Position numbers and translations under genes: made by a program. 64,000 nucleotides of DNA, taken from sequence record OR228459.1. One strand, 5' to 3'. Positions 1 through 64,000 of the stretch are shown here, piece by piece. Below the pieces are notes generated by a model, which was not told the origin of the DNA, made no database searches, and saw only the letters and a list, made by a program, of their open reading frames with translations. Source of the DNA: Klebsiella phage fENko-Kae01. Numbering within the stretch: the first letter of the stretch is position 1; each line of letters starts with the position of its first letter.

Positions 1-164
1 GACTTTATATGATATGGTTAAATTCAATAAATTATTTGACATGCAAGAAGAATACGAAAAAGAAAATGTAATATATTGGATGTTAGTAATTACCTTTGGT
101 AATGGATTTGATTTGGAATATTTTGATGAAGGTATTCTATGCAATTCTCGTGCAGAGGTATAAT

Positions 165-1097
165 ATGATTACTAAAGATGATTTTTATGAATTTCTGAAA
201 GCGTTTTATAATAAGTTCAGGTCAGCGGGTGAATATTTCAATGTTCACCCATATAATGAATTTCAAAGAAAAGAAAAGGAATATCATAACTTATGTGATG
301 AATTGGGATTTTATGCTCGTGTTAGTTATAACACCTCCCCTCATGCACACAACATATATGGAATGTACGGAATTGATTTTCGTGATTTAATAACATTAGG
401 GTATATTCAAAATAAAGAATATTATTTAGAAATTCGCAATGATGAAGAAAATCCAACTTACTTAACACCAGACGACAGTACTTTTGAAAAGATAGCTAAA
501 GCATTTATTTATGGTCAAGGAAAATTCACTATTCTTCCAGATGATGTTATTACAATTGGTGATGTGTCTTTAACAGTTTTTGAAATCCATAAAGCAATTG
601 AAGAATATTCAGTACCACATCGTCTTAAAAAAATAGCAATCGATGATTTGTATGTTTTCCCATCAAAGGGTGACGATTACTCCTTTGGGGTTGGGGAACG
701 TTACACGGAAGAATATTGTGATATGGTAGAAGATATTGATACACGTTTATCACCTTATTTCTTTTCTGCTGATGGAATAGTGAATGCTGATATTTCTCCT
801 GAACATCAACGGTACTCATGGGATACATTCAAAGATAAAATAGTTGACGATATTACTGATATGGATGCCGTTTGGATTTGTAAAACAAAACCAGATGTTC
901 AATTTAATGTTAACATTGATACTTTAAAAAACTTGATTTCTTCTTTAGTAAAATCTAAAAATCCAGTAGCAGGATTATTAATGATACGTGTATTGACACA
1001 AAACAAAATCACTATAAATTACACTGATGTTCCAGAATTCAAAGTATTTGTGGAACAACATGGTCAAATAATGCGTGAATTGAGAACAATGCACTAA
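165..1097 (+). CDS. hypothetical protein (310 aa)
   Basis: Long ORF (track 96..1097). Start moved to ATG 165, which follows a GAGGT RBS. Hairpin terminator follows at 1101-1128. Confidence 0.6.
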   Translation: MITKDDFYEFLKAFYNKFRSAGEYFNVHPYNEFQRKEKEYHNLCDELGFYARVSYNTSPHAHNIYGMYGIDFRDLITLGYIQNKEYYLEIRNDEENPTYLTPDDSTFEKIAKAFIYGQGKFTILPDDVITIGDVSLTVFEIHKAIEEYSVPHRLKKIAIDDLYVFPSKGDDYSFGVGERYTEEYCDMVEDIDTRLSPYFFSADGIVNADISPEHQRYSWDTFKDKIVDDITDMDAVWICKTKPDVQFNVNIDTLKNLISSLVKSKNPVAGLLMIRVLTQNKITINYTDVPEFKVFVEQHGQIMRELRTMH

Positions 1098-1100
1098 TAT

Positions 1101-1128
1101 ATGGGAAGCAATGCTTCCCATTTTCTTT
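1101..1128 (+). terminator. rho-independent terminator (GGGAAGC-aat-GCTTCCC + T-tract)
   Basis: Perfect 7-bp stem followed by attttcttt. Confidence 0.6.
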
Positions 1129-1139
1129 AAGAGAATTTT

Positions 1140-1550
1140 ATGAATTTAGAAAAAACATTAAAATACATTGATGATAATTTTGAAAAACTGTATTCAGAAA
1201 AAAGTAAATCAAACACTAGAATTGATATTGAAAACAGTTTTATGGGTATTATTTTTGATTGGGATTTTTCTACTAAAGATACAGTACTGAAACTTGAATG
1301 GTTTCCGCATCAATATAAGTATTCTATTATCATTGAACTTTATAGTGAGACCGAATTTATATTAAACACATGGAATTCTAGAAGTTATTTGTGGTATGAA
1401 GATTTTATTATAGATTTTGATATTGAACGTGGTTATTTTGATTGTTTAGATACTGTATATCCTATGGCATCTAACTTCAAATTTAAGTACTTAAAAATAC
1501 TGAAAAGTATTTCTGTGAAATACATGATTAAGAAGGGTATAAACAAATGA
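1140..1550 (+). CDS. hypothetical protein (136 aa)
   Basis: ORF with AAGAG RBS. Confidence 0.55.
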   Translation: MNLEKTLKYIDDNFEKLYSEKSKSNTRIDIENSFMGIIFDWDFSTKDTVLKLEWFPHQYKYSIIIELYSETEFILNTWNSRSYLWYEDFIIDFDIERGYFDCLDTVYPMASNFKFKYLKILKSISVKYMIKKGINK

Positions 1551-1551
1551 G

Positions 1552-1800
1552 GTGAATATGAAAACCGATAAAGCTATTGAAAAGATGCGTCGTAATAAGC
1601 GTAATTGGACTATCCCTAAACTGAAAGTAATCGCCGCACGTTGTGGTATTTCGTGCGTGTCGAATGGCAGTACTCATCACGTTTTCAGGTTAGAGGGTGT
1701 TGTAGAACATTTGTCAATTCCATTCAATGGTAAGGACATTCACCCTGATTATATAACTAAATTTCTACGCCTAATAGATAAGGCAACAGGAGAGAAGTAA
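1552..1800 (+). CDS. HicA/YcfA-like small protein (82 aa)
   Basis: Motifs NGSTHHVFRLEG...IPFNGKDIHPDYITKFLRLI resemble the HicA mRNA-interferase fold signature (GSHH...P.H..KDI...IL). GAGGTG RBS. Confidence 0.5.
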   Translation: MNMKTDKAIEKMRRNKRNWTIPKLKVIAARCGISCVSNGSTHHVFRLEGVVEHLSIPFNGKDIHPDYITKFLRLIDKATGEK

Positions 1801-3035
1801 TGATTTCTGAATACATGGCAATGTTTTCAAAAATGATGAATGACTATCCGTGGATGATGGGTCTTTATTCATTATATGGAATGGCAGTAATAACGTATCT
1901 AACAAAATTCATTCCTAAGATTTGGAACTTTATCTACAGTCAAAGTATTACAACATTAGAATTGAATAATGCTGGTTGGTCTGGAAATGAAGCTCACTTT
2001 TTGGCATTTATGGAATGGTACTTAAAAAGTCCATATGCTAAGTGGTCACGCTATCTTTCACTAGATGGTAAATTTCACAGATGGGAAGATGATGAACCTA
2101 CGAATAAAACTTATGTAATTGGTGCTGGTTATGGTACACACTTCTTCTTTTACAAGAAGCGTCTATTTTGGTTCTCTAAAGGAACATTACAAAGTTCGGG
2201 TTCGGAGAAAGAAAAACAAAATATTGTAATTAAAACACTAGGACGCACACAGAAACCATTAGTAGATTTAGTTGCTGATTTTGCAGTTAAACCTAAAGAA
2301 ACTGATATTAGTATCTTTAACTATAAAGATGATTGGGAACAGATTTCATCAGTAACTAAACGTCCACTATCATCAGTAATTCTACGTAAAGATATTAAAG
2401 ATGAATTGGTTGGAAATCTTGAGTACTTCTATGCTAATCGTGAATGGTACGTGTCACGTGGTCTAGCATATAAACAAACTTATATCCTACACGGTTTACC
2501 CGGTACAGGTAAAAGTAGTACTATCAAAGCACTAGCATCACACTTCAAAAAGAATATCTGTATCATTGATATTACTACAATGAGTAACATGGCATTCGAA
2601 AAAGCAATGGCATCCGTTCCTCGTGGTTCAATCGTTCTAATCGAAGATTTTGATTCGTGTCGTGCATTACATTCACGTGAAGATAGTGAAGATAATACAA
2701 ATGGGATGGCTGAATTGGTCGAAGTACTCTCACTATCTAAAGTACTAAATGTTCTTGATGGTGTAGTTAGTCTAGATGATACTGTGGTATTTTTGACCAC
2801 CAACCACCTAGAGAAGATTGACGCTGCAATGACACGTAAAGGCCGGGTTGATTATTGCATCGAGATTCCACACCTAGAAGATGCAGAAGTGAAAGAATAT
2901 ATTCATCTTATGTATCCAGATAAAGAAATTCCACAAAAAACATTTGACACCATCGCGGGTTGTGATATACAATCTCTTTACCTCGAACATAAAGAAGATT
3001 TCAACAGCTTCATTGGAAGTCTAAAGGAGAAATAA
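1800..3035 (+). CDS. AAA+ family ATPase (411 aa)
   Basis: Walker A LHGLPGTGKSST, Walker B VLIEDFD, sensor-1 VVFLTTNH and arginine finger region RKGRVDYCIEIP. Overlaps the upstream stop (TAATG). Confidence 0.75.
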   Translation: MISEYMAMFSKMMNDYPWMMGLYSLYGMAVITYLTKFIPKIWNFIYSQSITTLELNNAGWSGNEAHFLAFMEWYLKSPYAKWSRYLSLDGKFHRWEDDEPTNKTYVIGAGYGTHFFFYKKRLFWFSKGTLQSSGSEKEKQNIVIKTLGRTQKPLVDLVADFAVKPKETDISIFNYKDDWEQISSVTKRPLSSVILRKDIKDELVGNLEYFYANREWYVSRGLAYKQTYILHGLPGTGKSSTIKALASHFKKNICIIDITTMSNMAFEKAMASVPRGSIVLIEDFDSCRALHSREDSEDNTNGMAELVEVLSLSKVLNVLDGVVSLDDTVVFLTTNHLEKIDAAMTRKGRVDYCIEIPHLEDAEVKEYIHLMYPDKEIPQKTFDTIAGCDIQSLYLEHKEDFNSFIGSLKEK

Positions 3036-3445
3036 TGGCTGAACTTAAACTCAAGTTGCGTGAGCGTTGGGTTAATGTTAGCGATAATACGGTAATTCAA
3101 AGTCTCGTCACTGAGGAAACTATTCACATTGATGATGACTTAGATTTTGAAGAAATGGCACATTATTATATGTGCCTCCGTGTTGGGTCGAGTATTGTAG
3201 ATGGTGTCCGTCATGAAGTTTCAGTTTATGACGGTTCATTGACAAAAGAAGAAATGTTTGATTTCATTCTAAACAATACAGTAACATTATCTCCTGATGG
3301 ATCTACTTGGAAGAAACATAATGAAGACGGTACTGAAGAAAAAGTAGTACTGAAATATAATGTATCAATTAATGGCTGTAGTATGAGTGGTTATGATTTA
3401 GAAGATGCTATTAATCACTACGTTAAGGAGATTCAAAATAAATGA
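3035..3445 (+). CDS. hypothetical protein (136 aa)
   Basis: ORF with AAGGAG RBS, start/stop-coupled to the AAA gene. Confidence 0.55.
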   Translation: MAELKLKLRERWVNVSDNTVIQSLVTEETIHIDDDLDFEEMAHYYMCLRVGSSIVDGVRHEVSVYDGSLTKEEMFDFILNNTVTLSPDGSTWKKHNEDGTEEKVVLKYNVSINGCSMSGYDLEDAINHYVKEIQNK

Positions 3446-3765
3446 TTTCAGTAATGTGTGTAATTTGTGCTACTATCGTAATTTGTACTTTTATTAAGTA
3501 CCGTTGCATTTGGAAATGTCAGCAACAAGAATACAAATTATATCGTGAGAAAAACAAGAAATCACCGTTTGTTATTCGTCCACATTTATATAAGCATCCA
3601 CATGATGCATCTAAACATTATTGGGGTTATGTAGTATTCAATACTGACACTGACCACCCATATACTGGCATTGATAAAAACAATACATCTTTTACTGTAT
3701 ATCGCGAAAAGGCCGATGCAGATAAGCGTCGTAAAGAATTGGATGAATTATATGAATACAATTGA
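3442..3765 (+). CDS. small membrane-anchored protein (107 aa)
   Basis: ATGA overlap with the upstream gene. N-terminal hydrophobic segment MISVMCVICATIVICTFI. Confidence 0.5.
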   Translation: MISVMCVICATIVICTFIKYRCIWKCQQQEYKLYREKNKKSPFVIRPHLYKHPHDASKHYWGYVVFNTDTDHPYTGIDKNNTSFTVYREKADADKRRKELDELYEYN

Positions 3766-3943
3766 TTATAATGATGCCATAAAATTGATGGAGAAATTCA
3801 TCAATACTTACAAAGTAAAAGGAAAATTAAAAGGGTATTCTTATTCATTCAGTTCACGTAAGATAGAATTACGAGACAATAGTACTTCCGAATCTGTTAT
3901 TATATGCAACGATCGTCTGATATATGTACAATCAATAACCTGA
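3743..3943 (+). CDS. hypothetical small protein (66 aa)
   Basis: Track ORF 3671..3943 trimmed to the internal ATG 3743 near the upstream stop. Weak RBS. Confidence 0.3.
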   Translation: MNYMNTIDYNDAIKLMEKFINTYKVKGKLKGYSYSFSSRKIELRDNSTSESVIICNDRLIYVQSIT

Positions 3944-4109
3944 TTCAAAACTACATCCTTTAAACGTTACTTATGTGAAGAAGAATGTTTTCAGGATTCT
4001 TGTATTGGTGAAGTCGGTTGCGATGAAAAGATGGAGTTGCTTATCAAAGAATGTGTTGACGTGTACTACCAAAGTGTGATAAACTCGCTTAACATAGGTG
4101 GTTGGGTTG

Positions 4110-4508
4110 ATGAGTGAAAATGTTGTTAATCGTAATAAACTATTAGAACGAGGTTTAATGTTGATAGTTGGTGCTACTATGTCATTAGAAGATACTGGTA
4201 GTACTGGTCAATACCTCGTGAAAATGGGTACAATGAAGTTAGTACTATCTAGAAACTTTACAGAGGTTGCTATTTCAAAACACTATGTAACTATTAGATG
4301 GATGAGTGAAAGTATTGTATTAAGTCGGGCAACATCAGAAGAAGATTATTTTCAGAAGATGTGTCTTGATGATTCGTATTGTGATGAAGAGTACGAAAAA
4401 GGTATTAAAGAATTTTTTGATTTATATATGAAATCCTTGTATCGCAATTTTGCAATAGGGGGTTTCCTAGAAGGTGCTTATGCAGAAGATATCGAAAACG
4501 ATCAGTAA
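4110..4508 (+). CDS. hypothetical protein (132 aa)
   Basis: Track ORF 4098..4508. ATG 4110 follows an AGGTGG RBS. Confidence 0.5.
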   Translation: MSENVVNRNKLLERGLMLIVGATMSLEDTGSTGQYLVKMGTMKLVLSRNFTEVAISKHYVTIRWMSESIVLSRATSEEDYFQKMCLDDSYCDEEYEKGIKEFFDLYMKSLYRNFAIGGFLEGAYAEDIENDQ

Positions 4509-4578
4509 GTATCTCGCTGGTTTGAGTAAGTTTAAACAAGGCGAAGAATACGAAAGTAACAACATAAAATATAGGATT

Positions 4579-4809
4579 ATGTTTGATCCACAATCCTATG
4601 ATCAAGTACTATTATTTTTCAGTAAAGAGAATGGGCGAGAATCAATCCAATTTGCTTGTACTGAATTTGGTATTTACATTCGTGAAGAAGATAGTGATTC
4701 ACCATCTCACTATTACTATCACACCCTTATGTACACACGTGATTTTGGATTTACCCTTTACGATCTAGCCAATGTGTATCACATTTTCAAAGAAATGAAA
4801 AAATCTTGA
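4579..4809 (+). CDS. hypothetical small protein (76 aa)
   Basis: Track ORF 4474..4809 trimmed to ATG 4579, downstream of the previous stop. Weak RBS. Confidence 0.35.
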   Translation: MFDPQSYDQVLLFFSKENGRESIQFACTEFGIYIREEDSDSPSHYYYHTLMYTRDFGFTLYDLANVYHIFKEMKKS

Positions 4810-4864
4810 GACAAATCTTAGCTTTTGTGATATAATAACGAGAGTCAATCAATGGAGATAAAAT

Positions 4865-5725
4865 ATGTTTACTAAATTTCACAATGTAAGTTTCATCACT
4901 TCAACTGTCACTGGTCTAGAGGTCGAAGGCAATCATCTAGTGATTCACACAACTGGTAGTTCTTACGAAGTTCCTTTCAAGAGTGGGGCTGAAGCAAAAT
5001 CTGGTCTAGATGAACTAACTGATATTCTAAACAATAATAATATTAATACCAATAAAAAAGAAGAAACCGCATCCAAGACCGATGATATTCTAAATCTTGC
5101 ACAGGAAGCCGTAGAATCGCTTCAAGGCGTTCTAGGAACCCTACGTAGTGCTGCTACTTCTAAAGTGGCTGACGTAGCAGTTAAAAGCGTTTTAGACCGT
5201 ATTGATGGTCGTCTATCTTCTGTACTTGATGCAAAAGATGATCTTATTGCCAAAGCTAAGAGCATCTTTGAACATGCGGAACCAGAAAATAAACCAAAAG
5301 CACAACCAAAAACTAAAGAAAAGTCAGTAGTAAAAGAACCTAAGAACAGCGATGTATCAGTAGGTGATAACATTTTTGGTGATATTCTAAATGATATCTT
5401 CACTGGTACTTCTTGTGTGGATGTTTCACATGAGCATGGTGCTAAGAAAATCACAGTGGACGAATTCAAACAAGTATTTGGTACTGAGTCTGAACCACTA
5501 ATCGGTGATCTAACCGATAAACAATTACGTGAGTTCATTTCTGAGTTTGTTGATGGTGCACTAGAGAATGAGCGTGTACAAGTACTATTCAATAATATCA
5601 AAGAACAATTTGGCGTTGAAGAAGCAGAAAAAGCAATTGAAGGATATAAGAAACTAATTCATACATTCTGTAACCAAAATGTTGAGATGACACTATCTCA
5701 AGTAATTGCTCGTTACTTCTCCTAA
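4865..5725 (+). CDS. hypothetical acidic/Lys-rich protein (286 aa)
   Basis: GGAG RBS. Bidirectional terminator follows at 5733-5758. Confidence 0.6.
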   Translation: MFTKFHNVSFITSTVTGLEVEGNHLVIHTTGSSYEVPFKSGAEAKSGLDELTDILNNNNINTNKKEETASKTDDILNLAQEAVESLQGVLGTLRSAATSKVADVAVKSVLDRIDGRLSSVLDAKDDLIAKAKSIFEHAEPENKPKAQPKTKEKSVVKEPKNSDVSVGDNIFGDILNDIFTGTSCVDVSHEHGAKKITVDEFKQVFGTESEPLIGDLTDKQLREFISEFVDGALENERVQVLFNNIKEQFGVEEAEKAIEGYKKLIHTFCNQNVEMTLSQVIARYFS

Positions 5726-5732
5726 TAAAAAA

Positions 5733-5758
5733 GGCGACCGAAAGGCCGCCTTTTTTGT
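5733..5758. terminator. bidirectional rho-independent terminator
   Basis: aaaaaGGCGACCgaaaGGCCGCCtttttt. Lies between the convergent genes 4865..5725(+) and 5760..6902(-). Confidence 0.65.
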
Positions 5759-5759
5759 T

Positions 5760-6902
5760 TTAGTCTTTACCAACTATTACAATTTTACCAGTTAATTCAA
5801 TATTGCTATGTAGAATTATTTCTTCATCACTTTCTAAATCTACTTCAAGCATAACTACGTTATTACCTTCGTACACAGTAAAGGAAATATTCTTCTTACC
5901 ATGTTCAGACGCTGCGATGTTCATCAAGAATTTTTCACCTGATGCAGTCCACGCTAGAGGTGCTACATATGGAGTTGTTTTGAGAGTTTTACCAATAATT
6001 ACAGCACGATATGGAGTATCATCGTATTTGGTTACTGTAATATTCCCATTCACTACTGATACGTCTGCATCATAAAGTACAAAATTAGTTTGATCTAATG
6101 ATTGAAGTTGGATTACAATATCATTACCACGTCCATGAACAGAAGCAGGTATGGTTGATACGAATACATTACCAGATTGTTGTTGTTCTGAACTTGGAAT
6201 TGAAATTGACGTAACATAATCTGAGTCTTGGTCATCCATGATAATTGGAACTGTTACTGACTTGTCATTATAGTTTGGAGAGGTTACTTTAATAGTAACT
6301 GTACCCGGCCCTACTATTGGGGTAACAGTGTCGATAACGAATGAACCATCTGGATTTACAATACCGGTTACTTCTCTACCATCTGGTAGTGTTGCTGTTA
6401 TCACCATACCATTAGTGTTTACTGTTCCACTAGGAACTGTTATCACACCGGTAATACTGGTATCACCATTTTTAATTGGATTTGCTATGATATTAGAAAT
6501 ATCAATGGGTGGAATTCCACATTCAGGAATGTACATATCATAAAGTACTTTTCCGTTACTTAGAATCTTTTTATTAGTTAAGAATCTGATTACAAAACCT
6601 TCAATTGTGTGTTGCGGGTTATAGCCACGAACAAAGAAAGTATTTCTTGGAATCATATTAACTAATTGCGAATCGGATAACGAATAATCTAAAAATACGC
6701 CTGTTACGTCTACGCCTGTTAGTAATAGCTTTTGGTATACAATTTCAGTACTTGGATCAATTAAGTCAAACATTACATCTGAACGTTGTTTGTAGATGCG
6801 AAGGTTTGTAGTCTTAGTGTGATCGTGGAAGTGTACACCGTTAGCAATATACCCACAGACACCGTAAGGATATTCATTAATTCCAGCTATCGGTCTTGCC
6901 AT
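5760..6902 (-). CDS. Ig-like (BIG-type) domain protein, possible virion/surface protein (380 aa)
   Basis: Only minus-strand gene in the left block. RBS AAGGGGGAAAA precedes the ATG. Repeated beta-sandwich-like segments (ATLPDGREVTGIVNPDGSFVIDTVTPIVGPGTVTIKVT). Confidence 0.55.
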   Translation of the reverse strand: MARPIAGINEYPYGVCGYIANGVHFHDHTKTTNLRIYKQRSDVMFDLIDPSTEIVYQKLLLTGVDVTGVFLDYSLSDSQLVNMIPRNTFFVRGYNPQHTIEGFVIRFLTNKKILSNGKVLYDMYIPECGIPPIDISNIIANPIKNGDTSITGVITVPSGTVNTNGMVITATLPDGREVTGIVNPDGSFVIDTVTPIVGPGTVTIKVTSPNYNDKSVTVPIIMDDQDSDYVTSISIPSSEQQQSGNVFVSTIPASVHGRGNDIVIQLQSLDQTNFVLYDADVSVVNGNITVTKYDDTPYRAVIIGKTLKTTPYVAPLAWTASGEKFLMNIAASEHGKKNISFTVYEGNNVVMLEVDLESDEEIILHSNIELTGKIVIVGKD

Positions 6903-6956
6903 TTTTCCCCCTTAAACATGAGTGTTATATCAATATTTACCTCAAAGAATAAAAAA

Positions 6957-6986
6957 TTGACACCATACATGATTTACGGTATAATG
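6957..6986 (+). promoter_or_regulatory. sigma70-type promoter (TTGACA-17-TATAAT)
   Basis: Read directly: ttgacaccatacatgatttacggtataat, upstream of the 7042 gene. Confidence 0.55.
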
Positions 6987-7041
6987 TGTTTTGTTGATTG
7001 GGAGACCGATTGATCTCAAATTTATAAATTCAGGAGTTGTT

Positions 7042-7614
7042 ATGAGTCGTTTAATTATTAAGAATAACAAGATGACAGTTCGCTTGCACAATGATGAGGC
7101 TGATTCGTTCATGGCTAAAGCTATTGCGAAATCAGAAAAATTTGAACGCATTGCGTCAGCAGCGAAGTCACCTTATGGTTTCAATCATCCACACGCTCAT
7201 TTCGTTGGGATGGTTGCAGAACACGCTTCATGGATTCTGTTTAATAGTATTGAAGAACTAACCGGGAATGACCTGAAAATTGATCCTGCATATCGCGATG
7301 AGAACCGTGAGGCTGAATGTGACCTGTACGTTAACGGATTACGTATTGAAGTTAAAGGTATTAAGTATGGGTCGTGGTTAAACTTCGGGCCATGTATTAG
7401 CTCTCGTCAATTGAAAAAAATTGAGAAAAAAGCTGACATTGTTTTGTGGGCGTTGTATAATGAACGTCGTCAGGAATTTTCATTCGAAGGATTTAACTAC
7501 GTTAAAGATATTCGTTCTATTCCTACTGTAGTTACAGGTGCAGTGGGTCGTCCACAAATCGAAAATCATCCAGTACTGGATATTCTTAAACCACTTCAGG
7601 AGCTTGCACTATGA
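7042..7614 (+). CDS. hypothetical protein (190 aa), possible PD-(D/E)xK-like motif
   Basis: Track ORF 6991..7614. Start placed at ATG 7042, which follows a CAGGAG RBS and lies downstream of the promoter. CDLYVNGLRIEVK resembles a D..E.K nuclease motif, but only weakly. Confidence 0.5.
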   Translation: MSRLIIKNNKMTVRLHNDEADSFMAKAIAKSEKFERIASAAKSPYGFNHPHAHFVGMVAEHASWILFNSIEELTGNDLKIDPAYRDENREAECDLYVNGLRIEVKGIKYGSWLNFGPCISSRQLKKIEKKADIVLWALYNERRQEFSFEGFNYVKDIRSIPTVVTGAVGRPQIENHPVLDILKPLQELAL

Positions 7615-7820
7615 AAGCATGGGTATATGTTGATGGATATGCAAAAGTAGAAGCTGATTTCCCAGAACTACCACGGGTGGGAGATGAAATCTCTATTAAA
7701 AGCATGACCGACTCATTTGGAACTAAGTACATTGTTGATTATGTACAGCATGAAATTCGCCACGGCGATCTAACAACTAAAGTAACTATTAATATCTACA
7801 CAAAGGAGGTTCCACTATGA
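7611..7820 (+). CDS. hypothetical small protein (69 aa)
   Basis: ATGA overlap with the upstream gene. CAGGAG RBS. Confidence 0.5.
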   Translation: MKAWVYVDGYAKVEADFPELPRVGDEISIKSMTDSFGTKYIVDYVQHEIRHGDLTTKVTINIYTKEVPL

Positions 7821-8290
7821 TTCTCTCGTGTATTGCAATTTTAATTCTATTCTGTGTGATTCTTTCTTGGACTGATTTACATTCACACGTAGGGTATGCT
7901 TTCTATGTAGCAAAGAATGAAGGATGGCATCTATTTCCAATTGTTTGGTTTCAATCATTCTTTCTACCTACAGCATTTTTACGTAGTGGTAAGTCTGCTT
8001 TTGATTATACTGAATTGTCCAAATTGGAACGTACACTAAGGGCGTACTTTAGTAACGAGGAAGGAATCGAAGCAGAATGGGAATCACGGCGTGGACAGTA
8101 TTTTGAAATCAGTCGTAAGGGATTTAAAGGAATTCGTTTCCATATACCAAAAGATGATAGTGTTTCAATCAATGGTTATGATCGCTTAGTTCCACCACGC
8201 CTAGCATTTTTGATGCTAGCATGTGCTAAACAGATTGTAAACGATCATAAAAAGAAAAAAAATACGAGTGAAAAACCACTTTTCAGTTGA
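7817..8290 (+). CDS. membrane-anchored protein (157 aa)
   Basis: AAGGAGG RBS. N-terminal TM segment MILSCIAILILFCVILSW. Confidence 0.55.
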   Translation: MILSCIAILILFCVILSWTDLHSHVGYAFYVAKNEGWHLFPIVWFQSFFLPTAFLRSGKSAFDYTELSKLERTLRAYFSNEEGIEAEWESRRGQYFEISRKGFKGIRFHIPKDDSVSINGYDRLVPPRLAFLMLACAKQIVNDHKKKKNTSEKPLFS

Positions 8291-8343
8291 CAGATTGGTA
8301 ATACCTAGATATAATACTTTCACTAACTAAGGAGATAATTTGT

Positions 8344-8826
8344 ATGAATATCGTAGCAACTAAACTCTCAAGTTCAATGAGTAAACGTCAAGGTTATCTT
8401 TCAATCTCTGATGCAATGGAACCAAATCTAAAAAGCTATACATTCAGCCATTGCCTTAAACTCAAAAAAGATGCACTCGGATTTACAAAATGGGTTCTAT
8501 ATTGGGATGATACCGATTTCGTAGTAGTATTCACTGTTATTACCACTGTTCTCAGTACTGGTTATATCAAAGCAACTATAATTGATCGTGAATTGACTGA
8601 TGTGCAAACTGTTGGTGCTTACACTGGTAAAAACTCATTCACTGAAGTTCATCTTGTACAAGGAAAATATCTAAGTACTAAAGAACGTGCGAACGCTATA
8701 AGTACTGCTCTTAGTACTCATGATTTCCGTGGGAATAACACTTCAACAAAAGAAGATCCCGAAAAACTACAAGCACAGATTGACGCCATTGCTGAATCTT
8801 GGGGAATTAAACCCAAAAAATCATAA
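8344..8826 (+). CDS. hypothetical protein (160 aa)
   Basis: TAAGGAG RBS. Confidence 0.55.
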   Translation: MNIVATKLSSSMSKRQGYLSISDAMEPNLKSYTFSHCLKLKKDALGFTKWVLYWDDTDFVVVFTVITTVLSTGYIKATIIDRELTDVQTVGAYTGKNSFTEVHLVQGKYLSTKERANAISTALSTHDFRGNNTSTKEDPEKLQAQIDAIAESWGIKPKKS

Positions 8827-8835
8827 CCAGTTCAG

Positions 8836-8860
8836 GCCACTCAGTGGCCTTCTTTAAGGA
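8836..8860 (+). terminator. rho-independent terminator
   Basis: AGGCCACTcaGTGGCCT + tcttt. Confidence 0.5.
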
Positions 8861-8870
8861 GTTGATAAAA

Positions 8871-9314
8871 ATGATTACTTCAAAATTTTTCAAATATTAT
8901 GTAGCATTTTATTTTTGTCTTTTATATTTGTTTGTAGGGTATTATACTAATATCATTACATGGGAAACTCCGTCACATTTACGGATTCTTATGAGTATTA
9001 TTCTTAGTCTTGGAACATGTTTCTTTGCTGCAATGGTATTATCTTGTATGGCAGAAGATATGATGGCTGCTAAAGAATCATTCAGTATTTTTGGAAAGAA
9101 AAAACTATTTCGCATTTGGCAATACTTAGCAGCACCAATTTTCATTTGGGAAATTTATAAATGGGAACATTTCGGAATTATTATTCCATCATTATTGATG
9201 TACATGGGTATGAAAGCACTAATCACTAATCACAATAATCATGTTGAAGCATTCAACGAAGAAGAACTTAAACGTAAAGCACGTCAGGAACAAGCGGAAC
9301 AGGTGACATTATGA
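8871..9314 (+). CDS. multi-pass membrane protein (147 aa)
   Basis: Track ORF 8844..9314. ATG 8871 follows an AAGGAG RBS. Several hydrophobic helices. Confidence 0.55.
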   Translation: MITSKFFKYYVAFYFCLLYLFVGYYTNIITWETPSHLRILMSIILSLGTCFFAAMVLSCMAEDMMAAKESFSIFGKKKLFRIWQYLAAPIFIWEIYKWEHFGIIIPSLLMYMGMKALITNHNNHVEAFNEEELKRKARQEQAEQVTL

Positions 9315-9724
9315 TCAAAGGTCTTTATATTTTCTTTTCAGTACTGATCGGTATTAAAGTACTAGAAGGAATTCCATTTCTAGATGTATTATCAGGTTCG
9401 TGGCATATTGTAAGTACTGTTGCATTACGTTCTTTTATGTTTTTAGCACTTTTTCTGGTTGCTTTTAACACCGCAGCGTTTATGGAAGAAAAAGATAACC
9501 ATGACAGTTCTTTTGTGCAATTTTATCTACGCCAGTTCATAGGTCTTAAATTATTACCATTATGGCCTTTGTACTTTTGGTTTGGGGCAGCAGCATTTCA
9601 AGTACAAGTGAATAACGTTATCGATGCAGTAGCAATTTTCATTATTACTTTACTAGCAACAAGCGTTGTTCTTGTTCAGAATGGCTTGTATAAGCGGTTC
9701 CTAATGGAAGAAGTAAAAAAGTAA
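9311..9724 (+). CDS. multi-pass membrane protein (137 aa)
   Basis: ATGA overlap with the upstream gene. Hydrophobic throughout. Confidence 0.55.
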   Translation: MIKGLYIFFSVLIGIKVLEGIPFLDVLSGSWHIVSTVALRSFMFLALFLVAFNTAAFMEEKDNHDSSFVQFYLRQFIGLKLLPLWPLYFWFGAAAFQVQVNNVIDAVAIFIITLLATSVVLVQNGLYKRFLMEEVKK

Positions 9725-9732
9725 ACATAATC

Positions 9733-9763
9733 ATTGACCGCCTAGGCGGTCATTGTTATAATA
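9733..9763 (+). promoter_or_regulatory. hairpin-embedded promoter module (TTGACC in stem, TATAAT downstream)
   Basis: attGACCGCCtaGGCGGTCattgttataat. The hairpin contains the -35 hexamer. Confidence 0.5.
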
Positions 9764-9792
9764 TATGCATACAAACAAAAGAGGAAATAAGA

Positions 9793-10215
9793 ATGTCTTG
9801 GAAACATGTTGACCGTGCTGAACTGAACCAATTTGATATCTTTGCTTTTGTAAATCTCAAACAAAATGTAGTGATGAAAGGTCGTGTTTTCACAGGTTCC
9901 GATTTAGTTACTAAAGTGCTAGTAATGGATAGTGAAGGTGAAATTCAAGGCGTACTCGATCTCCCTGATTGGGCCTATTACAGTACTGAAGATGCCATGC
10001 TTAAAGCATTCTATGAAGAAGTTGGAGCACTTCCTGGGGGTGACTTCAAGAATAAAGTATGGAACATGACGCATAATAATTATCGCATGGAACAACTTTC
10101 GGCAATGATTCAGCGTCTTACTGACATTGCATTTGAAACACCAGAAGCAATCATTTTAAAATACGTTCCCGATTTGACCATTACTGATTCAATGCTTGAG
10201 CAATTCAAGTTCTAA
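9793..10215 (+). CDS. hypothetical protein (140 aa)
   Basis: AAAGAGG RBS. Confidence 0.55.
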   Translation: MSWKHVDRAELNQFDIFAFVNLKQNVVMKGRVFTGSDLVTKVLVMDSEGEIQGVLDLPDWAYYSTEDAMLKAFYEEVGALPGGDFKNKVWNMTHNNYRMEQLSAMIQRLTDIAFETPEAIILKYVPDLTITDSMLEQFKF

Positions 10216-10288
10216 TAGAAAAAAAGCAGTTGACGTTTAATACGTTGGCTGCTATAATTTCTATACTTAATCAAAGGAGAATAATATC

Positions 10289-10645
10289 ATGAGACACCGT
10301 TCCGAATTCATTCGCAACCGTACTGAATATCTAATGAATAAAGGCATAGATGTAGATACTGCTTCCAAGCAAGCAAATCTTGATTTCCGTAGTATGACTG
10401 AGTTGGCGGCTGAATGTGTAATGACTTGTGCTGATGAAGAACTTCCCGGTAAAGGTAATACTCGTTGTAATCGTACAGCTTGTCAAAGTGATAAGCATGT
10501 GTTATTTTATAATTTCGTTATGGGAAAGAATTATTGCGTCAATTGTGCAACTGATATTCGTTTCTGTAACAATCTTAACAAATTAGATTTATACCCTGAG
10601 TACAATAAATCTTTGGATAAACTGTTAGAGGACAATGCAAAATGA
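10289..10645 (+). CDS. Cys-rich putative zinc-binding protein (118 aa)
   Basis: AAGGAG RBS. Cys pairs at CVMTC, CNRTAC and CVNC...C. Confidence 0.5.
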   Translation: MRHRSEFIRNRTEYLMNKGIDVDTASKQANLDFRSMTELAAECVMTCADEELPGKGNTRCNRTACQSDKHVLFYNFVMGKNYCVNCATDIRFCNNLNKLDLYPEYNKSLDKLLEDNAK

Positions 10646-10890
10646 GTCAAGCTGAAATCACCGCAGACATTATCATCACTGAACAGCAACACATTGAAGA
10701 ACTCCGTATGCACATCAAAGACCTGTACCAGCAAGTTTCTGATGGTCTAATGGAAAGTGGTAATGTAGTTACTAAGGCTATTGAAAATCTGTACAAAGAG
10801 ATCGATGCATCCTTTAATAAAAAAAGTAAGTACGAACAGAACGTACTAGCACTTAAACGTCAAATCTTCAAAGAATTGGGAGTACTGTAA
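10642..10890 (+). CDS. hypothetical small protein (82 aa)
   Basis: ATGA overlap with the upstream gene. Predicted helical. Confidence 0.5.
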   Translation: MSQAEITADIIITEQQHIEELRMHIKDLYQQVSDGLMESGNVVTKAIENLYKEIDASFNKKSKYEQNVLALKRQIFKELGVL

Positions 10891-11181
10891 ATGTTCAAGA
10901 GCTTTGCCCCTTGGGATAAAAAACCAGAAGAAAATGGTGCATACATCGTTGTGGTCTATTCTCGTGATGGTGTACCAGTGATGCGTATTGCATTTTATGA
11001 TGTTGAGTCAAATACGTGGACACAGCAGCATATTGAAGAATATGGGTATTCCACTACTTCCAAACTTAACGACAACATTATTTCTTATTATAAGAAAATT
11101 GATGGTGTTTCTTTTGAGGTAATCCCTGAATCCTATAAGATCAAAATGGATGGGGTTAAACTTAACGAAGATGACGAATGA
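10891..11181 (+). CDS. hypothetical protein (96 aa)
   Basis: GGAG RBS. Starts at TAAATG, coupled to the upstream stop. Confidence 0.5.
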   Translation: MFKSFAPWDKKPEENGAYIVVVYSRDGVPVMRIAFYDVESNTWTQQHIEEYGYSTTSKLNDNIISYYKKIDGVSFEVIPESYKIKMDGVKLNEDDE

Positions 11182-11681
11182 CAACAATCTACGTTAACCA
11201 CAAATTGGGTGTCGTAATGACCGACACCCGTACTACAACTACAGTACAAGAAACATTTCTAGGTATCCCAATAGCAACGTATGATACATTCAATGATGAT
11301 GGTGTAAAAGCTATTAATGTACATGATCGTATCTTTGTTGAAAGTGGTTCATGTGAAGAGAGTACTAAAATTCTTCAGTACTTAGCACATGGAACACCGA
11401 TTAAACCTGCACCAAAAAAGTATAAACTTCTAAGTAATTGTTTTCTAGTGGATAAGAATTGGCTACTCCAAATTTATATCCAGAAAGGTAAGGTACATAA
11501 GCGTTTCCACGTTGTAAAAGAAGACTCTTGGTATTGCACTGGAAGCGGTAGCAATGCGTTGTATGAAGCATTAAAGGTTTATGACTTTAAGCCAACGTTA
11601 GAAGAAGCTATATCGGCCTTTAAGACCGTTCATTTCAGTGATCGTTTTACAAGCAATCAGGTACTGATTTACAAAATCTGA
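11178..11681 (+). CDS. hypothetical protein (167 aa)
   Basis: ATGA overlap with the upstream gene. Confidence 0.5.
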   Translation: MTTIYVNHKLGVVMTDTRTTTTVQETFLGIPIATYDTFNDDGVKAINVHDRIFVESGSCEESTKILQYLAHGTPIKPAPKKYKLLSNCFLVDKNWLLQIYIQKGKVHKRFHVVKEDSWYCTGSGSNALYEALKVYDFKPTLEEAISAFKTVHFSDRFTSNQVLIYKI

Positions 11682-11714
11682 TTGACACAAATTTTAAATA
11701 TTAGTATTATAGAT

Positions 11715-11740
11715 GCCAGCAACAAAGCTGGCATTTTTTT
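11715..11740 (+). terminator. rho-independent terminator/attenuator
   Basis: GCCAGCaacaaaGCTGGC + attttttt. Lies between a TTGACA...TATTAT promoter-like sequence at 11682 and the sigma-factor gene. Confidence 0.5.
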
Positions 11741-11759
11741 ATCAAATTAGGAGTTATGC

Positions 11760-12728
11760 GTGAAAAAACTAAATCTAGAATCTATCCACGATGAAGTACT
11801 AGACGAATGTTTCCACAATGAGAACAATACTGTAAAAAGTTTGCTTCAAAGTTCGGCTGATGATATTGATGATGAAAGCACCGCAGTTGTAAGCAGTGAA
11901 GCATACAATACAAAAGAACGTTTGCCAGCAGGTTTGACCAACGAAATTCTTATTGACCGCATTAACAGCGGTATTGATGTGGCTAAAAACATGGACATGC
12001 TAGTACGTTGCAACAGTGGTTTAGTTTATGCAATTGCTCGTAAATGTACTTGTAACATTCAATTCCAAGATAAAGTACAATATGGTTTCGAAGGATTGAT
12101 ACATGCAATCCGCAAATTCGATACTTCTAAAAAAACCAGCTTTAGTACTTATGCTACTACTGCAATCAGGCAGACTATGTATAACTACGGTAACGAAGAG
12201 TCTCGTATGGTAGCACTACCCAAGTATCAATCAGTTAACAACGTAACGATTCAGAACTTCATTGAGCGTTTCATTGCAAACAACGGTCGTAACCCAACGC
12301 ATGAGCAGATTTCAGAAGGTACTGGTATTGACCTAACTTCAGTATCTCGTGTAATGAAATACACAAGCAATGCAATCAGTCTTGATACACCAGTTAATGA
12401 AGATGGGTCTGTAATGCTTCAGGACGTGATTAAAGGTGAAAGCGAAGACTTCCATTTAGATCCGGGTCTAATCACCGATGAGAGCATTATGAACGAACTT
12501 TTGGAAGTAATTTTTCATGACCTATCGCCAGATGATCGTGCATTAGTTGAAGCAGTACACGGCTTGAATCACGAAGATGAAAAATCTTTTTGGACTCTAG
12601 CATCGGAAGGTTTTGTTTACACTGATAGTAAAGGGCGTCAATATTCTTCACGTACCTCTTTACATCGCTGCTACAATGATGTAGTATCACGTATTCGTCG
12701 TCATATGAATGAGCGTGGTATCAAATGA
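11760..12728 (+). CDS. sigma-70 family RNA polymerase sigma factor (322 aa, GTG start)
   Basis: Region 2.2-2.4 signature GLIHAIRKFD....FSTYATTAIRQTMYNY (cf. FSTYATWWIRQ). C-terminal region-4-like HTH. AGGAG RBS 7 nt upstream of the GTG. Confidence 0.7.
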   Translation: MKKLNLESIHDEVLDECFHNENNTVKSLLQSSADDIDDESTAVVSSEAYNTKERLPAGLTNEILIDRINSGIDVAKNMDMLVRCNSGLVYAIARKCTCNIQFQDKVQYGFEGLIHAIRKFDTSKKTSFSTYATTAIRQTMYNYGNEESRMVALPKYQSVNNVTIQNFIERFIANNGRNPTHEQISEGTGIDLTSVSRVMKYTSNAISLDTPVNEDGSVMLQDVIKGESEDFHLDPGLITDESIMNELLEVIFHDLSPDDRALVEAVHGLNHEDEKSFWTLASEGFVYTDSKGRQYSSRTSLHRCYNDVVSRIRRHMNERGIK

Positions 12729-13054
12729 AAATAGATGCGTTGGGTGTTGGTATTGTGTTAGCAGTGGTAGGAATACTTTCCATGCCATTCTGGAAGCCAC
12801 CACTTGATAAGATTGTGTTGAATGCACTTGATAATCCATATAAGTGCAATATGATTGTTGCGAAAACCGATGGTGAAGTAGTTAGTTCTCATGAAATCAT
12901 AAAACGTTCGACATTGGTTGAATATAAATCCAAAAAGAGTGTATTAGATGGTGTGAATCTATATCCTTATTTGGAATTTAATGACACATTTAGTACTAAT
13001 GCAGTACCGAATGCGTCTATTCAATCAGCGTTGGTATTGTGTTCAAAGGTTTAA
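12725..13054 (+). CDS. membrane-anchored protein (109 aa)
   Basis: ATGA overlap with the upstream gene. N-terminal TM segment. Confidence 0.5.
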   Translation: MKIDALGVGIVLAVVGILSMPFWKPPLDKIVLNALDNPYKCNMIVAKTDGEVVSSHEIIKRSTLVEYKSKKSVLDGVNLYPYLEFNDTFSTNAVPNASIQSALVLCSKV

Positions 13055-13060
13055 AAATAA

Positions 13061-13093
13061 AGGGTTGACTTCGGTCAGCCCTTTTGTTATTAT
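13061..13093 (+). promoter_or_regulatory. terminator-promoter module (hairpin GGGTTGACttcgGTCAGCCC + T-tract; TTGACT-17-TATTAT)
   Basis: The -35 hexamer sits inside the terminator stem and the -10 lies 17 nt downstream. Read directly. Confidence 0.6.
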
Positions 13094-13124
13094 ATGTCTA
13101 CACCAACTGATGAGGATTAATTAA

Positions 13125-13451
13125 ATGAAACATTCGACTTTTGACAAACAAGAAATTATGTCTCTTTTGTTCAACAATGAACAAGTCTATATCGAGCTAC
13201 CATTCAATGACCATAGTGGTATGATGATCTCACGTACCATCTCTCACTTCCACGGATATAAGAAGCAACCAAATATTGAAGTTCGTTTTTATGAAAAAGA
13301 CGGGAATTATATGTCATATGCAACAGAATACTTCAATGTATATAATATTGAAAACGCCACTGATGCAGTTCTTTCTCGCTATTACAGTGAAGATCCATTA
13401 GTGTATTCAAAATATAGTACTGATTTCGAATCAACCTTTGTGAAAGAATAA
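13125..13451 (+). CDS. hypothetical protein (108 aa)
   Basis: GAGGA RBS. Confidence 0.55.
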   Translation: MKHSTFDKQEIMSLLFNNEQVYIELPFNDHSGMMISRTISHFHGYKKQPNIEVRFYEKDGNYMSYATEYFNVYNIENATDAVLSRYYSEDPLVYSKYSTDFESTFVKE

Positions 13452-13471
13452 CACGACAAGGAATCATAATA

Positions 13472-13747
13472 ATGCAAGTAATAAAAATTGAATATGAAGT
13501 AACTGACCATAAACTTGGTGGCAATTATCATTTCACTGAAATTGCAGCGAATGTTGATGCGGCGGTCACATACTTAGAAAAGAACTTCACTGGACTAGTA
13601 GATGTTACTACTAATATGGTAGATTATAGTGATAATCCACCAGTAAGAGTATACCATCATACAAAAGAACGTGTAGATGAAGACGGTGATTGGGATTACC
13701 CACGCGAAACAAAAATCGAATTATACTTTGAAGAGGTTATCGAATAA
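13472..13747 (+). CDS. hypothetical protein (91 aa)
   Basis: AAGGAA RBS. Confidence 0.55.
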   Translation: MQVIKIEYEVTDHKLGGNYHFTEIAANVDAAVTYLEKNFTGLVDVTTNMVDYSDNPPVRVYHHTKERVDEDGDWDYPRETKIELYFEEVIE

Positions 13748-14034
13748 TGAAAGGTATCAAAGAAGATGACCAATTACGTTCAGTACTAGAAAAAGATTAT
13801 AATGATATTGTAAACTTTAAGTACTGTGGTGATGAGTACAAAAAGAATACAAAAATACGTGATTTCTTGAATAATATCTTTACAGCTAATATCAAAGCGG
13901 TGTATACTGTCAATTCCAAGACTAACATTGATAATGGATGGGATTGGAGCGGGGAAATCGTTATCATAGTTAATGGTAAAGGTAAAGTAATTATCATGTC
14001 TAATTCTGAATGGTCTTCTATCCGCTTACTTTAA
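13747..14034 (+). CDS. hypothetical protein (95 aa)
   Basis: TAATG overlap with the upstream gene. Confidence 0.5.
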   Translation: MKGIKEDDQLRSVLEKDYNDIVNFKYCGDEYKKNTKIRDFLNNIFTANIKAVYTVNSKTNIDNGWDWSGEIVIIVNGKGKVIIMSNSEWSSIRLL

Positions 14035-14043
14035 GGAATTAAA

Positions 14044-14355
14044 ATGAAAGGTACTACAATCATAATCAGCATTTTATTTGTATTATTCGGAATTGGTGTT
14101 AAAACTGTTGTACAGAAAGCAATGGTTCAAGATTTAAATTGTGAAGTGCGTGTAATCTACGATGATTATCGTATTAATGTAAACACCGGAACATTCCAGT
14201 CAGATGAACTTGATAAAATTGTTGAATATGGTGGTGCTATGCTCGGTGAACACATCAATGATTTGAAGAAAGTCAATAAAGGTTTGTATGCTGGATCAGG
14301 TAAGAAACATGATGATGTATTGGCATCGGTCGTAACATGTAAAAAAGTAGAATAA
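14044..14355 (+). CDS. secreted/membrane-anchored protein (103 aa)
   Basis: TAAGGAA RBS. N-terminal hydrophobic signal-like segment. Confidence 0.55.
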   Translation: MKGTTIIISILFVLFGIGVKTVVQKAMVQDLNCEVRVIYDDYRINVNTGTFQSDELDKIVEYGGAMLGEHINDLKKVNKGLYAGSGKKHDDVLASVVTCKKVE

Positions 14356-14366
14356 ATTAAAGCAAA

Positions 14367-14399
14367 GGGTTGACTTCGGTCAGCCCTTTTGTTATTATA
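14367..14399 (+). promoter_or_regulatory. terminator-promoter module (same family as 13061)
   Basis: aaGGGTTGACttcgGTCAGCCCttttgttattatat, near-identical to the 13061 copy. Confidence 0.6.
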
Positions 14400-14430
14400 T
14401 CTACAACGAAACGAATATTAAGAGGAAATC

Positions 14431-14856
14431 ATGTCAGCCCTTAAAACTAAAGATGGCATTGCACCCGGTAAAATTATGTACCACGTATACGGTACAGTAC
14501 TTGCAAAAAGAAGACATAAACTTACTGAAGATAATATCGACGTTCACATTGAACGTTGTATTATTACGTCTTTCCCGAAATATTATCATTACAGCTTAAG
14601 TACTCGTACTGATAGTTTGTTCGTTGATTGTATTATGTTTGGGACGATGGGAGAGTTTCGGAGTGGGTTTAGTCTTAAAGATTGTGGTATTGGTAATAAA
14701 AAGAATTACAACCTAAATCGGCTGTTCACTTCAATTGGTGATGCACGTGAATTCATTGGTGAAATCATGGAGGGAAAGTTCTTTGACGTTGAAGAACAAA
14801 TGTTGTATAATGAAGAAAAATACTATTATGACATTTGTAATAGCATTACACTTTAA
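14431..14856 (+). CDS. hypothetical protein (141 aa)
   Basis: AAGAGGAAA RBS. Confidence 0.55.
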   Translation: MSALKTKDGIAPGKIMYHVYGTVLAKRRHKLTEDNIDVHIERCIITSFPKYYHYSLSTRTDSLFVDCIMFGTMGEFRSGFSLKDCGIGNKKNYNLNRLFTSIGDAREFIGEIMEGKFFDVEEQMLYNEEKYYYDICNSITL

Positions 14857-14865
14857 GGAGAAATT

Positions 14866-15159
14866 ATGAAATATGATGTTATCATTCGTACTGAACAGAC
14901 TATCCCATCTTTGAAGTACATCCATAAAGATGACCAATTTGATGAAGAACGTAGTCAAGAATTAGAACGCAGTATTCTACGTATTTTCAATAAGGCATAT
15001 CGCCCACATGGTATCGAATTAGTACCACATGAGGTTGAGTACTTGCACTTTACTATTCGTACTCTAAACTATGATGGTGAATGTAAGACGGATGAACTAC
15101 GTATAGCGTATCATTTCTTCACTGGTATCTGTGAAGCCTTAGAACTTAAAGTTGCATAA
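14866..15159 (+). CDS. hypothetical protein (97 aa)
   Basis: AAGGAG RBS. Confidence 0.55.
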   Translation: MKYDVIIRTEQTIPSLKYIHKDDQFDEERSQELERSILRIFNKAYRPHGIELVPHEVEYLHFTIRTLNYDGECKTDELRIAYHFFTGICEALELKVA

Positions 15160-15181
15160 ACCAGATAAATGAGGATTTAAT

Positions 15182-15511
15182 ATGCCTATTCCATTATTCC
15201 ATGAAACAAATACATTCACCGTATATAAAAAGAATGAAGAACTAAAGAGAATCAACTTCACTGGTCACAAAGTTGGTTTGTATTATAAATTATATTCAGT
15301 ACTAAAAAAGAAGCATGACTACCATTTACAAACATCAACAGTGCGTGATATTACCGGACGTGTATTAATGAATGGTAATTTCATAGATATCTTAATGCGG
15401 TTGATTGAAGAACTTAAGAAAAAATATAAGTACTCAATCATTAGTTACAAAGGGAAGGTATTGAAGTCTATCATTGGTATGATGACGAAGAAGGTGTTGC
15501 CTCACAACTAA
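15182..15511 (+). CDS. hypothetical protein (109 aa)
   Basis: GAGGA RBS. Confidence 0.55.
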   Translation: MPIPLFHETNTFTVYKKNEELKRINFTGHKVGLYYKLYSVLKKKHDYHLQTSTVRDITGRVLMNGNFIDILMRLIEELKKKYKYSIISYKGKVLKSIIGMMTKKVLPHN

Positions 15512-15795
15512 TGAATTTAAAAGAGAAGTATACTAAAAGTGGTGATCCACGTTTATTCCGCAAAGTACAAGTACTTGACAACGAATCCCAACGTAGTACG
15601 TATGAAAGTCTTGATGATCTAATTGATATGTTCCGAACTACCAAAGATGCTAAAGAACCAGAATTTGGTGTATACCTTAGCTTTGAAGAAGTACTAGAAG
15701 ATATGCGTCCATTTATTGTTAATGGTTCAGACAAAGAAAAGATTGAAGCTAAAGCAATCTTGGCTTATGTTGCTGCTAAACTAGCGGAGAAATAG
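15511..15795 (+). CDS. hypothetical protein (94 aa)
   Basis: TAATG overlap with the upstream gene. Confidence 0.5.
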   Translation: MNLKEKYTKSGDPRLFRKVQVLDNESQRSTYESLDDLIDMFRTTKDAKEPEFGVYLSFEEVLEDMRPFIVNGSDKEKIEAKAILAYVAAKLAEK

Positions 15796-15835
15796 TTGGG
15801 ACAAACATGAATTAATGTCCTATAATAAGATATAA

Positions 15836-16330
15836 ACCGATTACGGGGAGTCCAATGGACTCCCTGATGTTGTTATTCCTGATCCACTTGAAAATGTAAA
15901 GGGCAGATGAGTTGATAATCGCAACGAAGTGCAGATGAAACCCGCTCGGCGGCAATGCGGCACTATAAACGAGAACGTAAGGCACGTAACCTCGCTAGAT
16001 AGACATATGAGAGTACTCACCAGATTGCTAAGGGAGTTTATTAAAGGGTTAGTCACACCCATAATAAACACATTCTATCGTGGACTGTATCGCGTTAGAA
16101 TGAGTGTAGTAGGACTACGACCGTTGCATAGAACAGAGATAGGGAGAAACAGGGCAACTCGCTTCCGTGTCATTGACAATTCTCTATACAGTAAAGCCGA
16201 TGCCACCAGCGTCAAGTTTTAATTCTTCCTCCCCAGCGGGGGGATGAAATTGCCTCTACAAACCTCGTCAATATAAAAGGTTGACATAATCAAATAAATG
16301 AATTACACTGAACGAAGTGAAGAGTAATTC
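15836..16330 (+). ncRNA. candidate structured non-coding RNA (ORF-free, GC-elevated 0.5-kb region)
   Basis: No credible ORF on either strand; the track ORFs here are R/S-rich and non-protein-like. GC is locally elevated. Several perfect hairpins (GGGGAGTCCaatGGACTCCC, CCCCagcGGGG, CGTTGCTATCgaaGATAGTAACG). Promoter-like TTGGGA...TATAAT at 15796-15829. Confidence 0.3.
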
Positions 16331-16370
16331 CGTTGCTATCGAAGATAGTAACGTTTGATAGGAGTTCAAA

Positions 16371-17237
16371 ATGATCCACCTAAAATTATCAATTCCAGAT
16401 ATGGATTATGCCAATCTCAATCCTGATTTTTATCCATACATTGACTGGAATAAATTGCGAGATACAGAAATCTCATTAATGCCGAAAGATGTAATTCTAT
16501 ATGCACCAATTCGTAAAATCATTTCCCATTTAGGTACACAAGAAAAATCAGGTACAAGTGATATCCAAGTACTAGAAGTAATCGCACGTTGCTTTAATGA
16601 ATTGAATGAAAAAAAACATTTATTTTCACGCGATGTAGATTTGTTCAACTTCATTAATGAATTTTGTAGTTTTGAATTTCGTAAGAAATATCATAGACAA
16701 TTACTTGCTAAACGCCACCCAGAACATACATATCAGTTTGTCTGTACATTGGTCGCAGATTATATTGTTGGTTTGGAGTTTTTAGATAAACTACCTTACC
16801 ATAAAATGACAATTGATGTATTCAACAAACTAAAACTGGAAGATATGAGAAAATTAATCTTCAATACTAATTACATTCAAAATACATTAACATATCAAGT
16901 ACCGATGGATGAAGCCGCTTTTGCATTACCATCGTCTGATTTAGAAAAATTAAAAATGCCAGTTCCCCGAAATGTTATGTTTACAAAAACACTACAGAAA
17001 TTATGCACGAGTGAACAGTTTTCGGTAGTTGTAAAACAACAAGAAGAAATTAATTGGGATGAAATGGTTAACTTATACCATAAATGTGAAATAGTATACA
17101 GTGACTTATTTCTAGTTTGGAAAAAGTTTATTGAAGAAAGTAATGAGGATTATATTCGCGATTCTGAAGAATTTGTAAGAGAATCTTTCAACAACAACTT
17201 TGATAGAAGTTACTTTAATATTAAGGATTACTTATGA
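16371..17237 (+). CDS. hypothetical protein (288 aa)
   Basis: TAGGAG RBS. Preceded by TTGACA-17-TACACT at 16289-16317. Confidence 0.6.
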   Translation: MIHLKLSIPDMDYANLNPDFYPYIDWNKLRDTEISLMPKDVILYAPIRKIISHLGTQEKSGTSDIQVLEVIARCFNELNEKKHLFSRDVDLFNFINEFCSFEFRKKYHRQLLAKRHPEHTYQFVCTLVADYIVGLEFLDKLPYHKMTIDVFNKLKLEDMRKLIFNTNYIQNTLTYQVPMDEAAFALPSSDLEKLKMPVPRNVMFTKTLQKLCTSEQFSVVVKQQEEINWDEMVNLYHKCEIVYSDLFLVWKKFIEESNEDYIRDSEEFVRESFNNNFDRSYFNIKDYL

Positions 17238-17530
17238 TTCTAAACATTTTTGTACTAATGATTGTTTTCATCCCTTTTTGGACTTCACTAGTCTATAAAC
17301 ACTCAACTTGGATTACTAAAGTAATGGTGTTCATTTGGTGTTCGTTGGTTGCATTTGTATTGTTCATGGTACGGGATGCTTCTATATCACTTGAACAGTA
17401 CGGATATCCAATTGATTGGTTCCCAATAACGTTAATATGTTCTTGGTTTATATTTGGACAATTTATTGGTTTAAAGGCAGTATTATCTGAATTACCCCGG
17501 TACAATTCTCTAAATAGTACTAATGATTAA
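17234..17530 (+). CDS. multi-pass membrane protein (98 aa)
   Basis: ATGA overlap with the upstream gene. Hydrophobic. Confidence 0.55.
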   Translation: MILNIFVLMIVFIPFWTSLVYKHSTWITKVMVFIWCSLVAFVLFMVRDASISLEQYGYPIDWFPITLICSWFIFGQFIGLKAVLSELPRYNSLNSTND

Positions 17531-17550
17531 ATCTTTTTAGGAGAATTTAT

Positions 17551-17931
17551 ATGGCACACGACCAATGGGATCGCAAAGATCCGTCACATGATGTAGATGC
17601 ATCGAAACTAGACGACAAACACAAAACCAAGTACTTTGATGAATTGGGGCTATTGAAGCCAGATCAATCTCTTTCGCATGATCGTCCTTCACGTGAGAAG
17701 TCTTTCAGTCTAGAATCATTAGGCCATGAGCTACGTGAAGTTTTCAGTAATCACCCAATCTATGTGCGTGACATTATTGAAAAACTCAAGGTAACACCAA
17801 AAGAACACTTTAAAGCCACAGTACACGCCGCTTTCAAAGCACTACACGAAGCACGTGGCAGTGAGCGTAAGATCCATGCTGCAATCATTGACGCGATTGA
17901 GTCAGTGAAGCACAAATTTAGTAAGAAATAA
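17551..17931 (+). CDS. hypothetical protein (126 aa)
   Basis: TAGGAG RBS. Confidence 0.55.
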   Translation: MAHDQWDRKDPSHDVDASKLDDKHKTKYFDELGLLKPDQSLSHDRPSREKSFSLESLGHELREVFSNHPIYVRDIIEKLKVTPKEHFKATVHAAFKALHEARGSERKIHAAIIDAIESVKHKFSKK

Positions 17932-17935
17932 CACA

Positions 17936-17972
17936 AAAGGGTTGACGAGAGTCAGCCCTTTTTCGTATAATA
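17936..17972 (+). promoter_or_regulatory. terminator-promoter module (GGGTTGACgagaGTCAGCCC + T-tract; TATAAT)
   Basis: Same family as 13061. Confidence 0.55.
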
Positions 17973-18006
17973 AGAGTATCGAAACAAAACTATTAAGGAA
18001 ATCATA

Positions 18007-18966
18007 ATGCCACATTTCACTTTTGCAGAACCAACACAAACCAGTACTAAAAAGACAAAGGTTAAAACCGACAATGCTGCTGGTTTAATCTACACTGCAA
18101 TGAAGAAATCCAAGGTTCGTAATCCTAAATTTAAACCAGCATTTGTTGCTAGTTTACCACGTCAGCACAACTACTCTAAAACAGTACTTGTACTGTTGAA
18201 TATGTATAAATCATCGGGTTCTTTGAAATGTTCCTGCTGTAATTCATCTGAAGCATACTTTGTAATACATGTCGAATGTGGTCGTGCAACATTTCGTGCT
18301 ATGGTAGATACTAATAGTGGTCGTCAAGTCCTGACCGTTGACCATGATGTACTGAAATCGTTAGGCGGTAAAGATGAAGAACAAAACTACAATCCGTTGT
18401 GCTATAAATGCAATCAGATTCGTGGTTCTCGTTTCGCTGGATTTAAAGAATTCAAAGAATGGTATGATTCACAAGAAGTAATTGATACCATCAGTGGTTT
18501 ACCATCAGCAAACTTCTGTCATATAGATTTTAAAAGTAATCTTAACAATAATATCCATTGTGAAACCATTAATGGTGCAACTGCGTTGCCACCAAATATG
18601 ATGAATGAACTTAAGAAAGAAATGCGTCGTGACCAATATGACATTTTCTCTAAACTATCGATAAAGATTTGGTTGAAGATGGATCGTGATAGTGCTAATA
18701 CTATCTTAAATGAATTAGTACTCGAACGTATACAAAAACGTCACAACAAGAAACATATTAAATTACAAAATCATAACTTTTTTAACTACCAGAAGAATAT
18801 TACTGATCATCGTAAAATAAAGATGCATATCGAAGAACAATTACGTGCACAGGTTCGCAAGTTACGTAATACACCAGTACATGTCAGTACTGAAGAAGTT
18901 AAAAAAGTCAATACTGCATTTAGTTTTAAAAATATTTGGTCAGCCTTGAAAAATATCTTTGCCTAA
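18007..18966 (+). CDS. HNH (His-Me finger) nuclease-like protein (319 aa)
   Basis: CSCC...TVDHDVLKSLGGKDEEQNYNPLCYKCNQ matches the HNH pattern C..C / (H/D)H...GG / N...LC..CN. TAAGGAAA RBS. Confidence 0.5.
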   Translation: MPHFTFAEPTQTSTKKTKVKTDNAAGLIYTAMKKSKVRNPKFKPAFVASLPRQHNYSKTVLVLLNMYKSSGSLKCSCCNSSEAYFVIHVECGRATFRAMVDTNSGRQVLTVDHDVLKSLGGKDEEQNYNPLCYKCNQIRGSRFAGFKEFKEWYDSQEVIDTISGLPSANFCHIDFKSNLNNNIHCETINGATALPPNMMNELKKEMRRDQYDIFSKLSIKIWLKMDRDSANTILNELVLERIQKRHNKKHIKLQNHNFFNYQKNITDHRKIKMHIEEQLRAQVRKLRNTPVHVSTEEVKKVNTAFSFKNIWSALKNIFA

Positions 18967-18969
18967 GTA

Positions 18970-19003
18970 TTGACACGATCAGGGAGTATGTTATAATACT
19001 CCC
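18970..19003 (+). promoter_or_regulatory. promoter with palindrome centred on -10 (TTGACA ... GGGAGTATgttataATACTCCC)
   Basis: 22-bp perfect inverted repeat enclosing TATAAT. Read directly. Confidence 0.55.
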
Positions 19004-19026
19004 ATAGAAAATAAAGAGGACATATC

Positions 19027-19353
19027 ATGAATTATCAACTAGTACTTGCTGCATTAAATGAACTTAAATCTGGTCATATTGAAGACACCAGTAAAGGTAT
19101 TTGTTTCAATCTAGCATGGAAACTTGATATGGATCGTAACAATCCATTGAACATGAGTACTCATTTCATTGAGGAAGCATTTACTTCAATTTTTGGTTCA
19201 GTACTGACTTCTCCAGTTGAAGGTGATATTATTTCGTATTTGAACAACAAAAATAAATGGGATAAAGAAACAGAAATGGGCTTGCGTCGTTTTGATTTAC
19301 TTGATAAAATGATTGCATACGCTGAAGAACAACTCAACAAAGAGGAAGCATAA
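19027..19353 (+). CDS. hypothetical protein (108 aa)
   Basis: AAGAGGA RBS. Confidence 0.55.
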   Translation: MNYQLVLAALNELKSGHIEDTSKGICFNLAWKLDMDRNNPLNMSTHFIEEAFTSIFGSVLTSPVEGDIISYLNNKNKWDKETEMGLRRFDLLDKMIAYAEEQLNKEEA

Positions 19354-19354
19354 G

Positions 19355-19519
19355 ATGAAATACTTAATCGCATTTGCACTGATTATTGGTTTGGCTGGTG
19401 GTTTCTGGATTGGTAAAGCAACTTATCAGGTCAAACTCACTGCTGGTTCTTGTCTCGATGCAACTACTCAAAGCATTGGAGAAAGTATCGATAACTTTAT
19501 TAGCAACATTAAGGGGTAA
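19355..19519 (+). CDS. small membrane protein (54 aa)
   Basis: Track ORF 19313..19519 trimmed to ATG 19355, which follows an AAGAGGAAG RBS. TM segment LIAFALIIGLAGGFWIG. Confidence 0.5.
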   Translation: MKYLIAFALIIGLAGGFWIGKATYQVKLTAGSCLDATTQSIGESIDNFISNIKG

Positions 19520-19522
19520 CAT

Positions 19523-19810
19523 ATGATTCAATACTTCCAAACTCGTCGTATTTCTGACATGACTGAAGGCTGTGGTCACATGGTTAATGACCGTGCTTTT
19601 ACGGAATGGCAATATGCAGCAGATTATATTAACTCCCAACCGGGCGTAATGGGTCGTCGTGTGAAATGGACAGAAGAAAAATATGCTGGTGATTGGGATA
19701 TCCAAACCATTAATGTATATGATTCTCCATTTGATCCAGAAGCAGAAGCACGTGCAAACGCACTTGCTAAACTAACACCACAAGAACGCAAACTATTGGG
19801 GCTTGAATAA
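19523..19810 (+). CDS. hypothetical protein (95 aa)
   Basis: AAGGGG RBS. Confidence 0.55.
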   Translation: MIQYFQTRRISDMTEGCGHMVNDRAFTEWQYAADYINSQPGVMGRRVKWTEEKYAGDWDIQTINVYDSPFDPEAEARANALAKLTPQERKLLGLE

Positions 19811-20022
19811 TGAGTGTAGAACTTACTACCTTCAATGAAGGTAATAAAACTTACTTAGCTGTCGGTTTCATTGAAGATCGTGGTTTTGATGATTCTAATG
19901 TATGTCAGTACCGTTGTGTTGATGCTCAAGGTTATGAGTTTTACACTGATGATCACGGTGAAGCAATGGAATTTATCAGTAATGGTCTAACACAGCCTAA
20001 GAACACATGGACGCTTCCATGA
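19810..20022 (+). CDS. hypothetical protein (70 aa)
   Basis: TAATG overlap with the upstream gene. Confidence 0.5.
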   Translation: MSVELTTFNEGNKTYLAVGFIEDRGFDDSNVCQYRCVDAQGYEFYTDDHGEAMEFISNGLTQPKNTWTLP

Positions 20023-20279
20023 AGTACATAATGATTGTACTGGCTATGCTTTTCCTAAGTGCATGTGATGATGAACCAGTGATCGATGCCAAGTATTTGG
20101 CTATGCATGAGTGCGTCTACACTGGTAAATCATTTCAAACTGATGAAAAGACGTGGATTTCTAACGGGCGTGGTGGTTCATGGAAAGATGTAACTAATCG
20201 TTACTATGTCTATGATTGTCCACCGGGAAAGCAAAAAACTTTATCAACTGTTAGGCTTGTTATTGATACTGAGCATTGA
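20019..20279 (+). CDS. putative lipoprotein (86 aa)
   Basis: Track ORF 20007..20279 trimmed to ATG 20019. Signal peptide with lipobox LSAC. Confidence 0.5.
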   Translation: MKYIMIVLAMLFLSACDDEPVIDAKYLAMHECVYTGKSFQTDEKTWISNGRGGSWKDVTNRYYVYDCPPGKQKTLSTVRLVIDTEH

Positions 20280-20310
20280 CAACATTCGGGAGTATGTTAT
20301 AATACTCCCA
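20276..20310 (+). promoter_or_regulatory. promoter with -10-centred palindrome (copy of the 18970 element)
   Basis: ttgacaacattcGGGAGTATgttataATACTCCC. Confidence 0.55.
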
Positions 20311-20332
20311 TATTAAGAAAACAGGAGCTACA

Positions 20333-20491
20333 ATGGAAAATATTTACGTTAATGCATTTAATGGTTTAGTTCGTAAGTTCGTTGGTGGTAAAGGTTTCAA
20401 TTTGCAAGATGATGGAACATGGGTTAAAACCGGCATATCTGAGAAATTGATTAAAAATCTTCCTTACTATAAGTTACAGGAAAACAAATAA
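20333..20491 (+). CDS. small hypothetical protein (52 aa, not in ORF track)
   Basis: Strong ACAGGAG RBS 8 nt upstream. Its stop overlaps the start of the next gene (TAATG). Confidence 0.5.
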   Translation: MENIYVNAFNGLVRKFVGGKGFNLQDDGTWVKTGISEKLIKNLPYYKLQENK

Positions 20492-20781
20492 TGAAAGTAG
20501 ATATCCATTATACTAGTTTTAATATGCGTAAAGATACTGAAAGTATTGTGGCTACTTCTGGTGCAATTGCATTTTTTAATGATCACGACATTCCTTATGT
20601 TCTTGAAGAACATGATAGGTTCGGCGGCGGTAAGAAAGAAATGATAACTTGGCATGAAAGTGCAACACCAATCGAACTTGTTGATTTCTCTATTGATGTT
20701 ATGCATGAATACGCTCAACGCTATAATCTCATTTTCCAGATTGGTAAAGAAACCGTAGTTATTAAATTCGATGAAAAATAA
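20491..20781 (+). CDS. hypothetical protein (96 aa)
   Basis: Translationally coupled to the upstream small ORF. Confidence 0.55.
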   Translation: MKVDIHYTSFNMRKDTESIVATSGAIAFFNDHDIPYVLEEHDRFGGGKKEMITWHESATPIELVDFSIDVMHEYAQRYNLIFQIGKETVVIKFDEK

Positions 20782-20790
20782 GGAATTCTT

Positions 20791-21438
20791 ATGTTAAAAG
20801 ATCCTAACTTTGAACCAATGGATTTATTTTTTAAGAATAAAGATCACGGTTTGTATTTCTCTTACATTATGGTTAAGAGTCCTATTGATGGACGTATTAT
20901 CCCTGCCATGAGTGGATACACTGATCCTTCTCATGAACGCTGGGAAGGTGAAAAGAAATCTATTAAGGTATTTTTAACAGCACGTCATGCACCGGGAATC
21001 TATTTGGGTTTTCCAATGGAAGACATGCTCGCATTGAGTCCCACCCGCCATATTGAAAGTGTTGGAAATTTCGACTTGAGTACTGGTATGTACTATACAT
21101 ATGAAGAAATGAAAGAACAATTCAATCGTGGTTATCATTTACAGAATGAACCATTAAGTACTGGAAAACCAGCAGCACATATGAATTCAATAGCCAATCC
21201 ATATGGGTTAGCTGATAACATCTCTCAAGTACTAAAATATTACCGGAAGGTTGTGACTAATCCCAATGTTAATGTCGTCCTGCATGTACAGCAGCACGAT
21301 AAGACTAAAAATACAGTGGGGATGCGTTGGCATAAATCCGGTAAGTATATCGGTAATCATAATCCAAAGCATGAATATATTAATGATGAAGAAGGGTTTG
21401 ATCGCTTTATTTCTTACCATTTCTATGTTATAGAGTAG
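20791..21438 (+). CDS. hypothetical protein (215 aa)
   Basis: AAGGAA RBS. Confidence 0.6.
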   Translation: MLKDPNFEPMDLFFKNKDHGLYFSYIMVKSPIDGRIIPAMSGYTDPSHERWEGEKKSIKVFLTARHAPGIYLGFPMEDMLALSPTRHIESVGNFDLSTGMYYTYEEMKEQFNRGYHLQNEPLSTGKPAAHMNSIANPYGLADNISQVLKYYRKVVTNPNVNVVLHVQQHDKTKNTVGMRWHKSGKYIGNHNPKHEYINDEEGFDRFISYHFYVIE

Positions 21439-21444
21439 GTGTGT

Positions 21445-21648
21445 ATGGGTAAATTTCTAGTAATTGGATTTGTAATAGGATTTCTAGTAATATTAGGTAT
21501 TTTTGGGGCTGTCTTTATGATTACATATTGGGATTCATTGTATCCTGAATGGGATCGCATTGGAACAGATGAAATCGCGAACACCTGTTTAATATCATCA
21601 TTTGGTGGACTAATAGGTATGTTTATAACTCTTTGGATAATTGATTAA
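21445..21648 (+). CDS. small membrane protein (67 aa)
   Basis: Track ORF 21439..21648; ATG 21445 chosen. Two predicted TM helices. Confidence 0.5.
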   Translation: MGKFLVIGFVIGFLVILGIFGAVFMITYWDSLYPEWDRIGTDEIANTCLISSFGGLIGMFITLWIID

Positions 21649-22028
21649 TGCATAAAATAATTATTGTAGTACTTCTAATGTTTGGTGTATCATATTCTGC
21701 ATTAGCTGAAAAGATTCTTTGTGTTGATGTGAAGCATAAAGCTCACGTTATTGAATTTGTCACCGATAGTATTGACTTTGTGTATCTAGATGGTGTAGAA
21801 TATCAACGTCAACCACATATGGCAAAAATAAGTACTGAGTACTTTACAAGTGATAAGAAAATGTTAACATTTTTCTTTGATCCAAATCCAGAAAAACGTG
21901 ATTGGTTTAATATTTTGTTAACATCAATCCCAAAGAAAAATGAAAAAGTACTTGAAGATTTCTTCGCATTGTGCGATAATGTAAACCTTCTCGAAGAAGA
22001 ACAACAACCTCAACTCGTTAAACAATAA
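21648..22028 (+). CDS. secreted protein (126 aa)
   Basis: TAATG overlap with the upstream gene. N-terminal signal peptide ...SYSALA. Confidence 0.55.
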   Translation: MHKIIIVVLLMFGVSYSALAEKILCVDVKHKAHVIEFVTDSIDFVYLDGVEYQRQPHMAKISTEYFTSDKKMLTFFFDPNPEKRDWFNILLTSIPKKNEKVLEDFFALCDNVNLLEEEQQPQLVKQ

Positions 22029-22037
22029 GGAAACTAC

Positions 22038-22370
22038 ATGTTTATTCTATCTCTAGGTTATATTATTTTTGTCGCTACTATGATTATTTCTATCTTCCGT
22101 GTTCACGTTAATAAAGAAGATTTTGATGTAATTGGCTCTTATTTCAATAATACCCCAGAACACAGTAATTTCGCAAAATATGTATATTACTGTCTTTATG
22201 CTTGGGTGATTGCTTGGGGACTATCTCTTATTCTACCAGTACTTGCTATCGTATGTATGGTAATTAATCTAGTACTTTACATTGCAGCTTGGATTTGGAT
22301 TTACGAATGTTATAAAGATGGTCACATGGTACGTTGGTTCAACGACATTAAAGCTAAATTAAATCCATAA
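22038..22370 (+). CDS. multi-pass membrane protein (110 aa)
   Basis: TAAGGAAA RBS. Hydrophobic. Confidence 0.55.
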   Translation: MFILSLGYIIFVATMIISIFRVHVNKEDFDVIGSYFNNTPEHSNFAKYVYYCLYAWVIAWGLSLILPVLAIVCMVINLVLYIAAWIWIYECYKDGHMVRWFNDIKAKLNP

Positions 22371-22379
22371 GATGAAAAA

Positions 22380-22415
22380 AAGGGTTGACGAAAGTCAGCC
22401 CTTTTTGTTATAATA
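22380..22415 (+). promoter_or_regulatory. terminator-promoter module (GGGTTGACgaaaGTCAGCCC)
   Basis: Same family as 13061. Confidence 0.55.
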
Positions 22416-22440
22416 ATTTCATCAACTAAAGGAGAACTAT

Positions 22441-22863
22441 ATGCCTCGTGCTTCATTTAAAGTAACTGATTGTGATGTAAATCTTATTAGGCGTGATATG
22501 TTTGAAACAAAAAAATCCTATGAATATTTTCTCATTGGTTTCCACGCAGCACGTGAATTGCAGATGTTGAAAGATTCTGGAAATATTATCATGGATTCTG
22601 GAACCCCACTTGAATCTAATTGTGATTTTTATATTGCATTTGACCAGTGGAAAGATGAACTATCAATGCCTCGGCTTGGGCCATCGGTAGATGGTAAGAG
22701 TATGACTATGTGGTTTGGTGCAACAATGGGTAACATTCCAAATACCACTTTTGTATATAAACGCGAATTGAAAGATGCGTTTGGTAAGATCACATATGTA
22801 GTACCAACAAATCAAAAAAAATTTGAAATAAAAGAGTTGACTGACTACAATTCTATGGTATAA
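22441..22863 (+). CDS. hypothetical protein (140 aa)
   Basis: AAGGAG RBS. Confidence 0.55.
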   Translation: MPRASFKVTDCDVNLIRRDMFETKKSYEYFLIGFHAARELQMLKDSGNIIMDSGTPLESNCDFYIAFDQWKDELSMPRLGPSVDGKSMTMWFGATMGNIPNTTFVYKRELKDAFGKITYVVPTNQKKFEIKELTDYNSMV

Positions 22864-22893
22864 TAGTAGTACTTAATTGGAGAGAACTCTAAA

Positions 22894-23124
22894 ATGTTCG
22901 ATGAAGATATGTCGGAATTACCACCAGTACTAGAAGAAACGCTTGAAGAAATTAACAAAATGGGTAAGAAAGATCTACGTGAGTTTGCCTGTAGTATTCT
23001 TTTAAACTTAGTAGATCTTCAAGAAAAGCATTTAGAACTTCAACGTCGTTACAATCGTAATCGTGCAGACTATCTTTCACGTTGCACCAGTTCGGGTGGG
23101 ATTACTATCCCTCCACGTTTTTAA
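22894..23124 (+). CDS. hypothetical protein (76 aa)
   Basis: GGAGAG RBS. Confidence 0.5.
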   Translation: MFDEDMSELPPVLEETLEEINKMGKKDLREFACSILLNLVDLQEKHLELQRRYNRNRADYLSRCTSSGGITIPPRF

Positions 23125-23134
23125 GGAGTTGTAT

Positions 23135-23464
23135 ATGGTTATTGTACTTAATTCTATTTCTCAAATACTTTGGTTTTTTGTCTCGGTATTCGGATTAGTT
23201 TCTTTGATCCTTATGTTCTTTAAAAAGAAATCATGGCTAAGACGTATTAATATGGACGAATGGGATTCTCCTTTTTTGGCGTGGGTTTCATTTATTGGGG
23301 GTATGTTCATTTTTGGTATGCATTTAGTGATGGATGAAAGTGGTGTTTCATTGAATGGTTTTAGTGTCGGTTTTATGATTTCAATAATGCTTATTGGGTT
23401 TTGTTTAGTAGAGTTTTTATTTTCATTAATCTCAGATTGGCGTAAAAATATACCGGAGTCCTAA
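23135..23464 (+). CDS. multi-pass membrane protein (109 aa)
   Basis: Track ORF 23063..23464 trimmed to ATG 23135, which follows an AAGGAG RBS. Confidence 0.55.
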   Translation: MVIVLNSISQILWFFVSVFGLVSLILMFFKKKSWLRRINMDEWDSPFLAWVSFIGGMFIFGMHLVMDESGVSLNGFSVGFMISIMLIGFCLVEFLFSLISDWRKNIPES

Positions 23465-23797
23465 ATGAAACTAGCATTGCAAAATATTTTACTACTAATC
23501 ATCACTGTAAGTATTGCATTTGGCTTTTATTATGTGTATAATAATGCTATGCAAAAACGTTTGGAAAAGCCATACCATTGTTATCTGATTGTTAAACCGA
23601 AAAATGATTATGGAATAACTGAACGTTTCAATACAACCAGAAAAGAATTGAGTACTCTCTCTGTTGGACAGGTATATCATGGTTACACCGTATCAAGTAT
23701 CAATTCAACAATGAGTAAAAGTGTGTACACAATTCGCTACAATCCTGATAATAATTCTGAACTAATTGAAGGTTCAGTGTCATGTTTTGAAGATTAG
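23465..23797 (+). CDS. membrane-anchored protein (110 aa)
   Basis: TAAATG start coupled to the upstream stop. N-terminal TM segment. Confidence 0.5.
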   Translation: MKLALQNILLLIITVSIAFGFYYVYNNAMQKRLEKPYHCYLIVKPKNDYGITERFNTTRKELSTLSVGQVYHGYTVSSINSTMSKSVYTIRYNPDNNSELIEGSVSCFED

Positions 23798-23805
23798 AGG
23801 TTTAA

Positions 23806-24123
23806 ATGAATTTCAGTACTACAACGAAGTCGGGTATGATTCAATACGCTAAAATCGACCCAACTAAAAACATCAACGTCTTAGAAGTCGAGCAGAATAT
23901 TATTGAAAAATTTAATAAGAAATGGAAAAATAAAAATATTGAAGTTCAAAAATATTCTGAACATTTACCATTTGCTTTTGTAATTTCTGCTACAACAACA
24001 TATAGTACTGTAACTGGTGTTAAAGAACAACATCCAGAATATAGTGAGTTTGTTCTATGTGCTGGTTATCTCGATGGTTGTGCAGACAATTTTGGGTTGA
24101 AGTGTACACGTTCTGGATTGTAA
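23806..24123 (+). CDS. hypothetical protein (105 aa)
   Basis: AGAGG RBS. Confidence 0.5.
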   Translation: MNFSTTTKSGMIQYAKIDPTKNINVLEVEQNIIEKFNKKWKNKNIEVQKYSEHLPFAFVISATTTYSTVTGVKEQHPEYSEFVLCAGYLDGCADNFGLKCTRSGL

Positions 24124-24129
24124 TGAAAA

Positions 24130-24165
24130 AAGGGATTGACTTCGGTCATCCCTTTTAATATAATA
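24130..24165 (+). promoter_or_regulatory. terminator-promoter module (GGGATTGACttcgGTCATCCC; TTGACT-17-TATAAT)
   Basis: Same family as 13061. Read directly. Confidence 0.6.
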
Positions 24166-24176
24166 AAGGAAATAAT

Positions 24177-24359
24177 ATGAGAACTTGTCTAACATTTCTT
24201 ATTATTTTTGTATTAAGTTGCACCTTTATGTATGGCATACCTATATATAAAGAATGGAATGAACTTGGTAAGTATGTTGATAGTTTGGACACACTAAACA
24301 AGTTTGCTCCTGTATTAATTTCTGCATGTATTGCAACTTTTTTTTACATTAATGAATGA
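24177..24359 (+). CDS. small membrane protein (60 aa)
   Basis: AAGGAAA RBS. Two hydrophobic helices. Confidence 0.5.
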   Translation: MRTCLTFLIIFVLSCTFMYGIPIYKEWNELGKYVDSLDTLNKFAPVLISACIATFFYINE

Positions 24360-24380
24360 AATCTTTTTGGAGATTAATTA

Positions 24381-24704
24381 ATGACTATGAATAAATTAAT
24401 ATTTCTTGTAATTCTTACTATTGTTGTAGTTGGCTTATCCTCCCAATCACATGCTGATGAATTGGACGAACCAATCTGTAAAGTACGGGTATGTAATAAG
24501 ATTGAACGCTTCTCTTTAGACTTGTTTGCTCATGTGAAAGATTCAATGGGTGAAGTATGTGACACTATTATTATTCCACAATCACAATTAGGTCAAGGTG
24601 TAGGTCAAGTACTGAACTCCGAATCAAGATGGTATCAAGGTTCTAGTATTAACCCTACTAAGAAATCAGTTACTCGTATTCAAGAAATTATTCGTTGCAA
24701 ATAG
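24381..24704 (+). CDS. secreted Cys-containing protein (107 aa)
   Basis: GGAG RBS. Signal peptide ending SHA-DE. Confidence 0.55.
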   Translation: MTMNKLIFLVILTIVVVGLSSQSHADELDEPICKVRVCNKIERFSLDLFAHVKDSMGEVCDTIIIPQSQLGQGVGQVLNSESRWYQGSSINPTKKSVTRIQEIIRCK

Positions 24705-24718
24705 TATGTGAGGAAAGT

Positions 24719-24925
24719 ATGATTAAAGAATTTCCAGATGGTGTAAGTGTTCGTGTTCTAAAAGAACTAATCAAAGATTGGCCTGAAGTAAGAGAAAATG
24801 GCGAAGATACGATGGTATACTTGGGTGATGGAAATGGCTACAGTAACCAAGCAATTGAGGTTAGTACTATTGATCAAGATGAACATGGAGTAAGTGATTT
24901 ATTCATTGCTCATAATTCCAAATAA
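24719..24925 (+). CDS. hypothetical small protein (68 aa)
   Basis: Track ORF 24695..24925 trimmed to ATG 24719, which follows a GAGGAAAG RBS. Confidence 0.5.
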   Translation: MIKEFPDGVSVRVLKELIKDWPEVRENGEDTMVYLGDGNGYSNQAIEVSTIDQDEHGVSDLFIAHNSK

Positions 24926-24942
24926 AACAATTGGAGGAAGAA

Positions 24943-25137
24943 GTGACCAGTACTATTCATTCTACTTTAACGTTTATTGTGTCACAAATAATCCTTGTGT
25001 GTTTGATGCTGTTAGGGTATAATGTATATCAAAGTACAGGAAAGTTCTGGCACTTCTTAGCATTAGGAATGGTAGCCGTCTGTACTGCATTATTGTTTAT
25101 TGAGTTGATGAACAGATACATCAAGGTGAAGCAATGA
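24943..25137 (+). CDS. small membrane protein (64 aa, GTG start)
   Basis: A GGAGG RBS precedes GTG 24943. Two predicted TM helices. Confidence 0.45.
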   Translation: MTSTIHSTLTFIVSQIILVCLMLLGYNVYQSTGKFWHFLALGMVAVCTALLFIELMNRYIKVKQ

Positions 25138-25775
25138 CTAAACAAGAAATCTTTAAGCACATTATTACGATCCTACGTCCCGAAACCCTCCGTCGCCAAA
25201 TGGAGTTTGATATTGTTCAAGCAGAACGTATCATCAAAGAGAAAGTACAAGAAGTTGGCCTGACCTTTATTGGTATTGGGATGTATGCTGTCGTAGTCGA
25301 ACATCCTGACTATCCTGAACGTGTATTCAAAGTAACTACTTCTCGCTGGGATGGTTATCGTGAATATGTAAAGTACTGTATAGCTAACAAGGGTAAAAAG
25401 TTTCTACCTGTTATCCATAGTGCTAATGAGAAAGGAAACTTCGGATGGTATGAACTTGATAAGTACTACCCCATCCTAGACCCAAACGGTGGCTATGAGG
25501 CGTTCGTTAGTATCTATGTAGAGGATATGTATGCCTATGCTCATGCGGGGCAGTACAGTGATTCTGTTAAGGATTTAGAGGGTAGACCAGAAGCTATTGA
25601 GATTTATAAACGTGCAAAAGAGATTGCTGATTTATACAAAAATAGCTTTACATTGGATATTCACACTGGTAATATAATGCTTAGTAAAGATGGTGAAGTA
25701 ATTATTACTGATCCACTAGCGGCTGATGTACGCAGGGAAATCCCTGTATCAGAAGCTGATCCCGAATTCGATTAG
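25134..25775 (+). CDS. kinase-like fold protein (213 aa)
   Basis: A Gly-rich segment (IGIGMYAVVV), FKV, then LDIHTGNIMLSKDGEVIITDPLA, which resembles the catalytic-loop and DFG-like region of protein-kinase/APH-like enzymes (HxDxxxxN...D). ATGA overlap with the upstream gene. Confidence 0.4.
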   Translation: MTKQEIFKHIITILRPETLRRQMEFDIVQAERIIKEKVQEVGLTFIGIGMYAVVVEHPDYPERVFKVTTSRWDGYREYVKYCIANKGKKFLPVIHSANEKGNFGWYELDKYYPILDPNGGYEAFVSIYVEDMYAYAHAGQYSDSVKDLEGRPEAIEIYKRAKEIADLYKNSFTLDIHTGNIMLSKDGEVIITDPLAADVRREIPVSEADPEFD

Positions 25776-25783
25776 GAGCTATT

Positions 25784-25954
25784 ATGAACTCAAATAACCT
25801 CATTCTGAAAGAAGCAATTCATACTCTGTGTGTTCTTCGTTGTCAAAATCTTCAGATGATTTATGAAGGAAACGATAACACTTCAAAAGAAAAAGAAATC
25901 GAAGCACAGGAGAAATTCATCAAAGAGTTAATTGATGAACATGTGCCTAACTAA
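25784..25954 (+). CDS. small hypothetical protein (56 aa, not in ORF track)
   Basis: An AGGAG RBS 6 nt upstream of the ATG. Fills the gap to the next gene. Confidence 0.45.
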   Translation: MNSNNLILKEAIHTLCVLRCQNLQMIYEGNDNTSKEKEIEAQEKFIKELIDEHVPN

Positions 25955-25964
25955 TGGTGAATGT

Positions 25965-26543
25965 ATGAGAAAAATAGTTCTTGCACTTGCATTAACACTA
26001 TTCAGTACTACAGCTTTTAGTACTCAATACCAATGCAGTGTATCAAGAAGTACAGGACAATTCACAAAAGGTATCATCACTGAACGTGGTGATGCCGTAT
26101 CCTTTACGACCTTTGACAATAAAGAAACTTATACGTCTGGTTCCTTATTTGAACTACAGACGAATAACATCATGCTAAAGCATAAAGCAAAGGATAACGT
26201 AGCTTTCTGTACTAACGTCATGACTACTGCTACTGAAGATAACTTTGGTAATAAGTCTTTCAAGTTCAAAAATACTGGTAGTGGTGAAAGTTTAACCTTC
26301 TATGATTGTGAAGAGTTTCAGCAACCAGAAGGGGAAGAAGCATGTGATATACCCCTCCCAGAACCATCTGTATGCCACGCTACTGAGCCTAAAAAACTAG
26401 CTGATAAGCTAGATGGTAATGGTGACAAACCCCCTGAGAAGAAGTCTGGTAAGCCACATAAACCTAAGAATCCATTCAACAAAGCTAACAAACCGAAGCC
26501 AAAATCGAAGATGCCAACACCAGATAATATGTGTCCTACTTAA
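25965..26543 (+). CDS. secreted Pro/Lys-rich protein (192 aa)
   Basis: Track ORF 25932..26543 trimmed to the ATG that precedes the signal peptide MRKIVLALALTLFSTTAFS. C-terminal basic/proline-rich tail. Confidence 0.55.
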   Translation: MRKIVLALALTLFSTTAFSTQYQCSVSRSTGQFTKGIITERGDAVSFTTFDNKETYTSGSLFELQTNNIMLKHKAKDNVAFCTNVMTTATEDNFGNKSFKFKNTGSGESLTFYDCEEFQQPEGEEACDIPLPEPSVCHATEPKKLADKLDGNGDKPPEKKSGKPHKPKNPFNKANKPKPKSKMPTPDNMCPT

Positions 26544-26548
26544 AAATA

Positions 26549-26585
26549 AAGGGTTGACTTTGGTCATCCCTTTTGATATTATATA
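26549..26585 (+). promoter_or_regulatory. terminator-promoter module (GGGTTGACtttgGTCATCCC)
   Basis: Same family as 13061. Confidence 0.55.
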
Positions 26586-26611
26586 TGCATACCAACAAAG
26601 GGGATTACGTG

Positions 26612-26782
26612 ATGAAAATCGAACTAACTACTCATGATAAAAAACCAGCATTCAAAATCCTTACTGGTTATCGTGCTGGTAACTACATTGAAAGTAAAGA
26701 AGGTTGTGTTCAACACTTTCAAAGTACTGAATCAGCTATCAAATGGGCTGAAGAAATTGGTTATAAAATAATTATTAAGTGA
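26612..26782 (+). CDS. hypothetical small protein (56 aa)
   Basis: Track ORF 26573..26782 trimmed to ATG 26612, which follows an AAAGGGGA RBS and lies downstream of the module promoter. Confidence 0.5.
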   Translation: MKIELTTHDKKPAFKILTGYRAGNYIESKEGCVQHFQSTESAIKWAEEIGYKIIIK

Positions 26783-26789
26783 GGATAAT

Positions 26790-27017
26790 ATGAAAATTGC
26801 ATACGTAGGTAGCCATAAATTTATTACACGTAATGAACGTCTGTACTTTATTTGTGAGCGTACAAAAGACGCTGCTGTACAGGCTGAATGGGCTGATGAT
26901 GTATTGAAACGTGCTAACGTACAATTTGATAATGGTCGTTGGTCACATGAAGCTGCTGGTGAAATACTAGAGAAAGCGGAAGATGTACTTTCTAACTATC
27001 TTGTTGTTACTGCTTAA
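26790..27017 (+). CDS. hypothetical small protein (75 aa)
   Basis: GAGGA RBS. Confidence 0.5.
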   Translation: MKIAYVGSHKFITRNERLYFICERTKDAAVQAEWADDVLKRANVQFDNGRWSHEAAGEILEKAEDVLSNYLVVTA

Positions 27018-27028
27018 GAGGAAATATT

Positions 27029-27223
27029 ATGAAACTTAAACGTTATGAACGCAATCGTATTATGGATGCACTGTACCGTGAAGAAACTTCAATCAAAGCG
27101 GTGAAACAACATTTTGTTTTGGGATTCCGTATGCCAGCACGTAAAGCAAAGCAGACCGCAGTTGACCTTTTGAATGAAGGAATTGAGTACTGGAACTCTG
27201 ATGTGATGGATGACATTTACTGA
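27029..27223 (+). CDS. hypothetical small protein (64 aa)
   Basis: AAGAGGAAA RBS. Confidence 0.5.
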   Translation: MKLKRYERNRIMDALYREETSIKAVKQHFVLGFRMPARKAKQTAVDLLNEGIEYWNSDVMDDIY

Positions 27224-27378
27224 TGAGTGGATTTATATTCACGGTAGTAGTAACATGCATTGTTTGTGCAATATCTTACTATTATCTTCATATACATCCA
27301 GAAGGTGCATTTTCTAAAAAGAAATCGCCATCAAAACCAGTCGTGGATGAAGATTATGTAAATAATTTTTGGAAGTAG
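27223..27378 (+). CDS. small membrane protein (51 aa, not in ORF track)
   Basis: ATG overlaps the upstream stop (TGATG). TM segment FIFTVVVTCIVCAISYYY. Confidence 0.4.
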   Translation: MSGFIFTVVVTCIVCAISYYYLHIHPEGAFSKKKSPSKPVVDEDYVNNFWK

Positions 27379-27394
27379 ACATTTATCTGTATAA

Positions 27395-27432
27395 AAGGGT
27401 TGACTTAGGTCAGCCTTTTTTGCTATTATATA
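27395..27432 (+). promoter_or_regulatory. terminator-promoter module (GGGTTGACttagGTCAGCC)
   Basis: Same family as 13061. Confidence 0.55.
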
Positions 27433-27459
27433 TGCATACCAACGAAGGAGATTAAGTAA

Positions 27460-28227
27460 ATGACCCGCGAAGAGAAAGCAATCCAAATTGAGAAAAACTT
27501 CAATAGCATGATGGATGCATTGGAATGTCTTCTGTCTCCTGAGAGCACCGTAAACAGCATGATCGTTAGCGGTAAAGGCGGCGTCGGGAAAACATATAAC
27601 ATTGAGCAACGCCTTATGCAAGCTGACAGTAACCTTGAATGCACATACAAAAGCATTTCTGGTAAAATCACTACTATGGGTCTGTTCAAAGCTCTCTACG
27701 AATCACGTCACAGTACTGATGTGCTTCTGCTTGACGATGTTGATGTATTCGCAAATGAAACAACTATCGATTTATTGAAAGCAGTACTTGACACTACTGA
27801 TGTTCGTACTGTATCATACATCACAAGCTCAAAAGCACTAGCTGAATCTGGCATCCCACAGCAATTTGATTTCCGTGGCAAAGTAATCTTTATCACTAAC
27901 AAAAATTTAGCTCGTATGGCTAAAGCTGAGAATGCCTTGTCACCACACGTTGATGCATTGCTTACTCGTAGTATCTTTATTGATCTTCAACTCTTCACAA
28001 ACGAAGAAGTGATGATCCACATAGAAAACCTTATGCGTAAGCATAACATGCTTGTTAAGCATGGTATTAACAAACAAGGTTCTGATATGATCCTGAATTG
28101 GATGCTTAAACATGAATCTAAACTTCGTTCACCTTCATTGCGTATGCCAGTACTAATCGCTGGTATGTACAATAAATTCCCATTTGATTGGGAAGAAAAA
28201 TGTGAAAACATGTTCCTTGAAAAATAA
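27460..28227 (+). CDS. P-loop NTPase, AAA+-like (255 aa)
   Basis: Walker A SGKGGVGKT, Walker B VLLLDDVD and sensor-1-like VIFITNKN. AAGGAG RBS. Confidence 0.55.
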   Translation: MTREEKAIQIEKNFNSMMDALECLLSPESTVNSMIVSGKGGVGKTYNIEQRLMQADSNLECTYKSISGKITTMGLFKALYESRHSTDVLLLDDVDVFANETTIDLLKAVLDTTDVRTVSYITSSKALAESGIPQQFDFRGKVIFITNKNLARMAKAENALSPHVDALLTRSIFIDLQLFTNEEVMIHIENLMRKHNMLVKHGINKQGSDMILNWMLKHESKLRSPSLRMPVLIAGMYNKFPFDWEEKCENMFLEK

Positions 28228-28237
28228 TGGAGAATCC

Positions 28238-28555
28238 ATGATTACTTTAAACGTCATTCTAGCTCTACTCGGTGCAGTATTTCTTGTTGTTGGTTGGTAT
28301 TCAATTTGGAAAGAAACAGTATTCACTGACTTCTTTGAATTCTATATTGAAAAAAATAACATTTGGGCTGTTGTTCTACAATCATTCAACCACTCTCTAA
28401 TTCTAATTGGTTATGCTTGTGGTATTCTACGCGAAACAACAGGAGAAACATTACTGCTACTAGCATATCTAGTACTATCACTTGTATTAATGCTAGGTAC
28501 AGCATTTTTCTTTGCACCCGGTCGTTTCAAGAAGTTAAAAGGTAAACAGAAATGA
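28238..28555 (+). CDS. multi-pass membrane protein (105 aa)
   Basis: Track ORF 28184..28555 trimmed to ATG 28238, which follows a GGAGAA RBS. Hydrophobic. Confidence 0.5.
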   Translation: MITLNVILALLGAVFLVVGWYSIWKETVFTDFFEFYIEKNNIWAVVLQSFNHSLILIGYACGILRETTGETLLLLAYLVLSLVLMLGTAFFFAPGRFKKLKGKQK

Positions 28556-28911
28556 ATTGGCACAACGTTAATATTGTGGTAAGCATTTACACTATACTAG
28601 TAGTGATGTTATCATTGCTAGCGTTAGGTAAGTTCTTTTGTGTAAAAGTACTGTACGATTTATATGACCGAATTAATAATTATATTGACGAAACACTTCC
28701 CGGTATATTTTGTATAGGTCTAGTCGTTGAAATAGCAACATTAATATGTTATCATTATGAGTGGAAACCGGGATTGATGTTATTATTATTTGCTATTTCG
28801 ATTATAACACTCATCGGTATTGTATTTTTAGTACTTGGGTTATTTTTCATTACATCAAAGTTTTTATCTGATTATCATCGTAAACTTAAAGAACGTAAAA
28901 ACATTTACTAG
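28552..28911 (+). CDS. multi-pass membrane protein (119 aa)
   Basis: ATGA overlap with the upstream gene. Hydrophobic. Confidence 0.55.
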   Translation: MNWHNVNIVVSIYTILVVMLSLLALGKFFCVKVLYDLYDRINNYIDETLPGIFCIGLVVEIATLICYHYEWKPGLMLLLFAISIITLIGIVFLVLGLFFITSKFLSDYHRKLKERKNIY

Positions 28912-28920
28912 GAGATTATT

Positions 28921-29250
28921 ATGTTTCTACAATATTATGGCATGATTGGTTTTGCTATTGGTATTATAATCTGCTTAGTTTTTCTTTACCAATGGTATTT
29001 CAATGTAAAAGAATTTAAAGAACTAAAATACTTTGGTTCTTTCTTTTGTGTAATTGGTACTATTATGTCAGTGGTTGGTTATGTAGTATTGGTTATTTTT
29101 GATGTTGGTGGTGATAATCCCGAACAGATGTTGCGTTTCTGGAACAGATGTGGTATTATATATTCAACAATTACGATATTATTCGTGATTGAGATGCTAT
29201 TACATTATCGTTCCAAGTATATTATTGGAGATAAGAACAATGAAACCTGA
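28921..29250 (+). CDS. multi-pass membrane protein (109 aa)
   Basis: TAGGAG RBS. Hydrophobic. Confidence 0.55.
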   Translation: MFLQYYGMIGFAIGIIICLVFLYQWYFNVKEFKELKYFGSFFCVIGTIMSVVGYVVLVIFDVGGDNPEQMLRFWNRCGIIYSTITILFVIEMLLHYRSKYIIGDKNNET

Positions 29251-29368
29251 TTCATGGGTTATTGAAGATATTCGCAGAATGCGGCAAACAAAAACCCGTA
29301 CACAAATCGAAGAATCATATTTAGAACTTCTATTGTGGTATGTGAAAGTACTTAATTCTAAGGAGTAA
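29240..29368 (+). CDS. small hypothetical protein (42 aa, not in ORF track)
   Basis: A GGAG RBS 8 nt upstream of the ATG. Overlaps the end of the upstream gene. Confidence 0.3.
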   Translation: MKPDSWVIEDIRRMRQTKTRTQIEESYLELLLWYVKVLNSKE

Positions 29369-29371
29369 TAT

Positions 29372-29710
29372 ATGTTCGGAACTACTAGTGATTTTATTGT
29401 TATTATCAGCCTAACATTAATGGTTATGTTATTCCTTGATTATGTCTTCGGTGCTGACAAACTTGAATTTGCCCGGACATTACTTGTAAAGAATCAGGAA
29501 TGGATTTTTGCACTAGGTTGGATTGGTGTTGGAACTATATTCAAATGTATTGGAATCTTCACTGATAGTGAAACACTATATGGTTTAGGAACTTTTTATG
29601 TTTGGATTATTATTGGTGCTTTCGGTATATATTATGGTTCCTTATATGTGGTAAAATTTATTTTAAATCTACGTTCTGCTAATATTGCAAAACGCAAAAA
29701 GCCCCGCTAA
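29372..29710 (+). CDS. multi-pass membrane protein (112 aa)
   Basis: TAAGGAG RBS. Stop lies inside the bidirectional terminator. Confidence 0.55.
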   Translation: MFGTTSDFIVIISLTLMVMLFLDYVFGADKLEFARTLLVKNQEWIFALGWIGVGTIFKCIGIFTDSETLYGLGTFYVWIIIGAFGIYYGSLYVVKFILNLRSANIAKRKKPR

Positions 29711-29722
29711 GGGGCTTTTTTA
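29696..29722. terminator. bidirectional rho-independent terminator
   Basis: aaaaaGCCCCgctaaGGGGCtttttt. Separates the convergent plus-strand block and the minus-strand MIPF array. Confidence 0.7.
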
Positions 29723-30367
29723 TTCAAATGGATATGTTGGTGGAGTTATGGATGATTCTGTATACAACGCAGAATTGCTTATTCTGATTTGGTCATAGTA
29801 AGCATTAGCAGAAGTTTCATACCCACCAATTCGTAATGGTGTGTTATAAACACCCCATCGATCACCATTAAGAATCATTTTCAAAGAACCACTGATATAT
29901 AAACGAACATCGGTTCCGCTCTGTACTAATGCTACATGTGTCCATACATTAAGTGGTATATTACTTGAAATTAGGCTAGTACCTTTCGTTCTACCCTGTA
30001 AGTACAAATTACTTGTATAGATTTTTACACCACCAGTAACACCAGTACCATTACTGATATACCAGTTATTGGTATTTCTACCAACAGCATACATGTAAAA
30101 TTCAATAGTATAATCACCTTCTTGTTTAGATACGTTAAGATCTTTCATTTGATCCACAGCTAAACTGATAAAACCAGAAGTGAATCTAAATGATTTCTCT
30201 TGTTCGGGTAATACTATAGTACTGTCTATAGAAGGAGTACTGTTTAATGTAATAACCCTTCCCGGATTCCAAACATCTTTGAATCCATCTTTAGCTCTCA
30301 TGAGCATACCATATTTTTTATCTGGTGCTGTATTAGCATATGTTAATAATCTTGAAAATGGTATCAT
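29720..30367 (-). CDS. MIPF-family paralog 1: ConA/LamG-like lectin-fold protein (215 aa)
   Basis: N-terminus MIPFSRLLTYAN. Jelly-roll-like motifs (NVWTHVALVQSGTDVRLYISG). AAGGAAAA RBS on the minus strand. Confidence 0.6.
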   Translation of the reverse strand: MIPFSRLLTYANTAPDKKYGMLMRAKDGFKDVWNPGRVITLNSTPSIDSTIVLPEQEKSFRFTSGFISLAVDQMKDLNVSKQEGDYTIEFYMYAVGRNTNNWYISNGTGVTGGVKIYTSNLYLQGRTKGTSLISSNIPLNVWTHVALVQSGTDVRLYISGSLKMILNGDRWGVYNTPLRIGGYETSANAYYDQIRISNSALYTESSITPPTYPFE

Positions 30368-30440
30368 TTTATTTTCCTTAATTTTGCAGACATATATTTA
30401 ATTAGAAAAATCCCCTAACTTTGACAGTACATGGATACAT

Positions 30441-31571
30441 TTAAAAAGGTAAATCCGTCTGTTCAGAAATAATATAACTCAATGGTGTTTGGCATATCGA
30501 ATAATTTTTACCAGCCATACTACTAGGTGGATATCCACTCATCCAAATTTTATTACCTGACCAGAAATAATTAATATACGTTCCACCACTATATGACATA
30601 TTCGTATTATAAGAACTGAAATCTACTTCTTTCCATGATTCAAAATATGGTAAATTATTGCTGGACTGACTATTAATAGGACTATACCCTGTACTAACAA
30701 GTTTATTTGTATCAGAATTGTGTAGATATAATCTACTAGGAGATGGAGATATATTGTCATTATAAAATTTACTCATGTCACCTATATTGAATCCAACATT
30801 AATACTTTTTTGACTTAAACCTGAAACCCCTGTATTTGATGTACCGGTAACATGGATAATATTATCAGTACTTATAACAATTATACCATTATTATAATAA
30901 ATGGTATTAGGTGTGAAAGATATATCTTTAAGTACTTCGGTAAACGTAACTTTATCTCCCGGTTGGTCATTTATTTGCAGGGAGTTATTATTTCCAGCAC
31001 CCCAAATAGTATTATCATTTTTTACAATAAAACATGTGTCTCCGCCAGCATCACCAAAAACACTTTTAACATTTTCAGACATTAATACCCAATCACTAAC
31101 AAATGTTTTAGTTCCATTTCCAATAGAACCATTGCGATTATATCCTCTACCATAAAGTTTACCATCATTTAACAAAACAAAGACAGTGTATCCAGCGATA
31201 ATATTTTTAATATTAGATATATCGAAAGCTGAAAAGTACTGACTTACATCTGTAAATCCCTGCTGGATTGTATTCGCATTATGAAAGCAATATAATGATC
31301 CAGTAGCATACATTTTACCATCAGTCTTATGAGCAAAAGTAACATACCCTGTCCAGAAGTTTACAACATCTTGTGCAGACAAGACAATATCTCCTGTTAT
31401 ATTCAAAGCTGTACTTCCACCCCATAGGTAATCATTATCAACACCATGTGCATATAAATCCCCGTTTTCTAAGAGGATCAGACCACGGGTGTTATATGAC
31501 AAAATTTTTTTAATACTTGGTAATCCGGGTGCTATATTAGCATAATTTAATATACGAGTGAATGGTATCAT
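30441..31571 (-). CDS. MIPF-family paralog 2: RCC1-like beta-propeller repeat protein (376 aa)
   Basis: Track ORF 30441..31595 trimmed to the MIPFTRILNYAN start, with an AAGGAG RBS 6 nt upstream. Repeated G.N..G.LG.G-type blades. Confidence 0.65.
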   Translation of the reverse strand: MIPFTRILNYANIAPGLPSIKKILSYNTRGLILLENGDLYAHGVDNDYLWGGSTALNITGDIVLSAQDVVNFWTGYVTFAHKTDGKMYATGSLYCFHNANTIQQGFTDVSQYFSAFDISNIKNIIAGYTVFVLLNDGKLYGRGYNRNGSIGNGTKTFVSDWVLMSENVKSVFGDAGGDTCFIVKNDNTIWGAGNNNSLQINDQPGDKVTFTEVLKDISFTPNTIYYNNGIIVISTDNIIHVTGTSNTGVSGLSQKSINVGFNIGDMSKFYNDNISPSPSRLYLHNSDTNKLVSTGYSPINSQSSNNLPYFESWKEVDFSSYNTNMSYSGGTYINYFWSGNKIWMSGYPPSSMAGKNYSICQTPLSYIISEQTDLPF

Positions 31572-31582
31572 TTTATTTCTCC

Positions 31583-32761
31583 TTACGTGTTCCACGGTAA
31601 TTTTATTGGTGTGAATTTTGGATACAAAATAGTTGCTTCTAAACCGGGTAAGTACTTACCTTGTCCAGCACCATAAACATTCCCATTAACATCACACAGT
31701 ATTGTTGAATAATTTCCACATGCAGTTATTGTTTTTATTTCTGAACCTTTTACTTGTACATCCCCTCCACCAAAAATAGTTGGTAGGTAATTAACAATAG
31801 TTGCCACAGTAGAACCAGTACCAGATGAATACGAACTCGCATTATTATATCCATTAACCATCAATCTATCATAACCATCAACAATATATGTAAGAACATT
31901 AAATGTAGTGAATGATGATTTTGCAGGTAATGACAATGTATTAGTAACTAATGTTGGTTTTTGAACCGGGGCAGGTGAAGCAGTACTTCCCGGTGTTGCA
32001 GTACTATAATAATTTGTACCCCATGAATATACATTACCATCAATTGTGATACATTTATAGGATAATGCATCGCTTGATAACGATTTACACTTTTGATTAT
32101 TTGGTAACACCAATCTTGTAAATGATAAAAGTGTAACCCCGTTATTGGCAATGCCAGAATTATTATCATTTCCACATCGGTATAGTTCTCCGGTTTTAGT
32201 AAGGAGCCATGTTGCAATATTTCCATTAACATCAAGTACTTCCTCTACTGGCCCACCAGTATGCTGTAACATAGTCCATGTTAATGGTGCGGTACTTAAT
32301 CCAAATGATGGATAATTAGTTGGACTAATTACTTTTACAACCCCAGAACTATCAATTTTATATAATCCATGTCTAGTAGTAAATAACTTATGAATATCAT
32401 TGCCATCTGATAGCATTAGATCAGTGAAATCAGTAAATGTATTTGTATTCGATGCATTTGGTATAACAGACGCAATCCAACCCGTATAAAACCATTTTCC
32501 ATCTACTGTTTTGATTATACATCCCGGAGTCATATCTTCTATCCAAAAGTCTTCTACGTCATCGCGAAGAATATGCCATCCATCTAAAAAATTATTAATG
32601 TCTTGACCATTGCCAAATTCACCATTACTACTTTCACCGAATGCATATAATATATTATTATTATCTAACAGATAAAGTGCTTTTTGCCATCCTGCTATTT
32701 TCTTTACAAATTTGTTTTGTACGGTATTTCCATACGTTAATATCCTTGCGAATGGTATCAT
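31583..32761 (-). CDS. MIPF-family paralog 3: RCC1-like repeat protein (392 aa)
   Basis: N-terminus MIPFARILTYGN. GESSNGEFGNGQ-type repeats. Confidence 0.65.
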   Translation of the reverse strand: MIPFARILTYGNTVQNKFVKKIAGWQKALYLLDNNNILYAFGESSNGEFGNGQDINNFLDGWHILRDDVEDFWIEDMTPGCIIKTVDGKWFYTGWIASVIPNASNTNTFTDFTDLMLSDGNDIHKLFTTRHGLYKIDSSGVVKVISPTNYPSFGLSTAPLTWTMLQHTGGPVEEVLDVNGNIATWLLTKTGELYRCGNDNNSGIANNGVTLLSFTRLVLPNNQKCKSLSSDALSYKCITIDGNVYSWGTNYYSTATPGSTASPAPVQKPTLVTNTLSLPAKSSFTTFNVLTYIVDGYDRLMVNGYNNASSYSSGTGSTVATIVNYLPTIFGGGDVQVKGSEIKTITACGNYSTILCDVNGNVYGAGQGKYLPGLEATILYPKFTPIKLPWNT

Positions 32762-33954
32762 TTTATATCTCCTTGATTTACATTCAATCCATGTTTCATT
32801 GATTCTTTCGTTAAATCTTTTGGGAATTTACCAAATTTGTCTGATATATTAGTATAAGTATCATATGTAATTATTTCTGTTTTAGTATTAAATCTACCAC
32901 ACATATATATTGAACCATCTTTCAAGTATACATAAGTTGCTGAGTTACCTAAATCAAGATACACAATATCATTAGTATTAAATGGAACTTGAACTTTTAC
33001 TGGAGATACTCTAACGGTTCCATCATTTAATCCTCTAAATGAAGTATTTCCGGTAACATACATACCTTCATTTGTGTAATACATAGTTGTATTACAGTTT
33101 GAAAATGAATTATCAGCAAGACCTATAATACTGGTTCTCATAGGCCATGAATTACTTATTATAGTGGTTGACGTTAGATTATTAGTAGAACCATTACCAA
33201 ATACACCATTAAAACCAAATCCTCTTCCATACCACGTTTTATCAACATAAGAAGGAAAAATTATTGCATATTGATGATCCTGTAGTGATTTACCATATAT
33301 CTCATCAGTACTAGCATTTCCAATTAATACTGGATATGAATAAAAAGTACTTTCAGGGGCTGATGAAAATATACTAGCTATATTTTGACCACCACCATGT
33401 ACTTGACCCGATGTATTAATTGTCCACCAGTTTGTACCACTATTACCTATAGCTATAATATTTGTACTTACTAAATTCCAATTTGTATATGGCACTGTAC
33501 TAGAGTTTAAACCCCTTTGTGAACCAATCACTCTGAAAAAATTATTATTATCTATGAAACCAATACTAGGGGAACCTGTATTAAATGAAACTGTATCAAT
33601 AATAATAGAGCCTGAAGAAAAGAAAATATCTTCTTTGAAAGTTGTTTCCATTGTATTGTCATTACTAGTACGATAAACTCTAGAACCCGTATAATAGACT
33701 TTATTATTAGTTTCTTGAAGCATCAAAGAGTTCCCAAATTGATCCATCCAGAAATTTTTTACGTTATTTCTTATAAGTGTCCAATCTTCATGCCATACTT
33801 TTGCTTGACCATCACCAAAAGCACCATTGCCTCTACCATGCAATTCCCCATTACTTAATAAAATCATCCAAGATGCTGTACTGAATTGTATTTTAACAAT
33901 CTTAGAATCTTCCGCTATATTGCCATAATTTAACATTCTTGTGAACGGTATCAT
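32758..33954 (-). CDS. MIPF-family paralog 4: RCC1-like repeat protein (398 aa)
   Basis: N-terminus MIPFTRMLNYGN. ATGA overlap with paralog 3. Confidence 0.65.
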   Translation of the reverse strand: MIPFTRMLNYGNIAEDSKIVKIQFSTASWMILLSNGELHGRGNGAFGDGQAKVWHEDWTLIRNNVKNFWMDQFGNSLMLQETNNKVYYTGSRVYRTSNDNTMETTFKEDIFFSSGSIIIDTVSFNTGSPSIGFIDNNNFFRVIGSQRGLNSSTVPYTNWNLVSTNIIAIGNSGTNWWTINTSGQVHGGGQNIASIFSSAPESTFYSYPVLIGNASTDEIYGKSLQDHQYAIIFPSYVDKTWYGRGFGFNGVFGNGSTNNLTSTTIISNSWPMRTSIIGLADNSFSNCNTTMYYTNEGMYVTGNTSFRGLNDGTVRVSPVKVQVPFNTNDIVYLDLGNSATYVYLKDGSIYMCGRFNTKTEIITYDTYTNISDKFGKFPKDLTKESMKHGLNVNQGDIK

Positions 33955-33964
33955 CCCCTTCTCC

Positions 33965-35131
33965 TTATATTATTCTTGGTTGCATTGGAACTTTATTCCA
34001 TTTGGTAAAATCTTCAGTTGACCCCGGTATCCATCTTGAATTACCCACTGCATATACCGTATTTTCATGCCAATAATACACGTAATAACCACCTTGAACA
34101 ACATGTGTTGGATCGAAGATAATATCTTGAAGAAAACCATTTTGCACTAAGGTTGAATATATTATTGTTGATGTATTACCTATTCCAAATCTACCATAGT
34201 AATCAGAACCAGAACTATATATAGATTCTGAAGTACAAAGATAAATTGCTCCTTCACTGCAAAAACTATTTGTGTACTGAACAAATTTACTGGCTAATTC
34301 AGAATCAATTAATGTATTTTTTGTTAGTGTCGTGTAATAAGAAGATGCAGTAGTCCCATCAGCACATAAACCATTACCACGAAACCCGCTCATATATACA
34401 TCATTGCTTTCTGTAATAATCAAGACATTATTAGCACTTAAAATAATGGTTTTTATTGGCAATGTAAACGGTACTTTATAGAATATAGGTTGCTCACTTG
34501 AAAATCCTAGACCTAAAGTTCCATATAAATTTCTTCCAGTACCGAAAAGTTCACCTGATGTACTAATATAAAATGAGGCATCACTTGATGAACTTAATGA
34601 ACTATAAATTTCTTTCACTCCACTAGCTACACGTTTAAATGATGCTGAAGGTGTAGTACCTAAACCAATATTACCGTACTGATTATTTGATGCATATGTT
34701 CCTTGACCAATAGCATAAAGCTGTTCATCTTGTAATAAAAATAATCCTCTACTTCCAAACATTAATTTGGCTTTGTTTAAATCAAAGTTATTGAAAGTTG
34801 ATGTTATTTCAGTAAATGTATTTAAATATCCAGATGATGCTCCCAATGATGCTCGATAACCAGTAAAAAACACTTTATTATTTTCAGTAATAATTAAAGT
34901 ACAGTCAACACCAACATATATATCTTTTATATTTTCGATTGGACATTTTACCCATGTATTTTTGTTTACTAATGTTCCATCACCTAATTGACCACTTGTA
35001 TTATCACCAGTACCAAATGCTTGACCATCATCAAATAGTACAAAAATAAATCCATAATACGAAACAACTTTTTTAATTTTAGTTTTTGGTAAAATATTAC
35101 CATATGATATAATTCTTGCAAATGGAATCAT
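33965..35131 (-). CDS. MIPF-family paralog 5: RCC1-like repeat protein (388 aa)
   Basis: N-terminus MIPFARIISYGN. GDNTSGQLGDGT, a classic RCC1 blade motif. Confidence 0.65.
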   Translation of the reverse strand: MIPFARIISYGNILPKTKIKKVVSYYGFIFVLFDDGQAFGTGDNTSGQLGDGTLVNKNTWVKCPIENIKDIYVGVDCTLIITENNKVFFTGYRASLGASSGYLNTFTEITSTFNNFDLNKAKLMFGSRGLFLLQDEQLYAIGQGTYASNNQYGNIGLGTTPSASFKRVASGVKEIYSSLSSSSDASFYISTSGELFGTGRNLYGTLGLGFSSEQPIFYKVPFTLPIKTIILSANNVLIITESNDVYMSGFRGNGLCADGTTASSYYTTLTKNTLIDSELASKFVQYTNSFCSEGAIYLCTSESIYSSGSDYYGRFGIGNTSTIIYSTLVQNGFLQDIIFDPTHVVQGGYYVYYWHENTVYAVGNSRWIPGSTEDFTKWNKVPMQPRII

Positions 35132-35170
35132 AATCCCCTCATAATTCTTGTAATTATATTATATTTAATT

Positions 35171-35208
35171 AAAAAAGGTCAGTACTGGTATTGTACTGAC
35201 CTTTTTAT
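35171..35208 (-). terminator. intra-array terminator hairpin (bidirectional) followed by conserved leader
   Basis: aaaaaaGGTCAGTACtggtattGTACTGACCttttt. On the minus strand it is followed by a conserved ~35-nt leader (aattaaatataatataattacaagaattatgagggg) ahead of paralog 5. Confidence 0.55.
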
Positions 35209-36329
35209 TATTTCCAAGGCATTTTTTCATCGGCAAGTCGAGTAAGCCTATTAAAAAATGAAATTCCATTTATTGGTGTATTACCACATACAAACATATC
35301 ATCGTTATTATCAATAACCATTGAAAATAAATTATCACCACCAAATGAAACAATATTAGATACTGTACCGAATATCATTGGTGTTAGTGTAGCTTGTGCT
35401 GATGAAGATGCACCATTACCACATTGTCCATAGCTATTAAATCCACAACGCCATATTTGATTGTTAATCCATATCATCGGTGACATACCCAAACTGTTTG
35501 TTAAAGAACCAATTACTCTTAATGGTACAGAAGGATCAAATTGAGTACTGATCTGTACTGAATTAAGTACTGGATTTGTATTACCAACCGAACCTTGACC
35601 TTGTGTGTTAATTGATGCAGTTCGTATAGAACCATCTTTCATAAAATAATATGTTGTATAAAACGTATTAGCAGTGTACAATACATCATCCAATGTTTTC
35701 GTAAATGTAGGTACTGAGGTTGGTGTAGTACCAGATAACATCATCATTCCTGCATAATAACAACTTCCATCACTTAATATTAAACAGGTTGTATTGAATG
35801 AACAGGACATGTACTGAACGTTTTCGATTGAACTATATGTGAATTTAGTAACACTAGCAGAACTACCAGTACCGAAACACCCAGCACTATTGCTTCCATA
35901 AAAGAACCATTTTCCATTATTCAATAATACTCTAATACCTTCAGCAATGTAAACACTTTTTATATCATCTGGCGATACCCCAAAATCTGAAAAGTACTTC
36001 GTTACATTAACAAAGGATCTTGTATTTTGTGCTATTGGCATACCATATGTACTTCCAGTGTACCACATTATATTATCTTCATCTATAGCCAGTGTTCCAT
36101 GTACACCACCGAAATATCTTTTCACTCTGGTTAATACCTTAGTCCACGATGATAGGTTCGTTGTATCACCAGTTCCTAATTGACCCAAGTTATTCTGTCC
36201 AATTGCATATAGATCACCATTACGGTGTAAATACCATGCTGCACTGTAATTTACCTGAACTCGTTCACCCAATATAGTCGGTGCTTTAACTTCATTGCCA
36301 TAACTTAATATTCTTGTAAATGGTATCAT
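35208..36329 (-). CDS. MIPF-family paralog 6: RCC1-like repeat protein (373 aa)
   Basis: N-terminus MIPFTRILSYGN. GQNNLGQLGTGD. Confidence 0.65.
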   Translation of the reverse strand: MIPFTRILSYGNEVKAPTILGERVQVNYSAAWYLHRNGDLYAIGQNNLGQLGTGDTTNLSSWTKVLTRVKRYFGGVHGTLAIDEDNIMWYTGSTYGMPIAQNTRSFVNVTKYFSDFGVSPDDIKSVYIAEGIRVLLNNGKWFFYGSNSAGCFGTGSSASVTKFTYSSIENVQYMSCSFNTTCLILSDGSCYYAGMMMLSGTTPTSVPTFTKTLDDVLYTANTFYTTYYFMKDGSIRTASINTQGQGSVGNTNPVLNSVQISTQFDPSVPLRVIGSLTNSLGMSPMIWINNQIWRCGFNSYGQCGNGASSSAQATLTPMIFGTVSNIVSFGGDNLFSMVIDNNDDMFVCGNTPINGISFFNRLTRLADEKMPWK

Positions 36330-36351
36330 TATTATTCCTCGATTATTTTAA

Positions 36352-37521
36352 TTACATTGGCAATACCAACGGAAGTACTGAACCAATACCATATGTTGGA
36401 ACATTACTTTGTATTGTTGGTGCTGTATTTTTTGGTGAAGATGTGGCTATATTAGGAAAAGATGAAGATGGATTAAACAATACTATATTACCAGAACCAC
36501 TCATAAGCATCAACCCATCGTATTTCTCATTTTGTGCACATTTCTCGAATGTTCCAATGTCAACTGTAGAATTCACATAGTTTTTACTTCTATGTCCACA
36601 ACCATATATTTCATTATCAACTGTCATGTAATATGATACGCTTCCTGAACTCGTATTAATAAATTTAAAATAGCTACGGAAATTAGCTGGTAGAATTGGT
36701 AATGTTCCTGATACGAATCCATAAAACCCACTATTAGTATTACCATTACCCAACGAACCATATGATCCCCATCCAGTTCCGTAATATGTCCCATCAGATA
36801 AAAAAATTATACAATTGTTATTGCACATTTTAATTTGATTGATTTTTTGAACATCCACACCCGGAAATGATTCAGTAAATGTTAATACATTAGAAACACT
36901 ACTTGCATTACATTGGTTTTGTGTATTACGTCCAGATGATAGTACTGTGCCATCTTCTAAGATAATTCTTGCTGCTCCAGTACCAGACATACATGCTACC
37001 GCATTTGATGAATTAAACAATTTCTTTAACGAAAAAAAACCAACATTGGCTTTCCCTTGACCTGACCAACCTTCTGTATCAGTACCAATACCCCACACCG
37101 AACCATCATTATGAATAAGCATAAGACCATTTCTATCAATATTAATGTATTTTATCTCATTAATATCTATTCCGACAAAACTAGATGTAACGTCAATCCA
37201 TGTATTCGAAACTGTTACAGAACTTTTCAATACGTTGTGACCCGTTAACATAACTTTACCAGTACTTGTAATATATATTGTTTGTGAAAAACCAGTACTA
37301 CATAACCTAACTTCATCAACTTCGGGAACCATAATCCACTCATTAAATGAATTTGTGTTATTTCCAGTACCCAATTGACCATTGGCATTACTACCAGACA
37401 AATATAACTTTTCATTGTAAATCAATGAATACGTTTCACTATATTCTGAAGTACTCAATAAAATTGATTTTGGTATTGGTGGTGTATTTCCATATAACAT
37501 GATTCTAGCAAATGGTATCAT
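36352..37521 (-). CDS. MIPF-family paralog 7: RCC1-like repeat protein (389 aa)
   Basis: Track ORF 36352..37536 trimmed to the MIPFARIMLYGN start, which follows a GGGAGG RBS. GSNANGQLGTGN. Confidence 0.65.
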   Translation of the reverse strand: MIPFARIMLYGNTPPIPKSILLSTSEYSETYSLIYNEKLYLSGSNANGQLGTGNNTNSFNEWIMVPEVDEVRLCSTGFSQTIYITSTGKVMLTGHNVLKSSVTVSNTWIDVTSSFVGIDINEIKYINIDRNGLMLIHNDGSVWGIGTDTEGWSGQGKANVGFFSLKKLFNSSNAVACMSGTGAARIILEDGTVLSSGRNTQNQCNASSVSNVLTFTESFPGVDVQKINQIKMCNNNCIIFLSDGTYYGTGWGSYGSLGNGNTNSGFYGFVSGTLPILPANFRSYFKFINTSSGSVSYYMTVDNEIYGCGHRSKNYVNSTVDIGTFEKCAQNEKYDGLMLMSGSGNIVLFNPSSSFPNIATSSPKNTAPTIQSNVPTYGIGSVLPLVLPM

Positions 37522-38220
37522 ATTTGAACCTCCCACATCTTAACATATTGTATCCTACCTTTGAATAAAACTGGATTAGCATTATTATCTCCAGCAACAT
37601 ATGAGCCAAATAAACTAAAATACTGATTATCTGGTGATAATATTTGATACCAAGGAAATGTTTGTGTTTCATTAAAAAGTTCAGAATGTACAGTAACAGA
37701 AATACCTTTTCTAAACTCCATTTTTATAGTATCCCATGCATTGGGGTTAGACCATGTTGGAAGTATTCGGGCAAAATTATTTCCCCAATCTATGAATACT
37801 TGATTATATGTAGCACTATATTGGTTGAATGCATTAACAAATCCCGATATTCTTCTGCTATTATAATTACCAGTTTCAAATAACGTTTGCCCCCCCAAGT
37901 GGTGAACATTTCATTCTATATTCTATGGCAAATGCATTATACAGACTGAAGTCTAATTTGATTCCTTTTACTGGATTTATAGTTCTAAAATAAACACTAC
38001 TATTTGTACAATCCAATACATTAGACCCTATTTCATCATCATATACCACAGTTCCGGCGATGGGATTAGTTATACCTATTTGTGAACGTTGTAAAAATGC
38101 ATTACCTGCTCTATCAGGAATACCAGTACTACCAATTTTTTGAGTACTGTAATCTACATCAAGTATCATTTTTTCGGGTGCAATATTCCCGTATTTTAAT
38201 ATCATTGAAAATGGTATCAT
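37518..38220 (-). pseudogene. MIPF-family paralog 8: ConA/LamG-like lectin-fold gene split by a frameshift at a G7 (coding-strand) run
   Basis: Two adjacent ORFs in different frames (37876..38220, which begins MIPFSMILKYGN, and 37518..37898). They fuse into one ~238-aa protein if the C7/G7 run at 37890-37896 loses one base. The fused size and fold resemble paralog 1. Confidence 0.55.
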
Positions 38221-38307
38221 AATCCCCTCATAATTCTTGTAATTATATTATATTTAACCAAAAAAAGCCAGTACACCATTTTTAGTACTACACGAAATTT
38301 AAGTTTA

Positions 38308-39492
38308 CTATAATTTCCACGGTAATTGCATTAGAGATTGAAAATATCCATTGAAAATATCATTTGTTAAACAAGTTGGGTTCGTGTTTTTCCCGCAGCC
38401 CAAAATAATATTTTCATCCCTGCATATATATCCATTATAATAATTACATATAATAATATCATGTTCTTTGCAAATTATATCAGGAACTATAGTATATGTA
38501 CCTATATATTGGGGTGATGTTCCTAAACCCAACGCATAATTATAATTATTTCCAGTACTATATAATCTATTATTAATATCAACATACATGGAAACGCCAC
38601 TATGCATTGTATATACTTTACCAAAATAATTATAATCATTACATGAATTCGGTAATTCCACGGTGATCATATTACCTGATGTATTTTGATTCGTATTCGT
38701 TGTATTTCCATCACCGAATGCCCCGGCTGAATTCGTACCAATACAATATGCTGTTGACTTAGTATACGCAATCGTATTGTTAGTAGACATCCTAACCTGA
38801 AGTATAGGTTCACTTACAGTACTAAACATTCGATGAAAACGAACAATATTCTCATTATTAATGCCACCCTCAGTACTGGTTTTTATACAATATGATGCAT
38901 TCCTACCAGCACCCCACACTGTCCCGTCTTTTTTAATATATACACTATTTTGTGAAGTAATAGAACAATCTTCAACATCAGTATCTATCAATGTCAATGG
39001 GAAATATCCAGTACTACCAACACCTAATTCACCATAACGATTAAGTCCAATACCATAAAGTTCACCATTGTTTAATAATACAAATGTATTATTCTCAGGA
39101 ACTATTTTTTTAATATCTGATATATTAATAGAACTAAACAAGTTAGAGATATCAGTAAATGTCGTATACCCTGATGCTGTACCACTGTTATTCTGAATTG
39201 CTCGATCGCCTGATAAAAATATTTTATCATCATGCGAAATATATATAGTACTTCCAATCCCATTAGTACATAACTTAATATCCGATTCTGGTATTTTAAA
39301 TAAAGATCTAGGTCTATCTGATTTATGACCCAACCCCAATTGACCATATGCGTTATACCCACCAACATAGGCATCGCCGGTGCTTAATAAAATACTATAA
39401 GAAACATTAGAACTAAAACTTAAATTCATTTGTTTGATATATGGTATTTCTCTTATATTACCGTATGTCAATATCCTAGCAAATGGTATCAT
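38308..39492 (-). CDS. MIPF-family paralog 9: RCC1-like repeat protein (394 aa)
   Basis: N-terminus MIPFARILTYGN. GYNAYGQLGLGH. Preceded on the minus strand by the conserved leader. Confidence 0.65.
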   Translation of the reverse strand: MIPFARILTYGNIREIPYIKQMNLSFSSNVSYSILLSTGDAYVGGYNAYGQLGLGHKSDRPRSLFKIPESDIKLCTNGIGSTIYISHDDKIFLSGDRAIQNNSGTASGYTTFTDISNLFSSINISDIKKIVPENNTFVLLNNGELYGIGLNRYGELGVGSTGYFPLTLIDTDVEDCSITSQNSVYIKKDGTVWGAGRNASYCIKTSTEGGINNENIVRFHRMFSTVSEPILQVRMSTNNTIAYTKSTAYCIGTNSAGAFGDGNTTNTNQNTSGNMITVELPNSCNDYNYFGKVYTMHSGVSMYVDINNRLYSTGNNYNYALGLGTSPQYIGTYTIVPDIICKEHDIIICNYYNGYICRDENIILGCGKNTNPTCLTNDIFNGYFQSLMQLPWKL

Positions 39493-39529
39493 ACATTCTC
39501 CTTATTTGTACAATTATATTATATTTAAT

Positions 39530-39566
39530 TAAAAATGACAGTACTTATGTAGTACTGTCATTTTTC
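39530..39566 (-). terminator. intra-array terminator hairpin
   Basis: aaaaaTGACAGTACTtatgtAGTACTGTCAttttt. Perfect 10-bp stem with T-tracts on both strands. Confidence 0.6.
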
Positions 39567-39569
39567 TTA

Positions 39570-40373
39570 TTATGTAGTTGGGCCTACATTACTTGTGGGA
39601 AATCTACGACCACCTCCCCAAATAATACGCACACCACCCAATCCTTCATCAGTACTTGTATTACCAGCACCACGATATATGGTTGTACCCGGAACCGCAC
39701 TACCTGAACTACCACGATAATGTGCAGCAGAACCACTTCCAGATTCACCCATACCAAATAAACCAACTGCACCACCTGAAGCAGCTATACCGCCCCCTCC
39801 GCCAGCACCACCAGCACCAGAACTGCCAGATGAACTACTTGCACCATTACCACCATTACCTTCATAGCCACCAGCACCACCTGAGCCGCCTCTTTCATAT
39901 CGATAAGTACCAGAAGTCGGCCCACTACCACCTCTACCACCATCGCCGCCGCCATCGTTTATTTGACTGGCATTCTTTCCACCAACACCTCCTGACCCTC
40001 CGGCACCACTAGACATTGTAGTACCATAACTGCCCATTTTTCCACCACCAGCAATGCAAGCATTTGAGTTATTTTGTAATACATAAGAATTTCCACCATC
40101 AGAATTGGCTGTATAACCATTTACACCAACTGTAACTGATAGTACTTCACCGGGAGTTACCACTACATCATTCCTATAACTTAAACCACCGCCACCGCCA
40201 CCACCACCAGTACTTCCAGTGCCAACCCTACCACCACCGCCAACACATAATATACATATAGATTCAACATCATCTGGTACTATAAACTCAAATGTTCCAG
40301 ATTGAACCCAGACCATTTCCCCTTTTGGTGGTAATTTATTTCCGTATGTTAGCATTTTTGTAAATGGTATCAC
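39570..40373 (-). CDS. MIPF-family paralog 10: glycine-rich protein (267 aa, GTG start)
   Basis: N-terminus (V/M)IPFTKMLTYGN followed by long GGxGG/GSG tracts. The opposite-strand ORFs 39584..39775 and 39656..40012 (His/Gln-rich) are mirror artefacts. Confidence 0.55.
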   Translation of the reverse strand: MIPFTKMLTYGNKLPPKGEMVWVQSGTFEFIVPDDVESICILCVGGGGRVGTGSTGGGGGGGGLSYRNDVVVTPGEVLSVTVGVNGYTANSDGGNSYVLQNNSNACIAGGGKMGSYGTTMSSGAGGSGGVGGKNASQINDGGGDGGRGGSGPTSGTYRYERGGSGGAGGYEGNGGNGASSSSGSSGAGGAGGGGGIAASGGAVGLFGMGESGSGSAAHYRGSSGSAVPGTTIYRGAGNTSTDEGLGGVRIIWGGGRRFPTSNVGPTT

Positions 40374-40383
40374 GATTGTCTCC

Positions 40384-41517
40384 TTAATTAATTCTTATTT
40401 TAGTAAAAATATTATTTTCTGAACCATCAGATTTTTTTCCCGGTAAAACACTAATACTTCCAACTCCCCAAATATCATTTCCATCAAATATTAAAGAATA
40501 AAAAGTTCCACCCAAAATCTGTACTTTTTTGTTATCTTGTACTGTTGTAAATTTAGGAATTTCTTTAAAAATAGAGGATGCCTGTGGTAAGCCACTATAT
40601 TCAACTAGACCCGTTGCATAAAATGTACCGTTAGTACCTAAAAATATATTTCTGTTTGGTGTACCCTTTAACTTTCCTCCAATAACCATTTGGGATGGCA
40701 TGTTTATTTTGGTTGACCAAGATTTAAGCTGAGTATTTGAATTTACACCGTCACCTAATATCCCATTAATTTGCCAACCAGAACCTGCTATTGTCGTTGG
40801 TGTCCAATATGATAATGTACTAGCACGTGTTGCCATAAAGGATGATGTGCCACCATTAAGTATTATCCCCCACGTATACTTATTTTCTGAATTACCAGAA
40901 CCAAATTGACCATAAGGCTGTTGTCCCGCTCCATACAAATATACGGAAGTGGGTGAAATTCCACGAGCTATCATAGAATAGTCTCCAACATATAATTCTT
41001 GATGGTAAGTAGTACCAACTCGCGTAAATGAACTTATCCGATTTGTAGATCCTAGACCACACGCCCCATTACTATTCCAACCTCTTGAATATAATTGATT
41101 GTCGATATCAATATATCCCATAGTGTATAAACCAATATCTAATTCTTTCACCGAATCATAAGATGGCATAGTATTAGTTATATCATCACCTTCTATTGGA
41201 GATAATCCACCAGTAGTATTCTTGGTTCCTAATACATCATAGTTTCCATTAAAAATCCATTTTCCATCCTTAGTATATATTAATGTACTCTTAGAACCAC
41301 ACCAAACATCTTCTGCATTTCTATCCAGTACTACAAACTCGTAGTACTGATATGTTGCTGTGCAATCCTTTAACTGATTAGAATTGTTATAACCAATACC
41401 ATATAGTAATCCACTTTCCATTAATACCACATAATGTGTATCACCACATGATATTTTCTTTATATTACTTGGTACAACTACATTACCATATCCCAATATC
41501 CTCGCAAATGGTATCAT
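40384..41517 (-). CDS. MIPF-family paralog 11: RCC1-like repeat protein (377 aa)
   Basis: Track ORF 40384..41535 trimmed to the MIPFARILGYGN start. Confidence 0.65.
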   Translation of the reverse strand: MIPFARILGYGNVVVPSNIKKISCGDTHYVVLMESGLLYGIGYNNSNQLKDCTATYQYYEFVVLDRNAEDVWCGSKSTLIYTKDGKWIFNGNYDVLGTKNTTGGLSPIEGDDITNTMPSYDSVKELDIGLYTMGYIDIDNQLYSRGWNSNGACGLGSTNRISSFTRVGTTYHQELYVGDYSMIARGISPTSVYLYGAGQQPYGQFGSGNSENKYTWGIILNGGTSSFMATRASTLSYWTPTTIAGSGWQINGILGDGVNSNTQLKSWSTKINMPSQMVIGGKLKGTPNRNIFLGTNGTFYATGLVEYSGLPQASSIFKEIPKFTTVQDNKKVQILGGTFYSLIFDGNDIWGVGSISVLPGKKSDGSENNIFTKIRIN

Positions 41518-41559
41518 ATATCCCCCATAATTCATGTAATTATACTATATTTAATTAAA

Positions 41560-41590
41560 AAAGGCTAGTACGCACTTGTACTAGCCATCT
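41560..41590 (-). terminator. intra-array terminator hairpin (minus-strand T-tract)
   Basis: GGCTAGTACgcactTGTACTAGCC followed on the minus strand by TTTTTTAATTAA, then the conserved leader. Confidence 0.5.
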
Positions 41591-41591
41591 C

Positions 41592-42737
41592 TCAATTAAT
41601 AGATTTAATATCAACTTCTGCACCCAATGACAATTTAGTAAAGGTAGTTGTATCTTGACTTAAGGAAGGAAAAGAAGAACCACTATACCAAATTGTATTT
41701 CTAGTTATTATCATAGTATTAGTTGAATTAGCACATATTCCAATTATATCATTAAGTACTAACTCATCTGGCAAATTAATAATTGTCTTATTTTGGGGCG
41801 TAACCTTATTACCTAAACCCAATTGTCCACTTGTATTATTTCCAGTACAATATAAATCATTATTCACACTAAAAAATGTACCATAACGTGTTAATATAGA
41901 ATATGGATGATTGAAAAACTTATTAGCACCAACCATACTATACAAACCCGTAATACCAATTTGGGCTGTACTTCCATTACCCATACAATAATAAGTACCT
42001 AATCCCGCTCCATATATCCAACTTTGATTAATAGACATAACCGCCGATGGCATTAAACTCCATGAAATGTTAGAAGTTCTAGGAGCAGAAGCAACTTGTA
42101 CTTCATTCGGCGTAGGTGATGTTCCAAGCATCGATGGTGCATTACCAAAACCACAGATAACATCATATGCACTGAACCATTTTCGATAAGCCGTTATGCC
42201 ATTATAAAGCTGTACATCTTTAACCCTAGAAACCATTAAAGTAGGTACTGATAACATTCCATTTAAGGCAACCTTATTACTTAAACTATAAGTACTATTC
42301 CTACCAACCATATATAAATCACCATATGTGCGATCAGTCGAATTCGGTATTAAATAAGCCATGTTGTTTAAAGTAGCTGTAATGTTATAAGCATCACTAG
42401 GAATAGTAAAGGGAAGTTTGGTAAAACTATATACATTACTATTAAGCCCTAAACATGTGCGGTTGCCAGATATATAGTACTGACCATCATTTCCTTGAAT
42501 GATCACACTCATATCAGTAGCACATACCACTTTTTTAATATTACCTGCAATCAATCTCCATTCAGATAATGGTGCAGAATCACCAGTACCCAATTGACCC
42601 TGACTATTATCCCCTAATGCAAATAAATTACCAATAGAATCTATATATAATGCAAAATAATTCAATCCACAGAATTGAACTATTTTTGCATCCGGTAATG
42701 TGTTCCCATAATCCAATATCCTAGCAAACGGTATCAT
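41592..42737 (-). CDS. MIPF-family paralog 12: RCC1-like repeat protein (381 aa)
   Basis: N-terminus MIPFARILDYGN. GDNSQGQLGTGD. Confidence 0.65.
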   Translation of the reverse strand: MIPFARILDYGNTLPDAKIVQFCGLNYFALYIDSIGNLFALGDNSQGQLGTGDSAPLSEWRLIAGNIKKVVCATDMSVIIQGNDGQYYISGNRTCLGLNSNVYSFTKLPFTIPSDAYNITATLNNMAYLIPNSTDRTYGDLYMVGRNSTYSLSNKVALNGMLSVPTLMVSRVKDVQLYNGITAYRKWFSAYDVICGFGNAPSMLGTSPTPNEVQVASAPRTSNISWSLMPSAVMSINQSWIYGAGLGTYYCMGNGSTAQIGITGLYSMVGANKFFNHPYSILTRYGTFFSVNNDLYCTGNNTSGQLGLGNKVTPQNKTIINLPDELVLNDIIGICANSTNTMIITRNTIWYSGSSFPSLSQDTTTFTKLSLGAEVDIKSIN

Positions 42738-43933
42738 ATATTATCCTCTCTTAAATTAAAATCTGTTATTAATGTAAAATTCTCAGATAATGGTGTACTT
42801 AATGGCGTAAATCCAACACCAGCACTTGTTGTTAACCCCGAACCCTTTGCATATAGTAACGGGGCCATATTCAATGCACAAAGAGCAAACATCCTCGTAT
42901 TTGTATAAGCCCTATATGTGTTCCCATTGCCCTGTACTGTATATCTTGGCGTGAATGTGAGAAGACGATCTCCACCACCTCCATCCATATAACCCGCAAA
43001 ATATAGTACACCATTAGTATCAGATAGGATATTCGTCCAATACGTCTGGATGGATGTCCCAAATAGTGATAATAAATTACCCGGCTTAAATGCTAATTGT
43101 GCAGTATATAACCGAACATTCGCATCTACACTAATATTACCTATCCCCCACGCACCAGCATAATTTCTTCCTGAACAATAATATTTTCCGTCCGTCCTAA
43201 AAAGCATAAAATGTGTTTGACTTATACGAAATGCATTATATTCATAATCTACCTCAGATGTAGCCTCAGAAAATAATTGTGTCCATGTAGTATATACAGT
43301 ACTTTGAGATGTAGTCTGCATCTGTTGATAAGTGTTATCTCCAGTACCCCAAAATGTTCCATCCAAATCCTGATATACTCCATTAATATTCGTTATCCAA
43401 CAATCCTGTACTGACGATTTTAATAGTACTGGCGTGAAACTAGGAGTTTTATTAGCACTACCAAAGTAACCATAATCGTTTTTTCCATGTGCATATAATG
43501 AACCATCATTCAACAAAATATAAACTGTGTTGTAATTCATTGTTATTTTCTTAATCTTTAATATATCAAAATACGTAGAATAAAATGAAGTCTTATCAAC
43601 CCATGTGGCTGTATTACTAGTACCATCATATATCGTCTGACGACCTGTATAAAATAATTTATCATCATTCGATAATACAAACGTTCCATATGTACTACCC
43701 CATGCAGTCTTTACATCCCTCTTAACTAAATGCATCTCACCATAGTAATTTACACCAACTGGAAAACCCAAAACATATCCATAATTCTTATCACAGGTTC
43801 CCCATAACTCTCCATTATTCAAATGCATCCACATCGTCGCGGCGGTATTATCCGAATCCAAAAAGAAGTCAATCACTTTTGCGGGTGCTGCTACCTTATT
43901 CCCATACTCTAATATCCTAGTAAATGGTATCAT
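42734..43933 (-). CDS. MIPF-family paralog 13: beta-propeller-like protein (399 aa)
   Basis: N-terminus MIPFTRILEYGN. ATGA overlap with paralog 12. First gene of the array, reading from the 43.9-45.6 kb control region. Confidence 0.6.
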   Translation of the reverse strand: MIPFTRILEYGNKVAAPAKVIDFFLDSDNTAATMWMHLNNGELWGTCDKNYGYVLGFPVGVNYYGEMHLVKRDVKTAWGSTYGTFVLSNDDKLFYTGRQTIYDGTSNTATWVDKTSFYSTYFDILKIKKITMNYNTVYILLNDGSLYAHGKNDYGYFGSANKTPSFTPVLLKSSVQDCWITNINGVYQDLDGTFWGTGDNTYQQMQTTSQSTVYTTWTQLFSEATSEVDYEYNAFRISQTHFMLFRTDGKYYCSGRNYAGAWGIGNISVDANVRLYTAQLAFKPGNLLSLFGTSIQTYWTNILSDTNGVLYFAGYMDGGGGDRLLTFTPRYTVQGNGNTYRAYTNTRMFALCALNMAPLLYAKGSGLTTSAGVGFTPLSTPLSENFTLITDFNLREDNI

Positions 43934-44747
43934 ATTATCCCCCTATAATTATCATTATATCATATTTACCCATATATATACCCTTTTTAATATATTAGAA
44001 AACTCTATAGTACTACCATATATACACCATATAAACGCATAGAAAGCCATAAGAGAAGACTTCTCCAATATTATACACAGGTGTAGCTCCTGTAGATAGC
44101 GGCTCTTAGACGCTTATCGAAAGGATTCAACACCTGTAAAAATACCCAATTGTTAATATGTACAGTACTTTTACTTTTAAAATTATTCAGGAAATAGTTA
44201 CACATTGAACTATATTAGTAAGTACTAATGGAAGCTACTATTCAGTACTTACCCCCTTCCGCTATATCTTCTCTGTATAAGAAGATAGAAAAGTACTAAA
44301 AAGTACTACACACCTTTTTTACAAAGTACCATTCAACCTTTTTCCCGAAAGTACTCCATCCTAAATCCCAATCCTAGAAATTTTGGAGTACCCTCCAACC
44401 TCCAGCTAAAATCTCAAAAGTACTCCATCCTAAATCTGAATCAACAAAATGCTGGACAACCATTCAGTACTAAATTATAATGTTATTAGTGGGAATCTAC
44501 CCTCGTATATATGATGCTGTATATAATATCAGTACTGAACGAATTAACAGTATTAGTAGATATACCAGTACTGAAAATATTTTGAAAATAGTTGTTGACA
44601 CCGTGGGAATATTTTGACATAATACACGGCATGGAAGATGTGGTGAGTTATCATCCTGACTTCTGTCTTGTTTATGAAAATAGATTGAAACAGTACTAAC
44701 ACGTTTATAACAACGTAACAGTACTGATATGAAGTGAAAAGTATTAC

Positions 44748-44767
44748 CCACCAGCTTAAGCTGGTGG
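44748..44767. repeat. perfect 20-bp palindrome carrying Chi in both orientations (CCACCAGCTTAAGCTGGTGG)
   Basis: Read directly. Contains 5'-GCTGGTGG-3' and its reverse complement. Confidence 0.8.
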
Positions 44768-44949
44768 ATGTGGTTAGAATAATAAGAAGGGGAATCCCCA
44801 ATCATACGATGAACTATATTCAATTCTACCAGTACTGCGAATAGTTACTCCACAAGAATGAGAAGACTGTTGTAGTACTGAACTTTTTATGACGAGAAAA
44901 TTTGAATAGATTTTGGGTGTACTTATCCTGTACTCTGGACGGATTAAGG

Positions 44950-45065
44950 GCGTGTTTGATTCTCATTCGCATATAAGAATGATAAACTTTCTCAACATGA
45001 GAATGGTTCTCAGTTGCAAATAAGAATAGTTCTCAAATGAGAATAATAATGATTATCGTTTTCAG
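44950..45065. promoter_or_regulatory. cluster of Fur-box-like / GAGAAT-ATTCTC palindromic repeats
   Basis: aagaatgataaac, tgagaatggttctca, aagaatagttctcaaatgagaataataatgattatcg. The last resembles the Fur box GATAATGATAATCATTATC. Confidence 0.35.
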
Positions 45066-45269
45066 TACTAGACTAATTTTTCCATTGGCTAGCCTACCGC
45101 GACGGAATATAATATTCCGGCAGTATCACGAATCAGCTTGTTTTAAATCTGCCGTTATTATCTCAATATCTGGGTAGAATGTCAAGCTAATATTTTAAAA
45201 AATAAATGCTTGACACGTTGGCAGTACTTTGCTATTATATACACATAGCAAGAACAATGCTCAAGCCCA

Positions 45270-45362
45270 CAGGGTGCGGAGGTGTATTCGTTAAAAGCTA
45301 AATGCGAATGATTATCATTTCGCTCATATGATACATTTCCGCACCCTCTAGGGTCTCCGCTT
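45270..45362. repeat. inverted pair of the ACCCACAGGGTGC element flanking a Fur-box-like palindrome
   Basis: CCACAGGGTGCGGAGG ... gcgAATGATTATCATTtcg ... TTCCGCACCCTCTAGGG. Confidence 0.5.
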
Positions 45363-45476
45363 TCTCGCGTCTATATAGTAATTATACGGTAATGCGGTTT
45401 ATGCGTCAAGTACTTTTTTAAAGAAAATCGAAAATAATTTAGTACTATATGTATATAAGGAAGGAAAAAGAATTTT

Positions 45477-45515
45477 CAAAAAGTACTTGCATTCTAATTT
45501 AACCTATTGCATAAT
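45477..45515 (+). promoter_or_regulatory. early-type promoter (AAAAAGTACTTGCAT...CATAAT)
   Basis: aaaaagtacttgcattctaatttaacctattgcataat, upstream of 45560. Confidence 0.45.
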
Positions 45516-45559
45516 AGCTACATCGAAACGAGATACACAAACACATTAAGGAAAACGAT

Positions 45560-45793
45560 ATGATTCGCATTGTTCGCATTAATTACTCTACCGGTGAAGC
45601 TGATAAAGTAGCGGTTATTGTATCAGAAAAGAATGATGATCATCTACACAATACGCTGATGCGTTTTGTTAGTGCGGTTGACCGTTGGGCTAGTATTGAG
45701 TACTTAGAAACGTTTAAAGTCCCTGCCGTCCAGCTTAACGGGCATGATATTAAAGCAATTTGGAATGCTGACGAAATGATCGCGAACATGTAA
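45560..45793 (+). CDS. hypothetical small protein (77 aa)
   Basis: AAGGAAAA RBS. Confidence 0.55.
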   Translation: MIRIVRINYSTGEADKVAVIVSEKNDDHLHNTLMRFVSAVDRWASIEYLETFKVPAVQLNGHDIKAIWNADEMIANM

Positions 45794-45884
45794 TTATTTC
45801 AAGTACTATCAAAATTTACTTGACTTACTTTGATAGTACTTTATAATACTTACATACAAACGAAGTACTATTAAGGAAAGCATT

Positions 45885-46016
45885 ATGATCACTATCGAGA
45901 AAATCCGTTTAGCAGTAGAAGAACTGATCGCGGCTGGCTGGATTGTCGCAGAAAGTGAAGAAGAAATTAACATTGTAGTAAATGGTATGTATTCAGTTAT
46001 GACAAACGTGGAGTAA
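45885..46016 (+). CDS. small hypothetical protein (43 aa, not in ORF track)
   Basis: Own promoter cassette (ttgact...tttataatacttacatacaaacgaagtactattaaggaaag) plus a TAAGGAAA RBS, identical in arrangement to the next gene. Confidence 0.5.
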   Translation: MITIEKIRLAVEELIAAGWIVAESEEEINIVVNGMYSVMTNVE

Positions 46017-46098
46017 GTTAGTATTAAAAGTACTTGCATTTACTTAGCGAGTACTTTATAATACTTACATACAAACGAAACACTATTAAGGAAATATC

Positions 46099-46716
46099 AT
46101 GGAAAACATTATCGACGTTATCAAGTCTGTTTCTTATGCTGATCTGAATGAAGCACAAAAAGAAAAAGCTATTGAGATCATGCGAGAGTTAGAGAATCAA
46201 GAAATGACTCCGTTTTGGTCTGTAGATATTACTGATCAATGGAAAGAAACTTTAGACACTGAATACGGCATTACTGATGCAGTGATTTATTGGTCTGGTT
46301 TTTGTTCACAAGGTGACGGTGCATCGATTAGTACTGAATACTATATTGATATTGAGAAGTTTTTACGTAAATGTAAAGCGTGGTCAAAATTCCGTGTACT
46401 GCACAAAATTATTGACCGTGAAGAAATTCATGCTAAGATTGATCGTAGCTCAAGCCGTTACAATCATGAAAACACTGTAAGCGGTAGCGTAGAGCTTGAT
46501 TATAACATTGATTGGACGGCGAAGCAGGAAAGCGAAGCTGAACGCTTAGAAGAATTTTTGACCGAAACTATTCGCGAACTTTCTTGTAAGCTGTATAAAG
46601 AACTTGATAATGAGAATGATTATCAAAACAGCGATGATGCCCTTTGGTCTACCATTGAAGCAAATGAATATGATTTTGCTGTAAACTCAAACGGCGACGT
46701 TTTGCGTATCGCCTAA
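46099..46716 (+). CDS. hypothetical acidic protein (205 aa)
   Basis: Duplicate of the upstream promoter cassette. TAAGGAAA RBS. Confidence 0.6.
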   Translation: MENIIDVIKSVSYADLNEAQKEKAIEIMRELENQEMTPFWSVDITDQWKETLDTEYGITDAVIYWSGFCSQGDGASISTEYYIDIEKFLRKCKAWSKFRVLHKIIDREEIHAKIDRSSSRYNHENTVSGSVELDYNIDWTAKQESEAERLEEFLTETIRELSCKLYKELDNENDYQNSDDALWSTIEANEYDFAVNSNGDVLRIA

Positions 46717-46733
46717 AGTACTGACATACTGTA

Positions 46734-46764
46734 AAACGCTCTATAACGCATTGTAGGGCGTTTT
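46734..46764 (+). terminator. putative rho-independent terminator
   Basis: AACGC...GCGTTTT hairpin. Confidence 0.4.
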
Positions 46765-47008
46765 AAGGAATAGCAGTATCATTTATCATCTTAATTAATT
46801 AAACGGCGTAGACGGCGATTTATGAGCAAACAAGATATATTGAAAGGGGATGTTTTATACTGGTTAGATCCTGATGATGGGATCTGTTCTGGATGGGTAA
46901 CAGTATTAGACGTTAATACTACAGTACTGGTAAAAGGTGCAACGGCAGAATTTGAAGTGCTACCCGAAGAACTTTATTCGCATGAAGTTTAAAAAGTACT
47001 TGCAAAGT

Positions 47009-47066
47009 AAATCTAAAAGCGTATAATGATTTGCATAGGGGGAAACATCTTCCCCCCACTATTAAG
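47009..47066 (+). promoter_or_regulatory. promoter (TTGCAA-16-TATAAT) + conserved 5'-leader hairpin type A (GGGGGAAacatcTTCCCCC)
   Basis: Member of a 10-copy leader family. Confidence 0.6.
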
Positions 47067-47076
47067 AGAAACGATT

Positions 47077-47517
47077 ATGACTATCTACTATCTGACTTAT
47101 AAAACCGCCGACAATGTAACTGATGCTAATGTGACCGCAAACACGGTACAGGAAGCAATGGAAGTACTGAAAGCGGAACTACCTGATATTCAGATCGTTT
47201 GTGTAGTTGATACCGAAACGAATCTTAAAACTATTATTGACCACTATGATTATTTCCGTGGGCGTAAGTTACAGGACTGGTATCATATCGAAATAGAAAC
47301 ACGTGAACTACCAGAAGAACAACAGCACTTTGAGCAGGGTACTAGCATTTGGGTTACTACCGATAAACGCATATATTTCTGTTCACGCATACACGTTAAC
47401 AAGCGTGTTAAAATTGGGGCAGATTCATATAGTGGACTGTTTACAAATAGTAACCTACTAAATGACAAGTACATAAAAGTTTATGAGCGTTTTGGAACTG
47501 ATATTTACGCTTCATAA
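47077..47517 (+). CDS. hypothetical protein (146 aa)
   Basis: Track ORF 47026..47517 trimmed to ATG 47077, which follows an AAGAGAAA RBS. The upstream part of the track ORF is the leader element. Confidence 0.55.
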   Translation: MTIYYLTYKTADNVTDANVTANTVQEAMEVLKAELPDIQIVCVVDTETNLKTIIDHYDYFRGRKLQDWYHIEIETRELPEEQQHFEQGTSIWVTTDKRIYFCSRIHVNKRVKIGADSYSGLFTNSNLLNDKYIKVYERFGTDIYAS

Positions 47518-47525
47518 TATCACAA

Positions 47526-47560
47526 AGGGGAAGCAATTGCTTCCCTGTTTATTTGTACAG
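47526..47560 (+). terminator. rho-independent terminator (GGGAAGCaattGCTTCCC + tgtttattt)
   Basis: Perfect palindromic stem with a T-rich tail. A near-copy lies at 55214. Confidence 0.6.
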
Positions 47561-47817
47561 TACTATAATCTATAGATACAATACCGCACCCCGTGGGCTA
47601 ATGTGTTTTCATGGGTATTATTATGCCAGTACTACAAACATTTGTCAATCATTATTTTCAATTAATTTAAACGCACTGTAACACTGTATAAGGCGTTTTG
47701 TTATTAAGGTAAGCAAACGTATTGAGTACTATCTAAAAGGCCGTTGTGGGCTTGCTGGTGGCGTTGTGTTGTAGTATTGAAATATAAGGAAAATATAAAA
47801 AAGGCTGTCAATGATTA

Positions 47818-47940
47818 AAAAAGTACTTGACGGATTGATTTAGTACTGTCATAATGTATCACATAGAGCGGCGGGATGGATAAACATTCCTAAGTAGACA
47901 GCCAGTAAGTCATACGAAAGACTGGTGCCGAACTGAAAGA
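47818..47940 (+). ncRNA. orphan promoter + ~80-nt structured ORF-free transcript (candidate sRNA)
   Basis: AAAAAGTACTTGACGG-18-TCATAAT at 47818-47858. Downstream region has the hairpin CCAGTaagtcatacgaaagaCTGG and no ORF, then runs into the next promoter at 47949. Confidence 0.3.
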
Positions 47941-48046
47941 AAGATTGAAAAGAGTTTTAAAAAGTACTTGACAAGCTGGTGGGAAATTGAGATAATGACC
48001 CCGTAGACAGCAAACAACCTAATTAAACTTTAAGAGGAAATATACA

Positions 48047-48634
48047 ATGACTACTACTACTGAAAATGCACGTGTTACCCTGAAATCTGCACTGGAAGCT
48101 GGCGACGTTAAAACCCTTGCTGTTATCCTTGCGAAAGTTGGTCATGATAAAGACGGCGTATCTAAATTGGGCTTGACTTTCTCACTGGCGGTTAAGGAAG
48201 CGAAGGAAGTACTTAAAGAGCAAGCCAAAGCAGCAGAAGAAGCTGCACGTCAGGCAGCAGAACGCCGCGAAGCTAAAAAGGCTGCACGTCAAGCCGAAGA
48301 AGAAAAGCGTCAGGCTGAGATCAAGGCAGAAAAAGAAAATATGCTCAAGTTCCTCATGGATACGGTTAACGGTATGGGCTTAGACCTTGAGGCGGCAGAA
48401 GCGGCAGCAGAAGCGGCAATTGTTAAAAAGTACGGCGATGTTAACAAAGTACCTAAGTATACTTTTAACCGTGTAGCGGTGATTGTAGACGGTAAAGAAT
48501 ACAACATGCCAACTTCTGGGAACATGGTAGAAGTACTTAAAAATGCACTTGAAGCAAGCGGTAAATCGCGTAAAGAGTTTATCATCGAACACGCGAAAGA
48601 CAAGGCAGAAGCGGAAGCGGCATTCGCTGAATAA
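48047..48634 (+). CDS. H-NS-like DNA-binding protein (195 aa)
   Basis: C-terminus KYTFNRVAVIVDGKEYNMPTSGNMVEVLKNALEASGKSRKEFIIEH aligns to the E. coli H-NS C-terminal domain ([40 protein letters not shown]). N-terminal part is coiled-coil with an Ala/Glu/Lys-rich linker. Strong promoter and RBS. Confidence 0.5.
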   Translation: MTTTTENARVTLKSALEAGDVKTLAVILAKVGHDKDGVSKLGLTFSLAVKEAKEVLKEQAKAAEEAARQAAERREAKKAARQAEEEKRQAEIKAEKENMLKFLMDTVNGMGLDLEAAEAAAEAAIVKKYGDVNKVPKYTFNRVAVIVDGKEYNMPTSGNMVEVLKNALEASGKSRKEFIIEHAKDKAEAEAAFAE

Positions 48635-48651
48635 TAACAGTACTAAACTAT

Positions 48652-48680
48652 AGGCGGCCTAAGTGGTCGCCTTTTTTTAA
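48652..48680 (+). terminator. rho-independent terminator
   Basis: GGCGGCCtaagtgGTCGCC + ttttttt. Confidence 0.55.
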
Positions 48681-48692
48681 TTGGGGGATTAT

Positions 48693-48953
48693 ATGGCTGT
48701 AGGATTCGCGAAAGACGGGGCAGAACAAGACGAGATTTTAGCGGTCATAAACGCCGCTGTAAGCCACGCAAGGAATCAGATAGGGGATAGTACTATTACA
48801 AGTAGAACGCACTGCCTAGACTGTTCTAGGACTATTCCTGAGCGTAGACGGGAAGTAGTAAAGGGTGTTAAGTACTGCGTAGAGTGTCAGGCTGATCATG
48901 ATAGTATATTTAAAAGAGATCCGCGTAATTGTTGGCACAGATCTATGAGATAG
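48693..48953 (+). CDS. TraR/DksA-family C4 zinc-finger protein (86 aa)
   Basis: CLDCSRTIPERRREVVKGVKYCVECQ, i.e. CxxC-17-CxxC with the IPE.RR motif typical of TraR/DksA. Track ORF 48681 trimmed to ATG 48693, which follows a GGGGGA RBS. Confidence 0.6.
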   Translation: MAVGFAKDGAEQDEILAVINAAVSHARNQIGDSTITSRTHCLDCSRTIPERRREVVKGVKYCVECQADHDSIFKRDPRNCWHRSMR

Positions 48954-48957
48954 TACT

Positions 48958-49013
48958 TGACATACTTTCTGATTAAAGTATAATGATTTGCATAGAGGGA
49001 AACATCTTCCTTC
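48958..49013 (+). promoter_or_regulatory. promoter + leader hairpin type A (GAGGGAAacatcTTCCTTC)
   Basis: Leader family copy. Confidence 0.5.
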
Positions 49014-49034
49014 ACTAATTAAGGAAATAGAATC

Positions 49035-49307
49035 ATGCGTACACCAATGACCCGCGAAGAAATACACACAGTACTGACAACTAACATTCAGGACTGGAAG
49101 AAATACGCAGATATTAACGAAGCTCAAGACTTGAACAATGAGCTAGATGGTGAAGATCTGGACGTAATTTGTTCCCCTGAGTTTTATGATGATATTCATT
49201 CCGATGATGATGTTTGGAATGTACTGGAAAAGCATTTCCTCGATACTGATTTAAGTATCTACTCGCGTGATACTTTTATTTTAATTCACAACATTTATAA
49301 CAAATAA
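49035..49307 (+). CDS. hypothetical acidic small protein (90 aa)
   Basis: TAAGGAAA RBS. Confidence 0.55.
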   Translation: MRTPMTREEIHTVLTTNIQDWKKYADINEAQDLNNELDGEDLDVICSPEFYDDIHSDDDVWNVLEKHFLDTDLSIYSRDTFILIHNIYNK

Positions 49308-49310
49308 TTG

Positions 49311-49367
49311 TTGACTTACTTATATAGTACTGTATAATGGTTTGCATAGGGGGAAACATCTTCCCCC
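49311..49367 (+). promoter_or_regulatory. promoter (TTGACT-16-TATAAT) + leader hairpin type A
   Basis: Leader family copy. Confidence 0.6.
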
Positions 49368-49386
49368 ATCAATTAAGGAAAAGAAA

Positions 49387-49596
49387 ATGACTCGATACAC
49401 TGTAGAAGTACGTACTACTAAAAACATTGCTACTGATGTGATTCGTTATTATAAGATGGTTTGTGGTGTTGCTCGCCGTATTAGTAAAGCGGATTATGAC
49501 AAGCTGGATCGCGAAGCTGATGGTATGGATTGTTTTTATACAGTAAACACAAAAACGCATACAAAGCAATTTAAAACATTGTCTTATTACATGTAA
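49387..49596 (+). CDS. hypothetical small protein (69 aa)
   Basis: Track ORF 49342..49596 trimmed to ATG 49387, which follows a TAAGGAAAAG RBS. Confidence 0.55.
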   Translation: MTRYTVEVRTTKNIATDVIRYYKMVCGVARRISKADYDKLDREADGMDCFYTVNTKTHTKQFKTLSYYM

Positions 49597-49757
49597 AAAG
49601 TTTTACTCCAGTACTTGACAATAGATGCGAGTACTGGCATAATAACTTTATTGAAACGAAATACTATTAAGGAAATATCATGGCTAATCTCATTGTTCGA
49701 TTGTATGAAGATTGTTTCTACTTTTAGTATTGTGGGAAACCTATATCCGTTAAAGAG

Positions 49758-50069
49758 ATGATCGCATCGGGCTATATGTTATCTAAGCATGATCACACTG
49801 GATTCATGGCTGAAATGGTTGCGGCTAGTTATAAGTTTGGTGAAGAATGGGAAGCACAATATTTTCCGGCTGTCAATGCAATGATTAAGCGGTTGGCAGA
49901 ACACACTGAGTTTATGGAATTTTGGACTGTTTTAAAAATGGTTGACGTGAATCAGAATGGGGAAACGTGTCAGCCATACGCACATTTTGACGCTGGGGAA
50001 GATATTAGCACAATTTGGAAATGGTTGGAAGATAAATTTACAACAATTAAAATTGCAGATTACTTGTAA
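49758..50069 (+). CDS. hypothetical protein (103 aa); possible longer form interrupted by in-frame TAG
   Basis: ORF with an AAAGAG RBS. An in-frame ATG at 49680 with a perfect TAAGGAAA RBS is separated from it by a TAG at 49725-49727. Confidence 0.45.
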   Translation: MIASGYMLSKHDHTGFMAEMVAASYKFGEEWEAQYFPAVNAMIKRLAEHTEFMEFWTVLKMVDVNQNGETCQPYAHFDAGEDISTIWKWLEDKFTTIKIADYL

Positions 50070-50075
50070 AAGTAC

Positions 50076-50132
50076 TTGCATTACTATCTGAAAAGCGTAT
50101 AATGGTTTGCATAGGGGGAAACATCTTCCCCC
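50076..50132 (+). promoter_or_regulatory. promoter (TTGCAT-16-TATAAT) + leader hairpin type A
   Basis: Leader family copy. Confidence 0.6.
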
Positions 50133-50153
50133 ACTAACTAAGAGAAGAATATC

Positions 50154-50534
50154 ATGGCTAATCAAATCACTCCAGCACAGACCTTCAATAAATTCAGTAC
50201 TGAAATCGTATTGAAAGAGTATGTGCCAGATTATGGTTGGACTGATGCATGTGTATGCACTGATGTAGCAGATGCAAAGCAACGCATTAAAGATTATCGT
50301 GCGGAGGGTTTACAGGTTAAAACTGCCCGTCGCCGTGTACTTAACAAAGATGCTTTCTTATGTCAAGCTCTTTTAAACTTCTGCCGTGACTACTATCGCC
50401 GTACTGGTGGATTATGGCCTAATGAGGTTGAAGTACTGAAATCTAACGGTAAAGTAAAATTTACCTTGACTTTAAAAGAAATTGAGGAAGTACTTGGTGA
50501 TGATTGTTTTTTAGTAACTTCACAGCCAGCATAA
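50154..50534 (+). CDS. hypothetical protein (126 aa)
   Basis: AAGAGAAG RBS. Confidence 0.55.
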   Translation: MANQITPAQTFNKFSTEIVLKEYVPDYGWTDACVCTDVADAKQRIKDYRAEGLQVKTARRRVLNKDAFLCQALLNFCRDYYRRTGGLWPNEVEVLKSNGKVKFTLTLKEIEEVLGDDCFLVTSQPA

Positions 50535-50543
50535 AAAAGTACT

Positions 50544-50576
50544 TGACACATAACGGGGATATGATACAATATCCCC
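50544..50576 (+). promoter_or_regulatory. promoter with -10-centred palindrome (GGGGATATgatacaATATCCCC)
   Basis: TTGACA, then an inverted repeat enclosing the -10. Confidence 0.5.
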
Positions 50577-50603
50577 ATATTGAAAAGTAATGGAAGTACT
50601 GAA

Positions 50604-50795
50604 ATGAATTATCAAAAGGTTAGCAAGCGAGTAGTTGAACTCTCTAAGAAAGCACGTAAAGAGTATACCTTAGAACGTTCAATTAACAACTATCATTTAA
50701 AGCAAGGTGATAAGTTTATTGTTATTGACGAACCTTTGGAAATCGTGTATATTGTAGTTAATGCGATGATTCGTGATAAAACGAGGATTAAGTAA
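50604..50795 (+). CDS. hypothetical small protein (63 aa)
   Basis: Track ORF 50580 (TTG start) trimmed to ATG 50604. Confidence 0.45.
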   Translation: MNYQKVSKRVVELSKKARKEYTLERSINNYHLKQGDKFIVIDEPLEIVYIVVNAMIRDKTRIK

Positions 50796-51050
50796 ATGCG
50801 TACATTAGACCAACTTATTGACCCTAATACGTCAGCACGTCGATCAATGGTTACTATCGGCGGTAATGGTAAACAACACTGGAGTGGTTACATTTGCTTT
50901 ATTGTTGGTGGAAAAATGTATGAGCGGGTAGTATATCACAAAGAGATTAATTATATACTATTCCGTAAAGAAGTCATAGCAGTCGATCCTACCGCCCTAA
51001 AACCGATTGCAGGGGCATGGAACAAAGAATCGCTGTACCTTACAGCTTAA
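50796..51050 (+). CDS. hypothetical small protein (84 aa)
   Basis: Start coupled to the upstream stop (TAAATG). AGGAT RBS. Confidence 0.5.
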   Translation: MRTLDQLIDPNTSARRSMVTIGGNGKQHWSGYICFIVGGKMYERVVYHKEINYILFRKEVIAVDPTALKPIAGAWNKESLYLTA

Positions 51051-51099
51051 CCAATAAAAGGCCGCTACGTGCGGCCTATCGCGTTCTAGAGGGTATATT

Positions 51100-51288
51100 A
51101 TGAATACTGTACAAGTACTAGATGAGATTGAAAAAATTGTTGACAGTACTAACAAACGTGATATACTGTTATCAAGAAATAAGGCTAACCAGTACGAAAA
51201 GAATTGCGTACAATCTGCACTAGGGGGTAACTTTGAATCGCTACACTCAACCATACTTCAAGGGAATAACAACCGCCCACCAGCGTAA
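51100..51288 (+). CDS. hypothetical small protein (62 aa)
   Basis: AGAGGG RBS. Preceded by the terminator hairpin GGCCGCtacgtGCGGCC. Confidence 0.5.
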   Translation: MNTVQVLDEIEKIVDSTNKRDILLSRNKANQYEKNCVQSALGGNFESLHSTILQGNNNRPPA

Positions 51289-51485
51289 AAAGAAACTACA
51301 CATAGTACAGAAACGAAAGCGTAAAGTACTTAAACTTAAACCAACATATAGTTGGGGATTGTCGTGGGATGAAATCAATCACGGACTATCATGGAATCAA
51401 TTATATGTTATTGGCTCAAGTGTTGGACGCTTTCATTTTAGTACTATATCACGACAAGAAACACGTGTAAACCCATATAAAAGTA

Positions 51486-51700
51486 CTTGACATATATCCG
51501 GCTTAGTGAGATAATACTTACAAGCCGGAGAAACGGCGTGACCCATAGGGTGCGAAGAAGTAATCAGTACTTGAGAATGATAATCATTTACAACACTAGA
51601 CAGATTTATGCACCCGATGGGTTAGATTGTTTTCATGCATATATAATATCAAAGTACTGTTATAGTGTCAAGCATTTTTATTTGATAATTATTTTAAAAA
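51486..51700 (+). ncRNA. orphan promoter (TTGACA...GATAAT inside the CCGGCTT/AAGCCGG palindrome) + ORF-free structured transcript (candidate sRNA)
   Basis: No protein-like ORF downstream; the track ORF 51487..51732 is low-complexity. Contains an inverted pair of the ACCCATAGGGTGC element flanking GAGAATGATAATCATTTAC (Fur-box-like, 16/19). Confidence 0.3.
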
Positions 51701-51764
51701 AAGTCTTGCATTACTTTCTGAATAACGTATAATACTTACATCAACCACTGAGAGGAAAGAAACA

Positions 51765-52136
51765 ATGTCTATTAAGCGTATTGTATTTGGTCGCGGTGCA
51801 AGTGAAGAAGTAGTACCTGTTGAACTGATCGCGATGTTAAATGAAATGATTCGCCGTGGTGATATTAATTTTAGTCCTGATGTAATGCCTTATGCGATTT
51901 CGTATGAGGTGCGTAAAAGTCCTAAGTACTGGAAGATTGACCGTGTAGAATTGGACAAAGAAACCGGAGAGATTCGCGAGTTTGGGCGTAGTTCTGTTGG
52001 TGCTGTAGATTTTGAAGGGAACGTGTTTAAATCTGCCAGCTATAAAGCCGTTGCTAAGGGTATCCGTGGAAACATCTTTGTTAACAATGGTTTTAGTGCA
52101 ATTACTGGTGACGGATATATTCGTTATTTAAATTAA
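51765..52136 (+). CDS. hypothetical protein (123 aa)
   Basis: GAGAGGAAAG RBS. Promoter tcttgcat...cgtataat upstream. Confidence 0.55.
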   Translation: MSIKRIVFGRGASEEVVPVELIAMLNEMIRRGDINFSPDVMPYAISYEVRKSPKYWKIDRVELDKETGEIREFGRSSVGAVDFEGNVFKSASYKAVAKGIRGNIFVNNGFSAITGDGYIRYLN

Positions 52137-52143
52137 AAAGTAC

Positions 52144-52205
52144 TTGCAAAGTAATCTGATTAGCGTATAATGTTTTACATAGAGAGGGGAAATAGTTTCC
52201 CCTCC
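52144..52205 (+). promoter_or_regulatory. promoter (TTGCAA...TATAAT) + leader hairpin type B (GAGGGGaaatagttTCCCCTC)
   Basis: Leader family copy with a covarying stem. Confidence 0.6.
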
Positions 52206-52223
52206 ATATTAAGGAAAAGTATC

Positions 52224-52460
52224 ATGGCACAGAAAATCACTCGCGATAACGTAGAATTTTACATTGATATCCTGAATACTAAACTTGAAAAGATGGGTGC
52301 TCCACTACGTTACAAAATGATCCCTGTTGCTGGTGGTTATGAGTTGCAAAAGTACAAGGGTGATATTCAGGTTGATTATTGTGTATCTGGTCAAAAACTC
52401 CGTGAAGTTTATGAGATTGTACGTTTTGCAGCTAACATGATTTCGGATAACGTGAAGTAA
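52224..52460 (+). CDS. hypothetical small protein (78 aa)
   Basis: Track ORF 52170 trimmed to ATG 52224, which follows a TAAGGAAAAG RBS. Confidence 0.55.
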   Translation: MAQKITRDNVEFYIDILNTKLEKMGAPLRYKMIPVAGGYELQKYKGDIQVDYCVSGQKLREVYEIVRFAANMISDNVK

Positions 52461-52540
52461 TTATTATCAAAAAGTACTATTGACAGAAACATGATAGTAC
52501 TTTATAATACTTACATCAATTAAGCAAAGAGGAAAACAAA

Positions 52541-52846
52541 ATGCAAATGTCTAACCTGTATGTAGCTCACATCACTATGCGTCATGGTGAATATGAAACA
52601 CTGGTTAAACGTCTGATTATTGCTAAGAGTTTAGCAGAGGCAGAATTATACGCCTATGAAGAAGGGATGGCAACATTTGACGGTAGCGAATTAGAAGATA
52701 AATCCAGCTATCAAGAAGCGGATCAACCTCATACGTGGTATTTCTCAGGCGGGGATTGGTGCGTTACTCTTAATGCAGTTACATGGATTGAGGATCGCGA
52801 AACAGCTAAAGTAATTGCTAAATCTGATTTACTGTCTTATCTGTAA
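52541..52846 (+). CDS. hypothetical protein (101 aa)
   Basis: Promoter cassette plus AAGAGGAAAA RBS. Confidence 0.55.
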   Translation: MQMSNLYVAHITMRHGEYETLVKRLIIAKSLAEAELYAYEEGMATFDGSELEDKSSYQEADQPHTWYFSGGDWCVTLNAVTWIEDRETAKVIAKSDLLSYL

Positions 52847-52853
52847 AAGTACT

Positions 52854-52888
52854 TGACAACCTTTCGGGGGTAGGATATACTATCCCCA
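52854..52888 (+). promoter_or_regulatory. promoter with -10-centred palindrome (GGGGTAGGATATactATCCCC)
   Basis: TTGACA, then an inverted repeat enclosing the -10. Confidence 0.5.
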
Positions 52889-52913
52889 TCAATTAAGCAA
52901 AGAGAGAAACAAA

Positions 52914-53324
52914 ATGTTTAAAATTACTAGCGTAGAAAAAAGCGGCGATTCCATGATTGTAAGTGCTTTCTGGAATGATGCTTGTCAAGTATCTATTAGC
53001 TTTAATCAAATGGGCGTAGTACAATCCTGTACTTTCGCAGAGGATACCAAAGAGCGAGCACAATTAGAAGATCATGCACGTTCGGTAATTAAATTCAATA
53101 TTCCTATTGAAATGGAACCTAATATCATTTATACTGATGATCAGGTCGAGCAAATGAAACGTTGGTATGAATCTTTGATTAAAGCGGAAAAGGTCATTGC
53201 AGAAATGGATCAATGTATCGTTGAAGCTGATTGGTTATCTGATATGTTCGGGCAAACATCCGGTAGCATTATTGATGCCCTGTTTAATGTTCGTGCGGCG
53301 TTAGATCCTCGCATCAATCAATAA
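52914..53324 (+). CDS. hypothetical protein (136 aa)
   Basis: AAGAGAGAAA RBS. Confidence 0.55.
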   Translation: MFKITSVEKSGDSMIVSAFWNDACQVSISFNQMGVVQSCTFAEDTKERAQLEDHARSVIKFNIPIEMEPNIIYTDDQVEQMKRWYESLIKAEKVIAEMDQCIVEADWLSDMFGQTSGSIIDALFNVRAALDPRINQ

Positions 53325-53330
53325 AGAAAA

Positions 53331-53368
53331 AAGGGGTTGACTTCGGTCGCCCCTTTTGTTATTATATA
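53331..53368 (+). promoter_or_regulatory. terminator-promoter module (GGGGTTGACttcgGTCGCCCC)
   Basis: Same family as 13061. Followed by the conserved cattggcagataagctactaacccatagggtgc element. Confidence 0.55.
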
Positions 53369-53501
53369 GTCATTGGCAGATAAGCTACTAACCCATAGGG
53401 TGCAATAGTCTGTCTGTAGTATTTTAGTACTGAAAAATAGTTCTTGCTTTTATGTGCTGGTGGTGTATAATACTTGTATTGAAACAAACGAGGGTTCAAT
53501 T

Positions 53502-53663
53502 ATGGAACATGATTTTGATTCATCGGATTTTGAGTTGGCTAGTGATTATGCATGGCATCTTATGCAAAAAGAAGGTAAATCCGAAACTGATGCATTAATG
53601 CAGGCGGCTAACCAATATAATATTAATTACGTATCATTACAAGGATATTGGGATCAAGCATAA
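53502..53663 (+). CDS. hypothetical small protein (53 aa)
   Basis: Track ORF 53454 trimmed to ATG 53502, which follows a CGAGGG RBS. Promoter ttgctt...GCTGGTGG...tataat upstream. Confidence 0.45.
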   Translation: MEHDFDSSDFELASDYAWHLMQKEGKSETDALMQAANQYNINYVSLQGYWDQA

Positions 53664-53670
53664 AAAGTAC

Positions 53671-53727
53671 TTGCATTACATATTCAGTACTGTATAATGG
53701 TTTGCATAGGGAAAAACAACTTCCCCC
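53671..53727 (+). promoter_or_regulatory. promoter (TTGCAT-16-TATAAT) + leader hairpin type A
   Basis: Leader family copy. Confidence 0.6.
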
Positions 53728-53747
53728 ACTAATTAAGGAAATGAATT

Positions 53748-54212
53748 ATGAATAGCATCCAGTTCGTAGAAGCCATTGAAAAAGAATTCCTGTCAGTATT
53801 TCCTAACGGTTTCTTTATTGCCCGACCTTTACCGTTGGGCGGTGATGTAGGGATCACTATGGGACTGACTCGCGAACAGGCCGATTGTCCTCATAATATC
53901 CGTGATAATGATCGTATGCGTATGACCTTCGCGATCCACGGTATGAAGTTTGGGGATAGTGAAGATTATAACGACAAGTTAATTATGGAACCGTACTATT
54001 CAGCGATTAGCACGATTCCACGCAAGCCATACTACGCTATGGGACACGATAAGATCAAGACACGCAAAACCACTAACACGCCGGAAAAATTGATTGTAAC
54101 GCTTTCTAAGTACATTAAAACCGCAGGGCAGCAAGTAAAAGAGCTAGCAGAAGTAAACGAGATTTATCAGCAGGAACAGATTAAACCTCAGTACTTAGAA
54201 ATTAACGTGTAA
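53748..54212 (+). CDS. hypothetical protein (154 aa)
   Basis: TAAGGAAATG RBS. Confidence 0.6.
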   Translation: MNSIQFVEAIEKEFLSVFPNGFFIARPLPLGGDVGITMGLTREQADCPHNIRDNDRMRMTFAIHGMKFGDSEDYNDKLIMEPYYSAISTIPRKPYYAMGHDKIKTRKTTNTPEKLIVTLSKYIKTAGQQVKELAEVNEIYQQEQIKPQYLEINV

Positions 54213-54280
54213 TTATTATCAAAAGTACTTTACAAATACAGTAGAGTACTTTATAATACTTACATCAATTAAGCAAAGAG
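54209..54280 (+). repeat. ~70-bp promoter cassette repeat (copy 1 of >=3 near-identical)
   Basis: gtaattattatcaaaagtactttacaaatacagtagagtactttataatacttacatcaattaagcaaagag. Begins at the upstream stop codon. Near-identical copies at 54512 and 56392, and a diverged copy at 52449. Confidence 0.7.
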
Positions 54281-54289
54281 GGTTACAAA

Positions 54290-54514
54290 ATGGCGGCTAA
54301 AACTTTTGAACAGTTAAAATGGGTTGCTGGTCAAATCACTGATGATCTGATGTATTCCCGAATGAATGAAGCAGTACTAAAAACCGTTTTCAATCGCCGG
54401 ACTAAATCTACTGAAATGGCTACCTTATGCGGCCTTGTATGTGCTAGTGCAATGGAACGTAAAATTAATACAGAAGTAATTGAGCGTTATTTACGCAACG
54501 TACATACTGAGTAA
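54290..54514 (+). CDS. hypothetical small protein (74 aa)
   Basis: Cassette promoter plus RBS. Confidence 0.55.
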   Translation: MAAKTFEQLKWVAGQITDDLMYSRMNEAVLKTVFNRRTKSTEMATLCGLVCASAMERKINTEVIERYLRNVHTE

Positions 54515-54591
54515 TTATTATCAAAAGTACTTTACAAATATAGTAGAGTACTTTATAATACTTACATCAATTAAGCAACGGGATTTATACT

Positions 54592-54822
54592 ATGGATAAT
54601 CGTGAAATCATTGCTCAAGTACTGACACGTATTTTAATGTCAACTCGACTTTCACAGGTACGCAACATCACAGCCGCACATGAAAATACATGGCGTGAAG
54701 CCTTAAATGGTAGTAATGCAAGTCAGCTAGCGGCGGATAATAAGCTGAAAGAAGTTATCAAGTCTGCTATGGCAGAATTGAATGATGATGCAGTAAATTA
54801 TGTTTTAAATTCTTTCAAATAG
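54592..54822 (+). CDS. hypothetical small protein (76 aa)
   Basis: Cassette promoter (copy 2, 54512-54583). Confidence 0.55.
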   Translation: MDNREIIAQVLTRILMSTRLSQVRNITAAHENTWREALNGSNASQLAADNKLKEVIKSAMAELNDDAVNYVLNSFK

Positions 54823-54825
54823 TAA

Positions 54826-54892
54826 TTGCATTACTTCTGAAATAACGTATAATGGTTTGCATAGGGGGAAACAACTTCCCCCACTAATTAAG
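54826..54892 (+). promoter_or_regulatory. promoter (TTGCAT-16-TATAAT) + leader hairpin type A
   Basis: Leader family copy. Confidence 0.6.
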
Positions 54893-54902
54893 GAAATATA
54901 AT

Positions 54903-55211
54903 ATGATTGCTAACGTTCAAGCCAACTTTGAAAACCAATTCATCAATGAAATATTGCGACTGGATGATGGGGTCGCACGTATTAACTACGGTTTTAACTC
55001 CGGTGGTTATGAAAGTAACGTGTACTTTTATACTGCTGACGGTGGTACACTGGCAATCGATACGGTAATTGTTGAAATACAAAAAGTAAACTTCAATGAT
55101 GAAAATGATCCACAGTGGTATATCATCGGCTATGACGTGAACTATGAAGATCAAGATCTTTATGACTCACATACAGGCCAGCAAATCATTCCCGCTTATG
55201 GGGATGAATAA
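54903..55211 (+). CDS. hypothetical acidic protein (102 aa)
   Basis: TAAGGAAATA RBS. Confidence 0.55.
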   Translation: MIANVQANFENQFINEILRLDDGVARINYGFNSGGYESNVYFYTADGGTLAIDTVIVEIQKVNFNDENDPQWYIIGYDVNYEDQDLYDSHTGQQIIPAYGDE

Positions 55212-55213
55212 TA

Positions 55214-55246
55214 ACACAAAGGGGAGCTAACACTCCCCTGTTTATT
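55214..55246 (+). terminator. rho-independent terminator (GGGGAGctaacaCTCCCC + tgtttattt)
   Basis: Homologous to the 47526 module. Followed by the same ~60-nt conserved segment (gtacagtacta.atc.tatagatacaat.ccgcaccc.gtggg). Confidence 0.6.
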
Positions 55247-55426
55247 TGTACAGTACTAAATCATATAGATACAATTCCGCACCCTGTGGGTTAGATTGTT
55301 TTCATGACAATAATTATACTTAAAATCGGGTGACGTGTCAAGCATTTATTTTATTAAAAACGTACTTGCAATTTTTCAGTACTGTAGTATAATACTTGTA
55401 TTGAAACGAGATAAGGGAAACACAAA

Positions 55427-55966
55427 ATGATTACACAAATCTATCACGGCAGCACCCGTTTTGATACTGCTGGTGGATATAAAGGCGGCAAGCCTAACAG
55501 CTTTCAATATGGTGTAGGTCTGTATTGTACTAATGCTTACTTGTGGGCTGAGAAGTACGGTCGAAGTGTTTATGTATTAGATGTGGAACTCAAACCAGAA
55601 CACCACGCCGACAATGTAGAAATTACAATTGAAAACTTGCAATATTGGGTTAACTGCTATTGCTCGCAAAAAGTAGCAAAGATCTTTAAAAAGGAATTCA
55701 GCCAGCGTAAAACTATGACTGCAAATCGCTTTGAATTGTGGTTGTACTGGAATGTAAGACGCTTTAAACCAATCGCCGTACAATTAGCTGCTTTCTTTGC
55801 TGCACAAGGTGTAACCCATAATAGCGAGGTTGGCAATTATGGTGGTAAACTCATTCGTATCTATGACTTTGATATTATCAAAGGTTACACAAAGGATAAA
55901 GAAGTACTACAAAAGTTAAACTACAACAATACAGAATTACCTGATTATCTGAAAGAAAAAGTTTGA
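55427..55966 (+). CDS. hypothetical protein (179 aa)
   Basis: ORF downstream of promoter acttgcaat...tagtataat. Confidence 0.55.
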   Translation: MITQIYHGSTRFDTAGGYKGGKPNSFQYGVGLYCTNAYLWAEKYGRSVYVLDVELKPEHHADNVEITIENLQYWVNCYCSQKVAKIFKKEFSQRKTMTANRFELWLYWNVRRFKPIAVQLAAFFAAQGVTHNSEVGNYGGKLIRIYDFDIIKGYTKDKEVLQKLNYNNTELPDYLKEKV

Positions 55967-55997
55967 CAGTACTAAGGGAGTATTATATAATACTCCC
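55963..55997 (+). promoter_or_regulatory. promoter with -10-centred palindrome (GGGAGTATtatataATACTCCC)
   Basis: Third copy of the GGGAGTAT/ATACTCCC palindrome. Confidence 0.55.
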
Positions 55998-56023
55998 ATC
56001 TTAAGAAAACAAGGAATTACAAA

Positions 56024-56248
56024 ATGTCTTTATACTCACTGGAAGTTGAACATCATAACTTTAGTACTAAAATGATTGTAAGTACTGATGCAAAAGAGAG
56101 AGAAGATCAGTACAATGAAGTTATGACATGGGCTAAAGGTTTCTATCCTGCTGGGACTATTTTAAAGGCTAAGTGGGTATCACATGAAACTAAACTTGAT
56201 TTTCATTCAGCTATTGCTGGTGGTTATGAGGGGATTAAACTGTTATGA
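56024..56248 (+). CDS. hypothetical small protein (74 aa)
   Basis: AAGGAATTAC RBS. Confidence 0.55.
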   Translation: MSLYSLEVEHHNFSTKMIVSTDAKEREDQYNEVMTWAKGFYPAGTILKAKWVSHETKLDFHSAIAGGYEGIKLL

Positions 56249-56394
56249 AAAAAGAATTTATCTTGCGAGTACAAATGAAAGGCGGTGCACAACGTACTTT
56301 TCGTGAATGGGGTTGGTCTGCTGGTATGGCCTTTGAACAGCTTAAAAAAGATAATCCCGATGTTCAATACAAAATAGAATCAAAAGAGGCGTAA
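56245..56394 (+). CDS. small hypothetical protein (49 aa, not in ORF track)
   Basis: ATGA overlap with the upstream stop. Ends exactly at the start of promoter cassette copy 3. Confidence 0.45.
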   Translation: MKKEFILRVQMKGGAQRTFREWGWSAGMAFEQLKKDNPDVQYKIESKEA

Positions 56395-56471
56395 TTATTA
56401 TCAAAAGTACTTTACAAATATAGTAGAGTACTTTATAATACTTACATCAACTAAGCAAAGAGGATAGGAAA

Positions 56472-56609
56472 ATGAAAGAATCTCAATACGAAGCAGTACT
56501 GGCACAGACTGGTGAAGATCTGACTACTGAGCAGTACGCTAAAATTGAAGAGATGCTTTTAGCTGGTAAATCTGTTAAAGACACTGTGAAAGCAGTTCGT
56601 AAGATGTAA
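56472..56609 (+). CDS. small hypothetical protein (45 aa, not in ORF track)
   Basis: Cassette promoter (56392-56463) plus AAAGAGGATAGG RBS. Confidence 0.5.
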   Translation: MKESQYEAVLAQTGEDLTTEQYAKIEEMLLAGKSVKDTVKAVRKM

Positions 56610-56683
56610 AATAATTAGTCAGTACTCTTGACATTATCATAGAGTACTGCTATAATTACTTTACTTAATCAGGAGAACATACG

Positions 56684-57001
56684 ATGGCTTTACATTCAGC
56701 AATGCGAAAAACTGTTAATATCTATGCAGATAAAAACATTATGGATTGTACTCTTGGACATACTGATAATCAATATGCCATTATTGTAAAAAACCCGTTC
56801 ACTGGTGAAGATTGCATTTACAGTGGACAGTACTTAGAAAGTAATTTATTACCTGCCACAAAACGCAGTGAAATGAAAGGGTATATTACCCGGCACAGAG
56901 CAGAACGTGACATTGCAACAATCTTTTTACCCGGTCAAAATGCTCGCGTGGTAACGATGGAAGAAGCAGAGATTTTTCTTGGCAGCCGCTTTAAAGTGTA
57001 G
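56684..57001 (+). CDS. hypothetical protein (105 aa)
   Basis: CAGGAG RBS. Promoter cttgacat...tgctataat upstream. Confidence 0.55.
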   Translation: MALHSAMRKTVNIYADKNIMDCTLGHTDNQYAIIVKNPFTGEDCIYSGQYLESNLLPATKRSEMKGYITRHRAERDIATIFLPGQNARVVTMEEAEIFLGSRFKV

Positions 57002-57212
57002 TATAATACTTTTATCAAATCAAGTGGAGTACTAAAAAGATGATTACACCTATTGCACCAATTCACAAGACAGTGTATAATACTTATAGTACTCCAAAGC
57101 AGCAACATATTATCGAGGAACTGAAAGAACAGAAAAAAGAAGTAAAAAGTACTGGTAACCGAATCGATATTAAAGTATAATACTTACATCAACCACAAAG
57201 AGGAATACAAAA

Positions 57213-57551
57213 ATGGCTATTACTTCTATCTTCTGCAACACCCGAAACGAAGCACGTCAGGCTAAAATCGATTTCAACGGTAAAATTGTTGACAATGGTT
57301 CTGATGCACCCAAGGGACAGCGTTGGGAAGTACAATACGAAGTAGCCCCCGTATCTGATGCCATCGCGGAACTTGCAGCAATCATGCAAGCGGAAGTACA
57401 AGACATGGCACTAGAAGAAGTGTCTCCACGTGAGATTATGGGTCTTCCACGTCCTGTAAGCAAGAATAAAAAAACCCGTGCTGTGATCATGAAAGATCGC
57501 AAAGGTAATTCAGTTACTGTACAGGTTCGTCGTCGCCGCATTACTGCCTAA
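57213..57551 (+). CDS. hypothetical basic-tailed protein (112 aa)
   Basis: AAGAGGAATA RBS downstream of the tataatacttacatcaacc cassette tail. Confidence 0.55.
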   Translation: MAITSIFCNTRNEARQAKIDFNGKIVDNGSDAPKGQRWEVQYEVAPVSDAIAELAAIMQAEVQDMALEEVSPREIMGLPRPVSKNKKTRAVIMKDRKGNSVTVQVRRRRITA

Positions 57552-57591
57552 CCGAAAGGGGGAGCAATCCCCCAAACTTTTAAGAGGATTT

Positions 57592-57843
57592 ATGAAGAAG
57601 CAAGTACAACTAATTAATGGTAATTTCATGCGATTGCATTATAAACCGCAAAAGAAAATCATTGAGAAAGCTACAAAGGTAGCAAATGATTTTGTTAGTG
57701 GGACAGTTCGCCCCCGTAAACTATCTAACGGATTGTTTCAAGTACTGGATATTAGCAGAACAGAACGTATCGTAATTGATAAGGAAAAGCAAATACATTT
57801 AATGAGTCACGAAAAGTACAATGATTTTGTGAATCAGCGTTGA
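57592..57843 (+). CDS. hypothetical small protein (83 aa)
   Basis: AAGAGGA RBS. Preceded by the hairpin GGGGGAGCAATCCCCC. Confidence 0.5.
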   Translation: MKKQVQLINGNFMRLHYKPQKKIIEKATKVANDFVSGTVRPRKLSNGLFQVLDISRTERIVIDKEKQIHLMSHEKYNDFVNQR

Positions 57844-57897
57844 CAGACTACCGACAACATAGTATAATACTTTCATCAACTAAACGATGGTTCTAAA

Positions 57898-58287
57898 ATG
57901 AAAAATATTGTTTCTGCTATCGCTATCGCTGTTATGTTTTCTTCAACTCCAGTTATGGCATACACTGTTAATCTGAATGAATTGACAGATTGGGGAAATC
58001 AAATGCGTGATCGCTTTGCAGTACCAGACCATATCCAGCCGCAGCAAAAACAAGGTAGTGAAATGTTATGCCGTGGGGTAATGACTAACGAGCAAACCGG
58101 ACAACAAATCCGCGAACAATTCAGTACTAGTGGTGAACGTTCGGTATCGGGTAATGATATCATCTATCATGATGAAGATGAAACCGGAAGCACTACATTG
58201 CAAATTAATGCAAAAACTGGTAAAGGCTTTATTACGATGATGGACACTGAAAAAGTTATCGTAACTGGTAATGTAGTTTGCAAATAA
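57898..58287 (+). CDS. secreted protein (129 aa)
   Basis: Signal peptide MKNIVSAIAIAVMFSSTPVMA. Confidence 0.55.
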   Translation: MKNIVSAIAIAVMFSSTPVMAYTVNLNELTDWGNQMRDRFAVPDHIQPQQKQGSEMLCRGVMTNEQTGQQIREQFSTSGERSVSGNDIIYHDEDETGSTTLQINAKTGKGFITMMDTEKVIVTGNVVCK

Positions 58288-58297
58288 AGTACTAAAA

Positions 58298-58335
58298 AGG
58301 GGTTGACTTCGGTCGGCCCTTTTGCTATTATATAT
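58298..58335 (+). promoter_or_regulatory. terminator-promoter module (GGGGTTGACttcgGTCGGCCC)
   Basis: Same family as 13061. Followed by the TAACCCACAGGGTG element. Confidence 0.55.
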
Positions 58336-58400
58336 CCCATAGAAACAAGTTAACCCACAGGGTGGCGTAGTCCGTCCAAAATTTATTAAAAGTATAATAT

Positions 58401-58655
58401 ATGGAAATATGGAAAACAATCACTGATTCCCCTAATTATGAAGTAAGTAATTTAGGAAATATACGAAAAATACGTGATAATAAAGGTATGGCACAAACTA
58501 ATAGTAAACTTTCAGATGATGATATTAAATTCATCCGAGCTAATTTTAAAAAATGTGATCCTGTATATGGTGGAATACCACTAGCAAAGCGATTTGGTGT
58601 ATATAAAAGTACTATATACAAAATTGTACAAGGACGTGCATGGAAGCATATATAA
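58401..58655 (+). CDS. orphan NUMOD4 + HTH protein, homing-endonuclease-associated DNA-binding module without nuclease domain (84 aa)
   Basis: MEIWKTITDSPNYEVSNLGNIRKI matches the NUMOD4 signature (WK.I...YEVSN.G.VR). C-terminus LAKRFGVYKSTIYKIVQGRAWKHI is the HTH typical of HNH homing-endonuclease C-termini. No SD sequence upstream. Confidence 0.5.
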   Translation: MEIWKTITDSPNYEVSNLGNIRKIRDNKGMAQTNSKLSDDDIKFIRANFKKCDPVYGGIPLAKRFGVYKSTIYKIVQGRAWKHI

Positions 58656-58692
58656 ATATATTCATAATACCATTTTATATAAGGAGTATATT

Positions 58693-59226
58693 ATGCCGGG
58701 TAAATTTCAAGATAAAAATGGTGGGTTAATTGCAGGACATAGTGATCGCTGGTCTGATGAAAACCGCCGTAAAAATAGTTTTAATGCTGGTGCTGGAAGT
58801 CGAGCTAGTCGAAATCAAGGACTAGGACAAAAAGGACTCGACAATACTAAAACAGATACCATTGTAGATACTTCTAGGATGAAACCAGAAGAAAAACTAA
58901 AGTACTTCCAATCTTTGGGATTACTTGGTCATCAAGAGAAAGGTTCTAAAGAGCCTCCAAAAGCAGCACCACAAAAACCAATGCCTACCGATAGTAAATC
59001 ACTTATTAGTACTTTACAAGATCAATGGAAAGATGCGTTTAAAGGCGATGTACGCCATTCTAAGCGACTTATTGCAGAACTTAAGGACGTTGCCCCAGCT
59101 AAGATTAAAAAAGCTCTACAAGCTGCTTACAGGGCCACACAAGAGGTTACCGCACGTGAAGACGACCCTCTAACAATCGTTGAATATATCAGTGATGCTA
59201 TTGTTCCATTTACATATGAAGATTGA
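58693..59226 (+). CDS. hypothetical disordered Lys/Gly-rich protein (177 aa)
   Basis: Track ORF 58594 trimmed to ATG 58693, which follows a TAAGGAG RBS. Confidence 0.55.
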   Translation: MPGKFQDKNGGLIAGHSDRWSDENRRKNSFNAGAGSRASRNQGLGQKGLDNTKTDTIVDTSRMKPEEKLKYFQSLGLLGHQEKGSKEPPKAAPQKPMPTDSKSLISTLQDQWKDAFKGDVRHSKRLIAELKDVAPAKIKKALQAAYRATQEVTAREDDPLTIVEYISDAIVPFTYED

Positions 59227-59231
59227 AATAA

Positions 59232-59268
59232 AAGGTTGACATGAGTCAGCCTTTTTTGCTATCATAGT
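59232..59268 (+). promoter_or_regulatory. terminator-promoter module (GGTTGACatgaGTCAGCC)
   Basis: Same family as 13061. Confidence 0.5.
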
Positions 59269-59292
59269 CCTACACCAATAGGAGATAGTAAC

Positions 59293-59556
59293 ATGAAATA
59301 CTTACTAATCATCGCCGCATTATTCAGTACTCAAGCAATGGCAACAGATATGGTTTGTAGTGCTGATGGTTTCCAAACTGTATTCAAGGTAGATGGCAAC
59401 ACGCTTATTGACACAAACGAACACGTAGTAGCTGAAGAAATCAGTACTGGTAAGTTTATGGCACAAGATCAGTTCGGTGAAGTAGTTTATACTATTCACG
59501 GAAATAAGATTGTAATGCAATTCAGTGGCGTTATCAAAGAGTACAATTGCAAATGA
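59293..59556 (+). CDS. secreted protein (87 aa)
   Basis: Signal peptide MKYLLIIAALFSTQAMA. TAGGAG RBS. Confidence 0.55.
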   Translation: MKYLLIIAALFSTQAMATDMVCSADGFQTVFKVDGNTLIDTNEHVVAEEISTGKFMAQDQFGEVVYTIHGNKIVMQFSGVIKEYNCK

Positions 59557-59747
59557 TTGTACAAGTAACACTAAAAGGATTGAAGCCCGGAGAAGATGAC
59601 TACGAAACACATGTAGCCACTATTTCCGGGTTGACAATGGATGAGATTGATGGTAATATACTGTCATACATCTACGAATGGCGTAATGCAAACGGGTATT
59701 ACAAAATGAAATATATTCATAAAGAGGTAATCTCATGCGATAACTAA
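59553..59747 (+). CDS. hypothetical small protein (64 aa)
   Basis: Track ORF 59547 (TTG start) trimmed to ATG 59553, which overlaps the upstream stop (ATGA). Confidence 0.5.
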   Translation: MIVQVTLKGLKPGEDDYETHVATISGLTMDEIDGNILSYIYEWRNANGYYKMKYIHKEVISCDN

Positions 59748-59763
59748 CACAGGAGATTACACA

Positions 59764-59979
59764 ATGCCAACTCATTCACTAGTACTTAATGGGATTCGAT
59801 TCAAAATGACTGAGGGTGCATTGCAAAGTACTAACACGCAATTAGTACTTGATAAACTCACAAAAGAACAATGTGATGGTATCCTTCGCGAAGCAAATCG
59901 CATTAAGTCAACTGTATCAAATCACCCGGTTAAGCGTCAATTACTTCAGGGGATCATTATGGGATGTTTGCGTAAATGA
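59764..59979 (+). CDS. hypothetical small protein (71 aa)
   Basis: CAGGAG RBS. Confidence 0.5.
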   Translation: MPTHSLVLNGIRFKMTEGALQSTNTQLVLDKLTKEQCDGILREANRIKSTVSNHPVKRQLLQGIIMGCLRK

Positions 59980-60128
59980 TTTATCAACAAATTATTGCAG
60001 TACTGAAAACACTTGACTACGGAAATGCAATCCGTTATGCTAGTGCTAACGCCTTTGAACTCGCTCAAATGTATGAGCAAGGTAGTACCATTGATGAGCT
60101 GGTGGAGGTTTGTCTCAGTCATAAATAA
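59976..60128 (+). CDS. small hypothetical protein (50 aa, not in ORF track)
   Basis: ATGA overlap with the upstream stop. Replaces the track ORF 60013..60255, which overlaps the next well-supported gene. Confidence 0.4.
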   Translation: MIYQQIIAVLKTLDYGNAIRYASANAFELAQMYEQGSTIDELVEVCLSHK

Positions 60129-60154
60129 TCTTGTAATTATTACAGGAGATCATT

Positions 60155-60427
60155 ATGACAGACTTAAACGCAATCAAGCAATGGAGTACTATCCCATTAA
60201 ACGAACTACCGCAACTACTAAAGCAACAAGGTTTTCAATTCGTACCACGTTTTAGTACTGAAGATCATCGTATCTTCGTATCTCAAGACGGACAATATTT
60301 GATTAATATTATCCGTAATACTGGAAAAGTATACAGTACTAAAAATCAGAAATCACCTTTGCATATTTTTGGTATTCGTAATGGTGAGATCCCAAAAGGT
60401 GCAGATAAAGCATTCAGAACTGAATAA
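60155..60427 (+). CDS. hypothetical protein (90 aa)
   Basis: ACAGGAG RBS. Confidence 0.55.
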   Translation: MTDLNAIKQWSTIPLNELPQLLKQQGFQFVPRFSTEDHRIFVSQDGQYLINIIRNTGKVYSTKNQKSPLHIFGIRNGEIPKGADKAFRTE

Positions 60428-60432
60428 TAAAA

Positions 60433-60470
60433 AAAGGGTTGACTTAGGTCGGCCCTTTTTGTTATTATAT
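60433..60470 (+). promoter_or_regulatory. terminator-promoter module (GGGTTGACttagGTCGGCCC)
   Basis: Same family as 13061. Confidence 0.55.
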
Positions 60471-60496
60471 ACTTATTGAAGCGAAGGAGATAGAAC

Positions 60497-61087
60497 ATGT
60501 ACGTCACTAAAGCAGCAAAGAAACACTTAAAAGAACTTGACAAGTTACCAACTAATAAACAAATGTTAAAGTACTGTCGAGAAAATTTAACACGTTTGGG
60601 TAAGGGATCAAGTCGTGAAGTTTTTGCATTATCTGATACATTAGTAATCAAGATCGCTTTAGGTGGTGTAGGTGTAAAACAGAATGAAAATGAGATTCGT
60701 ATCTGGAATCTAGTTAGTTATTCATTTACTGGATTTAAGAGATCATTCGCTAAAGTACTGGTAAATTCATGCCACTGGAAAGAATTCTATATCGTCATGG
60801 AGCGTTTAAATACACAAACCGTGTCGCGGTCAATCTTTAATACAAGTACTGTTAGAGCGTGGCGTATGGATCGTACCGCAATGCATCCAATTGCTAAACG
60901 TATATTCAAAGATGTACAAGCCACTGATGATAATGCTTTTACTAATAACATAGCAGATATAACTCCACGAAATATGGGAACATCAAAAACAGGTGTTGTC
61001 AAGATGTTGGATTATGGTTTTAGTACTCCTATATGGAATGGACTCGCTAACGGTACATTAAAGAATAGAGAATTACTTATAAAATAG
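60497..61087 (+). CDS. small protein-kinase-like protein (196 aa)
   Basis: Gly-loop-like LGKGSSREVF and VIKIA (VAIK-like Lys). Catalytic-loop-like NIADITPRNMG (D.KP.N). DFG-like VKMLDYGFS. GAAGGAG RBS. Confidence 0.45.
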   Translation: MYVTKAAKKHLKELDKLPTNKQMLKYCRENLTRLGKGSSREVFALSDTLVIKIALGGVGVKQNENEIRIWNLVSYSFTGFKRSFAKVLVNSCHWKEFYIVMERLNTQTVSRSIFNTSTVRAWRMDRTAMHPIAKRIFKDVQATDDNAFTNNIADITPRNMGTSKTGVVKMLDYGFSTPIWNGLANGTLKNRELLIK

Positions 61088-61090
61088 TGC

Positions 61091-61127
61091 TTGACTACTT
61101 TATGCTGGTGGGATATACTTATCCCAT
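61091..61127 (+). promoter_or_regulatory. promoter (TTGACT; Chi octamer in spacer) with -10-centred palindrome (GGGATATacttATCCC)
   Basis: ttgactactttatGCTGGTGGgatatacttatccc. Confidence 0.5.
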
Positions 61128-61149
61128 CAACAACAAAGAGGAATACAAA

Positions 61150-61395
61150 ATGTTTAAAGTACGTAAATGGTCTGACTCTAACTCCCGCCCATATGATGTT
61201 GTTTATGTAGATGATATTCGAAACAATATCCACTATCAACCCGGCGTAGAATTTAGTACGATTGAAGGTGCTTATAAACATAAAGAAGTACTAATCAAAA
61301 GTACTGATGAAGATAGTATAGAATTTATCCGTAATCATTGGCCCACTGATGGTGCCGCTGATGAGGATAATTCAGAAGAACCAAAAATAGATTAA
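61150..61395 (+). CDS. hypothetical acidic-tailed protein (81 aa)
   Basis: Track ORF 61087 trimmed to ATG 61150, which follows an AAAGAGGAATA RBS. Confidence 0.5.
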   Translation: MFKVRKWSDSNSRPYDVVYVDDIRNNIHYQPGVEFSTIEGAYKHKEVLIKSTDEDSIEFIRNHWPTDGAADEDNSEEPKID

Positions 61396-61399
61396 TAAA

Positions 61400-61436
61400 A
61401 AGAGGTTGACTTCGGTCAGCCTTTTTTGTATTATAT
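61400..61436 (+). promoter_or_regulatory. terminator-promoter module (GAGGTTGACttcgGTCAGCC)
   Basis: Same family as 13061. Followed by the CTAACCCACAGGGTGC element. Confidence 0.55.
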
Positions 61437-61545
61437 ATATCAAGAAAACAGCTAACCCACAGGGTGCATAAATCCGTCTTTCAAATGTATATTTTTTCAT
61501 CGAAGTACTAAAACGAATACGAAACAAATAAATTTCAAAAAGTAC

Positions 61546-61608
61546 TTGACCACTATTACCGATTGTCGTATAATGTTTTACATCGAGAGGGGAAATGGTT
61601 CTACTCTC
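61546..61608 (+). promoter_or_regulatory. promoter (TTGACC-17-TATAAT) + leader hairpin type B (GAGAGgggaaatggttctaCTCTC)
   Basis: Leader family copy with a covarying stem. Confidence 0.6.
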
Positions 61609-61627
61609 TAACTTAAGGAATTAAATC

Positions 61628-62149
61628 ATGATTACTACTCCAGTACGCGATATGTTTAACGTTAACCCCAACACTGGTATTGCTTATGGATACATCAACG
61701 CGAACAACGTAAACAGTGAAGTACTGAATGAAATTTTCTGCAATGGTATTGATGTAGCTCGACTTGAAGCAGATATTGACTTCGCCAAACGTTATGATTT
61801 CGTAGTACCTGATCAAAAGGAATCAGAAGATTATACTGCTTATCTTGAGCGTGTACAATCCGATATGCTTGACTTCCTTAACAATCTGGGCGATGATGTG
61901 ATGGAAGAAGTGGAAGCACATGATCGCGAATATGAAGAGTTTACAGGTCATGTACACGCCGCCACAGTAGATAAGACTACAGTACTTTATAACACTGATA
62001 ACAATACTATCTGTGTTATGGATGGCATCAATGTTGGTTTTTTCTATGCTTGCTCTCCATGCTGCCCGAATGCTGGTGATCTTGATAGTGCTGGTGGAAG
62101 TGTAGAAACTTACGATGTACCTGTAAGCTGGCGTGAACTGGATTACTAA
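61628..62149 (+). CDS. hypothetical acidic protein (173 aa)
   Basis: TTAAGGAA RBS. Confidence 0.6.
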   Translation: MITTPVRDMFNVNPNTGIAYGYINANNVNSEVLNEIFCNGIDVARLEADIDFAKRYDFVVPDQKESEDYTAYLERVQSDMLDFLNNLGDDVMEEVEAHDREYEEFTGHVHAATVDKTTVLYNTDNNTICVMDGINVGFFYACSPCCPNAGDLDSAGGSVETYDVPVSWRELDY

Positions 62150-62150
62150 T

Positions 62151-62184
62151 TGACAACAACAAAGGGATAGTATATACTATCCCT
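62151..62184 (+). promoter_or_regulatory. promoter with -10-centred palindrome (GGGATAGTATatACTATCCC)
   Basis: TTGACA, then an inverted repeat enclosing the -10. Confidence 0.5.
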
Positions 62185-62208
62185 AACTTAAGAAAAGAGG
62201 AAATCAAA

Positions 62209-62388
62209 ATGGTTCACGTTGATCTTGAAGTACTGAAAAAAGTATGGTACGACATTGGCTATAAAAATATTAGCTGGACGGATAACCAGTACATCGAGCT
62301 TAAGGCACTGGATAACTGGCAGCGTAATGAAGTACTGAAAGCACACAAAAAAGGTGTAGATGATCGCTTTAACTTTCCTGTACTTTAA
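62209..62388 (+). CDS. small hypothetical protein (59 aa, not in ORF track)
   Basis: AAGAGGAAATC RBS downstream of the 62151 promoter. Confidence 0.5.
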   Translation: MVHVDLEVLKKVWYDIGYKNISWTDNQYIELKALDNWQRNEVLKAHKKGVDDRFNFPVL

Positions 62389-62401
62389 TAGAAAAAAGTA
62401 C

Positions 62402-62464
62402 TTGCATAGTATTCTGATTACTGTATAATGTTTTTCATAGAGAGGGGAATGGTTCTTCTCTCTA
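62402..62464 (+). promoter_or_regulatory. promoter (TTGCAT-16-TATAAT) + leader hairpin type B (TAGAGAGgggaatggttcttCTCTCTA)
   Basis: Leader family copy with a covarying stem. Confidence 0.6.
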
Positions 62465-62480
62465 AATTAAGGAAAACATT

Positions 62481-62663
62481 ATGACTAACAAATATCGTAC
62501 TCAGTTCTTCATGGTTGATGGTGCTCGATTAACTGCTGCTGACGTACACGAGTACTACGGAGTGAGCATTGATGATCTTCTGGTGATGCATGAAGATGAA
62601 ACACAATTCTTCCATGCTCATGGGTACGAGGTTAAAGTAACACGCTGCCCAGCATACAATTAA
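62481..62663 (+). CDS. hypothetical small protein (60 aa)
   Basis: TAAGGAAAAC RBS. Confidence 0.55.
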   Translation: MTNKYRTQFFMVDGARLTAADVHEYYGVSIDDLLVMHEDETQFFHAHGYEVKVTRCPAYN

Positions 62664-62708
62664 TCATTTGGGGAGAGAGGTAATACTCTCCCATATTAAG
62701 GAACGTCC

Positions 62709-62975
62709 ATGAAACTGATTAACACACTAACGCGATTGTTTGGCACTGATAATGTTGACGATTGGAACGATGTTAACGATGAAGATAATGTGATTGATTA
62801 CATCGTTATCTACCACAACAATGATGGTGATAATGAGTGTGAGCCTGATTACTTCCTACGCCACTACGACAACGGATCATACCAGCTTAATGATCTCAGT
62901 GGCAACGTAATTCACACTGGTAATGATCTGGCAGTACTAAAGAAAGTACTAAAGAATTTACCAAAAAGTAATTGA
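62709..62975 (+). CDS. hypothetical acidic protein (88 aa)
   Basis: TAAGGAAC RBS. Preceded by the GGGAGAGaggtaatacTCTCCC palindrome. Confidence 0.55.
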   Translation: MKLINTLTRLFGTDNVDDWNDVNDEDNVIDYIVIYHNNDGDNECEPDYFLRHYDNGSYQLNDLSGNVIHTGNDLAVLKKVLKNLPKSN

Positions 62976-63100
62976 CTATAATCTGCTGGTGGAGTATTAT
63001 ATATCCATTGGCAGATAAGCCACTAACCCACGGGGTGCATAGATCCATCTATTGGATTTAAGTACTAAAACCTTTTAAAAAAAGAATAAAGAAAGTACTT
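62973..63100 (+). ncRNA. orphan promoter (TTGACT-17-TATTAT with Chi in spacer) + conserved leader element, no ORF (candidate sRNA)
   Basis: The transcript would begin with cattggcagataagccactaacccacggggtgcatagATCCAtctatTGGAT, near-identical to the 53375 copy. It runs into the next promoter at 63099. Confidence 0.3.
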
Positions 63101-63160
63101 GCATTACTATCTCAGTACTGTATAATGTTTTACATCGAGAGGGGGAAATGGTTCTCCCTC
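63099..63160 (+). promoter_or_regulatory. promoter (TTGCAT-16-TATAAT) + leader hairpin type B (GAGGGggaaatggttctCCCTC)
   Basis: Leader family copy with a covarying stem. Confidence 0.6.
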
Positions 63161-63182
63161 CTAATCCAAAAGGATACGCACT

Positions 63183-63584
63183 ATGTTCACATTAAACCAT
63201 TTCTCCGATGTTGTTGCTGTTGCTAAAACCTTCGGCGTTGATGCACTTCGATACGCGATGGATAACAGCACCGTATCCGTTGGTGCATGTCACACTATCC
63301 GTGACTGCATGAAGTGGGCTGCTAACAAAGTTGTTAGTATTGATAACTTCAACGATGGTAACAATGAGTATAGCATTGATGCTGTATTCTCTACCGAGAA
63401 CGTAGCTGGTCTGTACATCACTGGCCTCGATGATATTCGTATCTCTCGTACTGGTTTCGGTTCCTTCTACGGCGATGCACGTGAAGCAATGGAGAAGGGT
63501 ATTATCAATGCCGAGCAGTTAGGCAAAGTACTAAAAGAGATTGCATTACGCAATGAAGCAGCTAAAGCCTTTGGTTTGCTGTAA
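63183..63584 (+). CDS. hypothetical protein (133 aa)
   Basis: AAAAGGATACG RBS. High-expression-like codon usage. Confidence 0.6.
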   Translation: MFTLNHFSDVVAVAKTFGVDALRYAMDNSTVSVGACHTIRDCMKWAANKVVSIDNFNDGNNEYSIDAVFSTENVAGLYITGLDDIRISRTGFGSFYGDAREAMEKGIINAEQLGKVLKEIALRNEAAKAFGLL

Positions 63585-63600
63585 TACATAACACACTATA

Positions 63601-63632
63601 CAAGGCCACTGGTTAACGCTGGTGGCCTTTTA
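63601..63632 (+). terminator. rho-independent terminator containing Chi (GGCCACtggttaacgctgGTGGCC + tttt)
   Basis: Hairpin plus T-tract. Confidence 0.55.
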
Positions 63633-63648
63633 CTATGGAGGTAATATC

Positions 63649-63855
63649 ATGACAACATATAGGGTAGAGGGTTGCTTAGGCGTGACTATAGGCAGCGTGA
63701 GCACCATAGATGATGCAACGGCTTTAGTACTAAAGCAAATACCTATCAGTGCTAAGACTACAGCACAGTTAGCGGGTAAGCTATCCCGTAAGGCAGTAGG
63801 TGGGAAGGTATACGTAGACTATGGCGGTACTGGCTGTACTGTATTTGTGGAATAA
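63649..63855 (+). CDS. hypothetical small protein (68 aa)
   Basis: Track ORF 63622 trimmed to ATG 63649, which follows a GGAGGTAATA RBS. Confidence 0.55.
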   Translation: MTTYRVEGCLGVTIGSVSTIDDATALVLKQIPISAKTTAQLAGKLSRKAVGGKVYVDYGGTGCTVFVE

Positions 63856-64000
63856 GGAATTTTTACCTAAGTCAGATTTTATCTAACTCATTTTTAAAAT
63901 AAGTCAAGAAAAAAATGAGTAAGGTATTGGTTGACTTTTCTATAAAAAATATTGATTGGACTATGAAAAATTTTTACCTTAGTGAAGGCCAGTCATGCCT

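Follow-up and report, generated by a model that had tools for sequence, protein, structure and literature searches.

A co-oriented array of Chi octamers in a putative long terminal repeat of a RaK2/121Q-like jumbo phage

The right-hand part of the window, i.e. the whole 64,000-nucleotide stretch of sequence record OR228459.1 that was analysed, is a block of small genes holding 12 plus-strand and two minus-strand copies of the octamer GCTGGTGG, the host Chi sequence, between 44.2 and 64.0 kb. This putative direct terminal repeat (DTR) contains about 43–51 small plus-strand genes, about 38 sigma-70-type promoters and the entire Chi array, and its features are as follows.

44217–64000, plus strand: putative DTR of about 19.8 kb, homologous in position and organisation to those of G17, fEgEco12 and CBB
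44748–44767, no strand: perfect 20-bp palindrome CCACCAGC-TTAA-GCTGGTGG, two Chi copies back to back, some 530 bp in from the left repeat border
44748–44755 (minus) and 44760–44767 (plus): the two Chi halves of the palindrome, read from the sequence
47754–47761, plus strand: intergenic Chi, kept in phage 7t3; Hallingskeid 17284 has a similar context
47975–47982, plus strand: promoter-spacer Chi, 1 nt past the -35 (promoter 47968–47996, TTGACA-17-GATAAT)
51277–51284, minus strand: antisense Chi within a plus-strand ORF, missing in 7t3, where a substitution patch replaces it
52329–52336, plus strand: coding Chi, GCT-GGT-GGT (Ala-Gly-Gly), ORF 52170–52460
53456–53463, plus strand: promoter-spacer Chi, separated by 2 nt from the downstream -10 (promoter 53444–53471, TTGCTT-16-TATAAT)
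55469–55476, plus strand: coding Chi, GCT-GGT-GGA, ORF 55427–55966
56216–56223, plus strand: coding Chi, GCT-GGT-GGT, ORF 56024–56248
60098–60105, plus strand: coding Chi, (GA)G-CTG-GTG-G(AG), ORF 59976–60128
61104–61111, plus strand: promoter-spacer Chi, separated by 2 nt from the downstream -10 (promoter 61091–61119, TTGACT-17-TATACT)
62090–62097, plus strand: coding Chi, GCT-GGT-GGA, ORF 61628–62149
62985–62992, plus strand: promoter-spacer Chi, separated by 2 nt from the downstream -10 (promoter 62972–63000, TTGACT-17-TATTAT)
63604–63627, plus strand: terminator-like stem-loop GGCCAC-TGGTTAACGCTG-GTGGCC followed by TTTT, holding the rightmost Chi (63618–63625, 375 bp from base 64000)
63977–64000, plus strand: right-border (terminus) motif CCTTAGTGAAGGCCAGTCATGCCT, conserved in relatives; the last base of the window is the predicted terminal base

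Five further copies, counted in the window, lie outside the block.

19394, plus strand: GCTGGTGG
16203, minus strand: GCTGGTGG
39808, 39868 and 40045, minus strand: GCTGGTGG in in-frame GCT-GGT-GG codons of a Gly-rich minus-strand ORF

Across both strands of the window the octamer occurs 19 times against an expectation of 0.48 ± 0.72 from dinucleotide-preserving shuffles, and none of 100 such shuffles of the whole window reached at least 19 copies. A stricter null model of the block (44220–64000, 1000 runs), in which all protein sequences and the block's codon usage were kept and intergenic bases were shuffled, gave 0.74 plus-strand and 0.04 minus-strand copies with a maximum of 4, compared to the 12 and 2 observed. 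As no one-mismatch variant of GCTGGTGG exceeds 8 copies in the window, the enriched unit is the exact octamer. The enrichment is thus real, and the strong over-representation claimed by a preceding sequence-only reading stands up to this codon-preserving comparison, although that reading had set its scope wrongly. Ten of its 11 plus-strand coordinates were correct, while the copy placed at 55479 lies at 55469, the twelfth copy at 60098 had been overlooked, and the copy at 44748 is not the sole one in reverse orientation, given the second at 51277.

Seven of the 12 plus-strand copies are non-coding, yet the block is 76% coding. Three of these seven lie 2 nt upstream of a -10 hexamer, one abuts a -35, two are part of hairpins and one is plainly intergenic, so that the six non-coding copies previously described as fixed just upstream of the -10 are in truth seven, with that position applying to three. 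At 61104, the 3' half of Chi doubles as the left arm of a hairpin spanning the -10, and in 7t3 this octamer is intact with changed flanking spacer bases; the paralogue of the 53456 promoter at 55366 carries AGTACTG in place of Chi. The five coding sites use two reading frames, four of them being in-frame GCT-GGT-GGN.

Phage 7t3, the closest full genome, was used to examine locality, conservation and borders. There, 14 of 24 plus-strand copies fall within 5.9% of the genome (p = 7e-12), and Chi is about 20 times as dense in the block as in the remaining genome, whose 328 kb hold 10 plus-strand and 6 minus-strand copies (about 3 and 2.6 expected under a codon-aware null), most of them in-frame GCT-GGT-GGN co-oriented with the gene. 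Between window and 7t3, substitutions affect 0 of 96 octamer positions and 29 of 720 positions in the ±30-nt flanks (p = 0.025), which suggests purifying selection on the octamers; the bases around the Chi sites are not conserved. A gradient of Chi density towards the entry end was not significant (pooled KS p = 0.23).

The right window edge matches the position homologous to termini determined independently in three relatives. The border aligns as ...GGGCGGGTAACCT/TAGCGA in G17, fEgEco12 and EC22.5-2 and as ...GGCCAGTAACGCT/TAGCGA in CBB (the slash marking the border), and genome-wide 7t3 has the motif a single time, at 83967, where the border after 83983 corresponds to window position 64000. 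The left border, at about 44217, was set solely by loose alignment to the left terminus of G17 and fEgEco12. In G17, positions 1–20668 are identical (100%) to 350150–370817, a DTR of 20,668 bp that includes 10 of 10 Chi copies of the first 30 kb, and the DTR of CBB measures 22,456 bp. For fEgEco12, a DTR of 20,993 bp was confirmed via PhageTerm and restriction digests (PMC13070987); all 10 plus-strand Chi copies of its first 26 kb lie within it, while the following 5 kb has none. Like these long DTRs of RaK2-like jumbo phages (Asteriusvirus G17, fEgEco12 and Mimasvirus CBB; PMC6563267, PMC13070987, PMC5259590), the block comprises small early genes with sigma-70 promoters beside an RCC1-like gene array, is in the range of 20–22 kb and shows the same border motif. 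It differs in that no repeat is reported for the Salmonella lineage, whose four closest records (7t3, Munch, SE_PL and PHA46) were deposited without one. Judged by this homology, the region of about 44.2–64.0 kb appears to be the long terminal repeat of the phage. Genome-wide counting restricts the enrichment to one block of about 20 kb, where the earlier reading had expected a property of the entire genome and taken its absence as a refutation; because this block is the likely DTR, however, the localisation strengthens a reading of the octamers as Chi sites.

Co-oriented arrays recur in diverged relatives of varying gene content, with sense/antisense counts of 12/2 in the window, 9/1 in G17, 11/2 in Hallingskeid (Erwinia), 9/1 in K64-1 (Klebsiella) and, weakly, 7/2 in CBB (Pectobacterium), where 7 Chi inside compare to 2 outside. 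GCTGGTGG is the sole GC-rich octamer consistently abundant across these five blocks. For K64-1, the border search tied no repeat border to the Chi cluster. Since the blocks share DNA homology only in short regulatory cassettes, most Chi sites are not positional orthologues. Among the elements that do correspond, the rightmost stem-loop has orthologues at 41999 in EC22.5-2 and 389 bp into the Hallingskeid record, with a kept loop and compensatory stem changes. The palindrome is retained, with TTGT in place of the TTAA loop, in EC22.5-2, G17 (20064–20083, annotated as terminator) and fEgEco12 (578–597) and is absent near the border in Hallingskeid and CBB. The minus-strand copy at 44748, earlier dismissed as a mere palindrome partner, is some 530 bp away from the other repeat border, and its conserved counterpart in fEgEco12 lies 578 bp from the left end confirmed there.

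Taken together, we consider it probable (roughly 0.65) that the block is the long DTR of a RaK2/121Q-like jumbo myovirus (Salmonella) and that its GCTGGTGG copies are functional Chi sites under selection. The phage of the window would then carry the repeat itself, with RecBCD acting on it. An injected linear genome would present two free ends open to host RecBCD. An enzyme entering from the right-hand end, the direction for which the array is oriented, as previously proposed and in keeping with the window edge matching the termini of relatives, would run leftward for about 375 bp before meeting a Chi in the correct orientation, followed by 11 more, which would make recognition near certain. 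From the left end, RecBCD would travel about 530 bp to reach the minus-strand Chi of the palindrome, this being the copy that faces an enzyme entering there. At Chi, RecBCD would cease to degrade the 3'-ended strand and load RecA onto it, and as the sites lie within the repeat, the RecA-coated tail would be homologous to the other repeat copy, whose invasion could lead to circularisation, concatemers or primed replication, while the early genes of the repeat would be spared from degradation. A Chi outside the repeat would lack a partner within its own molecule, and this would account for the confinement of the array. If both ends carry a repeat, each orientation is active at one of them, so that orientation as such is no test and only co-orientation is. 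Either protection or recombination may be the outcome that matters most. If this reading is true, RecBCD at a genome end switches from DNA degradation to recombination. The core of the earlier idea, a defence of the ends or a recruitment of host recombination, is upheld, with its scope, promoter emphasis and account of the reverse copy corrected.

Alternatively, the octamer could be a signal specific to the repeat and used by the machinery of the phage itself (terminase/packaging, an injection pause, or replication and concatemer processing) with a coincidental identity to Chi. T5 and other long-terminal-repeat phages carry repeated signals near their ends, and strict confinement to the terminal repeat with co-orientation across several genera would fit as well. 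However, a chance identity with the host octamer has a probability near 1.5e-5, the sites are distributed across 20 kb and do not cluster at the cleavage borders, which carry a separate, different conserved motif, and site positions turn over between lineages, as fits a distributed better than a positioned signal; we regard this explanation as unlikely.

Somewhat less likely still is binding of the octamer by a host or phage regulator of early genes, as operator half-site or promoter-spacer element, with the palindrome at 44748–44767 as full operator. Promoter spacers account for only 3.2% of the block yet hold three to four of the 12 sites (p = 6e-3 to 4e-4), three of these exactly 2 nt upstream of the -10, and the perfect palindrome resembles a dimer-binding site. 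Yet only three of 38 strong plus-strand promoters and one weaker promoter carry the octamer in the spacer, which argues against a promoter element, and its promoter-relative position is not kept in relatives (the sites of EC22.5-2, Hallingskeid, K64-1 and CBB lie mostly outside spacers), so that a regulator-bound spacer motif is disfavoured and the former emphasis on promoter spacers becomes secondary. Moreover, five sites lie inside ORFs in two reading frames, the strong strand bias also holds for coding sites, identity with host Chi would need a chance match (1 in 65,536), and spacers, hairpin loops and Ala-Gly-Gly codons are the cheapest places for an 8-mer in a tightly packed block.

A compositional by-product, in which preferred GCT (Ala) and GGT (Gly) codons yield GCTGGTGG at Ala-Gly-Gly and G-rich hairpin arms the rest, would suit the four in-frame coding sites of the block and most 7t3 sites elsewhere, the three minus-strand copies at 39.8–40.1 kb and a remaining genome only about 2–3 times above the codon-aware null, but is strongly disfavoured by the 0.74 copies of the codon-preserving null versus 12, the seven non-coding sites, the 20-fold block density and octamers kept while flanks diverge.

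Terminal Chi arrays of two types are already known, with the same reading proposed for them. In P1, P7, D6 and NGUA22, Chi is concentrated near terminally redundant ends (Subramaniam & Smith, bioRxiv 10.1101/2021.07.08.451572), and for P1 selection was proposed such that RecBCD entering at an end meets active Chi, followed by RecA-dependent recombination of the terminal repeats (same source). The putative repeat resembles this family in that host Chi is far over-represented, concentrated in terminally repeated DNA and not linked to coding. P1, for which RecBCD-dependent growth is documented, is however a temperate 94-kb pac/headful phage whose ends vary and whose Chi lie on both strands (31 of 50 on top), whereas the phage considered here is a virulent jumbo myovirus of about 350 kb with presumably exact repeats of about 20 kb, nearly one orientation, one back-to-back pair close to the opposite border and, unlike P1, its own T4-like recombination proteins.

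The lambdoid phage LLS has 23 Chi clustered at its right end, 20 of them in active orientation (Genome Res 2025, PMC12315714), related 'no Rec module' lambdoid phages have right-end clustered arrays too, and Pseudomonas phage MD8 carries an array of a Pseudomonas Chi-like sequence (both PMC12315714). The likeness here is a co-oriented host-Chi cluster beside one (predicted) physical end, recognised by RecBCD entering there, with density and strand bias similar to LLS (12:2 versus 20:3), although these phages are cos-type temperate siphoviruses of about 40–50 kb without terminal repeats, unlike the jumbo phage. By analogy, the T4-like recombination genes annotated in 7t3 (UvsX-like, gp46/47-like, endonuclease VII and Dda) may count against the Chi reading, as lambdoid Chi abundance goes with an absent recombination module and anti-RecBCD gene (PMC12315714). 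We found no earlier report of Chi arrays in jumbo phages in the literature, and the three DTR papers (PMC6563267, PMC13070987, PMC5259590) mention neither Chi nor RecBCD.

The window also contains cassettes in which a terminator-like hairpin embeds a -35 and is followed by a -10 (58296–58323, 60431–60460 and 61398–61427). T4-type phages have promoter-early stem-loop (PeSL) cassettes that serve as regulatory and recombination units and are not known to be linked to Chi. As in those phages, the repeated cassettes lie on either side of small early genes in a rapidly changing region, and here they would be the mere setting for some of the Chi sites.

The Chi octamer of the host RecBCD enzyme, GCTGGTGG, occurs 19 times in the 64-kb window when both strands are considered, compared to 0.48 ± 0.72 copies in dinucleotide-preserving shuffles. 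Fourteen exact copies are located in the right-hand block at ~44.2–64.0 kb, with a sense:antisense ratio of 12:2, where sense refers to the plus strand, and this number lies far above expectation, as in the terminal Chi arrays known from other phages.

Exact Chi octamers in the right-hand block of the window
44748, minus strand, exact match, antisense half of the palindrome (back-to-back Chi pair, 44748–44767)
44760, plus strand, exact match, sense half of the palindrome
47754, plus strand, exact match
47975, plus strand, exact match
51277, minus strand, exact match
52329, plus strand, exact match
53456, plus strand, exact match
55469, plus strand, exact match
56216, plus strand, exact match
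60098, plus strand, exact match
61104, plus strand, exact match
62090, plus strand, exact match
62985, plus strand, exact match
63618, plus strand, exact match

Most of the plus-strand coordinates in the sequence-only reading were recovered; 55479 has to be corrected to 55469, the copy at 60098 had been overlooked, and the claim of a single reverse copy in the interval fails on the second minus-strand octamer at 51277. One-mismatch variants of the octamer showed no enrichment, each having at most eight copies in the window, and in a ranking of the window's octamers by enrichment, GCTGGTGG was the first word not derived from AGTACT. Within the block it is outranked by 20 octamers, because AGTACT-derived words and -10 words are more common. 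The bases directly beside the 12 plus-strand sites are not conserved, and the copies are thus not relics of a longer duplicated element.

It had been proposed that the octamer could instead be part of a promoter-spacer motif bound by a regulator. Alignment of all 38 strong plus-strand promoters of the block revealed that their spacers, which make up 3.2% of its length, hold three of the 12 plus-strand Chi copies, or four when a weaker promoter is included (p = 6e-3 to 4e-4), with three copies placed at -15 to -22 and one abutting the -35. However, only 3 of the 38 strong promoters and one weaker promoter contain the octamer, leaving more than 90% of promoters without it, and the sites of related phages lie mostly outside spacers, which led us to reject a promoter element as the principal explanation; where Chi would be, paralogous promoters have AGTACT or the arm of a GGGRATA hairpin. 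As the position is unconserved and most promoters lack the octamer, we read the spacers as cheap real estate in a tightly packed block, in which an 8-mer fits at little cost into a spacer, the loop or an arm of a hairpin, or Ala-Gly-Gly codons. Chi might conceivably modulate the few promoters concerned.

An origin of the array as a codon by-product was rejected with a null model that keeps each protein sequence and the codon usage and shuffles the intergenic bases, which for window 44220–64000 yields 0.74 plus-strand and 0.04 minus-strand copies (maximum of 4 in 1000 runs) against the 12 and 2 observed.

Judged by its sequence, the window is a piece of a ~350-kb Salmonella jumbo myovirus of the RaK2/121Q-like group. 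The closest full genome, 7t3 (MK773491), is collinear with window positions 20000–52536 at 98.8% identity, and the right part of the window is nearer to SE_PL, Munch and PHA46. The genome-wide count against a codon-usage-preserving control, which the sequence-only reading had recommended, was run on 7t3. The entire genome contains 24 plus-strand and 7 minus-strand copies of GCTGGTGG, and 14 of the 24 plus-strand copies fall at 63.8–83.6 kb, corresponding to 5.9% of the genome (binomial p = 7e-12). In this counterpart of the block, 14 plus-strand and one minus-strand copies were observed vs 0.92 and 0.02 expected under the codon-aware null, while the other 328 kb hold 10 and 6 vs 3.0 and 2.6 expected. 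The excess is concentrated in the block, and an enrichment throughout the genome, as initially envisaged, is not what the whole-genome count shows. Locality in 7t3 and the codon-aware null together led to the conclusion that the signal is a local, co-oriented array and not a genome-wide property. Most copies beyond the block read in frame as GCT-GGT-GGN (Ala-Gly-Gly), in the same sense as the gene, and represent an ordinary codon effect.

The block comprises ~43–51 small plus-strand ORFs, depending on the length cut-off, and ~38 strong sigma-70-type promoters, several of which have their -35 within a terminator-like hairpin, and it diverges from a minus-strand array of RCC1-like genes. This arrangement, in which ~20 kb of small early genes are flanked by the RCC1-like array and a paralogue array and the conserved border motif is present, corresponds to that of the direct terminal repeats of RaK2-like phages. 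In G17, WPEC3, Hallingskeid and EC.P1, the homologous block forms the very beginning of the record, and these records are 15–35 kb longer than their siblings; in the E. coli phage G17, positions 1–20668 are 100% identical to 350150–370817. The E. coli phage fEgEco12, whose termini have the same sequence as those of G17, carries 20,993-bp direct terminal repeats determined by PhageTerm and confirmed with restriction digests (PMC13070987). All members of Asteriusvirus with determined termini have ~20-kb repeats, except for one 8.3-kb report considered possibly mis-assigned by the authors (PMC13070987), and a 22,456-bp repeat of the Pectobacterium phage CBB is backed by doubled read depth and PFGE (PMC5259590).

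The exact terminus word of G17, TTACCCGCC, is absent from the window, and mapping of the G17 borders by DNA similarity was discarded as it returned short repeated cassettes only. After the exact word had failed, the right border was located with a degenerate motif.

Right-border motif in the compared genomes (the slash marks the border)
G17, fEgEco12 and EC22.5-2: ...GGGCGGGTAACCT / TAGCGACT
CBB: ...GGCCAGTAACGCT / TAGCGAGG
7t3: ...GGCCAGTCATGCCT / TAGCCACC

The motif occurs a single time in the 7t3 genome and places the border between 83983 and 83984, directly after window base 64000, which makes the last base of the window the predicted terminal base; across this predicted right physical terminus, 7t3 reads ...GTCATGCCT / TAGCC. 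The data suggest that the source record was deposited with determined ends and that the window represents its final 64 kb. The same coincidence is an indirect hint that the repeat sequence may stand at both ends of the virion DNA. For the left border, only an approximate position near 44217 was obtained, from a loose match to the left end of G17 and fEgEco12 (AGTAGGCAGAGGAAGTCT vs AGTAAGTACTAATGGAAGCT) combined with a conserved patch ~190 nt further inside. By homology and from these borders we infer a terminal repeat in this Salmonella lineage, with a putative length of ~19.8 kb that would enclose all sites of the array.

Two further features were observed at this side of the block. The RCC1-like array and the palindrome are separated by 800 bp of non-coding DNA, in which two copies of AGTACTCCATCCTAAATC are found at 44352–44441, the first being followed by ...TTTTGGAGTAC, which gives an inverted repeat; the element is conserved in G17 and fEgEco12, ~190 nt inward from their left end, and may be a terminus-proximal signal. 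The minus-strand region 30441–43933 is a tandem array of about ten paralogous ORFs of ~380–400 aa, whose counterparts are annotated as 'DNA condensation protein', 'regulator of chromosome condensation' or RCC1-like, and which is broken by a Gly-rich ORF (39570–40373) with three in-frame GCT-GGT-GG octamer copies.

The array is confined to the putative repeat, and in G17 and fEgEco12 the nearby sites all lie inside the determined repeats. G17 contains nine co-oriented Chi copies and the palindrome partner, all in 1–20668, and none in 20669–30000, while fEgEco12 has ten plus-strand copies in 1–20993 and none in 20994–26000, and its confirmed left end lies 578 bp from the palindrome's minus-strand half, its right border 1361 bp from the final plus-strand copy. 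EC22.5-2 shows the same site set, and its border motif was found where the site spacing had predicted it. The block of the Erwinia phage Hallingskeid holds 11 sense and 2 antisense copies, the first located 389 bp from the record start, and no copy is present in 28 kb at the far end of the record. The Klebsiella phage K64-1 carries 9 sense copies and 1 antisense copy in a 25-kb stretch; as the 50 kb of its sequence examined did not contain the border motif, this Chi cluster could not be linked to a repeat border. In CBB, 7 sense and 2 antisense copies inside the repeat compare with 2 and 1 in the next 22.5 kb, a weak signal in the same direction. Taken together, the window, G17, Hallingskeid and K64-1 contain 12, 9, 11 and 9 sense and 2, 1, 2 and 1 antisense copies, respectively, resulting in a sense:antisense ratio of 41:6 (p = 2e-7), and GCTGGTGG is the only GC-rich octamer consistently abundant in these four blocks, ranking first among the GC-rich octamers in each, and all words placed higher are AGTACT-derived or -10 promoter words.

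At the DNA level, the G17 repeat and the window share only regulatory cassettes of 70–100 bp, each matching many places, and as the gene content has turned over, most Chi sites cannot be positional orthologues. Orthology is clear for two sites, namely the palindrome, with a TTAA loop in the window and TTGT in the E. coli phages, and a terminator-like hairpin by the right end, of which the loop is kept and the stem changes are compensating. Between the window and 7t3, all 12 plus-strand sites are kept, with 0 substitutions in 96 octamer positions vs 29 in the 720 positions of the ±30-nt flanks (Fisher p = 0.025). Gain or loss of a site between the two coincides with tight substitution patches. 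The octamers differ at window 51277–51284 (CCACCAGC vs TTCCTGAG in 7t3) and ~55325–55332 (TCGGGTGA vs GCTGGTGG in 7t3), corresponding to 7t3 positions 70358 and 75282, in patches of 3–5 substitutions with near-identical surroundings, which exceeds what single point mutations yield. A mosaic junction was also observed at ~52450–52540: the left side is 98.7% identical to 7t3, and on the right side SE_PL, Munch and PHA46 match at 97–98% and 7t3 at 89–95% over ~4 kb, then at ~97.5% farther right. This pattern indicates recombination inside the terminal-repeat block, and the Chi copy at 52329 sits just left of the junction. A scan of viral contigs for CCACCAGC-N4-GCTGGTGG returned 46 mostly short and apparently unrelated contigs, and this arrangement is thus not diagnostic.

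Recognition of GCTGGTGG by RecBCD is established for E. coli and assumed for other Enterobacterales. The hosts of the compared phages belong to Salmonella, Escherichia, Klebsiella, Erwinia and Pectobacterium, which fits the enterobacterial Chi; no RaK2-like relative was found whose host uses another Chi, a portal-protein tblastn search for one being uninformative. With the ends placed by homology, the sense copies face the right border and the antisense copy of the palindrome faces the left border. If the repeat is present at both ends, either orientation would be active at one of them, and only the co-orientation is informative; within the repeat, the sites did not become significantly denser toward the entry end. 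In the model whose RecBCD and RecA steps we infer here, RecBCD entering the right-hand repeat at 64000 would reach its first active Chi after 375 bp, with eleven further ones along the following 19 kb, and RecBCD entering the left-hand repeat at ~44217 would meet the minus-strand half of the palindrome after ~530 bp. The 3' tail surviving after Chi would stay in the repeat and be homologous to the other repeat copy, making RecA-mediated circularisation, concatemer formation or priming of replication possible, and this need for homology would explain why the array ends at the repeat borders.

The phage encodes recombination functions of its own, as the 7t3 annotation includes a UvsX-like recombination protein, an SbcCD-like gp46/47 pair, endonuclease VII and Dda. 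In this respect the phage of the window, with its T4-like recombination proteins, differs from Chi-rich lambdoid phages. The lack of a recombination module and of an anti-RecBCD function is a correlate in lambdoid phages and not defining for the mechanism. In a non-exhaustive scan of 30 proteins in all, no Gam-, Abc2- or gp5.9-like protein was found among 20 repeat-encoded proteins (Pfam) and no gp2-like end protector among 10 proteins from structural genes (PHROGs), of which seven lie near the gp3-like gene. Besides any recombination role, the terminal array might act as a passive counter-defence, which we consider rather unlikely: RecBCD would be switched at the ends instead of being inhibited by a protein, which would avoid the abortive-infection systems guarding RecBCD (e.g. 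of the retron Ec48 type) and shorten the injected DNA degraded into CRISPR spacer substrates, with the palindrome serving as a dedicated two-way stop and transcription terminator. If true, virulent jumbo phages already equipped with recombinases would possess an anti-defence strategy based on sequence alone.

The model for the window is the one proposed for P1, and its array resembles the end-clustered arrays of LLS-type lambdoid phages and the Pseudomonas phage MD8; terminal Chi clusters were already known for the P1 family (bioRxiv 10.1101/2021.07.08.451572) and for LLS and MD8 (PMC12315714). Chi and RecBCD are unmentioned in the papers on the repeats of G17, fEgEco12 and CBB (PMC6563267, PMC13070987, PMC5259590), the 2025 Chi survey makes no mention of jumbo phages or Asteriusvirus (PMC12315714), and a full-text literature search on jumbo phages together with RecBCD and Chi gave no relevant hit. 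If the reading as a terminal recombination array is correct, Chi selection in terminal DNA would extend beyond temperate phages (P1-like and lambdoid) to virulent jumbo myoviruses of ~350 kb on at least five enterobacterial host genera. In these jumbo phages an exact 20-kb repeat delimits the array cleanly, the idea is directly testable, and the ~330 kb of internal control in the same genome provide an unusually clear natural test between a recombination or protection signal and a codon by-product. The co-oriented Chi block and the border motif could also serve as a signature to find the ends and the repeat in jumbo-phage assemblies deposited without them, e.g. in the Salmonella lineage. It further raises the question why a phage with a T4-like recombination system engages host RecBCD in the first minutes of infection.

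Several other motifs were noted. The palindromic hexamer AGTACT (ScaI site) occurs 248 times in the window vs ~22 expected (e.g. 47961–47966, 52466–52471, 54222–54227) and 853 times in the 7t3 genome vs 117 expected, at a density of 6.3–6.5 per kb in the terminal-repeat block vs ~2 per kb elsewhere, and AGTACT words are also the highest-ranked octamers of G17, Hallingskeid and K64-1. Many promoters carry two copies, of which one extends over the upstream boundary of the -35 (AAAAGTACTTGACA) and the other shortly precedes the -10 (AGTACTnTATAAT), and the hexamer may represent a phage-specific promoter or UP-like element, or a genome-wide signal. Terminator-like stem-loops with a TTGACT -35 in the stem or loop, followed by TATTAT, are present at 58296–58323, 60431–60460, 61398–61427 and ~53328–53360; such terminator-promoter cassettes recur between small genes, are among the few stretches matching relatives in DNA, and resemble the promoter-early stem-loops of T4-type phages. 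Several promoters carry an inverted repeat across the -10 (GGGRnTA...TATAAT/TATACT...TAnYCCC; e.g. 50553–50583, 52866–52895, 55975–56000, 62163–62184), which places the -10 within a potential hairpin, and in the Chi copy at 61104, the 3' half is at the same time the left arm of an inverted repeat of this kind. Finally, the motif CCCACAGGGTGC is found in 5' leaders of repeat-block genes (EC22.5-2 ~43575, Hallingskeid ~930; in the window as CCACGGGGTG, with related words near 63010–63030), sometimes ~20 nt upstream of Chi and with 2–8 copies per block in all four phages compared, and may be a conserved leader RNA element.

Follow-up and report, generated by a model that had tools for sequence, protein, structure and literature searches.

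The early, ORFan-rich region of this 121Q/RaK2-like jumbo phage carries ten copies of a portable cassette, in which a promoter, a 5′ RNA hairpin, and a ribosome-binding site precede unrelated early genes. The ten-copy element belongs to known kinds of element; PeSL (promoter-early stem-loop) cassettes have been described in the T4-like phages RB49/phi1, PST, and nt-1 (Arbiol et al. 2010, PMC2839356; Comeau et al. 2014, PMC4122927). We give about even weight to the reading that these are portable PeSL-type early expression cassettes transcribed by host RNA polymerase, in which the 5′ hairpin would prolong mRNA life and the repeats would aid module shuffling.

The ten cassettes

A preliminary description had listed ten genes with this arrangement. 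The family is real and promoter-coupled, and the ATGs are at the ten coordinates given there. The motif pattern TATAATGRTTTGCATAG (≤3 mismatches) has 11 matches in the window (the whole 64-kb stretch of DNA that was analyzed), versus 1.2 ± 0.96 in shuffles, and ten of these are the reported cassettes. The eleventh match, at 252, is unrelated to the family. The covariance model R1, built from the ten window leaders, recovered the same ten leaders (E 3e-11 to 3e-5) and had zero matches in positions 1–46000; its remaining window matches (E 0.5–0.95) comprise three reverse-strand echoes plus a site at 62163.

The cassette begins with an A-rich upstream tract containing AGTACT, followed by a −35 hexamer (TTGCAT or TTGACA), a 16–17-nt spacer, a consensus TATAAT that is often TG-extended, and an AT-rich discriminator. 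Near-consensus sigma70 hexamers are present in all ten. The leader 3′ of the hairpin is unstructured and AU-rich, contains the Shine-Dalgarno sequence UAAGGA, and is followed by the ATG of an ORFan that is otherwise unrelated. The features are as follows.

47000–47079, + strand, cassette 1: −35 TTGCAA 47000–47005; −10 47022–47027; putative start A47035; hairpin 47038–47056 (GGGGGAA/TTCCCCC; dG −12.3, z −2.3); ATG 47077
48957–49037, + strand, cassette 2: −35 TTGACA 48957–48962; −10 48979–48984; putative start A48992; hairpin 48995–49013 (GAGGGAA/TTCCTTC, one G·U; dG −8.0, z −1.3); ATG 49035
49311–49389, + strand, cassette 3: −35 49311–49316; −10 49333–49338 (TG-extended); putative start A49346; hairpin 49349–49367 (dG −12.8); ATG 49387
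50076–50156, + strand, cassette 4: −35 50076–50081; −10 50098–50103; putative start A50111; hairpin 50114–50132; ATG 50154
52144–52226, + strand, cassette 5 (B-type): −35 52144–52149; −10 52166–52171; putative start A52179; hairpin 52184–52204 (GAGGGGAAA/TTTCCCCTC, loop TAG; dG −14.0, z −2.5); ATG 52224
53671–53750, + strand, cassette 6: −35 53671–53676; −10 53693–53698; putative start A53706; decayed hairpin 53709–53725 (GGGAA/TTCCC; dG −5.4, z −0.08); ATG 53748
54826–54905, + strand, cassette 7: −35 54826–54831; −10 54848–54853; putative start A54861; hairpin 54864–54882 (best covariance model score, 54.2 bits); ATG 54903
61546–61630, + strand, cassette 8 (B-type): −35 61546–61551; −10 61569–61574; putative start A61582; hairpin 61585–61608 (internal G/A mismatch); ATG 61628
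62402–62483, + strand, cassette 9 (B-type): −35 62402–62407; −10 62424–62429; putative start A62437; hairpin 62438–62464 (12 pairs, two G·U; dG −14.2, z −3.35); ATG 62481
63099–63185, + strand, cassette 10 (B-type): −35 63099–63104; −10 63121–63126; putative start A63134; hairpin 63139–63160 (GAGGGGGAA/TTCTCCCTC, one G·U; dG −16.9); ATG 63183

There are two subfamilies, six copies of A-type (GGGGGAA-ACAWC-TTCCCCC) and four of B-type (GAGAGGGG(G)AA-loop-TTCYYCYCTC). The downstream proteins belong to different PHROGs or to none, so this is a repeated cassette and not a gene duplication. The internal mismatch of cassette 8 recurs in copies L047:6475 and L125:23437.

Promoter and hairpin

Because we found no mapped 5′ ends in the literature for any phage of this group, we infer the cassette +1: it is probably the A of a conserved CAT, 7–8 nt after the −10. 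This is the usual transcription start distance, and 21 of 27 gene-proximal promoters between 44 and 64 kb place the A of a CAT at nucleotide 7 or 8 after the −10. The promoter lies at a fixed distance in all 77 distinct covariance model hits (the window and nine loci from relatives), 73 scored by regular expression and four by eye (a truncated locus and variant hexamers); none of the 77 is a promoter-less hairpin.

All ten window cassettes have one dominant hairpin beginning at +2 to +6, with a G-rich and then a C-rich arm. The preliminary claim that it sits at the extreme 5′ end of the mRNA fits, provided that transcription starts at the CAT. The "GAAA..TT loop" of that description is mostly stem; the true stems have 5–12 pairs and the true loops 3–7 nt. 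The hairpin ends 16–22 nt before the ATG, and nine of the ten copies leave the Shine-Dalgarno sequence and AUG unpaired. Fold z-scores range from −1.0 to −3.4 in the nine copies other than cassette 6, which has decayed by two G-to-A changes relative to Salmonella phage Munch, where the orthologue is intact. Among 78 unique promoter-plus-leader copies, drawn from the window and from relatives, the same fold recurs (dG −9 to −17 kcal/mol). No T-tract follows any of the ten window hairpins, so they are not canonical terminators.

Selection on pairing

Compensatory stem covariation had been claimed from the ten copies, and in these alone it is not significant. They contain 4 compensatory cells versus 1.7 ± 1.1 in shuffles (25 of 500 shuffles reach 4), a control slid by one column scores equally well for covariation, and RNAalifold, suggested earlier as a check on the ten leaders, returns a covariation term of only −0.47 kcal/mol. 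The covariation emerges only with relatives added. In 77 distinct copies, 92.3% of cells are paired, two-sided changes occur in 7 of 7 pairs (4.0 ± 0.9 in shuffles), and there are 58 compensatory cells versus 21.4 ± 3.3, a count reached by none of 500 shuffles; slid controls have 6–15. Minimum spanning trees of distinct stems include at least 8 same-pair double changes, which are compensatory, and 10 one-sided changes that keep pairing via G·U, versus 4 disruptive changes. Internal stem mismatches, in copies including those of relatives, comprise 24 G·T (G·U in RNA), 0 A·C, and 0 C·A. These two-sided changes and the 24 G·U versus 0 A·C point to a sense-strand RNA hairpin, not a DNA operator. 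By this comparison of copies, the hairpin is shown to be kept by selection for pairing in sense-strand RNA.

Relatives and gene-module exchange

The records nearest to the window are Salmonella phages Munch, PHA46, 7t3, and SE_PL. Many other phages carry the same cassette, with as many as about 20 copies in a genome; they include 121Q/RaK2-like jumbo phages, Vequintavirinae, Stephanstirmvirinae, and Alcyoneusvirus. The element has been retained in phages of Salmonella, Escherichia, Erwinia, and Klebsiella that belong to several taxa. In other genera, orthologous genes retain a hairpin built on different stems, such as GAGGGGGAA/TTCTCCCTC versus GCGGGGGAA/TTCTCCCGC. The annotation of Klebsiella phage FBKp34 labels a homologous hairpin "terminator". 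In 16 orthologue comparisons, the hairpin accompanies the downstream gene 13 times and the upstream neighbor is conserved once; three of the 16 orthologues in relatives have a leader without a hairpin.

When the window is compared with Munch or 7t3, every indel proves to be an entire gene with promoter/leader cassettes at its borders. Synteny with Munch breaks at 50068, just 5′ of the cassette 4 promoter, and another breakpoint is at 53663–53679, at cassette 6. The mapped breakpoints fall in the UP/−35 part or the leader/ATG end, outside the hairpin. The cassettes mark boundaries of gene-module exchange.

The same region contains sister promoter classes in which a G-rich/C-rich hairpin overlies either the −10 or the −35; those over the −35 have a T-run and a UUCG loop and are true terminators. 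The transcripts of these classes cannot hold the whole hairpin. The ten-cassette family is one positional class within a wider promoter-plus-stem-loop set.

Possible functions of the hairpin

The hairpin is most likely a 5′-terminal stem-loop that stabilizes mRNA, a role already suggested in the preliminary description and the leading mechanism here by analogy with ompA, papA, and T7 phi10. Host RNA polymerase would make monocistronic or nested early mRNAs, and the first approximately 25 nt of each would fold into the hairpin. This would shield the 5′ end from RppH and the RNase E 5′-end sensor and give longer-lived early mRNAs, as with the ompA, papA, and T7 phi10 5′ stem-loops. RNase E cuts base-paired 5′-monophosphate ends much more slowly than accessible ends (PMC3997798; the primary papers on 5′-terminal stem-loop stabilizers are in the reference list of this review). 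The self-contained hairpin may also prevent the leader from pairing with whichever ORF sits behind it. The cassette repeats, each roughly 80 bp, could incidentally serve as homology patches for shuffling of ORFan modules. No T4 Srd-like RNase E activator was found in the sequence examined.

Some findings, the missing Srd-like activator among them, count against a stabilizer. The hairpins over the −10 or −35 in sister classes would, if all promoter classes share one role, implicate read-through transcripts from upstream (attenuation or 3′-end protection) or recombination. Some genes can do without the hairpin, given the three hairpin-less orthologues and the decayed window copy. Emory et al. 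are said to have found in 1992 that ompA-type protection tolerates fewer than 5–7 unpaired 5′ nucleotides, and several copies in relatives have 5–7.

It is possible, though unlikely, that the hairpin is an attenuator or insulator acting mainly on polymerases reading through from the upstream gene, by pausing or terminating them or as a 3′ hairpin that protects the upstream mRNA, and so curbs the build-up of transcription along tandem promoters. The PeSL authors proposed this role, and the RB49/phi1 PeSL stem-loop cut downstream lacZ as strongly as rrnB T1 (PMC2839356). It would also fit the similar hairpins of the sister classes and the FBKp34 annotation, and no separate terminator follows the upstream stop codon ahead of the class-1 promoters. 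The missing T-tracts and the hairpin position, fixed just past the start in 77 of 77 distinct copies and always with a promoter, argue against it. So does the linkage to the downstream rather than the upstream gene, but only weakly, since hairpin and promoter move together. We see little chance that the hairpin is a recognition site for a phage RNA-binding factor (a translational repressor, an N-like antiterminator, or a selective nuclease or protector) co-regulating a subset of early mRNAs. Its many copies on a defined early promoter subset, the GGAA/UUCC stem top of most copies, and nearby terminator-promoter composites that could be antiterminator targets would suit such a factor. However, stem sequences vary with compensation and loops vary freely (ACAUC, AUAUC, AUGG, UAG, CAC, AAUCAC), and to our knowledge protein operators conserve the loop. 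There is also no boxA-like sequence and no Rfam family match. The distance to the AUG and the unoccluded Shine-Dalgarno sequence likewise tell against such a factor and, with the free loops, leave the RegA/gp32-type translational operator offered in the preliminary description unsupported.

The hairpin could have no present function and simply hitchhike as its cassette spreads through recombination or gene conversion. The decayed copy, the orthologues without a hairpin, and the similarity of copies within a genome, which suggests concerted evolution, are in keeping with this, but we think it quite improbable given the excess of compensatory and wobble-preserving steps over disruptive ones, the strong G·U versus A·C asymmetry, and retention across phages of several taxa. 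A DNA-level element, with an incidental RNA hairpin, is already disfavored and has only the slightest probability. In favor of a dimeric-repressor operator near +12 (compare lacO), the repeat is centered at about +12 to +15, a classic roadblock position; for a cruciform or recombination site, the cassettes do coincide with recombination breakpoints, and the PeSL authors speculated about a DNA-binding recombination protein. Against these, the arm sequences co-vary and are not conserved, loop length ranges from 3 to 7 nt, the breakpoints avoid the hairpin, and the G·T bias fits sense-strand RNA, not duplex or cruciform DNA or a protein-read palindrome.

Comparison with known systems

T4 RegA and gp32 operators also act on phage early mRNA sets via the 5′ leader, but these lie on or directly beside the ribosome-binding site or AUG and contain sequence-specific determinants, whereas the hairpin here ends well upstream, leaves both unpaired, and varies in loop and stem. 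The lambda nut (boxA + boxB) and HK022 put sites are likewise promoter-proximal RNA hairpins with GC-rich stems on early transcripts of a terminator-containing region. The cassettes differ from nut in lacking boxA and a conserved GNRA-like pentaloop, their loops varying in length, and from put in having a single hairpin instead of a two-hairpin fold; they head about ten separate monocistronic units, where the known sites occur once per operon.

Closer in form are the ompA, papA, and T7 phi10 elements, also short stable hairpins a few nucleotides from the 5′ end of a strong-promoter mRNA, with structure kept rather than sequence and the ribosome-binding site free. Those are single-gene elements with measured half-life effects; the hairpins here, described from sequence and with an inferred 5′ end, number 10 to about 20 per genome, and some copies in relatives leave 5–7 nucleotides unpaired.

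The PeSL cassettes belong to T4-like phages, to which no sequence similarity was found among blastn hits, and the lineages here are the jumbo and other phages listed above. In this class the transcript contains the whole stem-loop (+2 to +28), which keeps a constant spacing from the start and lacks a T-tract; this makes a PeSL-type terminator role doubtful for it. In both systems an AT-rich tract precedes a sigma70-type early promoter, the stem-loop has the form G(n)-loop-C(n) and contains G·T pairs, and a Shine-Dalgarno sequence and start codon are at the 3′ end. Both are present in many copies in ORFan-rich regions, fall into positional subclasses within one genome (the stem-loop overlies the −35, overlies the −10, or lies downstream of the −10), and bound indels or replacements between close relatives. 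Judged on these features, the cassette architecture matches that of the PeSL cassettes of T4-like phages, including the whole-gene indels between cassettes.

Genomic setting

The 45000-64000 interval is a series of small plus-strand genes, almost all annotated as hypothetical, and is collinear with 737-21295 of Salmonella phage Munch, in the first 21 kb of that record. By megablast, 47000-55000 has 96-98% identity to the Salmonella phages SE_PL, 7t3, PHA46, and Munch (genomes of 337-350 kb); remoter matches are the 121Q/PBECO4/G17 E. coli jumbo phages (Asteriusvirus) and RaK2-like Klebsiella phages. In related phages, RpoD-like early promoters with UP-like elements are clustered in regions of short hypothetical genes (PMC5259590). 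No tRNA genes were found in the window. The minus strand of 30317-43938 holds 12 paralogous genes in tandem, each about 1.2 kb long; a 56-nt conserved block recurs about every 1.2 kb, in places at irregular intervals (699-2364). Their syntenic counterparts in Erwinia phage Hallingskeid are annotated as "regulator of chromosome condensation" (RCC1-like).

With 248 copies in 1-64000 versus 17.6 ± 4.3 in dinucleotide shuffles, the palindrome AGTACT is the most over-represented hexamer of the window (about 11 times expectation). Its sites lie in both coding and non-coding DNA, more densely in the early region; 84 of them fall within long ORFs, where all three frames are represented. It is enriched 13-23 fold in all relatives examined (loci L121-L126, L011, L047, and L037), including RaK2 and an Erwinia phage, and we found neither an explanation for the excess nor literature on it. 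Many other palindromic hexamers have zero occurrences in the window, among them AAGCTT, ACGCGT, AGCGCT, AGGCCT, CAGCTG, CCATGG, CCCGGG, and CCGCGG, a pattern that would be consistent with restriction-site avoidance and is opposite to the AGTACT excess.

Ten copies of a promoter, hairpin, and ribosome-site cassette

The genes that follow the cassettes (here class 1) begin at these plus-strand positions; A-type copies have the hairpin GGGGGAA-ACAWC-TTCCCCC.

47077, ATG, cassette 1, A-type
49035, ATG, cassette 2, A-type
49387, ATG, cassette 3, A-type
50154, ATG, cassette 4, A-type
52224, ATG, cassette 5, B-type
53748, ATG, cassette 6 (copy 53706), A-type
54903, ATG, cassette 7, A-type
61628, ATG, cassette 8, B-type
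62481, ATG, cassette 9, B-type
63183, ATG, cassette 10, B-type

The ten copies named in the preliminary description are real, and all of its ATG coordinates are right. The string spanning the -10 and discriminator occurs 11 times at three or fewer mismatches, versus 1.2 ± 0.96 in shuffles, and ten of these are the reported copies. A covariance model built from the ten leaders (R1) recovered exactly ten copies from the 64-kb window (E 3e-11 to 3e-5), all of them between 47 and 63 kb, with no hit in 1-46 kb. A search of the whole window against Rfam gave no match at gathering score. The ten downstream proteins, of unknown function, are mutually unrelated; the repeated unit is a regulatory cassette and not a gene.

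Each cassette has an A-run upstream of a -35 hexamer (TTGCAT, TTGCAA, TTGACA, TTGACT, or TTGACC), a 16-17 nt spacer, and a TATAAT -10 that is TG-extended in four of the ten. AGTACT stands directly 5' of the -35 in class-1 promoters, often also directly 5' of the -10. Downstream of the -10 are an AT-rich discriminator, CAT, the hairpin, a tail of 16-22 nt with UAAGGA or AAGAGA, and the ATG. CAT with its A at the seventh or eighth nucleotide after the -10 was found in 21 of 27 gene-proximal promoters (44-64 kb), and we infer that transcription starts at this A. The leader would then be 41-49 nt long. With this start, 1-5 unpaired nt would precede the hairpin in the window copies (none in the MFE fold of copy 5, ATG 52224) and 5-7 in some relatives; a 5'-terminal stabiliser of the ompA type would be expected to have about 0-4 there.

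RNAfold predicts a single dominant hairpin in the ten leaders, beginning at +2 to +6, with a G-rich (purine-rich) 5' arm and a C-rich (pyrimidine-rich) 3' arm. In nine copies its predicted dG is -8 to -17 kcal/mol (z -1.0 to -3.4); copy 53706 is decayed (dG -5.4, z -0.08). The hairpin first described does exist, but part of what was called its loop is stem: the true stems have 5-12 pairs and the true loops 3-7 nt (ACAWC, ATGG, TGG, or TAG, of varying length). The Shine-Dalgarno and AUG are predicted to be unpaired in 9/10 copies. In cassette 10 (ATG 63183), the leader is predicted to form another small hairpin within 63161-63185, UCC-AAAA-GGA, that would pair the Shine-Dalgarno-like AAGGA; no other ribosome site among the ten is predicted to be structured.

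Covariation of the stem

The compensatory stem changes first reported from the window hold at the level of the family, but the window alone does not establish them. RNAalifold on the ten leaders gave a covariation term of only -0.47 kcal/mol. In a pair count there were 4 compensatory cells versus 1.7 ± 1.1 in shuffles, 25 of 500 shuffles reached 4, and a control structure slid by one column had the same score as the true structure. In the four B-type copies the 5' arm is mostly constant, GAGAGGGG(G)AA, while the 3' arm alternates between C and U, which gives changes from G-C to G·U.

Relatives were sampled by regular expression and model from Munch, 7t3, G17, EJP2, 121Q, Erwinia phage Hallingskeid, and two IMG/VR contigs. 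A loose AT-rich pattern, TATAATGNTTTNCATNG, gave mostly single chance matches in IMG/VR, and the useful loci were L011, L047, and L037. The set has 87 model hits from about 280 kb examined, or 77 distinct copies when flanks are counted. Its stems include GGGGGAA/TTCCCCC, GGGGGAG/CTCCCCC, GCGGGAA/TTCCCGC, GGGGGTA/TATCCCC, GTGGGGAA/TTCCCCAC, GGGGAGAA/TTCTCCCC, and GGGAAGAG/CTCTTCCC.

In the model alignment with relatives (A3), pairing is kept in 92.3% of cells, an underestimate because B-type hairpins are off register by one column (the model loop is 5 nt and the B-type loop 3-4 nt, which creates spurious A·C cells). Two-sided changes occur at 7/7 pairs versus 4.0 ± 0.9 in shuffles. We counted 58 compensatory cells versus 21.4 ± 3.3 in shuffles, with 0/500 shuffles reaching 58 and slid controls giving 6-15. 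Orthologous genes of other genera keep the hairpin with a different stem sequence.

Because of this misregistration, mismatch types were taken from per-sequence ungapped best stems and event counts from minimum spanning trees of distinct inner stems, built per loop-length class to allow for shared ancestry. The tree edges include 8 double changes at the same pair, 10 one-sided changes with pairing kept through G·U, and 4 disruptive changes. Among 75 distinct copies, internal stem mismatches are 24 G·T, no A·C, no C·A, and 8 others. With purines prevailing in the 5' arm and pyrimidines in the 3' arm, transitions are expected to make G·T and A·C equally. This asymmetry fits selection on the sense-strand RNA and does not fit a protein-read palindrome or cruciform. 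The predominance of compensatory and wobble-preserving changes, together with varying loops, suggests that structure rather than sequence is required, as for a stabiliser.

Other promoter classes and motifs in the region

The same region contains other repeated promoter families, some of them without any hairpin. Family D2 (66 nt) has ten copies, at 13044, 14349, 17921, 24115, 26533, 53316, 58282, 60418, 61385, and 62951. Its -35 TTGAC lies within a UUCG-tetraloop hairpin that includes a U·G wobble, GGGTTGAC-TTCG-GTCAGCCC; a T-run and a TATTAT -10 come next (for example, AAAGGGTTGACTTCGGTCAGCCCTTTT then TATTAT); by sequence, D2 copies are predicted to be true terminator-promoter composites.

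A further class of about 8 copies has an inverted repeat of 8-9 bp whose loop holds the -10 hexamer, as in GGGAGTAT-gttata-ATACTCCC, with compensatory variants such as GGGGATAT/ATATCCCC and GGGGATAG/CTATCCCC. Its own promoter can transcribe the 3' arm only. Copies include the following, with others.

18979-19014, inverted repeat with -10 in loop
20285-20320, inverted repeat with -10 in loop
50552-50587, inverted repeat with -10 in loop
52863-52892, inverted repeat with -10 in loop
55973-56008, inverted repeat with -10 in loop
62160-62190, inverted repeat with -10 in loop

The 13-nt motif AACCCAYRGGGTG, a mini-hairpin ACCC-nnn-GGGT, occurs nine times in the window versus 0.14 expected.

45264, 51540, 53390, 58352, 61454, 63025, plus strand, copies of the motif
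47587, 51611, 55280, minus strand, copies of the motif

Each copy lies in an ORF-less gap roughly 15-20 nt downstream of a sigma70-type promoter start, and two of them, 51540(+) and 51611(-), converge and overlap. The family looks like short non-coding RNAs; neither Rfam nor the tRNA search gave a match to the motif. A 100-nt repeat, 79% identical between 47525-47624 and 55218-55317 and located in ORF-free gaps, comprises a bidirectional terminator-like hairpin, GGGGAAGCAATTGCTTCCC, then a minus-strand promoter with an AACCCAC(R)GGGTG motif.

Proposed role of the hairpin

The leaders of ompA, papA, and T7 phi10 carry 5' stem-loops that shield the end from RppH and the RNase E 5' sensor. The class-1 hairpin may act in the same way, as a 5'-terminal stem-loop that would shield the mRNA end from both. 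We regard 5'-terminal stabilisation as the best-fitting known mechanism and give it about an even chance of being correct. The 5' stabiliser role raised in the preliminary description is plausible, as the hairpin is near the inferred 5' end, always accompanies a promoter, and leaves the ribosome site free. All 77 distinct copies have the promoter with the hairpin, and a promoter-less hairpin was never found. Background on RNase E and references to the primary papers on these leaders are available (PMC3997798). The hairpin does not appear to be indispensable, because 3/16 orthologues of relatives have hairpin-less leaders and one window copy is decayed.

The main rival is attenuation of read-through transcription, the role proposed by the authors who described promoter early stem-loops (PeSLs) in T4-like phages. 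We consider it unlikely. It draws support from the sister classes, whose hairpins, over the -35 or -10, are only half-transcribed from their own promoter. The sequence proxy for terminator activity is negative: a T-tract is missing after all ten class-1 hairpins, where the tails are ACTAATTAAG, CTAATCCAAA, and similar. An intrinsic terminator, in which a U-tract directly follows the hairpin, was rejected on this ground, and none of the 24 terminator sites listed by a scan of 45000-64000 is any of the ten hairpins. Pure hitch-hiking of the hairpin with the cassette is disfavoured by the compensatory changes, and a DNA operator by the G·U versus A·C asymmetry.

Recognition of the RNA by a protein is unlikely given the free variation of loops and stems and the lack of boxA; no boxA-like (CGCTCTT-like) sequence was found within -60 to +80 of any copy. 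The earlier suggestion of a RegA/gp32-type operator is not supported: the hairpin ends 16-22 nt upstream of the AUG, the Shine-Dalgarno and AUG are unpaired in nine copies, and loop and stem sequences vary. A lambda-type nut site was also rejected, with boxA absent and loops of variable length (ACAWC, ATGG, TGG, TAG) that are not a conserved purine-rich pentaloop. A more speculative and quite improbable reading is that the hairpin marks a defined subset of early transcripts as "self" for a phage-encoded factor. It would then be a mobile regulatory module common to four or more lineages of large enterobacterial myoviruses (121Q-like, RaK2-like, rV5-like, and phi92-like). The factor might be a processive antiterminator, or it might protect against mRNA decay induced by the phage. 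If true, the cassettes would form a trans-lineage post-transcriptional regulon and not a passive stabiliser. A tblastn search with T4 Srd, an RNase E activator, found nothing below E = 1 in the window and six relatives' loci, and matches in a phage-wide Srd search were mainly to T4-like phages.

Distribution and comparison with PeSLs

One cassette matched 65 phage records at 453 places by blastn, with up to about 20 per genome in E. coli Asteriusvirus. Full cassettes with still other compensated stems are present in Vequintavirinae A7_1, Stephanstirmvirinae FBKp34 (where the annotation calls the hairpin a "terminator"), and Alcyoneusvirus K64-1. The cassette had no match in 5,426 complete E. 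coli genomes searched for a host origin.

In the PeSLs described by Arbiol et al. in RB49 and phi1, a sigma70 early promoter with AT-rich DNA upstream is combined with a stem-loop of the form G(n)-loop-C(n), in which G·T pairs occur, and with a Shine-Dalgarno and a start codon. Five subclasses were defined by where the stem-loop lies, one of them "downstream of the -10" (PMC2839356; PMC4122927). The class-1 cassettes share the sigma70-like early promoter and the AT-rich sequence preceding its -35, the stable G(n)-loop-C(n) hairpin (dG -8 to -17 kcal/mol in 9/10; 24 G·T in 75 distinct copies), and the Shine-Dalgarno (UAAGGA or AAGAGA) and ATG 16-22 nt past it. They also share the presence of many copies in an ORFan-rich plastic region. 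The window class with the -10 in the loop matches the PeSL subclass "stem-loop overlapping the -10".

A further shared feature is that cassettes border the indels and replacements that separate close relatives. Offset changes fall at promoter/leader cassettes in 7/7 cases versus Munch and in five versus 7t3, and every indel or replacement between the window and these phages is a whole gene with cassettes as borders. Munch replaces window 49688-50067 (left edge 49687), and the right breakpoint, 50068, is the start of a class-1 promoter; a breakpoint at 53663-53679 is on the -35 flank of another.

The cassette opens no new category of mechanism. For enterobacteria it offers a ready part that combines a strong promoter, an insulating 5' hairpin, and an RBS, and the 77 distinct co-varying 5' hairpins are an unusually large natural set, usable for testing how 5' structure controls mRNA fate in infection. 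Our literature search, which covered Asteriusvirus and the RaK2-like, rV5-like, and phi92-like phages, found no account of this leader hairpin and no mapped transcription start. The element is a member of the PeSL-type cassettes and, in its proposed role, of the 5' stabiliser hairpins, and its phage lineages have apparently not been described as carriers before, as far as we found. The PeSL concept, in which one compact promoter and stem-loop cassette serves both to express ORFan genes and to shuffle them, comes from T4-like phages and is extended here to 121Q/RaK2-like jumbo phages and, judged by the sequence identity of the cassette, to rV5-like and phi92-like phages.
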